Numbered from the stretch's first letter, positions 1 to 64,000 are shown. The stretch: DNA of 64,000 bases from Nannocystis radixulma (GCF_028369095.1 NZ_JAQNDN010000024.1:25350-89349); one strand, 5' to 3'. Translations and numbers: made by a program. The notes: a model not told the origin generated them from the sequence alone.

Positions 1-10
1 CCGGCCTGTC

Positions 11-1285
11 TCAAGAGACAGGCGGAGCGGCGGCGGCCGGGGTCGACTCGGATGGGTCGGGCTCGCCGGCTTCGGGGTGGGCGCGGCGCCAGGCCTCCTC
101 GGCGGCGAGGCGCTCGCGCGGGTGGTGGATGACGCCGACGACCTCGCCGCGGCAGCGCGGGCAGACGCGGTCGCCGGGGGCCAGCGGGGCGCCGCAGCGG
201 GGCTCGGAGCAGCGCGACTCGCGAAGGAAGCGGCCGAGGACGAGGCCGGTGACGCCGAGGCCGAGGGCGATCATGGGGATGGTGCCGGCATCGAGCTGGA
301 GGCCGCCCTTCATGCCGGCGACGACGCCACCGAGCATGAGCGCGCCCATGCCGAGGGTGCGACCGAGCCGCGCGGCCATGCTGCGCTCGACGCGGAACAC
401 GGGCTTGCCGGCGTTGATGCCGACGATGCCGGGGTCCTCGTCGCGCCTGGCCTCGGGGACAGCATCGGGGTCGTCGGTGAACGGGACGGTGAGCGCGGCG
501 AGGTCGGGCGCGGGCGGCCACTGCTCCTGCGGCGGGACACCGAGCTGCTGGGCGATCGGCGGCTCGGCGCGGTCGAGGGCGGCGTAGGCGTGGCGCAGGA
601 AGGCGGCCTGGTTGGCCTGGAGGAGCTTGCCGATCCGCTGCCGCTCGGCCCGCGGGAGGGCGCGCGCGTGCAGCTGCGCGGCCAGGAGAAAGCACAGCGA
701 CTGCGGCGAGAGGACGCCGAGCCGCGAGGGGGTGCGCCGGGTCTGCATCGGGCCGGCGGCGGTGCGGACGGTGTAGCGCAGGGCGGCGTCGGCCGTGAGG
801 ACGCCGAAGCCGAGGTAGACGCCGGTGAGGTCGATGCGCGGATCGAAGGCGTCGCCGGTGGTGAGGCCGAAGTGCCGGCGGTAGACGTGGGCGACCACGC
901 GGGCGGCGGCGGCGACGATGGTGTGCGGGTCGACCATGGCCGAACCCTCGGCGCCGATCTTGACGAGGTCGCGCTCGATGCCGGCGAGCCAGACGACGAG
1001 GTCCTGGCCGCGCGTGGAGCTGGGCTTGCCGAGGACCTGGCCGCGTCGCGCCGGGTCGGCGTCGTAGATGACGACCTCGACGCGCAGCTGACCGAGGCCG
1101 GCATAACCGAGCAGGCGCCGCACGAGCCGGCGCAGGCTGCCGTCGCCGCCCTGCCAGCGATCGGGGAAGAAGCGCGCGCTCGGCTCGAGCAGCGGCGCGA
1201 CGAGCAGCGGCGCCGGACCGCGCGCCTTGACGAGCGCGACCAGCTGGTCGAGCAGGGTGCGACGCTCGTCCAGGGGCGGCAACAT
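11..1285 (-). CDS. Hypothetical membrane-associated protein with C-terminal CxxC…CxxC zinc ribbon. The start is ambiguous; the ORF extends to 1477.
   Basis: Long minus ORF. The C-terminus carries a hydrophobic segment plus CSEPRCG…CPRCRG. There is no recognisable family. An ATG at 1285 (MLPPLDERR) is preferred over 1477. Confidence 0.45.
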   Translation of the reverse strand: MLPPLDERRTLLDQLVALVKARGPAPLLVAPLLEPSARFFPDRWQGGDGSLRRLVRRLLGYAGLGQLRVEVVIYDADPARRGQVLGKPSSTRGQDLVVWLAGIERDLVKIGAEGSAMVDPHTIVAAAARVVAHVYRRHFGLTTGDAFDPRIDLTGVYLGFGVLTADAALRYTVRTAAGPMQTRRTPSRLGVLSPQSLCFLLAAQLHARALPRAERQRIGKLLQANQAAFLRHAYAALDRAEPPIAQQLGVPPQEQWPPAPDLAALTVPFTDDPDAVPEARRDEDPGIVGINAGKPVFRVERSMAARLGRTLGMGALMLGGVVAGMKGGLQLDAGTIPMIALGLGVTGLVLGRFLRESRCSEPRCGAPLAPGDRVCPRCRGEVVGVIHHPRERLAAEEAWRRAHPEAGEPDPSESTPAAAAPPVS

Positions 1286-1486
1286 CAGGCCGTCGTCATC
1301 GCGCTCGGTCGACACGGTGTGGAGGTGTAGCACGTCCGCCTGGACGCCTGACGCGGACCGCCGGCGGGCTGATGTGGACGGTCCGCGCGGGGTAGCGGCT
1401 GTCACCAGCGCGAGGTCGGCCGGGCGTCGCGCCGGCGGAAGAGACCCATGGGCGGGCCCTGGCGCGACCGAGAGCAAGGGGGCGAG

Positions 1487-1705
1487 GAGGACAGGCTGTC
1501 TTCGGGGACAGGTCGCCGTGGCCGGCGGTGGGGGACGAGCGACGAGGGCCGCGACGTTCGGCTCAAGCCGGCGACCTCGGGGACAGGCCGCTTCAACGGG
1601 TGAGGCCGTCGGCGCCGTTCAGCTCCGGTTGCTCGCTCGGGCAGGTGGCGGACGAGCGAAGGGACTCGCGACGTTCGGCTCCTGCCGGCGACGTCGGGAC
1701 AGGTC
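1487..1705. repeat. Intergenic tandem direct repeats. There are two copies of an about 47-bp unit (1531-1577 and 1647-1693, period about 116 bp). There are three TCGGGGACAGG boxes (1497, 1581, 1697). There is one TGTC-N6-GACA palindrome (1497-1510).
   Basis: Aligned by eye: GGACGAGCGACGAGGGCCGCGACGTTCGGCTCAAGCCGGCGAC versus GGACGAGCGAAGGGACTCGCGACGTTCGGCTCCTGCCGGCGAC. Confidence 0.7.
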
Positions 1706-1722
1706 ACTTCGGGTCCCGATGC

Positions 1723-3855
1723 TCAGCCGCGGTTCTTGCCGCTCGGGGGCGGTCCCTTGGGACTGGTGACAGGGTTCGTGCCGGCAGGAGGCTGGCCCTG
1801 CTGGGGCTTGGCGGCGGGCTGTCCCTTGGGACCAGGGGTGGGCGCCGCGTCGCCGGGCTGTCCCTTGGGACTGGTCGTGGGTTGACCCTGCTGGGGCTTG
1901 GCGGCGGGCTGTCCCTTGGGACTGGTCGCGGGAGTGGTACCGGCGGGGGGCTGGCCTTGCTGGGGCTTGCCTGGCTGTCCTTTGGGACTGGTGGCGTCGG
2001 GCTGTCCCTTGGGACTGGTGACGGGCTCGACGGGCTGGCCCCTGGTCTTGCCCTGGCCTTGCTGAGGCTTGGCGGGCTGTCCCTTGGGACTGGTCGGCGG
2101 CGCCAGCTCGGGCACGAGCTCCGGCTGGGGCTCCGGCTGGGGCTCGGGCACGGGCTCCTCGGCCGTCTCGGGCGCGGCGAGCTCGGGCTCGGGCGCGACG
2201 TAGGGCGCGGGGACGACGGGGAAGACCTTGCTCTCGCTGCCGAGCACGTGCTCGAGCAGGAGCGGCTCGCCGGTGGGCCGGCGGGCGCGGAGGACGACGA
2301 CGGCGCGCTCGCCGTCGCCGAGGCCGGTGGGGATCCCGGTGACGCGGTTGCGCTCGCCGGGGCGGAGGGTGATCTTGCGGACGATCGTGCGCGCGCCGGC
2401 GGCGTCCTGGCGCAGCACGAGGACGACGGCGTCGACGAGGCCGGGTGGGACCACGAAGTCGAGGTTGCCGGCGGTGGCGTCGAAGGTGAGCTCGGGCCAG
2501 GTCGGCCACAGCCAGTCGAGCAGCGAGCGCGTGACCTCGACCGCGCGGGGCGCCAGGTGGACGAACTGCTCGCGGTAGACGGCCTCGTCGATGTACGGGC
2601 GGACGCGGCCGTCGTCGTCGGTGTCGAAGGCGGCCAGCGGGCGGCCGGTGCCGCTCTGGATGTAGCCGCGCGCGGCCGGCCACGGGTGCATGCGGGCGCC
2701 CTGGAGCTCGACCGGGTCGAGGTGGCTGGCCTGCAGCAGCTCGGCGGCGGCGGCCTCGGGCGTGAGGTCGTCGTCGAGGTGGCGCGGCGCGGGGACGCTG
2801 GCCTCGGACAGGAACCGGCGCGCGGTGAACACCGCCAGGCCCTCGTAACCTGTCCCTTCGGGCATGACCAATGCGCCAGGGTCCTTGCTGGCCGGGGCGC
2901 CGCCGAACAGGTGCTCGGCGAGCGAGCCGGCGACCGGGATCCCGCGGGCGCGGGCGACCTCGTCCTGGGCGGGGCGGCCGGGCAGGGCGCTGCGGCCGAA
3001 CGCGAGCCGGGCCAGCTCGGCGAACGGCAGGCCGCGATCGCCGGGGCTCGGCGACAGCGGGCTGAAGAAGCCGGTGACGTCGCCGCGCGCGTGGGCGGGG
3101 ACGGCGAGGTCCTGGACGACGTGCAGCAGCGCGCCGAGGCCGACCAGCGCCAGCGCGAGGTGGTGCGCCCGCGCGTCCGCCTCGGGCAAGGTGGAGGCGA
3201 GCTCGAGGTGGCGCCACATGTGCGGCGGGGCCAGCGGGTCGGTGTCGTCGCGCAGGAACGAGATGACCGAAGGGCCCTGTCCCGAGAAACCTGTCTGCGT
3301 GGCCAGGGCCGCGGCCGAGCCGCCGTTGTGGCGGACCTGGCGCAGGCGCACCAGGCCGGGGCGCGGCTGCGGGTCGGAGAAGTTGGGCGCGAGCGGGTCG
3401 TCGCGGTCGACGAAGTGGTGGACGGCGCGGGCCGAGGGCACCAGCTCGGCGAGCACGCCGACCTGCAGCCACTGCAGCGCGGGCAGCTCCCACACGTCGC
3501 CGGCGACGCAGTACTTCTGGGTCTCGATCGGAGCGCCGAGGCCGGGGCAGGAGCCGGGGCCGCCGAGCGCCTGGAGGCCGCCGTGCTGTAGGGCGGCGGT
3601 GAGCATGCGCCGCTCGGGGGCGTTGAGCCGCCGGGGGTCGACGCGCAGGGGGGTGAAGAGGCCGCGCTGGAGCTCGCTCTGGGCCATCCAGCGCAGGTGC
3701 AGCGCGCTCTCCAGCAGGGCGCGGTCGACCATGCCGAGGTGGGTGGCGCGGGCGTCCCACGCGGCCGCCGGCGCGGCCGGGAGCGCGAGGGAGAGGGCGA
3801 GTCCGAGGCCGAGGGCGCGGCCGACCCGGCGGAGCCACGAGCGCGGGCGGGTCAC
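1723..3855 (-). CDS. Secreted zinc-dependent phospholipase C / S1-P1 nuclease-like hydrolase with a C-terminal Pro-rich 'TSPKGQP' repeat tail
   Basis: A GTG start at 3855 gives the signal peptide VTRPRSWLRRVGRALGLGLALSLALPAAPAAA|WDARATH. The mature N-terminal Trp with H(+7) and an IVNRAI-like 'MVDRAL' resemble the Zn-PLC/P1 nuclease N-terminus. The 3' 350 nt encode about 7 (T)SPKGQP(AKPQQGQ) repeats. Confidence 0.5.
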   Translation of the reverse strand: MTRPRSWLRRVGRALGLGLALSLALPAAPAAAWDARATHLGMVDRALLESALHLRWMAQSELQRGLFTPLRVDPRRLNAPERRMLTAALQHGGLQALGGPGSCPGLGAPIETQKYCVAGDVWELPALQWLQVGVLAELVPSARAVHHFVDRDDPLAPNFSDPQPRPGLVRLRQVRHNGGSAAALATQTGFSGQGPSVISFLRDDTDPLAPPHMWRHLELASTLPEADARAHHLALALVGLGALLHVVQDLAVPAHARGDVTGFFSPLSPSPGDRGLPFAELARLAFGRSALPGRPAQDEVARARGIPVAGSLAEHLFGGAPASKDPGALVMPEGTGYEGLAVFTARRFLSEASVPAPRHLDDDLTPEAAAAELLQASHLDPVELQGARMHPWPAARGYIQSGTGRPLAAFDTDDDGRVRPYIDEAVYREQFVHLAPRAVEVTRSLLDWLWPTWPELTFDATAGNLDFVVPPGLVDAVVLVLRQDAAGARTIVRKITLRPGERNRVTGIPTGLGDGERAVVVLRARRPTGEPLLLEHVLGSESKVFPVVPAPYVAPEPELAAPETAEEPVPEPQPEPQPELVPELAPPTSPKGQPAKPQQGQGKTRGQPVEPVTSPKGQPDATSPKGQPGKPQQGQPPAGTTPATSPKGQPAAKPQQGQPTTSPKGQPGDAAPTPGPKGQPAAKPQQGQPPAGTNPVTSPKGPPPSGKNRG
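1750..2100 (-). repeat. Coding tandem repeat. The near-palindromic GTCCCTTGGGACTGGT (read as TSPKGQ on the minus strand) occurs 7 times here and twice more at 3930-3985 in the neighbouring gene.
   Basis: Copies at about 1752, 1826, 1863, 1912, 1979, 2008 and 2083, plus 3933 and 3970. Confidence 0.75.
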
Positions 3856-5339
3856 GGGCGCCGGCCCTTCCCGGCCGGTTGGCCTGACTCTGGGGACATG
3901 GTCGAAGTGCCCTGGCCCTTGGGACTGGTGGTCGGACCTGACTCTGGGGACATGGTCGAATTGCCCTGTCCCTTGGGACTGGCGACGCCGGCGGGGTTGG
4001 TCGCGCCGCCGCTGCCGCTCGGGGCGGCGGTCTTGCCCGGCACGGTGCCGCCCGGGACGCCGGAGGGGGCCGGCGTGGTCCCGGTCGGCGTGGTCCCGGC
4101 GGGCGCGGTCGCGGCCGGATCGGGCACCTGCTTGAGGCGGTCGAGGTTGCGGTAGACGTGCTTGGCGAGGATCAGCGCGCTGTCGAGGTCGTGGCACTGC
4201 TGGTCGCCGCAGGTCAGCAGCACGCCGACCTTCTGCTCGCGGTCGACGAAGCCGATCGCGTGCACGCCGTCAGCGGTGGTGCTCCACGTCTCGGGGGTGA
4301 TGTCGCTGGCCGGCTTGACCTTGCCGAAGGTCTCCTGGATCGTCGCCGCGACCGGGTCCATGCCGCCGGGCGGGGCGCTCCACACCCGCAAGGCGAGGTC
4401 GTGACGCTCGTCGCTGCTGATCGCCTGCAGGTGGACGCCGTGGTAGAAGCCGGTGCGCTTGAGGTCGGTGAGGTCCTTGACCTCGAAGGCCTCGGTGTAG
4501 CCGGTGCGCTGGCGGACCTCGTCGGGGGTGAGCAGGGCGGTGGCGTCGAGCACCTCGGCGACCACCGGCCCGGCCGGCTTGCCGCCCTCCTCCTCTTCGA
4601 CCGCGACGACCGGACCGCCGGCGCCGCCGAGAGCGCGGAACAGGTCGAGGTTGGCGAGGTCGGCCTCCCAGCGCACGGCCTTGTGCAGCGGCCGCGGCGG
4701 CGCCAGGAACAACAGATGATCGGCGTGCGAGTCGCTGTTCTGCCACTTGCGCAGCTCGACGCGGTTGTGTCGCACGGTGAAGTCGGAGCGCGGGCCGCCG
4801 GTGGGGACGGCGTCGGAGCGGTAGCCGGCGTAGCCGCGCTTGTAGACGATGAGGTAGGCGTCGACGAGCCGCGCGGTCGAGCCGCGCACGCTGAGCCTGG
4901 CCGGAGGGATCCGGTAGCGGCCGGCGGCGTCGGTGGTGACGCTGGACGTTTCCGCGCCCCACGGGCCGATGAAGCCGTCGCCGCGGTCGTACGACCAGAC
5001 GGCGACGACGGTGGCCTCGGCGATCGGCTCGCTGGTGGCGGCGTCGACGACTTGGCCGTCGAAGGGGCCCAGCAACGAGGCGTCGGTGACGGTGTCGCGC
5101 GCGCCCACGAAGGCCGGCGGACGCACGATCGGGGCGCAGGCCACGAGCGTGGGCAGACACAGCGCGGCGACGGCGGCGAAGACGGCTCGCGCGAGCCGCC
5201 GCGCGGGCGAGGGAGGCGATCCGGCGCCACTACTCCGTGAGGTCCGTGAGGTCCGTGAGGACGAGTCGGGGCGGAGCAGCCACTGCGGTCCGTCGCGGTC
5301 GGGGCGGATGGACGAGGCGTCCACCCGTGACAGATCGCG
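3852..5339 (-). CDS. Secreted or lipoprotein-like protein with a carboxypeptidase-regulatory-like (CarboxypepD_reg) domain and a C-terminal 'SPKGQG…MSPESG' repeat tail. The start is uncertain (GTG at 5339 or 5324).
   Basis: Hydrophobic segment AVFAAVAALCLPTLVAC. The motif VVDAATSEPIAEATV…TDAAGRYRI is typical of the CarboxypepD_reg fold. The 5' 200 codons of the long ORF are Arg/Pro junk that overlaps the FHA gene, so I excluded them. Confidence 0.4.
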   Translation of the reverse strand, partial: RDLSRVDASSIRPDRDGPQWLLRPDSSSRTSRTSRSSGAGSPPSPARRLARAVFAAVAALCLPTLVACAPIVRPPAFVGARDTVTDASLLGPFDGQVVDAATSEPIAEATVVAVWSYDRGDGFIGPWGAETSSVTTDAAGRYRIPPARLSVRGSTARLVDAYLIVYKRGYAGYRSDAVPTGGPRSDFTVRHNRVELRKWQNSDSHADHLLFLAPPRPLHKAVRWEADLANLDLFRALGGAGGPVVAVEEEEGGKPAGPVVAEVLDATALLTPDEVRQRTGYTEAFEVKDLTDLKRTGFYHGVHLQAISSDERHDLALRVWSAPPGGMDPVAATIQETFGKVKPASDITPETWSTTADGVHAIGFVDREQKVGVLLTCGDQQCHDLDSALILAKHVYRNLDRLKQVPDPAATAPAGTTPTGTTPAPSGVPGGTVPGKTAAPSGSGGATNPAGVASPKGQGNSTMSPESGPTTSPKGQGTSTMSPESGQPAGKGRRP

Positions 5340-5539
5340 CACGAGCGAGGGCCACGCGGCACCCGTGGGCCCGGCAGACCCGGATTGCTCGGGCGCGGAG
5401 GGCGGCGGCGACGAGCCTGACTGTGCAATGGCGACGCTCAATTGACGCGGTCCGAGCCGGACGGGTACCCTGACGGGGCGAATCGCGGGCGAGCGCGGGT
5501 CTATCCCACGCGCGCGACCCTGGCAAGCCTTCTCCAGGC

Positions 5540-6904
5540 ATGAGGCCGATGACGGAGTGGATCCCCTGTCCCGCCTGTGGCACCGAACACGCCCCAGAGG
5601 CTGCTGCGTGCGAGATCTGCGGTTATCGTTTGTCGCAACCGGCGCCAGTGAGCGCGCTCCCGAAGTGCGCGCGCTGCGGGCAGCCGCTCGGCGACGGCTT
5701 CGAGTTCTGCCAGATCTGCGGCCTGCGCGTGCACTCCCGGCTGCCGCGCCCGAGCACCCAGAGCATGAAGTTGATCCCGCGACGATTGCTCGAGGGCACG
5801 GGCGAGGTGGAGCCGGCACGACCCCCCGTACCCGATCCGGCGCCGCGTTCTTCCGCGAGTGAACCGACCCCGGCGCCCGAGGCCGGGATCGTCTCGCCGG
5901 CGACCCCGGCGCCGCCGACCGCACCTGTCCCGAACGCCAGCGAGGCCGAGCCCCCGCTCCTCGCCGCCGACAGCGGCGGCAGCGGCGGCAACGCCGGCAA
6001 CGCGGAAGCCAGCGCCGAGGCGGGCCAGGGCTCGTGGGGAGTGGCCCGCGTGGTCGGGCTGCGACCGCCGGCCGACGACGTGCCGGTGCCGCGCGAGGGG
6101 CCAGGGCCCGGCGACACGGCGCGGATGGGTCAGGCGGCCCTGCCGTCGGAGCAGGCGCAGGTGTCGGTGACGGGCTCGCCGGGCGGGCCGTCGTGGTCGG
6201 CGCCGATGGCGAGGTTGGCAGTCGAGTCGTCGCGGCGCTCGGCCGGGGCGGCGCCGCTGCGGATCGTGCTGGTGAAGCGCGACGGCTCGGAGGGCGAGTC
6301 GGTGGCGCTGCGCGGGACGCTGGTGGTGGGCCGCAAGCAGGGCGACCTGATGTTCCCGAGCGACGAGTTCCTCAGTCCGGCCCACGCCCGCCTCGAGCCG
6401 GCGCCCGGCGGCGGGGTCCGCCTGGGCGATCTGGGATCGCGCAACGGGGTCTACGTCCGGATCTCGCGGCCGGAACCGGTGTTTCCGGGCGATCTCTTCC
6501 TCGTGGGTCACCATTTGCTGCGGCTGGAGAACCTGCCGCCGGGCGGACGCGAGCAGGAGCTCGACGGCGAGGCGACGCGCCTGTTCGGCACGCCGATGCA
6601 GCCGGCGTGGGGCCGCCTGACGCTGATCGGGGTCGGCGGGGCCGAAGCCGAGGTCCATTGCCTGCGCGCGCCGCAGATCGTGTTCGGCCGCGAACTCGGC
6701 GACATCATCTTCCCGACCGACCCCTTCGTCAGCTGGCAACACGCGCAGTTGGCGATGGAGCTGCGCGGAGACGCGATGACCGTCCTCCTCACCGACCTCC
6801 GCTCGGCCAACGGGACCTACCTCAGGATCCGCGGGGATGTCATCCTTCAACCGGGCGACATGTTCCGGGTCGGGGACCAGATCTTCCGCGTGAGGATGCA
6901 CTGA
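5540..6904 (+). CDS. FHA-domain protein with an N-terminal double zinc ribbon and two FHA domains
   Basis: N-terminal CPACG…CEICG…CARCG…CQICG. There are two copies of the FHA signature (GR…D…FP…VS…HA…E; …SANGTYL…). The stop abuts the PP2C gene. Confidence 0.75.
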   Translation: MRPMTEWIPCPACGTEHAPEAAACEICGYRLSQPAPVSALPKCARCGQPLGDGFEFCQICGLRVHSRLPRPSTQSMKLIPRRLLEGTGEVEPARPPVPDPAPRSSASEPTPAPEAGIVSPATPAPPTAPVPNASEAEPPLLAADSGGSGGNAGNAEASAEAGQGSWGVARVVGLRPPADDVPVPREGPGPGDTARMGQAALPSEQAQVSVTGSPGGPSWSAPMARLAVESSRRSAGAAPLRIVLVKRDGSEGESVALRGTLVVGRKQGDLMFPSDEFLSPAHARLEPAPGGGVRLGDLGSRNGVYVRISRPEPVFPGDLFLVGHHLLRLENLPPGGREQELDGEATRLFGTPMQPAWGRLTLIGVGGAEAEVHCLRAPQIVFGRELGDIIFPTDPFVSWQHAQLAMELRGDAMTVLLTDLRSANGTYLRIRGDVILQPGDMFRVGDQIFRVRMH

Positions 6905-6905
6905 G

Positions 6906-7760
6906 GTGGCGCAGCTCGAGGTGTTCGCGAGGACCGAGGTCGGTTGCGTCCGCAAGCGCAACGAGGACCACTTCGTGGTCCAAAACCTTCAGACGGGGGA
7001 GCGCGGGCTGCTGCCGCACCAGCGCGTGCAACAGCTGACGTCGCGCGGGACGCTGATCGCGGTGTGCGACGGGATGGGCGGCGCGGCGGCCGGCGACGTG
7101 GCCTCGGGGATCGCGGTCGACGTGCTGTCGGCGGTGGTCCACGCCAAGGGGCCGTTCGCCAGCACGGCCATGGCCCAGGACGTGATGCACGAGGCGATCA
7201 CGGCGGTCAACGACAAGATCCGCGCGGCCGCGGTCGAAGATCCGGCCCGCCACGGGATGGGCACGACGCTGACGGCGGCCCTGGCCTTTGGGCCAGAATT
7301 GATGATCGGACATGTGGGCGACTCGCGGGCGTACATCCGCCGCGGTCGCTCGCTGACGCAGGTCACGACCGACCACAGCGTGGTCGGGCAGTTGATCGCG
7401 GCCGGTCGCCTGCGCCCCGAGCAGGCCCGCGACTACGAGCACCGCAACGTGCTGCTGCAGGCGCTGGGCGTGCAGCCGCGGGTCGGGCCCGAGTTCGACG
7501 TGGTCCAGCTGCGCGCCGGCGACGTGCTGCTGCTGTGCAGCGACGGCCTCACCGGGCCGGTCACCGACGAGCAGATCCTCGGGTTGATGCTGCGCTACGA
7601 GGACCCGCTGCGCTGCTGCCGGGCCCTGACCGAGGCCGCCTGCGCCGCCGGCGGGCCCGACAACGTGACGGTGGCGATCGCGCGGTTCTCCGGCGAGGGC
7701 CTCGAGCTGCCCCACGGGCGCGAAGAAGTGGCCGTGAGCCGCACCCAGCTGGCGGTCTGA
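6906..7760 (+). CDS. PP2C-family Ser/Thr protein phosphatase
   Basis: Motifs RKRNEDHF, CDGMGG, GDSRAY, LLCSDGL and GGPDNVTVAI. It starts 2 nt after the FHA gene stop. Confidence 0.8.
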   Translation: MAQLEVFARTEVGCVRKRNEDHFVVQNLQTGERGLLPHQRVQQLTSRGTLIAVCDGMGGAAAGDVASGIAVDVLSAVVHAKGPFASTAMAQDVMHEAITAVNDKIRAAAVEDPARHGMGTTLTAALAFGPELMIGHVGDSRAYIRRGRSLTQVTTDHSVVGQLIAAGRLRPEQARDYEHRNVLLQALGVQPRVGPEFDVVQLRAGDVLLLCSDGLTGPVTDEQILGLMLRYEDPLRCCRALTEAACAAGGPDNVTVAIARFSGEGLELPHGREEVAVSRTQLAV

Positions 7761-7771
7761 CCGCGGCGTGC

Positions 7772-8242
7772 ATGGTTGGGGTCGTGAGTACCGACGACGT
7801 GTTCCTCCGCCGCGCGATCGAGCTGGCCTGCGCCAACGTGCGCAACGGCGGCCGGCCGTACGGCGCGGTGGTGGTGCGGGGCGAGACGATCGCGGCCGAG
7901 GGAGTGAACGAGCTGCACCTGCGGCCCGACCCCTCGGCCCACGCGGAGATGCTGGCGCTGCGCGCGGCCGCGGCGGCGCTCGGGCGGGTGCGGCTCGACG
8001 ACTGCACGGTGTACGCGAGCGGGCAGCCGTGCCCGATGTGCCTGGCGGCGCTGCACCTGGCCGGGGTGCCGCGGGTGGTGTTCGCGTACAGCAACGCCGA
8101 CGGCGAGCCGTACGGGTTCTCGACGGCGGCGCTGTACCGGCAGATGGCGCTGCCGCTGTCCGAGCAGCAGCTGCAGATCGTGCAGGGCGACGCGTCGGTG
8201 TGGCCGGAGAACCCGTTCGCGCTGGCGTCGCGGCGCTGCTAG
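7772..8242 (+). CDS. Nucleoside deaminase (CDA/TadA-like cytidine/deoxycytidylate deaminase zinc-binding family)
   Basis: HAEMLAL…PCPMC zinc-binding motifs in a 156-aa protein. Confidence 0.75.
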   Translation: MVGVVSTDDVFLRRAIELACANVRNGGRPYGAVVVRGETIAAEGVNELHLRPDPSAHAEMLALRAAAAALGRVRLDDCTVYASGQPCPMCLAALHLAGVPRVVFAYSNADGEPYGFSTAALYRQMALPLSEQQLQIVQGDASVWPENPFALASRRC

Positions 8243-8246
8243 GCTG

Positions 8247-9236
8247 GTGGCCGTGGACGACGCGGTGCTCGTGACCGGCGGGGCCGGGTTCATCGGCTCG
8301 CACGCGGTCGCGGCCCTGCGCGCCGCCGGCCGGCGTGTGGTCGTGCTCGACGACTTCAGCACGGGGCGGCGCGACAACCTGGCCGAATGGACAGGTGATT
8401 CGCAGGTCGAGGTGATCGCCGGCGACGTGCGCGGCGACGTGGCGGCGCTGCTGGCCGGCCGCGGGCCGTTCGCGGCGGTGGTCCACCTCGCGGCCCAGAC
8501 CTCGGTGGTGCGATCGATCTCCGCGCCGATCGACGACCTCGACCTCAACCTGCGCGCGACGGCGCGGCTGCTGCTGTGGGCGGCCGCGGCGGGGGCCCGG
8601 CGGTTCGTGTTCGCGTCGTCGGCGGCGGTCTACGGCGAGCCGCGGCGGGTGCCGGTGGCCGAGAGCGACCCGACCGCGCCGCTGTCGCCCTACGGGGCGG
8701 CCAAGCGGGCTGCCGAGCTGTACCTCGGCTGCCTCGGTCCGCTGTACGGGGTGGCGACGGTGTGCCTGCGCCTGTTCAACGTCTACGGGCCGCGGCAGGA
8801 CCCGCACAGCCCCTACTCGGGGGTGGTGGCGGCCTTCCTGGCGCGGGCGCGCCGCGGCGAGTCGCTGGTGATCTTCGGCGACGGCACGCAGACGCGCGAC
8901 CTGGTGTACGTCGGCGACGTGGCGCGGGCGATCGCGCTGGCCGTCGGGCCAGGTCCCGCAGGACATGTCTTTTTAAAAGCAGGGGACACGCCGCCGGAGC
9001 CGGCGGGGATCAACGTCGGCTCCGGGCGCGAGACGTCGATCCTCGAGCTGGCGGCCGCGGTGCAGCGGGTGTGCGGCGAGGACCAGCCGATTGCGTTCGC
9101 GGCGGCGCGCGCGGGGGAGATCGCGCGCTCGGCAGCGGTGACCGAGAAGGCGGCGGAGCTGCTGGGGTTCCGCGCGGAGGTCGAGCTCGAGGAGGGGCTG
9201 CGGCGGACCGCGGCCTGGCTCGCGGGGCAGGGCTGA
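8247..9236 (+). CDS. NAD-dependent epimerase/dehydratase (GalE-like SDR)
   Basis: TGGAGFIGSH Rossmann motif and YGAAK catalytic motif. It contains an unusual AT-rich in-frame segment (8961-8989) encoding HVFLKAGDTPPE. Confidence 0.8.
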   Translation: MAVDDAVLVTGGAGFIGSHAVAALRAAGRRVVVLDDFSTGRRDNLAEWTGDSQVEVIAGDVRGDVAALLAGRGPFAAVVHLAAQTSVVRSISAPIDDLDLNLRATARLLLWAAAAGARRFVFASSAAVYGEPRRVPVAESDPTAPLSPYGAAKRAAELYLGCLGPLYGVATVCLRLFNVYGPRQDPHSPYSGVVAAFLARARRGESLVIFGDGTQTRDLVYVGDVARAIALAVGPGPAGHVFLKAGDTPPEPAGINVGSGRETSILELAAAVQRVCGEDQPIAFAAARAGEIARSAAVTEKAAELLGFRAEVELEEGLRRTAAWLAGQG

Positions 9237-9252
9237 GGCGAGCGCGGGGACG

Positions 9253-9339
9253 CTGTCTTTCAGGACATGTTCAGAAAGAAGTGTTCAAAAGGACATGCTC
9301 GTTGCAGCATGCCCTTTTGAAAATGTCCTGGAGGACAGG
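9253..9339. repeat. Composite AT-rich palindromic element at a convergent gene junction. It has two TGTC-N6-GACA sites (9254-9267 and 9324-9337) flanking a hairpin (TTCAAAAGGACATGC / GCATGCCCTTTTGAA).
   Basis: The reverse complement of the element largely regenerates itself. Local GC is far below the genome average. Confidence 0.7.
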
Positions 9340-9343
9340 CGGA

Positions 9344-10399
9344 TCACCAATCCTCGTAGACGCTGGGCAGCAGCTGGTCGGGCAGCTCGTCGCGGTCGAC
9401 GACGGCGGGCAGGAGGGCGAGGACGCGGTCGGCGGCGTCGTCGGACAGATCGTCGGCGAGCGGGAGGGCGAGGCGTTGGAGGCGGCCGAGGACGGGGGCG
9501 TGGGCCTCGAGGACGGCGAGCAGGTCGTCCTCGTCGCGCAGGACGCCTTCGAGCGAGAGGACCGTCCACGAGGCGGGCAGGGGGCGCTCGCACAGCGCCT
9601 CGATCAGGGCCACGAGGTCGTCGCTGCCGGACAGGTAGACGTGGCGCAGCGCCGGCGCGCGCAGGCCTCGCAGCGCTCGCACGACGTCGGCCACGGGCGC
9701 GGGCTCGGCGTCGCGGCTGAGGCACAGCACCAGGCGCTCGAGCGCGGGGAAATCGCTGTCGCCGAGGCCGGCCAGCGTGGCCGGCGGCAGCGGATCGCCG
9801 AGCAGGTGCAGGTGCTTCAGGCGGGTGTGGCTGCAGCGGCGCAGCTCGGGGGCACCGGTGACGTAGACGGACTCGAGGGCGGGCAGGCCGTGGAAGACGA
9901 GGTCGAGCCGGCCGGGGGTGTTGGCGTACTGGCGGGTGATCGTCTGAAACGGGGTGTCGAAGATGAAGCTGCGGATCTGCGGCAGCGGCCGCCCGGCGAG
10001 CGCGGCCGACAGGGCGGGGCCGGGGATCGCGTGGTCGCACACGAAGTGCAGACCGGCGGCGCCGCGCGCGTCGGCGACGTCGGCCAGCAGCTCGCAGCGG
10101 ACGCGGACGCCGTCGTCCTCGACGAACACGCACTTGAGGCGGCGGTGCTCGGGGTCCCACTCGAACAGGCCGTCGGCGATGTCGCGCTGGCCGTCCTCGA
10201 GGCTGATCGGGCGCGAGGTGAGGCCGTAGCCGTCGCGGCGCATCCGCTTCAGGACGTACTCGAGGTGCGAGCGGGCGTCGTCGGCGTCGTCGAAGGTCTG
10301 GGTGACGGCGTGCTCGCCCTCGCCGGTGACGAGGTCGCAGTCGTCATGGACGATCCGGATGGTGTCGAGCCCGCGGGTGAGGAGGTGTTCGGTGGCCAC
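9344..10399 (-). CDS. Hypothetical protein, possibly WGR-domain or leucine-rich
   Basis: 351-aa ORF with good coding periodicity and no confident family assignment. Confidence 0.45.
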   Translation of the reverse strand: MATEHLLTRGLDTIRIVHDDCDLVTGEGEHAVTQTFDDADDARSHLEYVLKRMRRDGYGLTSRPISLEDGQRDIADGLFEWDPEHRRLKCVFVEDDGVRVRCELLADVADARGAAGLHFVCDHAIPGPALSAALAGRPLPQIRSFIFDTPFQTITRQYANTPGRLDLVFHGLPALESVYVTGAPELRRCSHTRLKHLHLLGDPLPPATLAGLGDSDFPALERLVLCLSRDAEPAPVADVVRALRGLRAPALRHVYLSGSDDLVALIEALCERPLPASWTVLSLEGVLRDEDDLLAVLEAHAPVLGRLQRLALPLADDLSDDAADRVLALLPAVVDRDELPDQLLPSVYEDW

Positions 10400-10450
10400 G
10401 CGGGCGCAGCCTAGCGCAGAAAGCCGCAGCCGCGCCTGCTTCCGACGGAC

Positions 10451-11089
10451 TCAGGCCTGGTCGCGCTGGCGCCGGTGCAGGCCGGCGCCGACGAGGCCGG
10501 CGACCAACAACATGAGGACGCCGGCGCCGAGGTGCGACGGCAAGGTGTGATCGAGGCCGGTGATGACGCAGTGCCAGGTGGTGGTCAGGACGCCGAGCAG
10601 GGCGATCGCGGCGGCCAGCCACAGCGCGCCCGCGGAGCGCCGGCGCTGGACGAACGCGCCGCTCAGGGCGCACACGGCCAGGACCAGGGCACCTGCCCCG
10701 AGGGTCAGGGAGGCGCAGCCGACCTGGTAGATCGGATGGTCTTCCATACCTGTTGGATAGGACATGTCGAAAAGCGCAGGCCCGGCGGCGACCACGAAGG
10801 CGACCGCGGCGGCGAGCAGGCCGAGGACGAGCCGCGCGGCGCGGCCGGGGAACCACAGGCCGAGCCCGAGCGCCGGCAGGGCGAACAGCGCGAGACCCCA
10901 CACCAGCGCCTCCAGGCCGAGGATCCACGCCGGCTGGGCCCAGAAGTCGTCGCGCGCGCCGGTGAGGACGAGGCCGACGATCGGGATCGCGGCGGTGAGC
11001 AGCCAGGCCGGCCGGAAGTGCTGCAGGCGCTCGCGCCGGCGCTCGGCGAGATCGCCGGCGATCAGCGCCTTGGCGTCGACTGCGGTCAT
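10451..11089 (-). CDS. Multi-pass membrane protein, putative anti-sigma factor cotranscribed with the ECF sigma
   Basis: It lies immediately downstream of the ECF sigma gene with a 4-nt overlap. It has 5–6 hydrophobic helices. It contains the AT-rich in-frame segment FDMSYPTGMEDHP. Confidence 0.5.
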   Translation of the reverse strand: MTAVDAKALIAGDLAERRRERLQHFRPAWLLTAAIPIVGLVLTGARDDFWAQPAWILGLEALVWGLALFALPALGLGLWFPGRAARLVLGLLAAAVAFVVAAGPALFDMSYPTGMEDHPIYQVGCASLTLGAGALVLAVCALSGAFVQRRRSAGALWLAAAIALLGVLTTTWHCVITGLDHTLPSHLGAGVLMLLVAGLVGAGLHRRQRDQA

Positions 11090-11694
11090 GCGCCGCCTCC
11101 TCGCGCGAGCAGCAGGAGCAGGGCGCGGAGCGTCGGCGTGAGCCAGCGGGCCAGGGCCTTGTAGGCGCGGTGGGCCCGAACGCGCACGGCGCCCTCGCGG
11201 ATCCGCAGGCGCGCCGCGATCTCGGCCATGCTCAGGCCCTGGAACTTGTGAAGCTCGACGATCTCGCGCTGGCCGGCGGGCAGCTGGGCGAGGGCGTCGC
11301 GCACGCGCGAGGTGATCTCCTGCGCCTCGGCCTCGCCGATCTCCAGGTCCTCGACGGTGGGCAGGTCCGACGGGATCTCCGCCAGGCGGTCGCGCTCGCC
11401 GCCGTCATCGCCGGGCTCGCGCCGGCGGCGGTCGCGGACCTGGGCCCGCAGGTGGTCCACGGCGAGGTTGCGGGCGATCGTGAAGTACCAGGCCTGGACG
11501 GCGCCGTCCGGGCTGGCGCCCTGGACGTGGAAGCGGGCGCGTGCCAGGTGCGCCTTGAGCCAGGTCGCCTGGACCAGGTCTTCGGCGGCGGCGGTGTCGC
11601 GGACGAGGTGCACGAGGAAGGCGGTGAGGCGAGGGGCGAGGGCGGCGTGCAGCGCGGCGAAGGCCCGCGCGTCGCCGTCGAGGTAGCGGTCCAT
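11086..11694 (-). CDS. ECF (RpoE-like) RNA polymerase sigma-70 factor
   Basis: Region 2 (LVQATWLKAH…FTIARNLAVDHLR) and region 4 (EIVELHKFQGLSMAEIA…VRVRAHRAYKAL). An alternative GTG start lies about 70 nt upstream. Confidence 0.8.
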   Translation of the reverse strand: MDRYLDGDARAFAALHAALAPRLTAFLVHLVRDTAAAEDLVQATWLKAHLARARFHVQGASPDGAVQAWYFTIARNLAVDHLRAQVRDRRRREPGDDGGERDRLAEIPSDLPTVEDLEIGEAEAQEITSRVRDALAQLPAGQREIVELHKFQGLSMAEIAARLRIREGAVRVRAHRAYKALARWLTPTLRALLLLLARGGGA

Positions 11695-11759
11695 CAGCGC
11701 GTGGAGGCCCGCCGGAGCGCTGCGGCCCTCCTGGGTCGCGCGGCCGGTGCCGGTGGTGG

Positions 11760-12743
11760 TCACGCGGAGGTCTCGTCGGCCGACAACGTGACGACCTCGG
11801 CCGGAGTTACGCCGTGGAGCCGGCGGTGCGTGAGCGCGGGCAGGTCGCTGCGGACGCGCTGCAGCAGGTCGGCGCGCAGCCAGGTGAGGGCCATGCCCTC
11901 GCCGCGCGAGACCTGGGCGATCACGGCACCCCAGGGGTCGACGGCGAGGCTGTGGCCGAAGCTGTGGCGGCCGTGGCCGTGCGGGCCGTACTGCGCCGGC
12001 GCGAGCACGTAGGCCTGGTTCTCGATCGCGCGGGCGCGCAGGAGCGGCTCCCAGTGGTCGATGCCGGTCAGCAGGGTGAAGGCCGAGGGGACGACGAGGA
12101 TCTCCGCGCCGGCGGCGGAGAGCGCGCGATACAGCTCGGGGAAGCGGAGGTCGTAGCAGATGCTGAGGCCGATCTTGCCGAACGGCGCCGCGAGCACGTG
12201 CGGAGTCTCGCCCGCGAGGATCACGTCGGACTCGGAGGCGCGCGAGCCGTCCGGCAAAGTGGCGTCGAAGCGGTGGATCTTGCGGTAGACCGCGACCACG
12301 CGGCCGCCGAACAGGGCGACCAGGGTGTTGTAGAACTTGCCCGGCTCGCCCGAGGGCGGCAGCTCGGGCAGGCCGCCGAGGATCAGCACCGCCGCGGGGT
12401 ACTCGTGCGAGAGAGAGAGGAAGGGACGCAGCACCGGCGGTGGATCGCCGCGGAGATCGCCGCCTGGCCCCAGGGCGCCGAGATCGACCGCCCACGGGCG
12501 GCGGTCCAGGCCCGGCGGGGCCACGGCCCAGAAGTTTTCGGGCAACACGACCAGCTCGGCGCCGTGCGCGAGCGCCTCGCGCGTGAGTTCGGCGGCGCGG
12601 GCGAGGCTCGGCACGGGGTCGGCCCCGCTGCCGAGCTGGATCAGGGCTGCGCAGAAGTCTCGCACGGGGCGATGGTAGCGAGAAAACGCCCGCCGCCAAG
12701 CCAGACTCCAGTCCCGCCCCGGTGTGGGGCCTCCAGACCTCAT
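11760..12743 (-). CDS. Carbon–nitrogen hydrolase (nitrilase superfamily)
   Basis: VLPENF (catalytic Glu), a YRKIH-type Lys, and LSICYDLRFPE (catalytic Cys). The start is an ATG at 12743 or a GTG at 12665. Confidence 0.7.
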   Translation of the reverse strand: MRSGGPTPGRDWSLAWRRAFSRYHRPVRDFCAALIQLGSGADPVPSLARAAELTREALAHGAELVVLPENFWAVAPPGLDRRPWAVDLGALGPGGDLRGDPPPVLRPFLSLSHEYPAAVLILGGLPELPPSGEPGKFYNTLVALFGGRVVAVYRKIHRFDATLPDGSRASESDVILAGETPHVLAAPFGKIGLSICYDLRFPELYRALSAAGAEILVVPSAFTLLTGIDHWEPLLRARAIENQAYVLAPAQYGPHGHGRHSFGHSLAVDPWGAVIAQVSRGEGMALTWLRADLLQRVRSDLPALTHRRLHGVTPAEVVTLSADETSA

Positions 12744-12867
12744 GGTCTGGGAAGGGGGTTGCTCGCCTTCAAGCGCCGTGCTACAGGCCCGGCCAGCAAA
12801 TTGCCTTTCGCAAGCGAGCAGGCAACTGGCCCAGCTCGCTTTTTTGTTTGTCTCGACTCCCACGCGC

Positions 12868-13539
12868 ATGGCCACAAGGCGCCCGACACACAACTCCCGC
12901 TCGAAGGTCCCACCGCAGCCCGCGGTGGTCGACGACGTCGCCGGCACCGAGTCCGAGCACGACGGCGCGGGCCACGACGTGCACGAGGGGGCGGTGCGGC
13001 TGCTCGAGGGGGCGGTCGAGCCGGTGGCGCGGGCGATGGGCTTCGAGGTGGTGCTGATCGAGTGGGCCGGCGGGCGCGGCGGCCGGGTGGCGCGGGTGTA
13101 CCTCGACCATCCCAACGGGGTCTCGCTCGACGATTGCTCACGCATGAGCGGGGTCCTGAGCAACGCGCTCGACGCCGCCGAGGCCGATCCGGAGACGCCG
13201 GAGCTGGTCGCGTTGCTGTCGCAGCCGTACACGCTCGAGGTCAGCTCGCCCGGCGTCGATCGGCCGCTGGTGCGTCTCAGTCACTTCGCCCGCTTCGTCG
13301 GTGGGCGGGCGGTGGTCCGCACGTTCCACCCGCTGGCGGGCCAGGGCAGCGCCGATCAGCGGACTTTTCACGGGCGGATCGTCGGCACCGAGGTCGACGC
13401 CGCCGATCCTGGTGACGATCGCCGCGGCACGGTGCTCTTGCGATCGCTCGACAGTGATACCATCTACAAGATCTCGCTCGCCGACATCCGGCGGGCCAAC
13501 CTGGTGTACTCGCCCCCGGTTACGGGGGGGCACGGCTAG
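12868..13539 (+). CDS. rimP: Ribosome maturation factor RimP
   Basis: DUF150/RimP-like protein directly upstream of nusA, with conserved synteny. Confidence 0.8.
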
Positions 13540-13560
13540 GACAGCAGAGGTCATCGGTCT

Positions 13561-14973
<1,413 letters not shown>

Positions 14974-14974
14974 C

Positions 14975-15385
14975 ATGCACGCGCCGATGCGCACTTGCGT
15001 GGGCTGCCGCGCCGTCCGCCCCCAGGCGGAGCTCCTGCGTTCGAAGCTGTACGAGCTCGACGCCGATAAGGAGCAGGTCCTTCCGGACCAGTCTGTTCGG
15101 ACATGTGCAAAGCGCCATGGCCTCCGGGCCAGTTCCGGGCGCTCGGCTTACGTGTGCCCGGCGCGCGCCTGCATGGAGCGCGCAGCCCGCCGCGGCGGCT
15201 TCGCCCGCGCGTTCGCCCGCAAGATGCCGCCAGTGGACCCCGCCGCGCTGTGGAGCGCGCACGGCGAGGTGCTCGCGAGCATGATCGATCTCCTGAACCG
15301 CAGCGGCACCGCCGCTGCGCCGCGCGTCCAACGTCTCGCTGCCCTGGCGATCGCCATGCGCGCCGCGGTGGGGAGGGTTTCCTGA
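14975..15385 (+). CDS. YlxR/RnpM-family RNA-binding protein (DUF448)
   Basis: RTCVGCR motif, sitting between nusA and infB. It contains the AT-rich segment QSVRTCAKRHG. Confidence 0.7.
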   Translation: MHAPMRTCVGCRAVRPQAELLRSKLYELDADKEQVLPDQSVRTCAKRHGLRASSGRSAYVCPARACMERAARRGGFARAFARKMPPVDPAALWSAHGEVLASMIDLLNRSGTAAAPRVQRLAALAIAMRAAVGRVS

Positions 15386-15388
15386 GTT

Positions 15389-18300
15389 ATGGCCAAGATT
15401 CGCGTCTACGAGCTCGCCAAAGAGCTGGGCAAGGACAACAAGGTGATGGAGAACCTGATCCGCGGCCTCGGGGTCGAGATCAAGGGCGTCATGAGCACGC
15501 TCGACGACGATCAGGCTGAGCTCGTCCGTCGCCACATTCAAGGCGGCGGTCGCCGCGAGCCCGAGCGCACCGATACGGCCCGCGCTGGCGGTCCGGCGGT
15601 CATTCGTCGTCCCGGCCGCGGCCCGCGTCCGAGCGACGAGGTCGAGGATGAGTCGGAGGTCGCCCGTCCGGCGCCGCCGATCGTGCGCCCGTCGCCGGTA
15701 CAGCAGCCTCCGCAGCAGCAGCAGCCCGCGCCGGTGATCCGGCGTCCGGTGCCGCCGCCCGCCGCGGCCCAGCCGGTCGTGCGCCCCAGCGCCCCGGTGC
15801 GGCCGAGCGAGCCGACGCGGCCGCCCGAGACGCCGTGGGCCACCCCCGCGGTGACGCAGCCGCGGGAGCCGCAGCGTGAGGTGAGGAGCGTGGCCGAGTC
15901 GGTTGAGGTGCGTGAGCGGGTGAGCGAACCGGTCGAGACGCGTCCGAGCCAGCCGGTGCAGGCGCCGGTGCAAGCCGAGCCGCCGGCGCCGCCGGTCGAG
16001 GCGCGGCCCGTGGTGACGACGCCGAGCGAGCCGGTGCAGGCGCCAGCCGAGCCGGTCCTTCCGGAGCCGGTGCAAGCGCCGGCCGAGCCGGTCGTGGCCG
16101 CGCCCCCGCCGCAGCCCGTCGTCGCGCCGCCGGCCCCCGTGATCCAGGCGCCGGTCCAGCCGGCCCCGCCGCAGCGACCCGTGGTGCAGCAGCCGCAGGC
16201 CCCGGTGCAGCGTCCGGTGCAGCGTCCGGCGCAGCCGCCGGTGTCGCGCGCTGAGTCGCGTCCGGAGGTCCGCCGTCCGGAGCCGTCGCGGCCGCAGCCG
16301 CAGCAGGCCGCTCCGCGGGCGCCCGCGCCCGAGGTGGGCACGCGGATCCAGCTCCCGCCGGGCACCAAGCGCCTGCCGGGCGGTGTCGCGTCGCGCATGG
16401 AAGACCATCCCCGCGGTGGTGAAGCGCGCGGAGAGTCGCGTGACATGCCGCGCGGCGAGCCGCACCGCCGCTCGCCCGACGGTCCGCGTGGCACGCCGCC
16501 ACAGGGCCAGGTCGGTCCCGTCGGCACGCCGCTCCGTCCGGGCGTCCAGACCCGTCCGGGCCCCGGCAAGCCGGGTGCGCCGACCCAGACCGGCACGCGT
16601 CCGCTGGGCAGCGGGCCGCAGTTGGGCCAGACCGGTCCTCGAGGACAGGTCGTGCAGCCGGCGCCGGTGGCAGCCCGTCCGGGCGAGCGCTCGTCCGGCG
16701 GCCCGTCGGGTCGTCCCGCGGCGCCCGCGGCCCCGCAGGCGCAGCAACAGCAGCAGCCGCCGCAGCAGGCGCAGCCGGTCGCGCTCGACGACGTCGCCAA
16801 CCGTCGCGTCGTGCGCGACGAGTCCGGCGTGATCGTCGGCGCCGCCCCGCAACGGGCCGAGCCGCGCATCGTCGGGTTCGTCCAGCTGGCGAACCGCCCG
16901 CGGCCGCAGCAGGTGATCATCACCGACGCCAGCGACAGTCAGCAGCGCGGCCGCGCGACGATCCGCAAGGAGCGCGAAGAGCGGGCGCAGCAGCAGGGCC
17001 GCAAGCGCAAGACGATGGTCCGCAACGTCCGCGGCCGCCCCGGCGTGCCCGGAGCCCGACCCTCCACGCAGGAGATGTCGGAGTCGAAGAAGCGCATCCG
17101 CGTCGACGAGGCGATCCCGGTCGCCGACCTCGCGCACCAGATGGGCAAGAAGGCGACGATGCTGCTCAAGACGCTGTGGGGCATGGGCCTGCGCGGCGTC
17201 ACCATCAACAGCTCGATCGACGCCGAGACGGCCGAGCTGGTCGCGGCCGAGTACGGCTACACCGTCGAGAACGTGGCCTTCCAGGAGGACCAGTACTTCG
17301 ACGAGGGCGCCGAGGAGGGGGCCGGCGAGACGCGCGCGCCCGTGGTCACCATCATGGGCCACGTCGACCACGGCAAGACCTCGCTGCTCGACCGGATCCG
17401 CAAGGCCACGGTGGCCGAGGGCGAGGCCGGCGGCATCACCCAGCACATCGGCGCCTACAAGGTCAGCACGGCCAAGGGCGACGTGGTGTTCCTCGACACG
17501 CCCGGTCACGAGGCGTTCTCGGCGATGCGTGCCCGCGGGGCCCAGGTCACCGACGTCGTCGTGCTGGTGGTCGCCGCCGACGACGGCATCATGCCGACCA
17601 CGGTCGAGGCCATCAAGCACGCGCGGGAGGCCAACGTCCCGCTGGTGGTGGCGCTCAACAAGATCGACAAGCCCGACGCCAACCCCGGCCGCGTCAAGCA
17701 GATGCTGATGGAGCACAGCTTGGTCGGCGAGGAGTACGGCGGCGACACCATCATCTGCGAGGTGTCGGCGAAGACCGGCAAGGGCATCGAGCACCTGCTC
17801 GAGATGTTGGCCATCCAGTCGGAGATCCTCGATCTCCGGGCCACCACCGAGGGCCGGGCGATCGGCGTCGTGCTCGAGGCGCGCGTCGACAAGGGCCGCG
17901 GTCCGATCGCCACCGTCCTCGTCGAGGCCGGCACGCTGCGCAAGGGCGACATCGTGGTCGCCAACGAGTTCAGCGGCAAGGTCCGCGGCATGCTCGACGA
18001 CCGCGGCCGCGCGCTCGAAGACGTGGGGCCCTCGACGCCGGTCGAGGTCCTCGGTCTCGACGGCGTGCCGTCGGCCGGCGACCGCTTCAACGTGGTGGAG
18101 AGCGAGAAGGCCGCGCGCCAGCTCGTGACGCACCGCCGCGAGGTCCGCCGCCGCAAGGAGAGCGCGCGCTCGGGGCCCAGCATCGCCGACTTCATCCAGC
18201 GCAAGAAGACGCCGACCCTCAAGATCGTCCTGCGGGCCGACGTGCAGGGTTCGGCCGAGGCGCTCAAGCAGGCGCTGCTCGAGCTGTCGACCGACAAGGT

Positions 18301-18823
18301 CAAGGTCGAGGTCATCTCGTCCGGCGTCGGTGCGATCACCCAGACCGACGTGAAGACCGCCTCGGCGGGCGAGGCCGTGATCATCGGCTTCAACACCAAG
18401 CCGGTCGGCAAGGCCGGTCAGATCGCCGACGCCGAGAAGGTGCCGGTCCACACCTTCAACGTCATCTACAACGCGCTCGACAAGACGCGTGAGTTGATGG
18501 TCGGCCTGCTCGAGCCCGAGTACCGCGAGCGCGATCAGGGCGAGGCCGAGGTGCGGGCGCTGTTCCCGATCCCGAAGGTCGGTGTGGTCGCGGGTTGCCG
18601 CGTGATGCGGGGCCTGATCCAGCGCACGCACCACGTCCGCGTGGTCCGTGGCGGCACGGTCATCCACAAGGGCAGGATCTCGAGCCTTCGCGTCATCAAG
18701 GAGGACGTGAAGGAGGTCCGCGAGGGCTTCGAGTGCGGCATCGTGATCGACTCGTTCCCCGAGGTGGAGCCGGGCGACATCCTGCAGGCGTTCGAGATCG
18801 AGACGATCGCCCCGACGCTGTGA
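15389..18823 (+). CDS. infB: Translation initiation factor IF-2 with a long Pro/Ala/Gln-rich N-terminal extension
   Basis: [15 protein letters not shown]-terminus and GTPase motifs [18 protein letters not shown]. Confidence 0.95.
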
Positions 18824-18850
18824 GGCGGCGGGTAGGCGAGGGGAGCGCGT

Positions 18851-19261
18851 ATGGCGAGTAACCGGATGCAACGGGTCGAGGAGACCCTGCGCCGCGGGAT
18901 CGCCGACGCGCTCCTGTTCGGCTCGATCAACGACCCGCGGCTGCAGGGCGTCAACTTCAGCGTCACCGGCGTCAAGGTCGACACCGAGCTGACGCTGGCC
19001 CGCGTGTTCGTCGACCTGCTGTCGCCGGACAGCGACCGCGCCACCGTGCTTGCGGGGCTGCGCTCGGCCGCCGGGGCTTTGCGGCGCGAGCTGCAGGGTC
19101 GGGTGCAGCTGCGCCGGATCCCGGAGCTGCGCTTCGAGTTCGACGAGAGTATCCAGCGCGGCCTGCGGATCGAGACGATCCTGTCCGAGATCGCCACGCC
19201 GCCGGCTCCAAAAGCCGACGACGAGGGCGACGGCGACGGTGGCCAGGGTGACGCAGGCTGA
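18851..19261 (+). CDS. rbfA: Ribosome-binding factor A
   Basis: RbfA family sequence, positioned after infB. Confidence 0.9.
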   Translation: MASNRMQRVEETLRRGIADALLFGSINDPRLQGVNFSVTGVKVDTELTLARVFVDLLSPDSDRATVLAGLRSAAGALRRELQGRVQLRRIPELRFEFDESIQRGLRIETILSEIATPPAPKADDEGDGDGGQGDAG

Positions 19262-20267
19262 GCGCTGCGGCGTCCTGCTGGTCGACAAGCCGGAGGGGCC
19301 GACCTCGCACGACGTGGTCGGCTTCGTCCGCTGGGTCCTGAACGAGAAGCAGGTCGGCCACTGCGGCACCCTCGACCCGCTCGCCTCGGGCCTGCTCGTC
19401 GTGTGCGTCGGCGGGGCGACGCGGCTCGTGCCGTACCTGAGCGCCGTCGACAAGGTCTACCGCGCGCGCTTCGGCCTCGGACGGGCGACGACCACGGCCG
19501 ATCGCGAGGGCGAGACGATCGCCGAGATCGCGGTCGCGCCGGCGCAGGTGGTCGCCGCGGGGGATGTCCTGAAGGACATGTGTGGTGCGCTCGAGCTGCC
19601 GCCGCCCGCGTACTCGGCGGTCAAACTCGAGGGTCGTCCGGCCCACGCCCGCGCCCGTCGCGGCGAGGTCCTGGCGCTGCCGCCGCGGCCGATGGAGTTG
19701 CGGTCCGCGACCGAGATCGAGGTCGGCGAGGACGCGATCGACGCCACCTGTGCCGTGAGCAAGGGCACCTATATTCGCAGCCTCGCGGAGGAGCTCGGTC
19801 GGCGCGTCGGACTGCCGGCGCATCTGGCGGCGTTGCGGCGCACCGCCTGCGGAAGTCTCGCGCTCGTCGACCCTCGCACCGTGCCCGTGGTCGTTTCCGC
19901 GCGTTTGCCGGATCTGGCCGGAGCGCCGCCCAAGTACCGCCTGGGCCTCGCCGGTGCCGAAGGTCGCGACGCCATGCGGGCCCGGCTCGAGGCGGCCTTG
20001 CTGGCGCCCGGGGAGGTGTTGCCGTTTCCGGTCCGCCGCCTCGACGAGGCCGAGGCCGACGCGTTCCGGGGCCTCCTGCACGGCCGTGGCGTCGACGCCG
20101 CTGCACTGCCGGCGGTCGCGCCGACCCTGGCCGAGGGTCAACACCCGGCGGCGAGGCAAGCGCTGTGGTTCCGCGACGCGCTGGTCGTGGTTCGTCTCGA
20201 CGGGCCGCTGTGGCGGCCGGAGAAAATGATCCATGCCGCGGCCGCCGCCCCTGTCACCCTGTCGTGA
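19248..20267 (+). CDS. truB: tRNA pseudouridine(55) synthase TruB
   Basis: GVLLVDKPEGPTSHDVV and HCGTLDPLASG catalytic motif. The GTG start overlaps the rbfA stop. Confidence 0.85.
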   Translation: MTQAERCGVLLVDKPEGPTSHDVVGFVRWVLNEKQVGHCGTLDPLASGLLVVCVGGATRLVPYLSAVDKVYRARFGLGRATTTADREGETIAEIAVAPAQVVAAGDVLKDMCGALELPPPAYSAVKLEGRPAHARARRGEVLALPPRPMELRSATEIEVGEDAIDATCAVSKGTYIRSLAEELGRRVGLPAHLAALRRTACGSLALVDPRTVPVVVSARLPDLAGAPPKYRLGLAGAEGRDAMRARLEAALLAPGEVLPFPVRRLDEAEADAFRGLLHGRGVDAAALPAVAPTLAEGQHPAARQALWFRDALVVVRLDGPLWRPEKMIHAAAAAPVTLS

Positions 20268-20299
20268 CCGCCATGCAGAAAAGCGTCGACGCGTGCGTG

Positions 20300-20340
20300 A
20301 GCGGCCTTGACACGCCGGGGTTTTGCCTGGATTTTCCGCC
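20300..20340 (+). promoter_or_regulatory. Possible σ70-type promoter for rpsO-pnp (TTGACA-17-gATTTT)
   Basis: TTGACA at 20307-20312 and an AT-rich -10-like hexamer 17 nt downstream. This is a weak call in a high-GC genome. Confidence 0.3.
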
Positions 20341-20400
20341 TACACAAAAAGCACAACACCTTCTGCGGGGGCACGGGCTGCCCGCACCGAGAATGCGAAA

Positions 20401-20670
20401 ATGTCTCTCTCTCCTGACCGCACGGCCGAGATCGTCAGCAAGTTCCAGACCCACCCGAACGACACCGCGTCCCCGGAGGTGCAGATCGCCCTCCTCACTT
20501 CGCGGATCAACTACCTCACCGAGCACTTCCGCGGCCACGCCAAGGATTTCCACTCGCGTCGGGGTCTGCTGAAGCTCGTCGGTCAACGCCGTCGCCTGCT
20601 CGACTATCTGCGCAACCGCAGCGTCGACCGCTACCGGTCCCTGATCGGGGCGCTCAACATCCGCAAGTAG
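20401..20670 (+). CDS. rpsO: 30S ribosomal protein S15
   Basis: 89-aa S15 signature [19 protein letters not shown]. Confidence 0.95.
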
Positions 20671-20682
20671 GCCGAGAGCAGA

Positions 20683-20712
20683 AAGGGGGACACGTCCCCC
20701 TTTTCGCTTTTG
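20683..20712 (+). terminator. Rho-independent terminator after rpsO
   Basis: Stem GGGGGAC-AC-GTCCCCC followed by TTTTCGCTTTTG. Confidence 0.85.
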
Positions 20713-20848
20713 TGCCGCTGGCGCCCGCGCAGGTCAGCCGCGCTGATCGGCCGTGGGAACGCGCCGGAACGCCGGCGCGGGCGCGACACGTCCGACGCCC
20801 CGACGGGCGGGACAAAGATTTCGAGTCCACGGCGGAAAGTTTCCCCCA

Positions 20849-22954
20849 ATGAACGTCATCACCGAGACCTGCGCCGTCGGCGAGGTCCAGATCAGCATCG
20901 AGACCGGCAAGCTCGCCAAGCAGTCCAGCGCCGTCGTCGTGCGCTGCGGCGAGACAGCCGTGCTCGTCACGGCGGTCAGCAGCAAGGAGCCGAAGGATCT
21001 TCCGTTCCTCCCGCTCACCTGCGAGTACCGCGAGTACCCCGCCGCCGCCGGCAAGATCCCCGGCGGTTATTTCAAGCGTGAAGGTCGCCCCACCGAGTGG
21101 GAGACCTTGACCTGTCGCTTCATCGATCGGCCGATCCGGCCGCTCTTCCCCAAGAGCTATCGCAGCGACACCCAGATCATCGCCACCGTGCTGTCGCACG
21201 ACAAGGTGCACGAGCCCGATATCCTGGCGATCACCGGCGCCTCGGCGGCGCTGCACATCAGCGACGCGCCGTGGGCCGGGCCGATCGCCGGCGTCCGCGT
21301 CGCGCGTGTGCAGGGCAAGCTGGTCGCGTTCCCGTCGTGGGACCAGATGAAGGTCGCCGACATCCTGCTCGTCGTCGCGGCCAGCCGCGACGCGATCGTG
21401 ATGGTCGAGGGCGGCGGCGATCAGATCCCCGAGAAGGACATGATCGACGCCCTCATGTTCGCGCACGAGTCGGCGCAGCCGCTGCTCGAGGCGCAGGAGC
21501 GTCTGCGCGAGCACGCCGGCAAGCCCAAGCGCGTGCACGTCGAGCCGGCCGTCGACGAGGCGTTCCGCGCCGAGGTCATGGCCGCGGCCGACGCCGACGT
21601 GCGGGCCGCGTTCTCGATCACCGGCAAGCACGAGCGCCGCGACGCGCTCGCGGCGGCCAACAAGAAGGTGATCGAGCGCTTCGCCGCCAGCCACCCCGAG
21701 CGCACGTCCGAGGTGTTCGCGGCGCTCGGCAAGCTCGAGAAGAAGGTCGTGCGCAGCCGCGTGATCAAGGAGGGCCGCCGGCTCGACGGCCGCGGCACCC
21801 GCGACGTGCGCCCGATCTACATCGAGGCCCACCCGTTCCCGCGGCCGCACGGCTCGGCGCTGTTCCAGCGCGGCGAGACGCAGGCGCTGGCGACCGTCAC
21901 CCTCGGCACCGAGAGCGACGCGCAGCGGCTCGACACCATCCGCGGCGACGTCACGCGCAGCTTCATGCTGCACTACAACTTCCTCCCGTTCTGCACCGGC
22001 GAGGCCAAGCCGATCCGCGGCCAGTCGCGGCGCGAGGTCGGCCACGGCGCGCTGGCCGAGCGGGCGCTGAAGCACGTCCTGCCGGCGCACGAGAAGTTCC
22101 CGTACACCATCCGGATCGTCAGCGAGACGCTCGAGTCGAACGGCTCGTCGTCGATGGCGGCGGTGTGCGGCGGCTGCCTGGCGATGATGGACGCCGGCGT
22201 GCCGATCAAGGCGCCGGTCGCCGGCGTCGCCATGGGCCTGATGCAGGAGGGCGGCGAGATCGCCATCCTCTCCGACATCCTCGGCGACGAGGATCACCTC
22301 GGCGACATGGACTTCAAGGTGACCGGCACCAAGACCGGCATCACCGCGCTGCAGATGGACATCAAGATCGAGGGCCTGACCCGTCAGATCCTCGAGGCCG
22401 CGCTCGACCAGGCGCGCGAGTCCCGGCTGCACATCCTCGGCAAGATGCTCGAGGTGCTGGCTGAGCCGCGGGCCGACATCAGCAAGCACGCGCCGCGCAT
22501 CGTCACGATGCAGGTCAAGGTCGACAAGATCCGCGAGGTCATCGGCCCCGGCGGCAAGACGATCCGCGCGATCATCGAGCAGACCGGCTGCGTCATCAAC
22601 ATCGAGGACTCGGGCCGGGTGGCGATCGCCAGCAACGACATCGCCCAGATCGAGCGGGCCAAGCGGCTCATCGAGGGCCTCATCGCCGAGCCCGAGGTGG
22701 GCGCGACCTACCACGGGGTGGTCAAGCGGATCGTCGACTTCGGCGCCTTCGTCGAGATCCTCCCGGGCACCGACGGCCTCGTCCACATCTCGGAGCTCGA
22801 GGACAAGCGCGTCGACCGCGTGACCGACGTGGTCCAGGAGGGCGACGAGGTCGTGGTGAAGGTCATCAATGTCGATCCCACCGGCAAGATCCGCCTCAGC
22901 CGCCGCGCCGCCTTCGGGGTCGACCCCTCCGAGGTCCAGAACCTGCGAGGGTGA
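20849..22954 (+). CDS. pnp: Polyribonucleotide nucleotidyltransferase (PNPase)
   Basis: Two RNase PH domains, a KH domain and an S1 domain. Conserved rpsO-pnp synteny. Confidence 0.95.
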
Positions 22955-22958
22955 GCGA

Positions 22959-23411
22959 ATGTCGCACGTCGCGCCGACGCTGCTGGTCCGCAAGGTCCAT
23001 CCTGACGCCCAGCTGCCGGCGCGCATGAGCGCGGACGCGGCCGGAATGGACCTGGCGGCCTGTCTGCCCACGGGCCCGATCGAGCTGGCGCCCGGGGAAC
23101 GCCGTTTAATTCCCACGGGCGTCGCCGTCGCTATCCCGGCCGGCCACGAGGGTCAGGTGCGTCCGCGATCGGGGTTGGCCCTGAAGCACGGGCTCTCGAT
23201 CGTGAACGCACCAGGTACAATCGACGCCGACTACCGTGGGGAGCTCAAGGTCATCCTGGTCAATCTCGGGGCCGCGCCGTTCGTCGTCGCGCACGGCGAG
23301 CGGATCGCTCAGCTCGTGGTCGCCCCTGTCGTCTTTCCCGCAGTCGTCGAGGTCTCCGACCTGCCGGCGGCCGAGCGGGGTGAAGGTGGCTTCGGCAGCA
23401 CCGGCGTCTAG
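22959..23411 (+). CDS. dut: dUTP diphosphatase
   Basis: dUTPase motifs ([18 protein letters not shown]). Confidence 0.9.
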
Positions 23412-23426
23412 CCGCGGGAGCGTCTC

Positions 23427-25007
23427 ATGGAGTTGAGCCCCGGCACTTCGAACTCGGACGAGACCCACACCATGTTGTGCGGGCGCTTCGAGCTCATGCG
23501 CGAGGAGCCCGCCAACACCGGCGTGCAGCTCTTCGGCCCCACGCTCGCGGTCCTCGACACCCAGAGCGGCGAGCCGGCTCGCGCCTGTGTCCTCGACGCT
23601 GCGCTGTTGCCCACGCCCGAGGCCCGTGCCGCCTTCGTGCGCGAGCTCGGCGAGCTCGGCGAGCTGCAGGACTCCTCGCTCGTGCCCCAGGTGTTCGTCG
23701 GTCAAGACGGCGATCGCGTGGTCGTCTGTTACGACCCGCTGCAGGGGGCGTTCGCGCTGCGCGACATGGACGACGGCCCGCGCTCGTCGGACCTCGCCAA
23801 CGAGCTGCAGCGGCTCGCGCGTCAGCTCGCGCGCGCCCTCGCGACCTTGCACGCCCGCGACCGCGTCCACGGCATGCTCGCGGGCGAGGCGGTGTTCGTC
23901 GGTCCGCGCGGCCCGGCGGCGTTCCAGCACGGGTTCGCCCCGCTGTGCGCCCGCGCCGAGCTCGAGCGGCGGTGGAGCACCGTCGACCAGTCGTTGCTCG
24001 CGCCCGAGGTGCTGGCCGGCGGCGGCTTCACGCCGCTGTCCGACACCTACGCGTGGGGCGTCGCGCTCATGGAGTTCGCCACCGGCCTGCGTGGCGCCGC
24101 GGCCCTCCGCGCCGCCGAGCCGCCTGGGCTGCAGGCCGGTCTGTGGGCGCTGATCGGCGCCAGCCTGTCCGCCGATCCGTCGGCCCGTCCGCAAGACGGC
24201 GCCGAGCTGGTGCGTCGCCTCGAGTCGCTCGCGCTCGCCGGCACGGCCGAGGCCGCGCCCGAGCCGATCATCGATCTCACCCCCCCCACGCCGCCGCCGC
24301 CGCCTCCGCCGCCGCGGCCCAACACCAAGCCGCCGGTGTCGAACTCGGCGCCGCTGCCGTCGGCGCCGCCGCCGGTCGCGGTGCCACCTGTCCTCGAGAC
24401 CCTGTCCGTTCCAACAGGTCCTTCGGCACCTGGCGTTTCGGTCAGAGAGCCGCCGAAGGTCACCGCCTCGGCGCCGGTCGAGCAGCCGGTCATGGGCCTC
24501 GAAGATCTGCTGTTCGGCGAGGGCTCGATCCGGCCCAACAGCGTGGCGGCGCTGCGCTCGAGCTCGATCCCCTCGGGCACCTTCGCGGCGGTCAGCGCCG
24601 GCGGCTTCGCCAACCCGCAAGATCCGTCGGGGCGCTCCAACAGCGGGCTGCGCCGCGTGCACGTCCTCACCGAGGACAGCATCGTGCGCCGCGGCTCGCC
24701 GTCGCGGCCCGACATCGTCATCGAGCCGAGCGTCAGCGAGAGCGTCCCGGCGGCGAGCCGCTCCGACGTGCGCGATCGTGAAGAGAAGAAAGTGGAAGCG
24801 CCGGCAGCTGCGGCGCTGGCAGCTGCCGCGCCGGCCCCCGAGCCCCCGGTCACGCCGCTCGTGTCGCTGCCGTCGCCGGTCGCCGAGTCGCGTCCGCCGG
24901 TGCCCAAGCCGCCGGAGCTTCCCGCGCCGAAGCGGACCGACAGCGGCTTCTGGCTGGTGATCGCCGCGCTGCTGCTCGCCGTCGTCCTGGCGTGGGCGTT
25001 CACCTGA
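23427..25007 (+). CDS. Membrane-anchored protein-kinase-like protein, probably a pseudokinase, with a Pro-rich linker and C-terminal TM helix
   Basis: HARD…HG…AGEAV resembles a degenerate HRD catalytic loop. There is no clean GxGxxG/VAIK motif. A C-terminal hydrophobic anchor is present. Confidence 0.5.
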   Translation: MELSPGTSNSDETHTMLCGRFELMREEPANTGVQLFGPTLAVLDTQSGEPARACVLDAALLPTPEARAAFVRELGELGELQDSSLVPQVFVGQDGDRVVVCYDPLQGAFALRDMDDGPRSSDLANELQRLARQLARALATLHARDRVHGMLAGEAVFVGPRGPAAFQHGFAPLCARAELERRWSTVDQSLLAPEVLAGGGFTPLSDTYAWGVALMEFATGLRGAAALRAAEPPGLQAGLWALIGASLSADPSARPQDGAELVRRLESLALAGTAEAAPEPIIDLTPPTPPPPPPPPRPNTKPPVSNSAPLPSAPPPVAVPPVLETLSVPTGPSAPGVSVREPPKVTASAPVEQPVMGLEDLLFGEGSIRPNSVAALRSSSIPSGTFAAVSAGGFANPQDPSGRSNSGLRRVHVLTEDSIVRRGSPSRPDIVIEPSVSESVPAASRSDVRDREEKKVEAPAAAALAAAAPAPEPPVTPLVSLPSPVAESRPPVPKPPELPAPKRTDSGFWLVIAALLLAVVLAWAFT

Positions 25008-25050
25008 GCGCGCCCCCCGCGCGGCGCGGTCCGGGTATGGTCCGCGCCGC

Positions 25051-26043
25051 ATGGCGGTCACCGACTCCACGTCCCCCGAGATGCGGCGCGCGTTGGCGCC
25101 GGGCGGCACCCTCGACGCGTTGCCGGACGATTTCGATGTCCTCGGCGCGCGCTACAGCGGCAAGGTCCGCGAGAACTTCACGCGCGGCGGCGAGCGCCTG
25201 ATCCTCGTCACCGACCGCGTCAGCGCCTTCGACGTCGTGCTCGGCACCATCCCGTTCAAGGGCCAGGTGCTCAACGGCCTCGCGCGCTTCTGGTTCGACG
25301 CCACCGCCGCGATCTTCCCCAATCACATGCTCGGCGTACCTGACCCTCAGGCCATGCGGGCGGTCGAGTGCACGCCGATCCCGGTCGAGTTCGTGGTGCG
25401 CGGCTACCTCACCGGCGTCAGCGACACCAGCATCGCCCGCGCCTACGAGCGCGGCGAGCGGACCTTCTGCGGCCACGCCTTGCCCGACGGCCTGCGCCGC
25501 CACGACAAGTTGCCGGAGAGCCTGCTGACGCCCTCGACCAAGGCGCCCAAGGGTCAGCACGACATCAGCGTCAGCCGGGACTGGCTGGTCGAGCGTGGCC
25601 TCATCGACCGCGAGCGCTACGACGTGCTCGAGCGCCGCTGCTTGGCGCTGTTCGCCGCCGGACAGAAGATCGCCGCCGAGCGCGGGCTCATCCTCGTCGA
25701 CACCAAGTACGAGCTCGGCGTCCGACCCGACGGCGAGATCGTGCTCATCGACGAGATCCACACCCCGGACAGCTCGCGCTACTGGTACGCCGACAGCTAC
25801 GCGCAGGCGATGGCCCGCGGCGAGGATCCGCGCAGCCTCGACAAGGAGTACCTGCGGCGCTGGCTGGTCGCGCAGGGCTTCCGCGGCGAGGGTCCGCCGC
25901 CGGTGTTGCCCGACGAGATCCGCGCGGAAGCGGCGCGGCGCTACATCGAGGTCCACGAGCTCATCACCGGGCGGACCTTCGAGCCCGACGTCGAACCGCC
26001 GGTCGCGCGCCTGCGGCGGAACCTCGGCCTGCCGCCGCGCTGA
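25051..26043 (+). CDS. purC: Phosphoribosylaminoimidazole-succinocarboxamide synthase (SAICAR synthetase)
   Basis: SAICAR synthetase family sequence across the full length. Confidence 0.9.
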
Positions 26044-26090
26044 AGCGGCGAGCCTTGCAAACCGGAGGCGGGCGGGTCACGCTGGCGGCG

Positions 26091-26456
26091 ATGACGTCGC
26101 TCGTCGCTTCCTGCCTCGCTTTCACCTTCGGCCTGATCGTCTGCTCGGCGCTCCTGCCGGGGATGATGGTGCGTGACCTGTGGAGCGCCTTCAAAGCCGC
26201 CGTGATCTGCGGGCTCCTCAGCGCCGTGCTCGGCAAGGTGCTGTTCTTCCTGCTGTCGCTGGTGTTCTTCTTCCCGATCTTGATCAGCGGCCCGCTGGGC
26301 GCCTTTTTGGTCCAGGCGTTCGTCAACGCGATCCTGCTCGTCATCACCGAGAACCTGGTCGACGGGGTCCGCTTCGTCCGCTGGCGCACGGCGCTGTGGG
26401 CGGCGATCGGTCTGACGCTGCTGCAGATGTTGGTCACGCGCGCGGTCGCCGGTTAG
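26091..26456 (+). CDS. Small 4-TM membrane protein, phage-holin-4_2/DUF360-like
   Basis: About 120 aa and strongly hydrophobic. The family assignment is tentative. Confidence 0.45.
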
Positions 26457-26542
26457 CGAGCAGCTGTCCGCGCGTCGGCTCACGACTTCGGCGGTGGCGC
26501 CGCCCGGCCTCACTGGTTGCGTGCTGCTACGCTTCGCGCGCC

Positions 26543-27931
<1,389 letters not shown>

Positions 27932-27947
27932 GCACTGGTGCTGCATC

Positions 27948-29097
27948 ATGAACGACGCAACGAGCATCCTCCCCGAGCACAACAAGGTCACCGAGCAGCT
28001 CGCCCGCCTTGCGCACCGCCTGAACGAGCTGCGGAGGCATCTTTGACTACGACGGCAAGCGTGAGAAGTTAGAGGAGCTCGACGCGCAGACCGCCGACCC
28101 GGCGTTCTGGGCCAACAACGATCGCGCGCAGGACGTGCTGCGCGAGCAGTCGACGCTGAAGAAGGTCATCGCCGACCTCGACGAGGCCAAGACCCGCTAC
28201 GACGACGCGCAGACGCTGTACGAGCTCGGGCGCGAGGAGGGCGACGACGCCAGCATCCGCGATGCCTGGTCGGCGCTCGAGTCGCTCGACGCGCGCGTCG
28301 GCAAGATGGAGTTCCGCCGCATGTTGTCGGGGCAGCACGACGAAAAGGGCGTGCTGCTCAGCATCAACGCCGGCGCCGGCGGGGTCGACAGCCAGGACTG
28401 GGCGCAGATGCTGATGCGCATGTACATGCGCTGGGCCGAGCGCCACGGCTTCAAGGTCGAGGTGCTCGACGTCCAGGACGCCGAGCAGGCCGGCATCCGC
28501 AGCGCCGAGCTCGCCATCACCGGCGAGTTCGCCTACGGCTACCTGCGCTCGGAGATCGGCGTGCACCGGCTGGTCCGGATCTCGCCGTTCGACGCCAACG
28601 CGCGCCGTCAGACCAGCTTCGCCAGCGTCATGGCGCTGCCCGATCTCGGCGACGAGGACTTCGACATCGAGGTCAACGAGGCCGACCTCGAGGTCGACAC
28701 GTTCCGCTCGAGCGGCGCCGGCGGTCAGCACGTCAACAAGACCGACTCGGCGGTGCGCCTGCGCCACTTGCCGACCGGCATCGTCGTCGCCTGCCAGGTC
28801 GAGCGCTCGCAGCACAAGAACAAGGCCACGGCGATGCGCATGCTGAAGGCCAAGCTGTGGGACCTCGAGCAGCAGCGCCGCGAGGCCGAGCGCGAGACCC
28901 TGCAGGGCGAGCGCAAGAAGATCGAGTGGGGCAGCCAGATCCGCTCGTACGTGCTGCAGCCGTACCAGCAGGTCAACGACCACCGCACCGAGATCAAGAG
29001 CTCGGCCGTGCACGCCGTCCTCGACGGCGACCTCGACGAGTTCATCGAGGCCTACCTCCTGCAACAGTCGCAGTCGCCCGCGGAAGCGCCGTCGTGA
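27948..29097 (+). CDS. prfB: Peptide chain release factor 2, requiring a programmed +1 ribosomal frameshift. The frame-0 segment is 27948-28043 and the +1 segment is 28045-29097.
   Basis: The frame-0 ORF ends at CTT TGA C with an internal GGAGG 3 nt upstream. The +1 frame continues into the RF2 domains, including the GGQ motif SGAGGQHVNKTDSAVR. Confidence 0.9.
28031..28047 (+). promoter_or_regulatory. prfB autoregulatory +1 frameshift site (internal SD GGAGG + CTT TGA C)
   Basis: Sequence gcGGAGGcatCTTTGAC. It is the canonical RF2 frameshift cassette. Confidence 0.85.
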
Positions 29098-31148
29098 GTC
29101 GCAACGCCGCCCGCCCCGCCGCGCCGCCCAGGGCGGAGGCTCCCCCGAGCCTCCACTGGCAGATCGCGTGGCGGCACCTGCGGGCCGGCGATCGCCCGCC
29201 GAGCTGGGCCTGGCCGGCCGTCGGCCTCGCCGTCTATCTCCTGATCGTCGGCGGCGGCTTCGTGCTGTACGCCCTCTACGGCTTCGCCCCGGTCGATCCG
29301 AGCCTGCCCGAGCGCGTCGCGCTCGACTCGAGCCTCGTCGGCCTCGGCTTCGACCCGACGTTGCACCTGCCGCCGCCGGCGCAGGCGTACTTCGGGGTCC
29401 TCGGCGCGATCACGCTGTTGCTCGGCGCGGGCCTGTTGCTCGGCGCCGTGCTGTCGCTGGTGTTCACGCTGCTGGCCACCGTCATCACCGTCAGCGTCAT
29501 GCTCGGCTGCATGGCGCTGGTCGTCGTGCTCAGCCTGATGACCGGCCTCGAGCTCGAGCTGCGCGACAAGATCCTCGGCCAGCGCGCGCACATCCGCGTC
29601 AGCGCGGCCGACGGGCGCCCCTTCGCCGACTACCGCGACCTCGCCCACGCGATCGCCGACAAACCCGGGATCCTCGGCGCCAGCCCCTACCTGCAGGGCG
29701 AGGTGATGGTCCGCAGCGGCTTCCAGCGCCAGGGCGGGATCCTCCTCGGCATCGACCCCGAGCTGCACCGCAGTGTGTCGAACCTGCCCGACATCATGCG
29801 CGAGGGCGACTACGAGTTCCTCTCGCACCCCGAGCGGATCCCCGAGTCGGAGTTCGGCTTCGACATCACGCCGGTCGAGCCGCCGAAGAGCGACGAGCCG
29901 GACGCGGCCCCCGACGACAAGGGCGGCGGCGCCACGGGTCTGCCTCTTCCGACAGGTTCTGAAGACCATGTCCCCGAGGACATCCCGAGCCAGGCCGTCG
30001 ACGACGACCCCGACGGGGGCTGGGAGGACCCCGAGGTCGAGATCCCGGCGCTGCGCAAGAAGGGCGTGATCCCGGCGGCCAAGCCGGCGATCGAGGACAA
30101 GCCGACCGCCGTCCCGACCTCGCCGGCCACCGCGATCCCGACCATCCCGCGCAGCCCGTTCGGCGTGGTCGCCAGCGGCGACGAGGACGAGGGCTGGGAG
30201 GACCCGGAGGTCGAGATCGGCAAGCTGCGCGCGTCCGGCAAGTTGCCGCCGCCGCCGAAGCCGAGCGAGGAGACGCCTCCGCCGCCGCCGGAGCCCGCGG
30301 TCGACGTCGACACCGAGGAACCGGGGTCGAGCCGCGCGCTGGTCGACGGCCTCTTGATCGGCAGCGAGAAGGCCAAGGAGCTGGCGGCGCGCACCGGCGA
30401 CCAGGTCCAACTGATCACCCCGATCGGGCGCATGACCCCCGCCGGCCGGATCCCCGGCGTCATGGCCGTGCGCGTCGCCGGGGTGTTCGACGCCGATCAC
30501 TACGACTACGACCGCTGGCTCGTGTACGCCTCGCTGCCGGTGGCCCAGGCGTTCCTGCGCGCCGGCGACCGCGTCACCGGCATCGAGGTCAAGGTCGACG
30601 ACATCGAGCAGCTCGACGTGCGCAAGCAGGCGGTTCAGGACGCGGTCGACGCCGCAGGGCGCAGCGACCTCATCGTCCAGGACTGGCAGGAGCTGAACCG
30701 CAGCCTGTTCTCGGCGATGGCGCTCGAGAAGATCGCCGTGTTCGTCGCGTTGCTGTGCGTCATCCTGGTCGCCTCGTTCGGGATCCTCGGCTCCAACCTC
30801 ATGAGCGTGCTCGAGAAGTCGAAGGAGATAGCGATCCTCAAGACGATGGGCTGCACCGACGCTCTCATCCAGCGGATCTTCATCTCCGAGGGCCTGTGCC
30901 TCGGGATCCTCGGCGGGATCCTCGGCATCGTCACCGGCATCGGCCTGTGCGGCCTCCTCGACCGCTTTGGCCTGCCGCTCGGCGGCACGCTGCAGAGCTT
31001 CGAGCAGCTGCCCGTCTTCATCGACGGGTTCGAGGTCGTCCTGGTCGGCGTGTCGTCGCTCGTCATCGTCTGGCTGTCGAGCCTCTACCCGGCGCGGATC
31101 GCCTCGCGCATGCGCCCGGTCGACGCCCTCCGGCAGGCGGAGCGATGA
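29094..31148 (+). CDS. LolC/E-family (FtsX-like) ABC transporter permease with an expanded periplasmic region containing a duplicated acidic 'GGWEDPEVEIP' repeat
   Basis: WRHLRAG N-terminus, a MacB-like periplasmic domain and a C-terminal FtsX 4-TM bundle. The GTG start overlaps the prfB stop. Confidence 0.75.
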   Translation: MSRNAARPAAPPRAEAPPSLHWQIAWRHLRAGDRPPSWAWPAVGLAVYLLIVGGGFVLYALYGFAPVDPSLPERVALDSSLVGLGFDPTLHLPPPAQAYFGVLGAITLLLGAGLLLGAVLSLVFTLLATVITVSVMLGCMALVVVLSLMTGLELELRDKILGQRAHIRVSAADGRPFADYRDLAHAIADKPGILGASPYLQGEVMVRSGFQRQGGILLGIDPELHRSVSNLPDIMREGDYEFLSHPERIPESEFGFDITPVEPPKSDEPDAAPDDKGGGATGLPLPTGSEDHVPEDIPSQAVDDDPDGGWEDPEVEIPALRKKGVIPAAKPAIEDKPTAVPTSPATAIPTIPRSPFGVVASGDEDEGWEDPEVEIGKLRASGKLPPPPKPSEETPPPPPEPAVDVDTEEPGSSRALVDGLLIGSEKAKELAARTGDQVQLITPIGRMTPAGRIPGVMAVRVAGVFDADHYDYDRWLVYASLPVAQAFLRAGDRVTGIEVKVDDIEQLDVRKQAVQDAVDAAGRSDLIVQDWQELNRSLFSAMALEKIAVFVALLCVILVASFGILGSNLMSVLEKSKEIAILKTMGCTDALIQRIFISEGLCLGILGGILGIVTGIGLCGLLDRFGLPLGGTLQSFEQLPVFIDGFEVVLVGVSSLVIVWLSSLYPARIASRMRPVDALRQAER

Positions 31149-32989
31149 GCCTGTCGCTGCGGGTGGCCTGGCGGCACCTGCGAGCCCGCCAGCCAGCGCG
31201 CTGGGCTCGCCCGCTGGGCGCCTGCGCGCTCGTCCTCGTGATCGCCGGCGCGGCCGCGGTGCTGTGGTCGCGCGGCCAGCCGGTCTCGCTCATCGACGAC
31301 GAGATGCCGCTGCCGACGCTCGCCTACGTGCTCGGCAGCTTGGGCCTGTTCATCGGCCTGCTCGTGCTCAGCTTCGCCGCGACGATCCGCGGCTTCACGC
31401 TCCTCGTGGCGATCACCGGCTACTCGGTGGCCCAGGGCTGCGCCGCGCTGGTGTTGGTCCTGAGCCTGCTCGACGGCCTCGAGAGCGACCTGCAGCGGCG
31501 CTTGCTCGGACACCGCGCGCACCTGCGGATCTCGCCGCCGCCGGGCTCCGAGATCGTGACCCCCGAGCCGCTGGTGGCTCGCGTCGAGGTGGTGCCCGAG
31601 GTCGTCGGCGTCAGCCCCGAGCTCGCCGGCCCGATCATGATCCGCAGCGGCTTCGGCCGCGCCGGCGTCAACCTCGTCGGCGTCGATCCCGTCCTGCACG
31701 CGCGCGCCTCGGGCCTGCCCGGGGAGGTCGTCGAGGGCGACTACACCGCCTTCCTCGACCCGTCGCTGCTGCCGCAGCGCCCGTTCCCCACGCTGTCGGA
31801 CGCGATCGAGCCCGAGCCCGAGCCCAAGCCCCGCGAATCAGATGCCCTCCCAGGCAGGTCCGAAGAGACAGGTTCCGAAGACCATGTCGATCCGCCGGCC
31901 GGCGACGACGGCGAGGACGACGGCGGCTGGGAGGATCCGGAGCAGGAGATCCCGCGGCTGCGCGCCGAGGGGAGCATCCCGCCCGCGCGCGCCCCGGTGG
32001 TGGTGCCGCCGCCACCCGTCGCGGACGACGAGGACGACGGCGGCGGCTGGGAAGATCCGGAGCAGGAGATCCCGCGGCTGCGCGCCGAGGGCAAGATCCC
32101 CGCTGCCCGGTTGCCCGTGGTCGTCGAGGAGGAGCCGCCGGCCGAGGAGCCCGCGGAGGCGGCCGAGGCCGAGAGTCCAACGGCGGACGAGCCGCGGACG
32201 GTGCCGGTGCTGCTGGGCATCGAGCTAGCGGCCGAGCTCAGCGTCAGCGCCGGCGACCCGGTGCAGCTCATCACCCCGGAGGGCCGCATGACCCCCGCGG
32301 GGCTCGTGCCCGGCGTCCTGCAGGCCCGGGTCGCCGGCGTCTACGCCACCGGCGTCTACGACGACGATCGCGACTTCGCCTACGTCCCGCTGACCGACGC
32401 CCAGGCGTTCTTGCGGGCGCCGGGCGCGGTCACCTCGATCGCCGTCCGCCTCGGCGACCCCGAGGCGCTCACCGCCGCCAAGGCCGCCGTCGTCGCCGTC
32501 GCCGGCCCGGAGCTGGTGGTCGAGGACTGGCGCCAGATCCACCACGGTCTGTTCTCCGCGATGTTCCTCGAGAAGGTCGCGATGTTCGTCGCGCTGCTGT
32601 TCGTGATCCTCGTCGCCGCGTTCGGGATCCTCGCCACCAACATGATGAGCGTCATGGAGCGGTCGGCCGAGATCGCCATCCTGAAGGCCATGGGGGCCCA
32701 TGATCGCCTGATCGCCGGAATCTTCGCGCTCGAGGGAATAATCGTCGGCGGCGTCGGTTGTGTCGGTGGGATCGCCGCGGGTCTGGCCCTCTGCGCGTGG
32801 TTCGGCGAGCACGGCATCCCCCTGCGCAGCAGTGCGTTCACCCTCGAAGCGCTGCCGCTGCGCGTCGATCCGTGGGAGGTCGCGCTCGTCGCTGCCGCCG
32901 CGCTCGTGCTCGTGGGCCTGGCCAGCGTGCTCCCCGCGCGTGCCGCGGCGGCGCTGCGTCCTGTCGACGGCCTCCGGCGCGGCGAGTGA
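31145..32989 (+). CDS. Second LolC/E-family ABC permease paralog, with two near-identical '[19 protein letters not shown]' repeats
   Basis: [10 protein letters not shown]-terminus and an FtsX C-terminus. It overlaps the previous gene by ATGA. Confidence 0.75.
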
Positions 32990-33137
32990 CCCGCAAGCCG
33001 CATTGACAGGGGATTTCAGCGCGTCTAGGGTTGCGCCGGCAACGGCCCCCATGAGTGCGAGCGCTGATCGAGCTGTACGGCCTGAAACGGGCGGGAGCGC
33101 GGGTTCTGGACCTGTGTCGTCCGGCGGGACGGCGCTC

Positions 33138-33854
33138 GTGCGCGTCGTCAACATGGTCAAGGAATTCACGCACGGCGCCCAGGTGCTGCAGGTGCTGCGT
33201 GGCGTCGACCTCACGCTCGAGCCGGGCGAGATGGTCACGATCATCGGCGCCTCGGGTGCGGGCAAGTCGACGCTCTTGCACTGCCTGGGCACGCTCGACC
33301 TGCCGACGCGCGGGAGCATCTTCTTCGGGTCGACCGACATCACGCGGCTGTCGCCGCCCGAGCTGGCCAGCTTCCGCAACCAGACGATCGGCTTCGTGTT
33401 CCAGTTCCACCACTTGCTGGCCGAGTTCACCGCGCTGGAGAACGCGATGATGCCGGCGCTGATCGGGCGGGTGGCGGTCAAGGAGGCGCGTGAGCGGGCA
33501 GGGGAGATGCTCGCGGCCGTCGGCCTGTCCCACCGCCTCAATCACCGGCCGGGCGAGCTGTCGGGCGGCGAGCAGCAGCGCGTAGCGATCGCCCGCGCGC
33601 TGGTGATGCAGCCGGCCCTGCTGCTGGCCGACGAGCCGACAGGCAACCTCGACACGCGGACCAGCGAAGAGGTGCACGACCTGCTCTTCCGCCTCAACGA
33701 AGAGCGGAAGATGACGCTGCTGATCGTCACCCACAACATGGAGCTGGCGTGGAAGGTCCCGCGCCGGATCCGCATGGAAGACGGACGTCTCGTCGACGAT
33801 CAGCGCGGCCCGGGCCGCGCCGGCGACGAGCGGAGCGCCGCGAAAGCCCAGTGA
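33138..33854 (+). CDS. lolD: Lipoprotein-releasing system ATP-binding protein LolD-like ABC ATPase
   Basis: Walker [10 protein letters not shown], signature [15 protein letters not shown], and Walker B LLLADEPT. The start is at 33138 (GTG) or 33153 (ATG). Confidence 0.85.
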
Positions 33855-33898
33855 CGGAGCGTCGTCCTTACAGCTCCGCCCGCGGAGTAGTCCTCCCC

Positions 33899-36517
33899 GT
33901 GCACCTCGTCCGTCGCGGCGCCTCGCTGGCGCGCGCGCTGACTCTGCTGGCCTGCGCGCTGGTCTGTCTGTTCGGACAGGTCGCTGCCGCGCGCCCGAGC
34001 ATGGCCGAGATCGGCATGGACATGTTCTTCCGCGCCGCGGCCGCCGGCGTGCCGCAGGAGCTGTACGGTCAGCCGATCGTCGACATCCGCTTCGAGGGCA
34101 ACCGCCGCGTCGAGAGCGAGGCGATGATGCTCGAGCTCGAGAGCCACATCGACGCGGTCGTCAACCCGCGCAACCTGGCGACCGACATCAAGCGGCTGTG
34201 GGGCCTCGGCAAGTTCGACGACATCCGCATCGAGGGCGAGCTGACGCCGTCGGGCGTGGTCCTGACCTACATCGTCAAGGAGCGGCCGACGATCCGGAAG
34301 ATCGTCGTCGAGGGCAACAGCAAGATCAAGCTCGACGACATCAACGAGCAGCTCGACCTCAAGCTCAACGCGATCCTCGACGTCGGCGCGGTCCGGGCCA
34401 ACGTCGAGAAGGTCAAGCAGCTCTACGTCGAGAAGGGCTTCTTCCTCGCCGAGGTCACCTACGGCCTGCGCGCGGTCGAGGACGAGATCGGCAAGGTCGA
34501 CATCCAGATCGTGATCAGCGAGGCGGCCGAGACGATCGTCCGCAAGATCACGTTCATCGGCAACCAAGCGTTCACCGACGACGAGCTGCGCAAGCACATG
34601 ATCACGCGCGTCGGCGGTTACCTCAGCGTCGTCACGAAGAAGGCCGGCGGCGTCTTCAACAAGGAGGCGTTCGCCGGCGACTTCCAGATGTTGAAGCAGT
34701 TCTACACCGACAACGGCTACCTCGACGCCAACGTCAAGGACCCGGAGCTGAGCCTCAGCCCCGACCGTCGGTTCGTCTACGTCACCGTCCCGGTCGACGA
34801 GGGCCCGCAGTACCGCGTCGGCAAGATCCGCGCGAAGGAGGTCCTCGGGCGCGGCGAGAAGGCGCTCTACAACGAGAACATCCTGGCCGACTCGATCAAC
34901 CCCGTCATCAAGGAGGGCGACGTCGCCTCGATGGGGAAGATCCAGACGATCATCCAGGACATCGAGCGCCGCTACAAGGACGCCGGTCACGCCTACGTCA
35001 ACGTCATCCCCGACGGCCGCCAGGACCGCGAGAACCTCAAGCTCTACATGACGCTCGAGGTCGGCAAGGGCCCGCTCGTCTACATCGAGCGCATCAACAT
35101 CAGCGGCAACGACAAGACCGCCGACAAGGTCATCCGCCGCGAGATGGCGCTGCGCGAGGGCGACCTCTACTCCGAGAGCGGCAAGGAGCAGTCCGAGTTC
35201 AACGCGATGCGGCTCGGCTACTTCAACCAGGTCACGATCTCGACCAGCAAGGGCAGCGCCGAGGACAAGATCGTCCTCAACGTCGAGGTAACCGAGCGCC
35301 TGACCGGCACGTTCCAGGTCGGCGCTGGCTTCAGCACGATCGAGAACTTCGTGCTGCAGGCGCAGATCCAGTACGACAACTTCCTCGGCCGCGGCACCAC
35401 GGTGACCCTCGTGGCCCAGATGTCGAGCCTGCGGCGCCTGTTCAACCTCGCCTACATCACGCGCTACTTCCTCGACTCGCGCTGGAACTTCTCGTTCAAC
35501 ATCTTCAACTCGCGCAACGTGTTCCCCGGGTTCTCGCGCGAGAGCACCGGCGTGCGCCTGTCGTGGGGTTACCCGATCCCGCGCGTGCCCAACCTGATCC
35601 TGTTCGCCGGTTACTCGTTCGAGTACATCAAGGTCGGCTTCGGCAACTTCGGCTCGTTCGGCGGCGTCGGCGGCATCGGCGGCGCCGGCCTGTTCGGCGG
35701 CGGCGCCTACTCGACGCTCTACAGCGGCTCGGCGCTGATCTCGAACCTGTTCAACAACGGCATCACCTCGGCGATCACGGCCAGCCTCCGCTACGACACG
35801 ACCGACAACTACCTGTTCCCGACCGAGGGCATGCGGCACGAGATCCGGGCCGAGTTCGCCAACAAGTACTGGGGCTCGCAGAACCGGTTCAACCGCTACG
35901 ACGCGAACTTCCGCTTCTACTTCCCGATCATCCGCAGCAAGCAGGCGTTCCGGGCCTGGCTCGTGTTCAAGACCCGCCTGCAGGTCGGCTTCATCCATAG
36001 CCCGCAGGACAAGGGCGTGCCGGTGTTCGAGCGCTACTTCCCCGGCGGTATCTTCGGCGACGGCGGTATCCGCGGCTACCGTCTGCGCAGCCTTGGTCCG
36101 GCGATCAAGGTGCTCGGCAGCTCCGACCCGACGGCGACCCTGATCCCGTACACGATCGGCGGCAACCTGCTCACGGCGCTCAACCTCGAGCTCGAGTTCA
36201 TGATGGTCCCGCCCGCCAACATCAAGGGCGTGGTCTTCATGGACATCGGCAACGCCTACAACACCGAGCCGCTGTACTGCGTCGAGGCCAACCCGGTCGA
36301 GCAGCCGAAGAGCGACCCGTGCACGCTGCTGCGCCCCGGCGCGCCCGGCTTCCTCAAGTCGCTGCGCCGCTCGATCGGCTTCGGCTTCCGCTGGCAGTCG
36401 CCGATCGGTCCGCTGCGGTTCGAGTGGGGCTTCCCGCTCGACCGTCTGCCTCCGACCGAGTTCTATTACGGCGACGAACCGGTGGTGTTCGAGTTCAACG
36501 TCGGCAACAGCTTCTGA
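33899..36517 (+). CDS. bamA: Outer membrane protein assembly factor BamA (Omp85)
   Basis: Signal peptide, POTRA repeats, and a C-terminal β-barrel ending …VVFEFNVGNSF. An alternative GTG at 33851 overlaps the lolD stop. Confidence 0.85.
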   Translation: MHLVRRGASLARALTLLACALVCLFGQVAAARPSMAEIGMDMFFRAAAAGVPQELYGQPIVDIRFEGNRRVESEAMMLELESHIDAVVNPRNLATDIKRLWGLGKFDDIRIEGELTPSGVVLTYIVKERPTIRKIVVEGNSKIKLDDINEQLDLKLNAILDVGAVRANVEKVKQLYVEKGFFLAEVTYGLRAVEDEIGKVDIQIVISEAAETIVRKITFIGNQAFTDDELRKHMITRVGGYLSVVTKKAGGVFNKEAFAGDFQMLKQFYTDNGYLDANVKDPELSLSPDRRFVYVTVPVDEGPQYRVGKIRAKEVLGRGEKALYNENILADSINPVIKEGDVASMGKIQTIIQDIERRYKDAGHAYVNVIPDGRQDRENLKLYMTLEVGKGPLVYIERINISGNDKTADKVIRREMALREGDLYSESGKEQSEFNAMRLGYFNQVTISTSKGSAEDKIVLNVEVTERLTGTFQVGAGFSTIENFVLQAQIQYDNFLGRGTTVTLVAQMSSLRRLFNLAYITRYFLDSRWNFSFNIFNSRNVFPGFSRESTGVRLSWGYPIPRVPNLILFAGYSFEYIKVGFGNFGSFGGVGGIGGAGLFGGGAYSTLYSGSALISNLFNNGITSAITASLRYDTTDNYLFPTEGMRHEIRAEFANKYWGSQNRFNRYDANFRFYFPIIRSKQAFRAWLVFKTRLQVGFIHSPQDKGVPVFERYFPGGIFGDGGIRGYRLRSLGPAIKVLGSSDPTATLIPYTIGGNLLTALNLELEFMMVPPANIKGVVFMDIGNAYNTEPLYCVEANPVEQPKSDPCTLLRPGAPGFLKSLRRSIGFGFRWQSPIGPLRFEWGFPLDRLPPTEFYYGDEPVVFEFNVGNSF

Positions 36518-36688
36518 AAACCGCCGTCGGGCCCGGTTTCGGCGCGTACAGCGGCGAAAGGGGTGAGCTAGGCCACACCCCGGCCGCCCGGCTAGGTCCG
36601 TAGACCCTATGAATGCGCCCGTGAGACCGCGCGTCCGAGGCCAGCCCGGTTGCCCCCCTGCGCGGCCCCGGCTAAGGTCCCGCCCATT

Positions 36689-37240
36689 ATGCCCTCTACC
36701 TCGCGCGTCCTCCTCCTCGTAGCGGCCATGACAGCCGGCGTTCTCGGCGCCTCCACGGTCGCCGCCGCGCCGGCTGCCACCGTCAACGCCCTCAAACAGG
36801 TCGCCCTCGTCGACCTGCAGCGCTGCCTGCTGGAGACCACGCAGGGCACCAAGGGCAAGAAGGACCTCGAGTCGTCGTTCGCGAAGGGCCAGTCGCAGCT
36901 CGACAAGAAGACCGAGGACCTCAAGAAGAAGTACGAGGACCTGATGGCGAAGCGGACGCTGCTCTCCGACGGAGAGATCGCCAAGCGCCAGCAAGAGCTC
37001 GTCGTCAAGGACCAGGAGCTGCAGCAGCTGTACGCCCAGCTCCAGGAGGACGTGGCGACGAAGGAAGCGCAGCTCACCGAGAAGATCTACAAGAACGTCG
37101 CGGCCATCGTGAAAGACATCGCGGCCGAGGACAGTCTGCAGATCGTCCTGGTCCGCTCCCCGGCGACGGTCCTCTACGCCAACCCCAAGCTCGACATCAC
37201 CAACCGCGTGATCGTCGCCTACGACAAGAAGCACAAGTGA
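36689..37240 (+). CDS. skp: OmpH/Skp periplasmic chaperone
   Basis: Signal peptide followed by a coiled-coil Lys/Glu/Gln-rich body. Located after bamA. Confidence 0.8.
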   Translation: MPSTSRVLLLVAAMTAGVLGASTVAAAPAATVNALKQVALVDLQRCLLETTQGTKGKKDLESSFAKGQSQLDKKTEDLKKKYEDLMAKRTLLSDGEIAKRQQELVVKDQELQQLYAQLQEDVATKEAQLTEKIYKNVAAIVKDIAAEDSLQIVLVRSPATVLYANPKLDITNRVIVAYDKKHK

Positions 37241-37263
37241 CTCACGTGAAGGATCGTTCCGCC

Positions 37264-37827
37264 ATGCCCACCCCCCAGCGTCGTCTCGGTCGTCTGCTCT
37301 CCGCCGCCGCCGTCGCGCTCGCCTTCGCGGGCAGCGCCGGCCTCGCCCCCAGCTTCGTCACGCCCGCCCAGGCCACTATCCCGCAGGTCCGCGGCGTCGC
37401 CGTCGTCGACATGCAAAAGGTCCTCGCCGACACCAAGCAGGGCCAGGCCGCGCGCAAGAAGCTCGAGGACAGCTCCAAGGCCAAGCAGGAGAAGCTCGAG
37501 CAGAAGCGCAAGAAGCTCGAGGCCGACACCGGCAAGCTGAAGAGCCTGCAAGGCGAGAAGCTCGCCGCCGCGGAGGAGGCGCTGCAGAAGGAGTACATGG
37601 AGATGCAGCAGATCTACATGACCATGCAGCAGGAGCTCACGCAGCAGGAGTCGCGTGTCCTCGAGGACATCTACAAGAACTGCCAGACGATCATCGACAA
37701 GCTGGCCGCCGAGAAGAACGTCGACCTGGTGCTGATCCGCGACGACTCGACCGTGCTGTTCGTCGAGCCCGGACTCGACATCACGACCGAGCTCGTCAAG
37801 CGCTACAACGCCAAGTACCCGTCCTAG
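37264..37827 (+). CDS. Second OmpH/Skp-family chaperone paralog
   Basis: Similar architecture to the first skp (signal peptide plus K/E/Q-rich coiled coil). Confidence 0.75.
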   Translation: MPTPQRRLGRLLSAAAVALAFAGSAGLAPSFVTPAQATIPQVRGVAVVDMQKVLADTKQGQAARKKLEDSSKAKQEKLEQKRKKLEADTGKLKSLQGEKLAAAEEALQKEYMEMQQIYMTMQQELTQQESRVLEDIYKNCQTIIDKLAAEKNVDLVLIRDDSTVLFVEPGLDITTELVKRYNAKYPS

Positions 37828-37964
37828 GCTCCGGCCGCCCCGGCCGCTCGCACGTCCCGGACTCGCGCACCACGATGCGCGGCTCCGGGATGTTCGCGTT
37901 TCCGGCCGGCGTCGCGCTCGCCCCGGCCCGGAGCCGGGCAGTCTGATAAGCTACGCGCCCACCG

Positions 37965-38423
37965 ATGCTCCTCGACGCCGTCCAGCTCCAGAAGATCCTC
38001 CCGCACCGGTACCCCTTCCTGTTCATCGACCGCGTGCTCGCGGCGACGCCGAACGAGTCGATCGTCGCGCAGAAGTTGGTGTCGGTCGGCGACCCGATCC
38101 TGCAAGGTCACTTCCCCGGCTTCCCGATCCTCCCGGGCGTGGTCCAGGTCGAGGCGATGGCGCAGGCCGCGGTTGTTCTCGCCAACCTGTCCGGCGTGTT
38201 CGACCCGGCGCTGCACAACTGCTTCTTCATGGGCATCCAGGAGGCCAAGTTCCGCGGGCCCGTGGTGCCCGGCGACGTGCTGACGATCGAGGTCAAAGCG
38301 CAACGAATGGGCCGGATCGGCAAGTTCTCGGGCGAGACACGCGTCGGCGAGCAAGTGAAGAGTTCGGGCGTGTTCACCGCGATCATCGAGCCCAAGCGCA
38401 GCGACGCCGGAGGCGCTGCGTGA
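37965..38423 (+). CDS. fabZ: 3-hydroxyacyl-ACP dehydratase FabZ
   Basis: LPHRYPFLFIDRV…GHFPG…PGV hotdog motifs. Confidence 0.9.
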   Translation: MLLDAVQLQKILPHRYPFLFIDRVLAATPNESIVAQKLVSVGDPILQGHFPGFPILPGVVQVEAMAQAAVVLANLSGVFDPALHNCFFMGIQEAKFRGPVVPGDVLTIEVKAQRMGRIGKFSGETRVGEQVKSSGVFTAIIEPKRSDAGGAA

Positions 38424-39058
38424 AGATCCACGCGGTGTGCGTGGCGCTGCTGCTCGCGTCCTGCGCACAGCGAGACGTCCGCGGCCTCGCGCGCGCCAGC
38501 GAGACAGCCGCCGGTGCGGTTCGTCGCGGCGATGCGAAGGCGCTGTCGAGTCATGTGCTCGTCGGCGCGCGCGCTCGCGTCGACTACGCGGCGATCCTCG
38601 GGGACAAGGCGACGCGCCAGCGCTGGGCCAAGACGCTGAAGAAGCCGGCGGAGATCCGCCCGCGTGCGGTCGTCTTCCTCGCGGCCGACTCGCCGATCGA
38701 CGTCCGCTGGACGCCGCGCGGCTGGGTGTTCGGCGAGGACCCCACTCTCGTGTACGACCAGTCGACGCCCCGCGCGGCGTTGCGGAGCCTGGTGCGGGCG
38801 AGCCTCCAGCGCCGCTGGGACGTGCTCCTCGGCCTCGCCCCCGAGCGCTACCGCCTCGGTTTGGCGGAAGACGATCTCCGCGCCGCGTGGACCGAGGGCG
38901 AGCATGCCGACGCCTTGCAGACGGCCCGCGATCGCCTCGCAGCCCGGCTGGGCGATCCCATCGTCGCGGACGCCCACGAGGCCGTGCTCGACCTGGGAAA
39001 CGCCGAGGTCGCCCGACTCGAGCGAGAAGGCACCCGCTGGGTCGTGGTCGACTTCTGA
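38420..39058 (+). CDS. Hypothetical lipoprotein
   Basis: Lipobox LLASC. The GTG start overlaps the fabZ stop. Confidence 0.5.
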   Translation: MKIHAVCVALLLASCAQRDVRGLARASETAAGAVRRGDAKALSSHVLVGARARVDYAAILGDKATRQRWAKTLKKPAEIRPRAVVFLAADSPIDVRWTPRGWVFGEDPTLVYDQSTPRAALRSLVRASLQRRWDVLLGLAPERYRLGLAEDDLRAAWTEGEHADALQTARDRLAARLGDPIVADAHEAVLDLGNAEVARLEREGTRWVVVDF

Positions 39059-39423
39059 GTTTGTCGCCGGAGGCGCGGACCGGCAAGGTCGTGCGCGGCG
39101 CCTGGGCTCAATTCGCCCGTCGTATGCAGGGCGCTGGTGTACGCCTCGCGCACACTGTCCCGGCGCCAAACGGCGCGAAGACAATTCTTGCCAACATCCG
39201 TGGCCGCGTTAGTCTCAAACGTAAGGTGGCCAACCAAGAATTCAGGCGCTCCGAGCCGGATGGTGGGCACATCAGGGTCGGAGCTGCGAGCCGAGCGAAC
39301 CACGTCACTCGTGGGGAGGATAGGTACTCCCCGCAGGGTGGCGGTGCAAGCGCCGATCTCGTGAGCTTTGAGACAGACCGCCCGCTAGCGCGTCCCGAAT
39401 TCTGGCGAAAAAGGCAGGTGTTC

Positions 39424-39603
39424 ATGCGACCAGCCCTCGAGAAGCAGAAGCAAGTCCCGAGCAAGAAGATCCCGGGCAAGCGGACTCCGACGCTGCAGAT
39501 CGAGCTCGAATTGCCGCGCGTGCCCGCTGACGAGCTCGACGAGCGGCCTCCGCTGCCCGAGCCCTCGGAGCGCGGGGTGGCCATCGTCGACTTCTACGTC
39601 TGA
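39424..39603 (+). CDS. Small hypothetical protein (59 aa), upstream of the EBP-like gene
   Basis: Short ORF with a plausible start and no family assignment. It may instead be part of a leader or ncRNA region. Confidence 0.2.
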   Translation: MRPALEKQKQVPSKKIPGKRTPTLQIELELPRVPADELDERPPLPEPSERGVAIVDFYV

Positions 39604-39762
39604 GGAGTTTTTCGCGCGAGGTTCGGGGTGCTTCGGGGCCGAGGCACCCCGATTTTTTTTGTCTGCGGCCGAGCGACCTCAACGCTGTCAATCTTCGCCA
39701 AACGCTCTGTACCGGCCGTTGTGTGCTTCCCGCAGGAGGAGCCCCCTGGTAGCGTGGAGGAC

Positions 39763-41151
39763 ATGGCGCACGAGATCGAAGCAGCGGTGGATTCGACGGT
39801 GGTCCAGGACGATGCCGAGCCCATGCGGCACTCCGGTTTTCGGCTGGTCGTCCTGAACGGCGAGCTCCGCGGCCGTGAGATTGATGTCACCCAGGATGTC
39901 GTCCAGCTCGGCAAGTCACGCCAGTGCGACGTGGTCCTCCCCGACGAGTCGGTGAGCCGGATCCACGCCGAGATCCGGCGACAGGGCGACAGCTATCGCG
40001 TCCTGGATCAACAGTCGACGAACGGCATGTTCATCGGTGGTGTGCGGGTCAGCGACGGGTTCCTGCGACCGGGCGATGTTCTCGGACTCGGCAAGGTCCA
40101 GGTCCGATTCATGCCGCGTGACTCGCGTGTCGAACTTCTCCCTAGCGAAGCCGACAGCTTCGGTCCGGTCTGCGGACGCAGCCTTGCGATGCGCAAGATC
40201 TTCGGCGTCCTCGAACGCGTCGCAGGCGCCGAGGCGACCATTCTCCTCGACGGCGAGACAGGCACCGGCAAGGCTCTGCTGGCTCGGGCTATCCACGATA
40301 TCTCCCCGCGGCGCGACGGCCCCTTCGTGGTCGTCGACTGCGGTGGAACGGCCGCGGCACAGCTGGAGGTCGAGCTGTTCGGCCACGAGGACCGACGCGG
40401 CGCGTTCGAGCTCGCCCACGGCGGCACGCTGGTGTTCGACGACATCGGCGAGCTGCCCGCCGACCTCCAGCCGAAGCTCACCCGCGCCCTGGAGAACGGG
40501 AAGGTGCGGCGACACGGGGTGACCGAGGAGCTCGAGGTCGACATCCGCGTGCTGGCGACCGCGAGCCGCGGGCTGCGGGAGCAGGTCAAGTCGGGCGAGT
40601 TCCGCGAGGACCTGTACTTCCTGCTCGCCGTCGTCCACATCGAGGTGCCGGCGCTGCGCGACCGTCGCGAAGACATCCCGATGCTCATCGACCAGTTCTC
40701 GCGCCGCCTGCCGCCGGGCATGTGGCGCGCGCCTGGCCCCGAAGCCATGGCCCGCCTGGTCGGCTACGACTGGCCCGGCAACGTCCGCGAGCTCCGCAAC
40801 GTCGTCGAGCGCTCGGCCTACCTCTCGCCCGACGGCGTCATCGACCTCATCACCACGGGCAACCTCGGGCGCGCCGGGCGCGAGCAGCAGGTCGCGTTCG
40901 ACCCGACGCTGACCTTCCGCGAGCAGAAGGAACGCGCGGTCGAGCTGTTCGAGGAGACGTACCTGAACTGGCTGCTCCAGCGGGCCGAGGGCAACATCTC
41001 GCGGGCGGCCCGCGAGGCCGATATGGACCGCAAGTACCTGCACAAGCTGCTGCGCCGCTACGGGATCGACGCCAAGCAATTCGCGGCCGGGCGCGGCGGG
41101 GCGGCTGGCGGGCACAGCGACAACAGCGACCCGGGCGTGTCATTGGCGTGA
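39763..41151 (+). CDS. FHA-domain / σ54-interaction-domain (AAA+) / Fis-HTH transcriptional regulator lacking the GAFTGA loop
   Basis: N-terminal FHA, Walker A GETGTGK, ELFGHE followed directly by [21 protein letters not shown] (no GAFTGA), and a C-terminal Fis-type HTH. SD GGAGG lies upstream. Confidence 0.8.
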
Positions 41152-41163
41152 TGCCGCGCTACC

Positions 41164-42153
41164 ATGGCGGCGATGTCCTCCGCCGCCGACCGCGCCTTCG
41201 CCCGTGACGACGGCGCGCGGCCCGAGCTCGCGCCGGCGCCCGCGTGGGTGCACGCCCGTGGTGCGCTCGACGTGAACGCACCGCGGGTGATGGCGATCGT
41301 CAACGTCACGCCGGACAGCTTCTTCGACGGCGGCAACCTGCTCGCGCCCGAGACCGACGACGCGAGCGTCAGCGTGGCCACCAGGCTTTGTCGCACGTAT
41401 CGCCAGCAAGGCGCCGATGTCCTCGACGTCGGCGGCGAGTCGACGCGGCCGGGCGCGACCGCGGTGGCGCCCGACGTCGAGCTGCGCCGCGTGCTGCCGG
41501 TGATCCGCGGCCTCGTCGCCGATCCGGAGCTGACGGGCACGCCGATCAGCGTCGACACGCGGCGCGCCGCGGTCGCTGCCGCAGCGATGGCGGCCGGCGC
41601 GGCGATCATCAACGACGTCAGCGGACTCGCCGATCCCGAGATGGCGCGCGTGGCCGCCGACACCGGCGCGGGCCTCGTGATCGGCCACCTGCGCGGTGAG
41701 CCGGCGACGATGATGCACGACATCCGCTTCGAGCGCGTGCTGCCCGAGGTCGCGGCGGAGCTCGGTCGGGCGGTCGAGCTGGCGCTGCGCGCCGGCGTGG
41801 CCGCCGAGCGGATCGCCATCGACCCCGGCATCGGCTTCGGCAAGACGGCCGAGCACAGCGCGGCGCTCGTCGGCGCGGCCGACTACCTGATGCGAGAGAC
41901 AGGTTGCCCCGTGGTCATCGGCGCCAGTCGCAAGGCGTTTCTCGGCGTCATCGGCGGCAAGCCGCGGCCCGTCGAGGAGCGCCTGATCGGCAGCGTCACC
42001 GCGGCGATCATGGCGGCGCTCGGCGGCGCGGCGCTCGTGCGCGTGCACGACGTGGCGCCCACCGCCGAGGCGCTGCGCGTCGCGTGGGCGATCCGCCGGG
42101 CGTCGGCTGCAGCACGCCGCGAGGCGGAGGAGGTCGAGCGAGCGCGATGGTGA
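41164..42153 (+). CDS. folP: Dihydropteroate synthase
   Basis: Pterin-binding motifs (MAIVNVTPDSFFDGG; DVGGEST). Confidence 0.9.
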   Translation: MAAMSSAADRAFARDDGARPELAPAPAWVHARGALDVNAPRVMAIVNVTPDSFFDGGNLLAPETDDASVSVATRLCRTYRQQGADVLDVGGESTRPGATAVAPDVELRRVLPVIRGLVADPELTGTPISVDTRRAAVAAAAMAAGAAIINDVSGLADPEMARVAADTGAGLVIGHLRGEPATMMHDIRFERVLPEVAAELGRAVELALRAGVAAERIAIDPGIGFGKTAEHSAALVGAADYLMRETGCPVVIGASRKAFLGVIGGKPRPVEERLIGSVTAAIMAALGGAALVRVHDVAPTAEALRVAWAIRRASAAARREAEEVERARW

Positions 42154-43154
42154 CGCCGCGGGACTTCATCGAGGCGCTCACGTGGCGCGACGGGCTCGAC
42201 TTCGGGATCCTGCTGATCCTGGTCTATGCCGCGCTGCGCCTGCTCCAGGGCACGCGGGCGGTGCCGGTGCTGCTGTCGGTCGCGGTGTTCGGCGGCGTCG
42301 CGGCGGCCGCGAGCGCGCTCGACATGGTCGCGGTCGCGGCGCTGGTCCGTTACTTCCTCGAGTACGTCATCATCATCCTCATCGTCGTGTTCCACCAGGA
42401 GCTGCGGCGGATCTTGCTGCACATGGGCCAGCGCCTGTTGCCGCAGGGCCACCGCGACGCGGCCCGCAGCGCCGTCAGCGAGCTGGTGGTGGCGGTCGAG
42501 CGGCTCAGCCGCGCCCGCCTCGGCGCGCTGTTCATCCTGCAGGGCGAGATCGACGTGCTCGACGTCGTCAGCGACCGCGGCCGCGAGATCGACGCCTCGT
42601 TGCACGCCGACACGCTGGTCGCGCTCCTCATCCCGTACTCGATCAACCTCACTCACGACGGCGCCGTGCTGATCCAGAACCTGCGGATCGCCCGCGCGGG
42701 CGTGATCTGCCCGCTCACCCAGCGCGACCGGCTCGATCCGGCGTTCGGCACCCGCCACCGCGGGGCCATCGGCGTCAGCGAGGAGAGCGACGCGCTGGTC
42801 ATCGTGCTCAGCGAGGAGCGCGGCGAGATCCGCATGGTCCACCGCGGCGCCATCTCCGACCCGCTGACGCCCGAGCAACTCGAAGCGCGGATCTCCCGCT
42901 GGCTCGAGCAACCGCGGGCCGAGGCGTCGCGCCAGGCGCCGCCGAGCGAGAGCCTCGCGGTCGCCAAGGGCGCGGCGCGCAGCTACATGGACCTGCGCAA
43001 GGCCAGCGAGAGCGCGACCGACATGACGGCGGTGCGGCGCCGCGGCAAGGAGGGGGCGGCGCCGACCGACGAGAAGTGGAACGACAACGACTTCCTCCAC
43101 GCGCCGTCGGTCACCGACTTCACGCCGCTGTCGCGCAAGGGAGGTGAGGGGTGA
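42147..43154 (+). CDS. cdaA: Diadenylate cyclase CdaA/DacA (membrane-anchored DisA_N domain)
   Basis: Three N-terminal TM helices plus the DAC motifs THDGAVLI and RHRGAIGVSEESDALVIVLSEERGEI. Confidence 0.85.
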   Translation: MVTPRDFIEALTWRDGLDFGILLILVYAALRLLQGTRAVPVLLSVAVFGGVAAAASALDMVAVAALVRYFLEYVIIILIVVFHQELRRILLHMGQRLLPQGHRDAARSAVSELVVAVERLSRARLGALFILQGEIDVLDVVSDRGREIDASLHADTLVALLIPYSINLTHDGAVLIQNLRIARAGVICPLTQRDRLDPAFGTRHRGAIGVSEESDALVIVLSEERGEIRMVHRGAISDPLTPEQLEARISRWLEQPRAEASRQAPPSESLAVAKGAARSYMDLRKASESATDMTAVRRRGKEGAAPTDEKWNDNDFLHAPSVTDFTPLSRKGGEG

Positions 43155-44149
43155 CGCGCGCGCTGCGATGGCTCTACGGGGCGCTGTTCAACCACCTGCT
43201 CACCAAGCTGACGGCGCTGATCCTCGCCAGCGGGTTCTTCATCTTCACCCGCGACGACGTCACGCGGCGCTTCACGATCCCGCTGAAGGTCAACACCGAC
43301 CCGCGGCGGGTGCTGCTGACCAAGCTGCCGGAGACGGTGACGGTCGAGCTGCACGGCTCGTGGGCGCGGATGAACCGCCTGTCGGGCCACGACCTCGGCA
43401 GCGCCCAGCTCGACCTCGCGGGCGCGCGGCCGGGGCCGCTCGAGCTCGACCCGGCGACCATCGTGATGCCGCCCGGGGTGATCTTCCGCGGCATGGACTA
43501 CGAGAAGGTCGACCTCCGCTTCGATCCCGTGATCGAGCGCGCGGTGCTGATCAGCGCCGCGGTGCGGGGGCTGGTCCACCCCGACTACGAGCACACCGGT
43601 ACGCGCGTCGACCCGCCGCGCTGGCGCGTCCACGGCGGCAGCAAGATCGTCGGCGAGCTGGCCAACCTCAACACCGATCCGATCGACGTCAGCGGCGCCA
43701 CGGCCGACGTCGAGATGGTGGTCGGGCTCGGCCAGCTGCGCGAGGGCGCGGAGTACACCGGCGTGGCCCCGGGCGAGGTGCCGAAGGTCACCGTGTCGGT
43801 GGCGATCCGGCCCAAGGTCAGCGAGCGCCGCTACGAGGTCCCGCTGACCTGGCCCGTCGACCAGGAACCTCCGTACGGCGCGCCGCTCAAGGTCGCGGCG
43901 GTGGTGCGCGGGCCGGTGCCGTCGCTGCGCCAGATCGACGCGATCCCGAGCGCGGTGGTCTCGACCGTGCAGCTGCAGAAGCCGCAGGAGGACGCGCCGG
44001 TCGGAGCGGTGCAGGTCGATCTGAGCCTGTCCGAGGCCGTCCCGCCGGCGCTGCGGGCCAACCTGACCTTGGAGCCAGCTCAGGAGCGCATCATCCTTCC
44101 GCCGCCGCCCGCCGAAAAGCCGCTGGACGGCGCCAGTCGCGGCCATTAA
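43151..44149 (+). CDS. cdaR: CdaA regulatory protein CdaR (YbbR-like domains)
   Basis: N-terminal TM helix and YbbR-like repeats. The conserved cdaA-cdaR-glmM order is present. Confidence 0.7.
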
Positions 44150-44162
44150 GAAGGACGTGCGC

Positions 44163-45518
<1,356 letters not shown>

Positions 45519-45525
45519 CTGTCCG

Positions 45526-45580
45526 CCCGGGCATGTTCAAAAGAGCATGCCCGGGAGGGCATGCTCCTTGGAGCATGTCT
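45526..45580. repeat. Two overlapping hairpins after glmM (CCCGGGCATG-N10-CATGCCCGGG; GGCATGCTCC-tt-GGAGCATGtC). Likely a bidirectional terminator / palindromic element of the same family.
   Basis: Perfect 10-bp stem. Shares the GTTCAAAAGRGCATGC module with the 9253-9339 element. Confidence 0.65.
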
Positions 45581-45620
45581 GAACGTGCTCACTCGCGCGT
45601 GCGCCGGCACGGGCGAGCGC

Positions 45621-46979
45621 TCACACCTTGAGGTTCGGCAGCGCGCCGGTGCCGTCGTCGCCGAAGCCGGCCATGGGCACGTCGAACATCTCGGCGATCG
45701 AGGTGAACAGGTTGGCGAGGGGCGGGTTGTCGCCGTACTTCACGTGGCGTCCGGGCGTCAACTGGCCCTGGGCGCGGCCCGCCAGCAGCACCGGCAGGTT
45801 GTTGTGGTTGTGCGCGTTGCCGTCGCTGATCTCGGACGACTGGAACACCACGCAGTTGTCGAGCAGCGTGCCGTCGCCCTCGGGCGACGACTTGAGCTTC
45901 TGCAGCAGCTTGGCGAACTGGACCATCTCCCAGCGATCGATGATCTCGAGCTTGGCGAAGTTGTCAGGGTTGTCCATGTGGTGCGAGATCTCGTGGTGCG
46001 CTCCCTGAGCGCCGATGAACGAGTAGTCGCGGTAGCTGCCGGCGTTCTCGAGCATGAACGTGATGATGCGGGTCTGGTCGCACTGGAAGGCCAGCACCAT
46101 CAGCTCGGTCATGAGGTCGACGTGGGTGGTGAAGTCGGGGTACGCGCCCGAGAACATCGCCGGCAGCGAGCACACCGCCTCGGTGTTCTCGGCGGTGAGG
46201 CGCTTCTCGAGGTCGCGCAGGCCGGTGAGGTACTGGTCGAGCTTGTCGCGGTCGGTCTTGCCGAGCTTGGTCTGCAGCGACTCGACCTGGCCGGTGGCGT
46301 AGTCGATGACGCTGATCCGGTTGGCGCGCCGCTTGGCCTGCTCCTCGGCGGTCGCCTCGGGGTCGAAGCCGGAGAACAGCAGGTCGAAGATGACCTGCGG
46401 GTCGTACAGCTTGGGCAGCGGGGTCTTGGCGTCGGCCCACGAGATGTTGCTGGTGTAGGCGCAGCTGTAGCCGCTGTCGCAGTTGCCCATGGTCGCGCCG
46501 TTGGCGGTCCCGAACTGCAGCGAGCGGTGCGGCGTGGCGTCGCCGATGGCGTTGGCGATCACCTGGTCGATCGAGATGTCGTTGTTGATGTCGGTCTCGG
46601 ACTTGGTGACGTGCGTACAGGTGAGGAACGCCGACGTGCCGCCGGCGTGGTCGCCCGGGCCTTCTGGCTTTGCGGGCAGGTTCTGCAGGCCAGTCAGGAC
46701 CAGGATGTCGCCCTTGAGGTCGACCATCGCCTGCGGGTCGACGAGCGGCGAGAGGATCGGCGTGATCTCGAAGCCCGGGCCCTCGGTGGCGGGCGTGTAC
46801 GACTGCATGTGGATCCCGTTGGGGAGGTAGTAGAAGAGGGCGCGCAGCGGCGGGCCCATGGGCTCCTCCGCGCGAGCCCGCCGTCCGGCGGGCGCCATGG
46901 CCTCGAGCCAGGGCAGGGCGATCAGGGCACCGGCCCCGCCCAGGAGGGTACGGCGCGAGAGTGAAAAGCGACGCGGCAT
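45621..46979 (-). CDS. DUF1552-family protein with a Tat-like signal
   Basis: N-terminal SRRTLLGGAGALIALPWLEA. Partner of the upstream DUF1592-family gene. Confidence 0.7.
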   Translation of the reverse strand: MPRRFSLSRRTLLGGAGALIALPWLEAMAPAGRRARAEEPMGPPLRALFYYLPNGIHMQSYTPATEGPGFEITPILSPLVDPQAMVDLKGDILVLTGLQNLPAKPEGPGDHAGGTSAFLTCTHVTKSETDINNDISIDQVIANAIGDATPHRSLQFGTANGATMGNCDSGYSCAYTSNISWADAKTPLPKLYDPQVIFDLLFSGFDPEATAEEQAKRRANRISVIDYATGQVESLQTKLGKTDRDKLDQYLTGLRDLEKRLTAENTEAVCSLPAMFSGAYPDFTTHVDLMTELMVLAFQCDQTRIITFMLENAGSYRDYSFIGAQGAHHEISHHMDNPDNFAKLEIIDRWEMVQFAKLLQKLKSSPEGDGTLLDNCVVFQSSEISDGNAHNHNNLPVLLAGRAQGQLTPGRHVKYGDNPPLANLFTSIAEMFDVPMAGFGDDGTGALPNLKV

Positions 46980-47010
46980 CGTGATGTCTCCGGGAAGTTG
47001 GGGTGGTGGT

Positions 47011-49146
47011 TCACATCGCGGGGTCGCCGCGGCGCATGCGGAACACGTCGCTCGTGACGAGCGAGACGACGAGGTCGGAGAAGCGACGGTCCTCGGCCGA
47101 GAAGTCGGTCGAGATGTCGTCGAGGTACGGGGTGTCCTTGATCCCGACGGCGCGCCCGAGGGCGTAGATGAAGGTCTTGCGGGCGACGCAGGCCAGGAAT
47201 TCGGGCTCGGCGGCGATCAGGGCCTGCATCTCGAGGCCGTCGGCGAACGGCTTGCCGTTGGGCAGCGTGCCGGTGGCGTCGATCGGCAGGCCGTTGTCGA
47301 GGTCGCGCCAGGCGCCGAGCGGGTCGTAGTGCTCGAGGGCGAAGCCGAGCGGATCCATGGTGACGTGGCAGCCGATGCACTCGGGCTTGTCGCGGTGGGC
47401 CTCGAGGATCTCGCGCTGCGTCTTGCCCTCGATCGGGTTGAGCTTGGTGTCGACGCCCGGCGGCGGCGGCGGCGGCGATTGACACAGCAGGCTCTCGAGC
47501 ACCCACTTGCCGCGCTTGACCGGCGAGGTGTGGTCGGCGTGCGAGAGCACCGTCATCAGGCCGGCCTTGTTGAGGATGCCCTGGAACGGCAGCTCGCCGA
47601 AGTCGACCTCGGCGAACTCGGGCCCGAACTGGCCCTCGATGCCGTAGTGGGTGGCGAGGGTGGCGTCGACGTACGTGTCGGTGGCGGTCAACATCTCGAG
47701 GAAGTCGCGGTCGGCGGAGAAGAACGTCTCCGCGAACAGCTTCATCTCGGTGCGCATCGACTCGCGCATCGCGTCGTTCCACTGTGGGTACATGGCGACG
47801 TCCTTGAACGCGACGGCGATGTTGCGGATGAGCCACCACTGCCCGGCGAAGTTGTCGATCAGCGCGCGGGCGCGGTCGTCGGCGAGCATGCGCCGGGCCT
47901 GGGCCTCGAGCTCGACGGGGTCCTGCAGCGCGCCGGCCCTGGCGGCCGCGAACAGCTCGTCGTCGGGCATGCTGCTCCACAGGAAGTAGGACAGGCGCGA
48001 GGCCAGCTCGAAGTCGGTGAGCGGGTGCGGCGTCAGGTCGGTCGGCGCCGGGTCGAGCTCGACGCGGTAGACGAAGTACGGCGAGACCATCACGGCCTGC
48101 AGGGCGATGCGGAGGCCGGCCTCCCAGGTGTCGCCGGCCGCCTTGCCGTCGGCGACGAACTGCATCAGCGCGTCGAGCTCGGCGCCGGTGACCGGGCGTC
48201 GCCACGCGCGCTCGGTGAAGGTGCTCAAGATCTGGCGCAGACAGACCTCCTCGCCCTCGGTGTCCGGGTCGCAGATCATGATCCGCGTGCGCAGCGGGTT
48301 GTCGCCCTGCGGCAGGTTGATCGGACCCTCGACCTTGAACCAGTCGACGATCAGGTTGCGGTCGGCCATGTTCGGCTCGTCGTAGTAGTCGTTGGTGAAC
48401 TCGACCGCGAACTTGTGCACGCCGGCGGTGGCGTCGATCGTGATCTCGTAGACCTGGGCGCCGTTCTGCACCGCCTCGACGTCGAACATCGCCACCGGGG
48501 CCTGATCGACGGTGAGGTTCATGTGCGGCAGGTCGGGGCCGGCCTGCTGGCCCCAGACGCGGGCGCTGAACTTGTACTGCCCGTCGTAGGGCAGCTCGAT
48601 GGTCTGGTACACCTCGCCGTTGCTGTAGAGGTTCCAGCCCTCGCCGGTGGCGCCGCCGACCGAGGCGAGCGCGTCCTCGGCCTCGATCTGCCAGGTGCCC
48701 GCGTCGGTGATCGGGATCTCCATCGCCTCGAGGATCAGACCTTCGGCGGCCCGCTCATAGAGCTCGGCCTGCAGCGGCGAGGTGCTGAGGACGTCGGAGA
48801 TGTTGTCGAACCCGAGCCCGAAGTCGTCGGCCGGGAAGCTGTCGGCGGGCCGCTGCGCGGTGCCGAGGAGGTCCTTGACCGTGTTGTTGTACTCGGTGCG
48901 GTTGAGGCGGTGCACGGTGACACGCCCGGGGTCGGCCGCGTCGCCCTCGGTCGGGTCGCCGGCGGTCGGATCGTCGGTGTCTCCCGCGGTGCCCTCGGTG
49001 GGCACGCCGGTCGGCGACGACATCGTGTTACCAGTCGTGATCACGTCGGTGTCGGTGTCGTTGGCCGTCGGGCTGCTCGGGCAGCCGGCCAACCACACGA
49101 GCCCGAGCGCGGCCCCGAACCATGGGCGGTGCGTGTGCCTCGTCAT
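47011..49146 (-). CDS. DUF1592/DUF1595/DUF1587/DUF1585/DUF1588-family lipoprotein (the large partner of DUF1552)
   Basis: LAGC lipobox and multi-DUF architecture including the CIGCH motif. Typical of the Planctomycetes/Myxococcota paired family. Confidence 0.7.
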   Translation of the reverse strand: MTRHTHRPWFGAALGLVWLAGCPSSPTANDTDTDVITTGNTMSSPTGVPTEGTAGDTDDPTAGDPTEGDAADPGRVTVHRLNRTEYNNTVKDLLGTAQRPADSFPADDFGLGFDNISDVLSTSPLQAELYERAAEGLILEAMEIPITDAGTWQIEAEDALASVGGATGEGWNLYSNGEVYQTIELPYDGQYKFSARVWGQQAGPDLPHMNLTVDQAPVAMFDVEAVQNGAQVYEITIDATAGVHKFAVEFTNDYYDEPNMADRNLIVDWFKVEGPINLPQGDNPLRTRIMICDPDTEGEEVCLRQILSTFTERAWRRPVTGAELDALMQFVADGKAAGDTWEAGLRIALQAVMVSPYFVYRVELDPAPTDLTPHPLTDFELASRLSYFLWSSMPDDELFAAARAGALQDPVELEAQARRMLADDRARALIDNFAGQWWLIRNIAVAFKDVAMYPQWNDAMRESMRTEMKLFAETFFSADRDFLEMLTATDTYVDATLATHYGIEGQFGPEFAEVDFGELPFQGILNKAGLMTVLSHADHTSPVKRGKWVLESLLCQSPPPPPPGVDTKLNPIEGKTQREILEAHRDKPECIGCHVTMDPLGFALEHYDPLGAWRDLDNGLPIDATGTLPNGKPFADGLEMQALIAAEPEFLACVARKTFIYALGRAVGIKDTPYLDDISTDFSAEDRRFSDLVVSLVTSDVFRMRRGDPAM

Positions 49147-49310
49147 TCAGGCCTCGATGCGCCACGGCCCGCCGGCTGTCAACTGACTCCGAAAGGCCGC
49201 AGCGGTGTCGTCACGACTCGCGCGCGATCGCGTGGCGAAGGCCCCGGGGGCGCCTGATCGATGGGTCGGCCTTGCACGGGTACGGGGCGCGCGAGTACCT
49301 TTGAAAGCCT

Positions 49311-50363
49311 ATGTTACTCGCTTGTAGACGGTGGCGGTTGGAGACGTGGGTGATTGTTTTTGCGCACCTCGCCGCGGGCTGCTTCGCGGTCAAGGTCGAC
49401 ACCACGGACACGCTCTCCACCTCCATCACCGATACGCTTACCGACACGATCACCGACACGCTGCCGACGACGGTCACCGACACGCTGCCGACGACGGTCA
49501 CCGACACGCTGCCGCCGACGACGATCGATCCGCCGACGACGATCGATCCGCCGACGACGATCGAGCCGACCGACACGATCGAGCCGACCGTCACCATCAC
49601 GGACCCGACTTTCACGGACCCGACCTTCACGACCTTCTCGACCGAGACCATCACGGTGACGACCATCACCGTGACGACCGAGCCGCCGAGCGACTGCGGC
49701 AACGGGGTGGTCGAGGACGGCGAGGAGTGCGACGACGGCAACTCGAGCGACACCGACGACTGCCCGTCAACGTGCAAGCAAGCGACCTGCGGCGACGGCT
49801 TCGTGCGCGCCGGCTCGGAGGTGTGCGACGACAAGATCAACGACAACAGCTACGAGGGCTGTGCGCCCGGCTGCGCGGCGCTCGGGCCCCGCTGCGGCGA
49901 CAACGTGCTGCAGGCGGTCGAGGGCGAGCTGTGCGACGACGGCAACCAGACCGCGGGCGACGGCTGCAACGCCTGCCTGACCGAGAACCTGCCCGGCGAG
50001 TGCGGGCAGGCGGTCGCGCTGCCGCAGCCGGGCCGCAACGTGGCCTCGCAGATCGAGGAGGTCGAGTGCGACCTCGACCTGCCGGCCGAGGGCCAGTGGT
50101 CGCGCTTCGTCGGCTCGGCGGGCTCGCGCATGCCGACCACCGCGCCGCCGATGTTCTCGTGCGGGACCCACGCGCCCGGCTGGCTCAACGGACAGGAGCC
50201 CTCGGAGGCTGACGGGGTGGTCGCCCGCGAGGTCTGCTTCCACTGGGAAGGCGAGACCTGTCACTTCAAGGCCCCGATCGCCGTGCAGAACTGCGGGCCG
50301 TTCATCATGTACCGCCTGCCGACCCCGCCGAGTTGCGCGCTGCGCTACTGCGGGGTCGACTGA
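49311..50363 (+). CDS. Lipoprotein with a Thr-rich tandem-repeat linker and Myxococcus cysteine-rich repeats (TIGR02232-like)
   Basis: Lipobox HLAAGC. (TDTLPTTV)x3 and (DPPTTI)x3 encoded by exact DNA tandem repeats. CGNG…GEECDDGN repeats. Confidence 0.6.
   Translation: MLLACRRWRLETWVIVFAHLAAGCFAVKVDTTDTLSTSITDTLTDTITDTLPTTVTDTLPTTVTDTLPPTTIDPPTTIDPPTTIEPTDTIEPTVTITDPTFTDPTFTTFSTETITVTTITVTTEPPSDCGNGVVEDGEECDDGNSSDTDDCPSTCKQATCGDGFVRAGSEVCDDKINDNSYEGCAPGCAALGPRCGDNVLQAVEGELCDDGNQTAGDGCNACLTENLPGECGQAVALPQPGRNVASQIEEVECDLDLPAEGQWSRFVGSAGSRMPTTAPPMFSCGTHAPGWLNGQEPSEADGVVAREVCFHWEGETCHFKAPIAVQNCGPFIMYRLPTPPSCALRYCGVD
49430..49600 (+). repeat. In-frame coding tandem repeats (about 24-27-bp units x3 and 18-bp units x3) encoding the Thr-rich linker (TDTLPTTV)3 (DPPTTI)3
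   Basis: Exact repeated DNA: ctgccgacgacggtcaccgacacg x3 and ccgccgacgacgatcgat x3. Confidence 0.7.
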
Positions 50364-50380
50364 GTTCGTATCCAATCTAT

Positions 50381-50422
50381 GTCTTTATGGACATGCCTCT
50401 TGAGGCATGCTCATAAAGACAG
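50381..50422. repeat. 20-bp-stem hairpin element (TGTCTTTATGGACATGCCTC-ttga-GAGGCATGCTCATAAAGACA) containing TGTC-N6-GACA
   Basis: Convergent junction between the 49311 gene and the DUF423 gene. The same TGTCTTT…GGACATG module appears at 9254. Confidence 0.65.
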
Positions 50423-50611
50423 AACGTAGCTGCCGCTTCCGTCGGTGGACTGATTCTCCGTGCGGCGACAAGCGGGGTCGGCGACGCTCGTCGCAGGCGG
50501 GCACGGAGCGGCGGAATCGGACGCAGGCGGGACGGAGCCGCAGTTCATTCCGCCGCTCCGTGCCCGCCGTCACCCAGGTCTTCCGGGCCCCGCGCCTTCG
50601 ACCGAGAACAC

Positions 50612-51007
50612 TCAGGGCGCGACCTGGCGCAGCCCGAGCACGATGATCGTCAGCCAGCCCGCGAGCAGGCACAGCCCGCCCAGCGGAGTGACCGCGCCGA
50701 GCACCCGCGGCCCGCCGAGCGTGATCGCGTAGAGCGTGCCGGAGAACACCGCGATGCCGGCGACGAACAGCGACATCGCCACGCCGTGGAGGCCGGTCGC
50801 CTCGCCGCGGGCCTGCAGCGACAGGGCCCACAGCGCGACGACCAGGAGGACGACGGCGTGCAGCTGCTGGTAGTGCGCGCCGGTGTGCCAGATCTCGAGG
50901 TCGCGCGGGCTGACGCGGTCGCGCAGGCCGTGGGCGCCGAACGCTCCGGCGGCGACGCCGAGGAAGCCGAGCAGGCCGGCGAGGATGATTCCTGTCTTTG
51001 CGGTCAT
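50612..51007 (-). CDS. DUF423-family small membrane protein
   Basis: 131-aa protein with 4 TM helices, YgdD/DUF423-like. Confidence 0.6.
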   Translation of the reverse strand: MTAKTGIILAGLLGFLGVAAGAFGAHGLRDRVSPRDLEIWHTGAHYQQLHAVVLLVVALWALSLQARGEATGLHGVAMSLFVAGIAVFSGTLYAITLGGPRVLGAVTPLGGLCLLAGWLTIIVLGLRQVAP

Positions 51008-51552
51008 GGCGGTGGTTCGGTGACGGGTAGTGCGGTCGGGAGGGCCGCGATCTCGGCCTCGAGCCAGCTGCGGAAGTTGAGCTCGCGGCCGTCGGGGAGG
51101 CGGACGAGGTAAGAGCGGCCGCCGAAGAAAGTGCGGCCGCCGATCTGGTCGAGCCAGGTCGACAGGCCCTCGAGGCCGCGGCCGAGCCAGCGCGTCTTGG
51201 TCTCGAGCATGCCGGCGAAATCGAAGCCGCTGTAGCGCTTGCGCGTGCCGTCGGAGGTGACCGACACAAAGTCGTAGTCGCTGGTGCGGACGAGGGCGAT
51301 CGCGGCGCGCACGGGCGGCGAGATCACGGCCTCCTCGGTGGCCAGGCGGACGGCGTCGGCTTCCTTCTTCTTCTCGCGCTCGACGTGGCGGTCGGAGGCG
51401 TTGCGCAGGAACGACTGGAACTTCTCGTCGCAGGCCGGCCCGGCGGCGGCGGCGACGGCGACGGCGAGGAGCAGCCCGCGGCGCGAGGCGGCGAGCGAGC
51501 CCGGCCGCGGGCGGTCGCTGGCGGGCGCGGAAGGAGCGGCGCGGCGCGTCAC
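51004..51552 (-). CDS. Hypothetical secreted/lipoprotein, GTG start
   Basis: Signal-like LLLAVAVAAAAGPAC. It overlaps the DUF423 gene by 4 nt and is divergent from rarA. Confidence 0.4.
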   Translation of the reverse strand: MTRRAAPSAPASDRPRPGSLAASRRGLLLAVAVAAAAGPACDEKFQSFLRNASDRHVEREKKKEADAVRLATEEAVISPPVRAAIALVRTSDYDFVSVTSDGTRKRYSGFDFAGMLETKTRWLGRGLEGLSTWLDQIGGRTFFGGRSYLVRLPDGRELNFRSWLEAEIAALPTALPVTEPPP

Positions 51553-51574
51553 GCCTGGTAGGCTACCACGCACC

Positions 51575-52939
51575 GTGCAGTCCCACGCGAGCGACGACCT
51601 CTTCGAGCGTGCCTGGCAGCGCGACCCCTCGCTGGTGCCGCTGGCCGAGCGCATGCGGCCGCGCCGCCTCGACGAGGTGGTCGGGCAGACGCACCTGCTC
51701 GGGCCGGGGAAGATCCTGCGGCGGATCGCCGACACCGGGCGGGTGCCGAGCCTGATCTTGTGGGGGCCGCCGGGCACGGGCAAGACGACGCTGGCGCGGC
51801 TGTTGGCCGAGCACACCAAAAGCGCGTTCTGCGTGCTGTCGGCCACCTCGGCGGGGGCCCGCGAGCTGCGCGAGGTGGTCGAGGCCGCGCGCCGGCGGAG
51901 GTCGCACGAGGGTCGCGGGACGCTGCTGTTCGTCGACGAGATCCACCGCTTCAACAAGGCGCAGCAGGACATCCTCCTGCCGCACCTCGAGGCGGGGGTG
52001 TGCGCGCTGGTCGGGGCGACCACGGAGAACCCGAGCTTCGAGGTCAACGCGGCGCTGCTGAGCCGGGTGCGGGTGCTGCAGCTGCGGCCGATCGAGGTCC
52101 GCGACCTGGTGGCGCTGCTGCGCCGCGCGCTCACCGACGAGGAGCGCGGCCTGGGCGCGCGCAAGCTCGAGGCCGAGGACGGGCTGCTGGCGGCGATCGC
52201 CCACACCGCCCAGGGCGACGCCCGGCGGGCGCTCGGGGCGCTCGAGCTGGCGGTCGACCTGGTGCCCGAGGGCGAGACGCGGCTGACCCGCGAGGTCGCG
52301 CAGCAGGCCGTCGGCGGCCGTTCGCTGCGCTACGACAAGGCCGGCGAGGAGCACTACAACGTCGTCTCGGCCTTCATCAAGAGCATGCGGGCCAGCGACG
52401 CCGACGCCGCGGTGTACTGGCTGGCGCGCATGCTCGAGGCGGGCGAGGACGTCGACTTCGTGGCCCGGCGGATCGTGATCTTCGCCGCCGAAGATGTCGG
52501 CAACGCCGAGCCGCAGGCGCTGCAGGTGGCCGTGGCCGCCGCGCAGGCGGCCCACCAGATCGGCATGCCCGAGGCCGTGCTGCCGCTGACGCAGGCCGCC
52601 CTGTTCCTGGCCCTGGCGCCGAAGAGCAACACTGCCCTGACGGCCTACGCGAACGCGCGCAAGGACGTGCTGCGCGCGGGCAGCCTCGAGGTGCCGCTGG
52701 CGGTCCGCAACGCCGTGACGCCGCTGATGCGCGAGGCGCAGTACGGGGTCGGCTACAAGTACCCGCACGACTTCGAGGGCGGGGTGGTCCCGGGCAACGA
52801 GAGCTACCTGCCCGAGGCGCTCCGCGGCCAGCGCTACGCCCACCCGGGGCCGCGCGGGTGGGAGGCGACCGCGTGGGAGCGGCTGCAGCAGCTGCGCACC
52901 GGGACCGCCGCGGCGGAGGAGCCCGAGCCGGGCGAGTGA
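51575..52939 (+). CDS. rarA: Replication-associated recombination protein A (MgsA/RarA AAA+ ATPase)
   Basis: PLAERMRPRRLDEVVGQ, Walker A GPPGTGKTT, and the MgsA C-terminal domain. Confidence 0.9.
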   Translation: MQSHASDDLFERAWQRDPSLVPLAERMRPRRLDEVVGQTHLLGPGKILRRIADTGRVPSLILWGPPGTGKTTLARLLAEHTKSAFCVLSATSAGARELREVVEAARRRRSHEGRGTLLFVDEIHRFNKAQQDILLPHLEAGVCALVGATTENPSFEVNAALLSRVRVLQLRPIEVRDLVALLRRALTDEERGLGARKLEAEDGLLAAIAHTAQGDARRALGALELAVDLVPEGETRLTREVAQQAVGGRSLRYDKAGEEHYNVVSAFIKSMRASDADAAVYWLARMLEAGEDVDFVARRIVIFAAEDVGNAEPQALQVAVAAAQAAHQIGMPEAVLPLTQAALFLALAPKSNTALTAYANARKDVLRAGSLEVPLAVRNAVTPLMREAQYGVGYKYPHDFEGGVVPGNESYLPEALRGQRYAHPGPRGWEATAWERLQQLRTGTAAAEEPEPGE

Positions 52940-52983
52940 GGTCGGCGCGGGCTTGCGCGAAGCGGCCTGCCGATCGGACCCGA

Positions 52984-53080
52984 GGGACAGGTCGACGGAG
53001 CTGTCCGAAGGGACACTTTATTTTCGGGGCATGGACATCGGCACTAGGAGACAGGTCGATCGACCTGTCCGAAGAGACAC
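52984..53080. repeat. Two direct copies of an about 33-bp unit. Each contains a GACAGGTCGA…CTGTC palindrome and a TGTCCGAAGRGACAC site. GACAGGTCGATCGACCTGTC at 53050-53069 is a perfect 20-bp palindrome.
   Basis: Located after the rarA stop, at a convergent junction with the FAD-oxidoreductase gene. Confidence 0.7.
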
Positions 53081-53090
53081 CCCGGCGGTC

Positions 53091-54443
53091 CTACGCCAGC
53101 AGGCGGCCGGCGAGGTCCTGGCACTGCGGGGCCAGCTCGAGCACCGCGGTCGTCTCCCACAGCTGCGGCCGGCGCAGGTTGCCGACGGCGTGCAGCCAGG
53201 TCGAGGCGCGGCCGTTGGCGTCGAGCAGCGCGGCGTCGTCGTCGACTGCGGCGCCGAGCGGGTCGGGCACCAGCAGGCCGCGCGCCATCAGGCGGTCGAG
53301 CAGAGGATCGCCGGCGGCGCGGGGATCGGTCGCCGGACCGGTCGCGTTGAGCATGGCGTCGACGCGCAGGTGGCGGCAGGGTCCGCCGTTGCGCGGCCGG
53401 ATCGTCGCCAGGATCGAGTCTGTCCCGAAAGACAGATCGTCGAGCCGGCCGGCGTGGACCTGCAGGCGGCCCGAGGCGCGCAGAGCGGCGATCGCCGCGG
53501 CGGTGGCCGGGGCGGCGCGGTGGCGGTGGATCTCCCAGTACACACGCAGGTGGAGGACGAAGCGCTCGCGCTCGGCGACGGGCCAGCGGCGCCAGATCGC
53601 CTGCGTCACCGGGCGCAGGTCGGCGACGACGTCGCGCCAGTCGCCGCCGCGGGCCACCTCCTCGCGCACGGCGGCCCGCAGCGCGTGCAGGGCCCCGCGC
53701 GCGCTCGCGGGCCAGCGCTCGATCGCCGGCGGGTGCGGCTCGGGCGGACGCCCCGGGACGCGGTGGGCGTGCGGCAGCAGGCCGTGGCGCGACAGCAGGT
53801 GGATCGGTCCGCGGTGGCCGGCGCCGTCCAGGCCGAGCGCGAGGTCGAGCGCGGACAGACCTGTCCCGAAGACCAGCACGCTCGCGTCGGGCACGGGGGC
53901 CGGGGCCGGGGCCGACCATGGGTCGTGGACGTAGCGCGGCTCGGCGCGCACCGCCTCGCCCAGGCCCGCGGGCAGGCGCGGCGCGAAGTTGCCGACGGCG
54001 AGGACGACGTGGTCGGCGGTGACGTGGGTGCCGTCGGCCAGCGCGAGCGCGGCGGGTCGGTCGGCCGCGGGGGGGCGGGCGTCGATGACCTGGCCCGTGA
54101 GACATGTGATGGCCTCGCCACCGGCGACCAGCAGCGCGCGCAGGTAGTCGCCGTAGAGGCCGCGCGGCAGGAAGCTGCCCCCGTTCACGCCGGGGTCGCG
54201 GGCGCGGGCCCAGCGGACGAAGTGCTCCGGGTCGTCGGGGAGGGCGCTCATCCGCCCCGCCGGGGTGTTGAGCAGGTGGCGCGGGTCGGCTGTCCGATAG
54301 GCCAGGCCGGGGCCGAACTCGCCGCGCGCGTCGATCACCGTCACGCGCGGGTGGACGGGCGAGCGCGCGAGGTGGTGGGCGAGGGCGACGCCGCAGAAGC
54401 CCGCGCCGACGACGGCGATGGTGGGCGCAGACGCGGACGGCAC
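53091..54443 (-). CDS. FAD/NAD(P)-binding oxidoreductase (FAD-NAD(P)-binding domain family)
   Basis: N-terminal IAVVGAGFCG dinucleotide motif and a second VLVFGTGLSALD motif. Confidence 0.65.
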   Translation of the reverse strand: MPSASAPTIAVVGAGFCGVALAHHLARSPVHPRVTVIDARGEFGPGLAYRTADPRHLLNTPAGRMSALPDDPEHFVRWARARDPGVNGGSFLPRGLYGDYLRALLVAGGEAITCLTGQVIDARPPAADRPAALALADGTHVTADHVVLAVGNFAPRLPAGLGEAVRAEPRYVHDPWSAPAPAPVPDASVLVFGTGLSALDLALGLDGAGHRGPIHLLSRHGLLPHAHRVPGRPPEPHPPAIERWPASARGALHALRAAVREEVARGGDWRDVVADLRPVTQAIWRRWPVAERERFVLHLRVYWEIHRHRAAPATAAAIAALRASGRLQVHAGRLDDLSFGTDSILATIRPRNGGPCRHLRVDAMLNATGPATDPRAAGDPLLDRLMARGLLVPDPLGAAVDDDAALLDANGRASTWLHAVGNLRRPQLWETTAVLELAPQCQDLAGRLLA

Positions 54444-54752
54444 GCCTCAGCCTAGTGCCCGGCGCCGGCGGCTTCAACGGGTCCGGCCCGGGCGCGCGGA
54501 CTTCCGGGCGCTCGTCGCCTCGGCCATCGCTGCGCGCGGAGCCACGAGCGGCGAGGCTGGCCGGCCCGTCGGGCCCGCATGGCCACGGACGGCGAGTTCA
54601 GTGAGCCTTCCATGTCCCCCGGTCGCCCTCGCACGCCGGCGCCTGCCTCGCGCCCGGGCGGTGGTCGGATCCGGCGCGAGGCAAGAGATCGAACATCCCG
54701 CCCGCGGCACTCGCCAGGTGACAAGCGCGGGCGCCGATGCTATCCGCGCGGC

Positions 54753-55487
54753 ATGGCCGCCCGCCTCAGCGTCAACGTCAACAAGGTCGCCACCCTCCGC
54801 AACGCCCGCGGCGGCGACGTCCCGAGTGTGATCGAGGCGGTGCGGACGATCATCGCGGCCGGCGCGCCGGGCATCACCGTGCACCCGCGGGCCGACGAGC
54901 GCCACATCCGGGCCGCCGACGCGCGGGCGATCGCGGCCGAGCTGGCGCCGCTGCGCGATCGCGTCGAGTTCAACATCGAGGGCGACCCGCGGTCCGACCT
55001 GCTGGCGATGGTCGAGGAGCTGCGGCCGCACCAGTGCACCCTCGTGCCGGTGCGGCCGGGCGAGATCACGAGCCAGGCCGGGTGGCCGCCCGACACCTCG
55101 CGCGCCGAGCTCGGGGCGATCGTGACCCGGCTGCACAGGCTCGGGGTGCGGGTCTCGCTGTTCATCGACGCCGACCCCGCCGCGGTGCGCTGGGCCGCCG
55201 ACGTCGGCGCGCAGCGCATCGAGCTGTACACCGAGCCGTACGCGCGGGCCTACGCGGCCGGCGCGGGCGAGGCCTCGCTGGCGCAGTTCGCCGCCGCGGC
55301 CTCGCTGGCGCACTCGCTCGGGCTCGGCGTCAACGCCGGTCACGACCTCGACCTCGACAACCTGCCGCTGTTCAGCCGCCTGCCGCACCTCGACGAGGTC
55401 TCGATCGGCCACGCGCTCATCAGCCACGCGCTGTTCGTCGGGCTCGCGCGGGCCGTCGCCGACTACCTCGCCGCGCTGTCCGAATAG
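54753..55487 (+). CDS. pdxJ: Pyridoxine 5'-phosphate synthase
   Basis: LSVNVNKVATLRNARGG N-terminus and full-length PdxJ similarity. Confidence 0.9.
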   Translation: MAARLSVNVNKVATLRNARGGDVPSVIEAVRTIIAAGAPGITVHPRADERHIRAADARAIAAELAPLRDRVEFNIEGDPRSDLLAMVEELRPHQCTLVPVRPGEITSQAGWPPDTSRAELGAIVTRLHRLGVRVSLFIDADPAAVRWAADVGAQRIELYTEPYARAYAAGAGEASLAQFAAAASLAHSLGLGVNAGHDLDLDNLPLFSRLPHLDEVSIGHALISHALFVGLARAVADYLAALSE

Positions 55488-55488
55488 C

Positions 55489-55514
55489 CATGTCTTGAGA
55501 GACATGTCCGGACA
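55489..55514. repeat. Back-to-back perfect palindromes CATGTCTTGAGAGACATG and TGTCCGGACA immediately after pdxJ
   Basis: Read directly from the sequence. Intergenic between pdxJ and bfd. Confidence 0.7.
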
Positions 55515-55605
55515 GTCAGCCTGCGGCGCGCGCGGCGGTGCGCGCGTGCGCCCGCGCTCGCGGCGGGGCGTCGACGGGCGGCGGTCGCTGCGGTATCCCA
55601 GAGGG

Positions 55606-55851
55606 GTGCGGGTGCTGCTGTGCCAGTGCAACACGGTCTTCGAGCACGAGGTGGTCGCCTGCGTGCGCCGAGGTGCCCGCAGCGTCGAGGAGGTCGGCGA
55701 CGCTTGCGAGGCGGGCACCGGGTGCGGCAGCTGTCGCGGGGCGATCAAGACGATCCTCGAGGAAGAGGCGCAGCGCCGCCGCAGCGGTCGTGACGGCGGG
55801 GCGCCCGAGGCGCTGTTTCAGTTGCCGCTGTTCAAGACGCGAAAAGAGTAG
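55606..55851 (+). CDS. bfd: Bacterioferritin-associated ferredoxin-like (BFD [2Fe-2S]-binding domain) protein
   Basis: CQC…C…CGSC cysteine pattern. The GTG start is uncertain (55606 or 55612). Confidence 0.55.
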   Translation: MRVLLCQCNTVFEHEVVACVRRGARSVEEVGDACEAGTGCGSCRGAIKTILEEEAQRRRSGRDGGAPEALFQLPLFKTRKE

Positions 55852-55913
55852 TGCCCTTGCACCGCAATTGAGGTACAGCATGCGCACGGGACTGCGCGTC
55901 CCGATCGAAAGCC

Positions 55914-57209
55914 ATGCTCATCGTGCAGAAATTCGGCGGCTCGTCGGTCGCCACTCTCGAGCGGATCCGCAACGTCGCGCAGCGGGTCCTCGCGACCCAG
56001 CGCACGGGTCAAGACGTGGTGGTGGTCGTCTCGGCGATGGCGGGCGAGACCAACCGCCTGATCGGCCTGTCCAACCAGCTCGCCAGCGAGGGCGACGCCC
56101 AGCTGACCAGCAAGGGGCCGTACGTGGCGAGCGAGCGGGCCGGCGACCGGGCCCACGAGCGCGAGCTCGACCAGCTGGTCAGCACCGGCGAGAACGTCAG
56201 CGCCGCGCTGCTGGCGATGGCGATCCAGAACGCGGGTGGTCGGGCCATCTCGCTGGTCGGTCACCAGATCGGCCTGCAGACCGACGGCACCTACACCAAC
56301 GCGCGGATCCTCGGGTTTTCCCACGGGCGCATCCGCCAGGAGCTGAGCGCCGGCAACGTGGTGGTGTGCGCCGGCTTTCAGGGGTTGAACGCAGCCGGCA
56401 ACATCACCACGCTCGGCCGCGGCGGCTCCGACACCTCGGCGGTCGCGCTCGCGGCGGCGCTGAAAGCCGATGCCTGCGAGATCTTGACCGACGTCGACGG
56501 GGTCTACACCACCGACCCGCGCATCGAGCCGCGCGCGCGCAAGATCCACCGCATCACGTACGAGGAGATGCTCGAGCTGGCGAGCCTCGGCGCCAAGGTG
56601 CTGCAGATCCGCAGCGTCGAGTTCGCCATGAAGTTCGGCGTGCCGGTGCACGTGCGATCGAGCCTGAACGAGAGCGAAGGGACGTGGATCGTGTCTGAGC
56701 AGAAGAGTCTGGAGTCCGCGGTCGTGACCGGTGTCGCCCTCGACCGCAACGAGGCCAAGGTCACCCTCACCAACGTCCCGGACGTCCCGGGCACGATCGC
56801 GTCGATCTTCGGCGTGCTCGCCGGGGCCGACATCATCGTCGACATGATCATCCAGAACGCGAGCCGCGGCGGGTCGACCGACGTCACCTTCACGGTGCCG
56901 GAGAACGACCTCAAGAAGGCGGTCGCCGGGCTGCGCAGCCTCGACCTTCCGGGCGCCGGGCCGATGGATATCCTCAGCGACCCCGACATCTGCAAGATCT
57001 CGATCGTCGGCGTCGGCATGCGCACCCACGCAGGCGTGGCGGCCAAGGCGTTCGAGATCCTCGGGCGGGAGAACATCAACATCCAGATGGTCTCCACCTC
57101 GGAGATCAAGGTCTCGGTGATCGTGCACGAGCGCTACGGCGAGCTGGCCCTGCGGGCGCTGCACGCCGGGTTCGGGCTGCACGAGGGGCCGGCGAGCAGC
57201 GCCGCCTGA
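55914..57209 (+). CDS. lysC: Aspartate kinase
   Basis: QKFGGSSV N-terminus and two C-terminal ACT domains. Confidence 0.9.
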
Positions 57210-57220
57210 GGCCGGTCGCG

Positions 57221-57745
57221 GTGGTGCGCGTCGGGGCAGGGCTCGCGCTGATCGCCGCGCTCGCGGTGGCGCTGGCGGCGTGGCTGAGGCCGGCGGCGCC
57301 GGAGCTGCTGGTGCGAGTCGCTTGCGAATTCGCCGTCGAGGTCGACGGCGTGCTGCGCTGCGACGACGAGGCGCCGCGCGACGTCGCGAGCGTGTGCGGC
57401 GACGGCACGAGCGGAGCGCTCAACCACGGCGATGCCATCGTGCGTGCGTCATTGTGCACAGGTGGATCGCCGCGACCTGGCGGGCTCGGCTGGGGGCGAA
57501 TGCGAGGAGACGATCTCGAGGCGCTCGCGGTGCCCGTCGATCTCAATCGAGCGTCGGCCAGCGAGCTCGAGAGTATGCCCGGGATCGGTCCCGAGCTCGC
57601 GCGGCGAATCATCGAAGGAAGACCATACTCCACGGTCGATGACTTGCAGCGTGTGCGGGGGATCGGTCCGGCGCGGTTGACCGCTGTTCGCCAACGGGGG
57701 CGCGTGACCACAACAAGTGGACAGGGCCCTTCGGACAGGTTCTGA
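57221..57745 (+). CDS. comEA: ComEA-like helix-hairpin-helix DNA-binding competence protein
   Basis: N-terminal TM or signal segment. C-terminal tandem HhH (LNRASASELESMPGIGPELARRII…GIGPARL). Confidence 0.7.
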   Translation: MVRVGAGLALIAALAVALAAWLRPAAPELLVRVACEFAVEVDGVLRCDDEAPRDVASVCGDGTSGALNHGDAIVRASLCTGGSPRPGGLGWGRMRGDDLEALAVPVDLNRASASELESMPGIGPELARRIIEGRPYSTVDDLQRVRGIGPARLTAVRQRGRVTTTSGQGPSDRF

Positions 57746-58063
57746 AGGACAGATGATGAAGTTGATTCATGGCACTCTCCGCAGATGCGGCGGAGTCCGC
57801 GCCTGTGTTGTCCGGATCGTAAAATCTCAGTCGCTGGAGTAGCGAGCGAGCCGCGGGGCGGCGGCAGCGCCTCTGCGGGCGCAGATTTGCCACAATCGTC
57901 GTCCGGCGTGGTTTGAAGGCACCAGGTCGGTAGACGCTTGATCGCGACGGCGAAGTCCGAAATCCCTGCCCGGTTGATTCACATCGTTCCGCGCGCGCGC
58001 CGCTGCGGCACGACATGCCCGTCCTGGAAACGGGCGTCACCACGTTCAGGAATTCCCTTCGCC

Positions 58064-59812
<1,749 letters not shown>

Positions 59813-60181
59813 TCGACGGCTCGAGGTACGAGTGACGGGGCGCGCACGGCGACGTGCGCGCCTCGTCGCGTCTCGAGCGGGCGAAATCGATGATGTGACG
59901 TCGCGTCGAATCGCGCGACTCGAACAAATGTGACGTCTGCCCGAGGTGTATCGAGCGAGCTCGACAGCTTGCGGTGGATCACCTTCGGCATGGACGGCGA
60001 ATCGCGTGCTTCCTGCGCCGGAACGACGGTTCTCGCGCGGCCGAATCCTGCAGATTCACCAATGGGGCCTGCTGACCGCTGTGTGGTGCTCCGGCTTGAT
60101 CACTCATGAGCTATGAGGAATCGTGGCGGGACCACCAGGCATCTGAGGACGGCCCGCATGCTTCGCATACAGGACACGACC

Positions 60182-61921
60182 ATGATGACTCGACCGACTT
60201 TTCGACTCCTTACGGCAGGCTTTCTCGCCTCGGCGCTCGCCGCGTGCGGCGACGACGGCGGCAAACTTACCGCGTCCGGCGGTCAGACGGAGGGGGACAC
60301 CACCTCACAAACCACGGTGGAAGCGACCCCGGGCAGCAACTCGGAGTCCGAGACCTCGCAGCCGACGACGGGTACGCCGACCACGGGCGTGGGCGACAGC
60401 GCCACGCAGGGCACGACGGAGGGGACGACGGCGGCCGATACGGAGGGCGTGACGGAGGCCATCCCGGAGTGCGGGAACGGCATGCAGGAGGGCAGCGAGG
60501 AGTGCGACGACGGCAACGACGTCGCCGGCGACGGCTGCGAGCCGACGTGCACGATCACGGCCGTGTGCGGCAACAACAGCGTCGAGGCCGGCGAGGCGTG
60601 TGACGACGGCAACACCGAGGACGGCGACGAGTGCAGCGCCGACTGCCAGACGGCCACGCCGCTGCAGGACTGCGGCAACGGCACGGTCGAGCGCCCCGAG
60701 CAGTGTGATGACGGCAACATGGCGCCGGACGACGGCTGCGAGCCCGACTGCACGTTCTCGCCGGCCGAGTGCGGCAACGGCATCAAGGAGGCCGGCGAGG
60801 AGTGCGACGACGGCAACCAGGTCGACGGCGGCCCCGGCGACTTCTGCCTCAACAACTGCACCACCTTCTTCCCGGCCAGCTGTCAGGCCCCGGCCAACTA
60901 CGTCGTGTGCGACGACGCGCCCGACGTGATCAGCAACAAGGCCGACAAAAACAACGCGCTCAAGGCGATGGGCATCTGCAACAGCGCCCCGGCCGACTCG
61001 ATCATGACGAGCAACTTCCAGTTCTCGCAGGCGGTCGACAATTCGTGGCAGGTGGCGAAGGGCTTCGGCTCGTACACCTACGACCACGACATGGACGCGA
61101 ATACGCCGCCTCAGCTGGTCTACAGCCCGCGCGAGGGCGCGGCCTTCCTGATGCTGTCGACGGGCACGATCACCCCGCCGAACGGCCAGGGCGTGGTCGT
61201 CGAGCCGGCGAACTCGCAGACGCACGACGACAACGGCAACCCCGACGGCAACGCCCTGCCGGCGCCGTTCAAGAACCAGAACGGCAGCAACAACGGCGTC
61301 GGCGGCACGCCCTTCAAGAACTGCGACAACGGCGTCCCCAACGGCGACCGCGATTGCTCGGACACGCTGCAGGCCCAGTGGGCGATGACCAACGGCAACG
61401 CCAACGACCGCATCTACTTCACGTTCAATACGACGGTGCCGGCGGGCACGTTCGGCTACACCTTCGACTTCGTGTTCTGCTCGGCGGAGTGGCCGACGTG
61501 GGTCGGTTCGTCGTACAATGACCTGCTGATCGCCTACCAGGTCGATCCCACGCCCGACAACCCGAACGCGAACCCGCCGGTCGACCCGTACAGCGGCAAC
61601 GTCACCTTCATCCCCAACCCGAACAATCCGGCGAGCGGCCTGCCGCTGACGATCACGGCGCTCGACCCGTACTACGACGGCCCCGGCTACACCTATGCGG
61701 AGCCGCAGCTGCAGGGCACGGGCTTCGAGCAGCACGCCTGCACCGACTGGTTCACCGCCAAGGGGGGTGTGCAGCCGGGTGCCGAGATCACGATCGGATT
61801 CTTCCTGGCCGACATGTCCGATCAGTACCTGACCACGGTGGCGCTGCTCGACAACTTCCGGTGGGATTGCGAGGGTTGCATTCCGAACGAGGTCGACGAC
61901 TGCGGCATCCAGCCGATGTGA
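60182..61921 (+). CDS. Cys-rich-repeat lipoprotein paralog 2
   Basis: Same architecture as paralog 1 and about 75-80 % identical to it. Confidence 0.7.
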   Translation: MMTRPTFRLLTAGFLASALAACGDDGGKLTASGGQTEGDTTSQTTVEATPGSNSESETSQPTTGTPTTGVGDSATQGTTEGTTAADTEGVTEAIPECGNGMQEGSEECDDGNDVAGDGCEPTCTITAVCGNNSVEAGEACDDGNTEDGDECSADCQTATPLQDCGNGTVERPEQCDDGNMAPDDGCEPDCTFSPAECGNGIKEAGEECDDGNQVDGGPGDFCLNNCTTFFPASCQAPANYVVCDDAPDVISNKADKNNALKAMGICNSAPADSIMTSNFQFSQAVDNSWQVAKGFGSYTYDHDMDANTPPQLVYSPREGAAFLMLSTGTITPPNGQGVVVEPANSQTHDDNGNPDGNALPAPFKNQNGSNNGVGGTPFKNCDNGVPNGDRDCSDTLQAQWAMTNGNANDRIYFTFNTTVPAGTFGYTFDFVFCSAEWPTWVGSSYNDLLIAYQVDPTPDNPNANPPVDPYSGNVTFIPNPNNPASGLPLTITALDPYYDGPGYTYAEPQLQGTGFEQHACTDWFTAKGGVQPGAEITIGFFLADMSDQYLTTVALLDNFRWDCEGCIPNEVDDCGIQPM

Positions 61922-62121
61922 GTCATGTGGCATGAGGCGCGGGTCGCTCCGGCTGGGGCGGCCCGCGTCGGCGTTTTCGCGGGTGAAATTTGTTGGCACG
62001 ACGACGCGCGTCGCGGACTTGCACGCTTGATCGATCGCTCGCGATCCGAAACGCTACGGTCGACTCCGATGGTTCGCGCACGCGTGCGTGGGCGGGCCGC
62101 GATCCTTAGACCCGAGGACCC

Positions 62122-63864
62122 ATGACCATGAAGACTCCCATCGTACGACTGCTCTCCACCGGCCTCTGTGCCACCGCGCTGGTCGCCTGCGGCGACAGCG
62201 TGGACAACGTCACCGGCGTGAACCAGACCGAAGGAGACGCCTCGACGAACATCACCACCAACAACCCGACGCCCGGCAGCAACTCGGACAGCGATACCGC
62301 ACCGACGACGACGACGACGCCGACGACGGGCGTGAGCATGGGCGAGACCCAGGGCACGACCGACGGCACGACGACGACGGCGGCGGACACGGAGGATGAT
62401 ACCGCCGTGACGCCGGAGTGCGGCAACGGCATGCAAGAGGGCAACGAGGAGTGCGACGACGGCAACGACGTGCCCGGCGACGGCTGCGAGCCGACCTGCA
62501 ACGTCACGGCGGTGTGCGGCAACATGAACGTCGAGCAGGGCGAGGCGTGCGACGACGGGAACACCGAGGACGGCGACGAGTGCAGCGCCGACTGCCAGAC
62601 CGCGACGCCGATGCAGGACTGCGGCAACGGCATGACCGAGAACCCCGAGGCGTGCGACGACGGCAACATGGAGCCGAACGACGGTTGCGAGCCCGACTGC
62701 ACGCTCACGCCGGCGATGTGCGGCAACGGCATCAAGGAGCGCGGCGAGGAGTGCGACGACGGCAACCCGGTCGACGGGGGCCCCGGCGACTTCTGCCTCA
62801 ACAACTGCACCACGTTCTTCCCGGCGAACTGCCAGGCCCCGGCCAACTACGTCGTGTGCGACGACGCGCCCGACGTGATCAGCAACAAGGGCGACAAGAA
62901 CAACATGCTCAAGGCGATCGGTATCTGCAACGATACGCTCGCCAACTCGATCGTCACGACCGACTTCCAGCACTCGAACCCGGTCAACGTCAGCTGGCAG
63001 GTGACGAAGGGCTACGGCACCTACACCTACGATCACGACAACGACGCGAACACGCCGCCGCAGCGCCTCTACAGCCCGCGCGAGGGCAGCACGTTCCTGA
63101 TCATCTCGAACGGCGAGATCGCGCCGCCGAACGGCGAGGGCGTCGTCATCGAGGCGCCCAACAACCAGGGCACCACCGACAACGGCAACCCCGACTACAT
63201 GCCGCTGCCCCCGCCGTTCAAGGCCGTCAACGGCAGCAACAACGGCGCCGGCGGCACGCCCTTCAAGAACTGCGACAACGGGGTCGGCGACAACGACTGC
63301 TCCGACACCATCCAGGCGCAGTGGGAGATGACCAACGCCGACGGCAACGACCGCATCTACTTCACGTTCAAGACCGTCGTGCCGGCCGGGACCTACGGCT
63401 ACACCTTCGAGTTCGCGTTCTGCTCGGCCGAGTGGCCGAATTTCGTCGACACCCAGTGGAACGACCTGCTGATCGCCTACCAGGTCGATCCGACGCCCGA
63501 CAACCCGAACGCGAACCCGCCGGTCGACCCGTACAGCGGCAACGTCACCTTCATCCCCGACCCGAACAACCCGGCCAAGGGCCTGCCGATCACCATCACG
63601 GCGCTCGACCCGTACTTCATCCAGCAGGGCTACACCTACAACGAGCCGCAGCTGGCCGGCACGGGCTTCGAGCAGCACGCCTGCTCCGACTGGTTCACCG
63701 CCAAGGGCGGCGTGCAGCCGGGCGCCGAGATCACGGTCGGCTTCTTCCTCGCCGACATGTCCGATCAGTACCTGTCGACGGCGGCGCTGCTCGACAACTT
63801 CCGCTGGGACTGCGAGGGCTGCATCCCCAGCGAGGTCGACGACTGCGGCGTCCAGCCGATGTGA
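62122..63864 (+). CDS. Cys-rich-repeat lipoprotein paralog 3
   Basis: Same architecture (lipobox LVAC) and an identical C-terminal DDCGVQPM. Confidence 0.7.
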   Translation: MTMKTPIVRLLSTGLCATALVACGDSVDNVTGVNQTEGDASTNITTNNPTPGSNSDSDTAPTTTTTPTTGVSMGETQGTTDGTTTTAADTEDDTAVTPECGNGMQEGNEECDDGNDVPGDGCEPTCNVTAVCGNMNVEQGEACDDGNTEDGDECSADCQTATPMQDCGNGMTENPEACDDGNMEPNDGCEPDCTLTPAMCGNGIKERGEECDDGNPVDGGPGDFCLNNCTTFFPANCQAPANYVVCDDAPDVISNKGDKNNMLKAIGICNDTLANSIVTTDFQHSNPVNVSWQVTKGYGTYTYDHDNDANTPPQRLYSPREGSTFLIISNGEIAPPNGEGVVIEAPNNQGTTDNGNPDYMPLPPPFKAVNGSNNGAGGTPFKNCDNGVGDNDCSDTIQAQWEMTNADGNDRIYFTFKTVVPAGTYGYTFEFAFCSAEWPNFVDTQWNDLLIAYQVDPTPDNPNANPPVDPYSGNVTFIPDPNNPAKGLPITITALDPYFIQQGYTYNEPQLAGTGFEQHACSDWFTAKGGVQPGAEITVGFFLADMSDQYLSTAALLDNFRWDCEGCIPSEVDDCGVQPM

Positions 63865-64000
63865 TCACCGCGGCGTGACGCGGGCTCCGGGCACCCCGCC
63901 CGGGGCCTCGTGGCCGCAGGCGAAATGATGCGTGCGCTCGCAGGGCGTGCGAGCTCCCCGGGCGCGCGCGCCGTCTGTGCATTGTCGTCTCCCACGCAAT

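What the first reader, a model, noticed from the sequence alone, without database searches (positions are those of the whole stretch)
1487..55514. Strongly over-represented 14-bp palindrome TGTCY-N4-RGACA (TGTC-N6-GACA) scattered through intergenic and coding DNA
By eye I find at least 11 sites with exact TGTC-N6-GACA geometry: 1497-1510, 9254-9267, 9324-9337, 19565-19578 (inside truB), 29969-29982 (inside lolE paralog 1), 33965-33978 (bamA signal peptide), 50381-50394, 53002-53015, 53066-53079, 53421-53434 (inside the FAD oxidoreductase), 55491-55504. Close relatives include GACATGTC (10761), TGTCCGGACA (55505), GGACAGacCTGTCC (53853) and GGACAGgCTGTC (1488). Most have pyrimidine/purine at the inner flanks, and several extend to aTGTCC…GGACAt. 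At about 70 % GC and assuming independent bases, I roughly expect under one TGTC-N6-GACA per 64 kb (0.15²·0.35² per half-site). That is a rough estimate, not a computation. The geometry (5-bp half-sites, 4-6-bp spacer, two-fold symmetry) matches a dimeric HTH factor of the CRP/FNR or GntR type. However, many copies sit inside ORFs encoded with rare AT-rich codons, and many form parts of larger hairpin elements. Those features fit a selfish or structural repeat better than a promoter operator. I could not match it to LexA, parS, MrpC (GTGTC-N8-GACAC) or any described site.
Basis: seen in the sequence. Interest (0 to 1): 0.85.

Follow-up and report, generated by a model that had tools for sequence, protein, structure and literature searches.

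The report
Nannocystis dispersed palindromic repeat family
The 14-bp palindrome TGTCY-N4-RGACA is real and about 100-fold over-represented, and it is the core of an undescribed REP-like repeat family in Nannocystis that fills gaps between convergent genes and is also conserved inside some essential genes.

Summary
The window, from Nannocystis radixulma, has 13 exact TGTCY-N4-RGACA sites against 0.03-0.09 expected. Only spacer 6 of TGTC-Nx-GACA is enriched, and unbiased scans recover the motif as the top outlier.

It is not a promoter operator. Eight sites lie in the 13% of DNA that is intergenic. Every convergent (3'-3') gap examined carries at least one copy (5 independent loci), no true divergent gap does, and few tandem gaps do. 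Copy number varies between species (2, 5 and 7 perfect copies in one gap). The gaps fold into unusually stable long hairpins built from a GGRCATGYCC / GACCTGTCC module. The best terminator-like hairpin coincides with one element.

Five copies sit in genes (truB, lolE-like, bamA, skp, an FAD oxidoreductase) against 0.6 expected under synonymous shuffling. They use rare codons and are conserved in orthologues more than matched controls.

Density is 0.13-0.47 per kb in seven named Nannocystis genomes and 0.28-0.98 per kb in some uncultured relatives. It is near zero in other Nannocystaceae-like MAGs and in Enhygromyxa.

Best reading: a lineage-specific REP-like element, probably protein-recognised, acting as a bidirectional transcript-end structure. 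The partner protein is unknown. I found no literature describing it.

The parts
7..20 (.). Perfect site TGTCTCAAGAGACA overlapping the stop codon of the minus-strand gene 11-1333. In relatives this gap is convergent, with an HTTM-family gene to the left.
1488..1518 (.). Three half-sites, GGACAG-g-CTGTC-ttcggg-GACAGGTCG, including perfect site 1497-1510. Lies in a tandem gap downstream of the repeat-protein gene 1723-3855; orthologous gaps hold 3-4 perfect sites in two species.
9251..9341 (.). Composite long hairpin in the convergent gap between the epimerase gene and gene 9344-10399. Perfect sites 9254-9267 and 9324-9337 pair with each other. The inner hairpin 9284-9321 (degenerate unit at 9282-9295) is flanked by A/T tracts and looks like a bidirectional terminator.
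   Evidence: (z -5.0)
19565..19578 (.). Coding copy in truB (GAT GTC CTG AAG GAC ATG), conserved in N. exedens, RBIL2 and N. bainbridge.
29969..29982 (.). Coding copy in the lolE-like permease gene 29094-31148 (CAT GTC CCC GAG GAC ATC), conserved in strain ILAH1.
33965..33978 (.). Coding copy in bamA at codons 23-27 (TGT CTG TTC GGA CAG; rare TGT and GGA). Kept in ILAH1 through a Phe-to-Val change.
37656..37669 (.). Coding copy in the second skp/ompH gene (CGT GTC CTC GAG GAC ATC). Deeper relatives have CGC, and therefore no site.
45520..45590 (.). Convergent gap with two strong hairpins built from degenerate modules (GGGCATGTTC..GAGCATGCCC, GGGCATGCTC..GAGCATGTCT). Includes the one-mismatch site 45520-45533, starting two bases after a stop codon.
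   Evidence: (z -6.1)
50380..50421 (.). Inverted doublet hairpin TGTCTTTATGGACATGCCTC-ttga-GGCATGCTCATAAAGACA, 16 nt after a stop codon in a convergent gap. Absent from the 36-bp orthologous gap of N. punicea.
   Evidence: (z -3.7)
52982..53080 (.). Two roughly 35-nt units 64 bp apart (GRGACAGGTCGAYSGASC-TGTCCGAAGRGACA-C) in the convergent mgsA / FAD-oxidoreductase gap, with perfect sites 53002-53015 and 53066-53079. Site 53002 is followed by a T-rich tail. N. punicea has 5 perfect copies and N. pusilla 7 (plus degenerate ones) in the same gap.
53421..53434 (.). Coding copy in the FAD oxidoreductase gene (minus strand: CTG TCT TTC GGG ACA; rare TCT and ACA). Conserved in three species, with changes only at degenerate positions.
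54091..54104 (.). Decayed coding copy TGGCCCGTGAGACA. The orthologous position is a perfect site in N. punicea and N. pusilla.
55477..55518 (.). Cluster starting 3 nt after the pdxJ stop: perfect site 55491-55504 abutted by degenerate copies (GACATGTC junction, TGTCCGGACA). In relatives the neighbouring abutting site is the perfect one.
1752..2091 (-). Near-copies (AGTCCCAAGGGACA on the coding strand, one mismatch) repeated in the repeat-protein gene 1723-3855. They encode S-P-K-G-Q with rare AGT and GGA codons and are kept in four species. More near-copies lie at 3885-3980.

Best explanation
The 14-mer is the conserved core of a lineage-specific family of short palindromic repeats, comparable to REP/BIME/REPIN elements of proteobacteria. 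The building block is a half-site module, RGACAK, extended to GGACATG(C) or GGACAGG(TCG). It is used mainly as an inverted pair with a 4-nt centre. It also occurs as abutting pairs (GACATGTC), as inverted doublets that fold into long hairpins, and as tandem arrays with 32-65 bp periods. Copies accumulate where transcription units end, above all between convergent genes. There the clusters form very stable stem-loops that most likely serve as bidirectional transcript-end structures (termination or 3'-end protection). Shown: the over-representation, the location bias, the structures, the copy-number turnover, the taxonomic restriction, and the constraint on coding copies. Inferred: the core is kept constant because a protein recognises it (a transposase-like or other dimeric DNA-binding protein), new copies arise by local duplication and perhaps transposition, and the hairpins act on transcripts.
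For: Enrichment and strict geometry. Eight of 13 sites lie in 8.3 kb of intergenic DNA. All 10 convergent gaps (5 independent loci) carry at least one copy with one mismatch or fewer, with 17 perfect sites in 2.35 kb. True divergent gaps have none, and 4 of 55 tandem gaps have one. Half-site words are the most intergenic-enriched k-mers, e.g. GGACATGC 12 vs 0.09. Convergent gaps fold far better than shuffles: median z about -3.7, 11 of 15 below -2.5, against no divergent gap below -2.1. The modules form the stems. The best terminator-like hairpin in 1-20 kb is the element at 9284-9321, and site 53002 has a T-rich tail. Orthologous gaps are unalignable but hold 2, 5 and 7 perfect copies, and one gap has the element in two species and not in a third. 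Other gaps show the same turnover. Distribution is lineage-restricted and patchy. Coding copies occur in all three frames, often as 33-bp tandem units in Pro/Ser-rich linkers, sharing the flank CGACC-TGTCC, which indicates a DNA element and not a peptide motif. In the T6SS loci the flank is asymmetric and 18:1 co-oriented with transcription, resembling the conserved 5' tetranucleotide plus hairpin layout of REPs. REPIN features for comparison come from PMC3116915.
Against: The 14-mer alone is only a 4-6 bp stem. Mirrored positions 5/10 show no covariation (18 Watson-Crick pairs vs 18.2 expected), and outer flanks are often not complementary, so pairing of the 14-mer itself is not what is conserved. 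Only 8-10 positions are conserved, with variable centre and flanks, which is less than a typical 20-35 nt REP. Five copies lie inside genes, arose by point substitution and are under constraint, which classical REPs do not show. No RAYT-like gene was found in 468 kb of motif-bearing sequence, though that sample is far too small to exclude one. Two of four intergenic elements in the window are not significantly structured. Whole-genome counts could not be made.
Confidence: 0.5

Rival explanations
1. A selection-maintained duplex-DNA site, like cyanobacterial HIP1. A dedicated homodimeric DNA-binding protein reads TGTCY-N4-RGACA across the chromosome. Sites are placed where coding constraints allow and where binding does no harm. 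The function would be at chromosome level, for example insulating convergent transcription units by roadblock, marking topological boundaries, or nucleoid structuring. The hairpins would be a by-product of clustered palindromes.
For: The eight core positions are invariant while the centre and flanks drift. Y5 and R10 vary independently, as expected for half-site recognition and not for pairing. Spacing is strict. In N. punicea, sites are conserved islands in otherwise unrelated, unalignable spacer sequence. Coding copies exceed the synonymous-shuffle null (5 vs 0.6), use rare codons, and are conserved in 9 of 9 orthologue comparisons against 22-80% for controls, which is the same argument made for HIP1 (PMC5861425). 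The same palindrome geometry is evidently read by proteins elsewhere: tandem sites next to NtrC-family activator genes, iterons in phage replication genes, and dispersed TGTCCAATTGGACA in a viral contig.
Against: It does not by itself explain tandem arrays with duplicated spacers, inverted doublets with shared mismatches, presence/absence differences between species, or the asymmetric, transcription-co-oriented flank in the T6SS loci. No candidate protein was identified.
Confidence: 0.25
2. Ordinary intrinsic, bidirectional terminator hairpins. Their similarity would reflect only local duplication and common descent, with no dedicated protein and no mobility.
For: The sites are at 3' ends and convergent gaps, and the gaps are strongly structured. 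Two elements meet a hairpin-plus-T-tract scan.
Against: Unrelated loci and species share the same 8-10 nt core, although a terminator needs only a stable stem. Most copies lack a T tract. Coding copies are conserved. The core persists where the surrounding gap is unalignable.
Confidence: 0.1
3. Operator or enhancer sites of a conventional regulator (CRP/FNR, GntR, or an NtrC-family sigma-54 activator) controlling a large regulon.
For: Dyad symmetry. Arrays in N. pusilla have a 32-33 bp period, matching the 33-34 bp spacing of the activator-associated site pairs in other bacteria.
Against: There are no sites in divergent promoter gaps. Density is about 0.2-0.5 per kb. The geometry differs from the CRP/FNR 5-N6-5 layout (established knowledge). 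Sigma-54 promoter-like sequences are not enriched (34 vs 56 expected) and none flanks a cluster. The window's own activator has a different recognition helix.
Confidence: 0.05
4. A by-product of codon usage, a recurrent peptide motif, or chance.
For: Three coding copies share the frame NNT GTC CNN NAG GAC ANN (V-L/P-E/K-D), built mostly from common codons. GTCC-N4-GGAC in deeper relatives is mostly tandem peptide repeats.
Against: Most copies are intergenic. Synonymous shuffling expects 0.6 coding copies against 5 observed. Coding copies occur in all three frames. Composition-matched nulls give 0.03-0.09.
Confidence: 0.01

Closest known systems
REP / BIME / REPIN elements of gamma- and beta-proteobacteria (mobilised by RAYT transposases)
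   Same: Short, GC-rich, palindromic and highly over-represented. Mostly extragenic at 3' ends. Occur as singlets, inverted doublets forming long hairpins, and higher-order clusters. Copy number varies between relatives and families are lineage-specific (REPIN paper PMC3116915). In some lineages there is an asymmetric conserved 5' flank next to the palindrome.
   Different: The conserved core is only 8-10 nt with a free 4-nt centre. There is no GTAG-type tetranucleotide. Copies inside essential genes are conserved under constraint. No RAYT was found, though the sample was inadequate. Found in Myxococcota, where I found no description.
HIP1 (GCGATCGC), the highly iterated palindrome of cyanobacteria
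   Same: A palindrome over-represented by one to two orders of magnitude, present in coding and non-coding DNA, and conserved between orthologues more than controls, which implies selection. Function unresolved (PMC5861425).
   Different: HIP1 is a contiguous 8-mer at about one per gene, with no strong intergenic or convergent-gap bias and no arrays or hairpin doublets. It is linked to specific methyltransferases (PMC4390886, abstract seen). Here the site is bipartite, 14 bp, about 11-fold denser in intergenic DNA, and clustered.
Rickettsia palindromic elements (RPE) inserted in-frame in protein genes (from my own knowledge, not checked here)
   Same: A palindromic repeat family that also occurs inside coding sequences and is translated in different frames in different proteins.
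   Different: RPEs are about 100-150 bp insertions. Here several coding copies arose by point substitution without indels, and units are 14-33 bp.
Tandem upstream activator sites of NtrC-family sigma-54 activators, and lambda-type origin iterons
   Same: Exactly the same palindrome geometry (G)TGTCC-N4-GGACA(C) occurs as pairs 33-34 bp apart next to activator genes. TGTCCC-N2-GGGACA occurs as 22-23 bp arrays inside DUF1376 replication genes of phages. Dimeric DNA-binding proteins can therefore read it.
   Different: Those are one pair or one array per locus in a defined regulatory position. The Nannocystis copies are dispersed at 0.1-0.5 per kb, avoid promoter gaps, and show no sigma-54 promoters nearby.

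Membership tests
REP/REPIN | Short sequence highly over-represented in the genome | tested here: met
   13 vs 0.03-0.09 expected in the window, with similar densities in 6 other named Nannocystis genomes and in independent T6SS loci. A whole-genome count was not possible.
REP/REPIN | Confined to extragenic space | tested here: not met
   Eight of 13 sites are intergenic (about 11-fold denser than in coding DNA), but 5 lie in genes, exceed the synonymous-shuffle null and are conserved.
REP/REPIN | Palindromic, forming stable hairpins; inverted doublets as the unit | tested here: inconclusive
   Doublet hairpins are clear at 9251-9341 and 50380-50421, and convergent gaps are strongly structured. 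However, the 14-mer alone is a weak stem with no covariation at positions 5/10, and two elements are not significantly structured.
REP/REPIN | Associated single-copy RAYT (Y1 transposase) flanked by the repeats | not testable with these tools
   A phmmer probe with an E. coli RayT sequence recalled from memory found nothing in 468 kb of motif-bearing loci. Complete genomes could not be searched.
HIP1-like iterated palindrome | Hyper-abundant in both coding and non-coding DNA | tested here: inconclusive
   Present in both, but with a strong bias to intergenic and convergent gaps, unlike HIP1.
HIP1-like iterated palindrome | Sites conserved between orthologues more than matched controls | tested here: met
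   9 of 9 site-orthologue comparisons are conserved against 22-80% of same-phase control windows. Using one comparison per site, joint P is about 0.007. One decayed site at 54091.
HIP1-like iterated palindrome | Cognate DNA methyltransferases recognising the motif | not testable with these tools
   No methylome data and no genome-wide gene inventory available.
CRP/FNR-type operator | 16-bp 5-N6-5 dyad located in promoter regions | tested here: not met
   The geometry is 5-N4-5 and only spacer 6 of TGTC-Nx-GACA is enriched, not spacer 8. No sites lie in divergent promoter gaps.
NtrC-family activator UAS | Tandem dyads upstream of a sigma-54 (GG-N10-GC) promoter | tested here: not met
   Array periods of 32-33 bp fit, but sigma-54 promoter-like sequences are not enriched and none is adjacent. 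Sites lie at gene 3' ends.
Intrinsic terminator | GC-rich hairpin followed by a U tract at a gene 3' end | tested here: inconclusive
   Met by 9284-9321 (on the minus strand in the scan, and by eye on both strands) and by 53002. Most copies have no T tract.
DNA uptake sequence (DUS/USS) | A single non-palindromic 9-12-mer over-represented on its own | tested here: not met
   Half-sites alone are barely enriched genome-wide (TGTCC 48 vs 34, GGACA 71 vs 51). The excess is in the pair at fixed spacing.

The most novel reading that the evidence does not exclude
Nannocystis and some relatives use a dedicated sequence-specific protein that reads TGTCY-N4-RGACA on duplex DNA, or on its hairpin form. 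The protein would mark and insulate the ends of transcription units, as a protein-dependent bidirectional terminator or boundary system. Additional sites would be kept by selection inside genes, making this a HIP1-like genome-wide signal whose function can be read from its position.
Probability: 0.17. Interest if true: 0.8.

Novelty: new variant of a known kind. Interest (0 to 1): 0.52.

Why it matters
Short dispersed palindromes such as REPs and HIP1 are among the least understood features of bacterial genomes. I found no description of one in myxobacteria, whose 10-13 Mb genomes are mined heavily for natural products. This family combines two properties that are usually separate: REP-like clustering at transcript ends, and HIP1-like selective retention inside genes. 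Its position is also unusually informative, because every convergent gene gap sampled carries it. That makes its function directly testable by 3'-end RNA mapping and by pulling down the binding protein. If the elements do end or insulate transcripts, they would be practical parts for engineering Nannocystis and would improve operon and terminator annotation in these GC-rich genomes, where canonical terminators are scarce.

Tried and rejected
- **CRP/FNR or GntR operator:** wrong geometry, and absent from promoter gaps.
- **LexA:** the C...G flavour coincides with CTGT-N8-ACAG (5 vs 0.37). Density, 3' location and the GC-rich spacer do not fit an SOS box (established knowledge).
- **Sigma-54 enhancer:** no sigma-54 promoters nearby.
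- **Peptide motif, codon bias or chance:** rejected by the synonymous shuffle and by use of all three frames.
- **CRISPR-like array:** in N. pusilla the 'spacers' are duplicates of each other, and spacing is irregular elsewhere.
- **Known RNA family:** Rfam finds nothing in the window.
- **RNA pairing at positions 5/10:** no covariation. My hand tally of wobble versus mismatch on the sense strand was about even.
- **Closeness to stop codons:** several sites lie 2-17 nt after a stop, but a within-gap placement test is only marginal (Fisher P = 0.04), so I do not rely on it.
- **RAYT search:** nothing found in 468 kb, which is uninformative.
- **Recurrent neighbour gene next to arrays in Nannocystis-like contigs:** none found. 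The search instead uncovered an unrelated activator-UAS locus.
- **Gene-context statistics on the metagenome contigs:** abandoned, because my GC3-based caller is unreliable on very GC-rich arrays and the sample is biased towards arrays.
- **GTCC-N4-GGAC enrichment in deeper relatives:** mostly tandem peptide repeats, so not counted as the same element.
- **Literature:** no description found.


Full report

Yes. TGTC-N6-GACA occurs 13 times in the window. All 13 fit the stricter TGTCY-N4-RGACA, against 0.09 expected from dinucleotide shuffles and 0.03 from a Markov-3 model. Sites at 7-20 and 37656-37669 were missed.

The signal is specific to this geometry. Across spacers 0-20 only spacer 6 is enriched (13 vs 0.55). 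The reverse order GACA-Nx-TGTC is at background, and half-sites alone are hardly enriched. With one mismatch allowed there are 40 sites against 4.3 expected. An unbiased scan of every 4-Nx-4 palindrome ranks GTCC-N4-GGAC, TGTC-N6-GACA, CATG-N10-CATG and CTGT-N8-ACAG at or near the top. These are all registers of one extended palindrome.

**2. Where is it from, and how widespread is it?**

BamA encoded in the window is 100% identical to that of Nannocystis radixulma.

| Group | Strict-motif density |
|---|---|
| Seven named Nannocystis genomes (radixulma, punicea, pusilla, exedens, bainbridge, RBIL2, ILAH1) | 0.13-0.47 per kb |
| Uncultured relatives, including an independent type VI secretion locus unrelated to the window | 0.28-0.98 per kb |
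| MAGs with BamA 67-87% identical, and Enhygromyxa salina | 0-0.04 per kb |

About 1.25 Mb from 78 other loci contain no strict site and 20 loose ones, which is roughly what base composition predicts by my estimate. The family is lineage-restricted and patchy.

**3. Anatomy**

A symmetrised matrix of 30 sites extends the palindrome to R-C-M-TGTC-Y-N4-R-GACA-K-G-Y. There are two flavours: CATGTCY...RGACATG, and (GAC)CTGTCY...RGACAG(GTC). Half-site words are the most intergenic-enriched k-mers, for example GGACATGC at 12 vs 0.09, GGGACA at 37 vs 5.7 and GGACAGG at 28 vs 5.0.

The module is used in several ways:
- as 4-nt-spaced inverted pairs;
- as abutting pairs (GACATGTC);
- as inverted doublets;
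- as tandem arrays.

Mirrored positions 5/10 do not covary (18 Watson-Crick pairs vs 18.2 expected) and outer flanks are often non-complementary. So pairing within the 14-mer is not what is conserved. The pattern looks like recognition of two RGACAK half-sites.

**4. Position relative to genes**

I called 48 genes with a GC3-based method; they agree with public annotation of orthologous loci. Eight sites lie in the 8.3 kb of intergenic DNA and five in 55.7 kb of coding DNA.

Across the window and three Nannocystis relatives:
- All 10 convergent gaps (5 independent loci) have at least one copy with one mismatch or fewer, giving 17 perfect sites in 2.35 kb.
- True divergent gaps have none. The two sites listed for L001 lie in a gene that my caller truncated.
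- Only 4 of 55 tandem gaps have one.

Loci from N. exedens, RBIL2 and N. bainbridge repeat the pattern, and they show that site 7 also lies in a convergent gap. Several sites lie 2-17 nt after stop codons, but a placement test within gaps is only marginal (P = 0.04).

**5. Structure**

The gap 9237-9343 folds into a long hairpin in which the two perfect sites pair with each other around an inner hairpin (z = -5.0). The region 50364-50450 is an inverted doublet (z = -3.7). The regions 52940-53090 and 55480-55560 are not significantly structured.

Over 15 convergent gaps the median z is about -3.7, with 11 below -2.5. No divergent gap is below -2.1, and tandem gaps are mostly near zero. The stems are made of the module. 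Canonical terminators are scarce. The best one in 1-20 kb is the inner hairpin 9284-9321, and site 53002 has a T-rich tail. Rfam finds nothing in the window.

**6. Evolutionary behaviour**

Coding regions align at 82-92% between species, but the motif-bearing gaps do not align. The mgsA / FAD-oxidoreductase gap has 2, 5 and 7 perfect copies in three species. In N. pusilla these are a 32-33 bp tandem array, while in N. punicea they are islands in unrelated sequence. Another gap has a doublet in the window, a different arrangement in N. pusilla, and nothing in a 36-bp gap in N. punicea. After pdxJ, two abutting sites exist and different species keep different ones perfect.

**7. Coding copies**

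Five coding copies are observed against 0.60 expected under synonymous shuffling (0 of 500 shuffles reach 5). They use rare codons: TGT 21 vs TGC 216, GGA 52 of 1674 Gly codons, TCT, ACA and CAT. They arose by substitution without indels. For example, the skp site exists because Nannocystis has CGT where deeper relatives have CGC.

All 9 site-orthologue comparisons are conserved, against 22-80% of same-phase control windows. Using one comparison per site, the joint P is about 0.007. One site, at 54091, has decayed in the window.

Across all loci, coding copies occur in all three frames, giving V-P/L-x-D, L-S-x-G-T and C-P-S-G-Q/H. They are often 33-bp tandem units in Pro/Ser-rich linkers and share the flank CGACC-TGTCC. 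This points to a DNA-level element and not a peptide motif.

In the T6SS loci the flank is asymmetric (ACC-TGTCC...GGACA-KCC) and 18:1 co-oriented with the genes. In Nannocystis proper most sites have no such asymmetry. This difference is unexplained.

**8. What reads such a palindrome elsewhere?**

The metagenome and viral scans turned up three unrelated uses of the same geometry:
- Pairs of G-TGTCC-N4-GGACA-C, 33-34 bp apart, just downstream of NtrC-family sigma-54 activator genes and upstream of a TPR-protein gene. This is a classical tandem activator site.
- Arrays of TGTCCC-N2-GGGACA with a 22-23 bp period inside DUF1376 replication-initiator genes of phages, like lambda ori iterons.
- A viral contig with TGTCCAWWTGGACA dispersed about once per kb.

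These show that dimeric DNA-binding proteins read this geometry. The Nannocystis copies, however, avoid promoter gaps and have no sigma-54 promoters nearby.

**9. Interpretation**

The most economical account is a lineage-specific REP-like family. Its conserved core is probably a protein-recognition site, and its clusters at convergent gene ends act as bidirectional transcript-end structures. I give this 0.5.

The main rival (0.25) is a HIP1-like, selection-maintained duplex site for a chromosome-level protein. It explains the invariant core and the constrained coding copies better. It explains the arrays, the doublets, the presence/absence differences and the asymmetric flanks worse. The two accounts are not exclusive, because REPs are themselves bound by proteins.

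Plain terminators (0.1), a conventional operator or enhancer (0.05) and artefact (0.01) are less likely.

Membership in REP/REPIN cannot be claimed. The 'extragenic only' feature is not met and the RAYT association could not be tested.

I found no description of this motif or of REP-like elements in myxobacteria. Comparators are cited from PMC3116915 and PMC5861425.

Noticed in passing
L085, L098, L122, L148, L152, L159, L187, L198 (e.g. L122 558-604; L098 1756-1803): Eight metagenome contigs carry a pair of G-TGTCC-N4-GGACA-C sites, mostly 33-34 bp apart. The pair lies just after the stop of an NtrC-family sigma-54 activator gene (REC, AAA+ and HTH_8 domains) and about 170-200 bp upstream of a TPR-protein gene. 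This looks like a classical tandem upstream activator site using the same palindrome.
   Followed up: partly
L220 4706-4811, L315 2328-2559, L268, L254, L247 and about 15 other viral loci: Viral contigs of about 65% GC have 3-8 copies of TGTCCC-N2-GGGACA at a 22-23 bp period. In 13 loci the array lies inside a DUF1376 (YdaU-like) gene. L315 also has a DnaA-box-like TGTGGATAA next to the array. This resembles lambda ori iterons inside the initiator gene.
   Followed up: partly
L212 1963-9736: A 57% GC viral contig has 11 copies of TGTCCAWWTGGACA scattered over 10 kb, where about 0.04 would be expected. Some sit inside larger inverted repeats. This is a dispersed phage motif with the same geometry.
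   Followed up: no
window 1752-2091, 3885-3980; L325 18581-18831; L326 18816-18952; L327 18438-18676: Two adjacent Nannocystis-specific repeat-protein genes carry tandem near-motif palindromes. Examples are AGTCCCAAGGGACA, encoding S-P-K-G-Q at a 45-bp period, and GACCATGTCCTCCGAGACA at a period of about 90 bp. They use rare AGT, GGA and ACA codons and are conserved in four species.
   Followed up: partly
L328 12139, L329 12244, L330 12679: A motif copy sits at about codon 24 of tssM (icmF) in three lineages whose TssK is 55-87% identical to the L154 query (P-H/Y-V-S/P-K-D, with rare CAT/TAT, TCA and AAA codons). This is comparable to the copy at codon 23 of bamA in the window. Copies near annotated 5' ends of genes may be a recurrent feature, or the start codons may be mis-called.
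   Followed up: no
window 57495, 58078 and intergenic regions of L001/L002: A second intergenic-enriched word family, GGCGAATG/CATTCGCC (12 vs 0.26 expected across four loci), lies near the tandem DUF4215 paralogues. It is unrelated to the palindrome.
   Followed up: no
window 49338-50363, 58256-59812, 60389-61921, 62122-63864: There are four DUF4215 cysteine-rich repeat protein genes, three of them tandem paralogues about 77-81% identical at DNA level. The paralogue number differs between Nannocystis species.
   Followed up: no
L325 15001-16629: The N. exedens annotation calls a 542-aa minus-strand ORF where RBIL2, N. bainbridge and the window have a plus-sense homologue of window gene 3852-5144 (sense relative to its neighbours). 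This is probably a wrong-strand call in GC-rich DNA.
   Followed up: no
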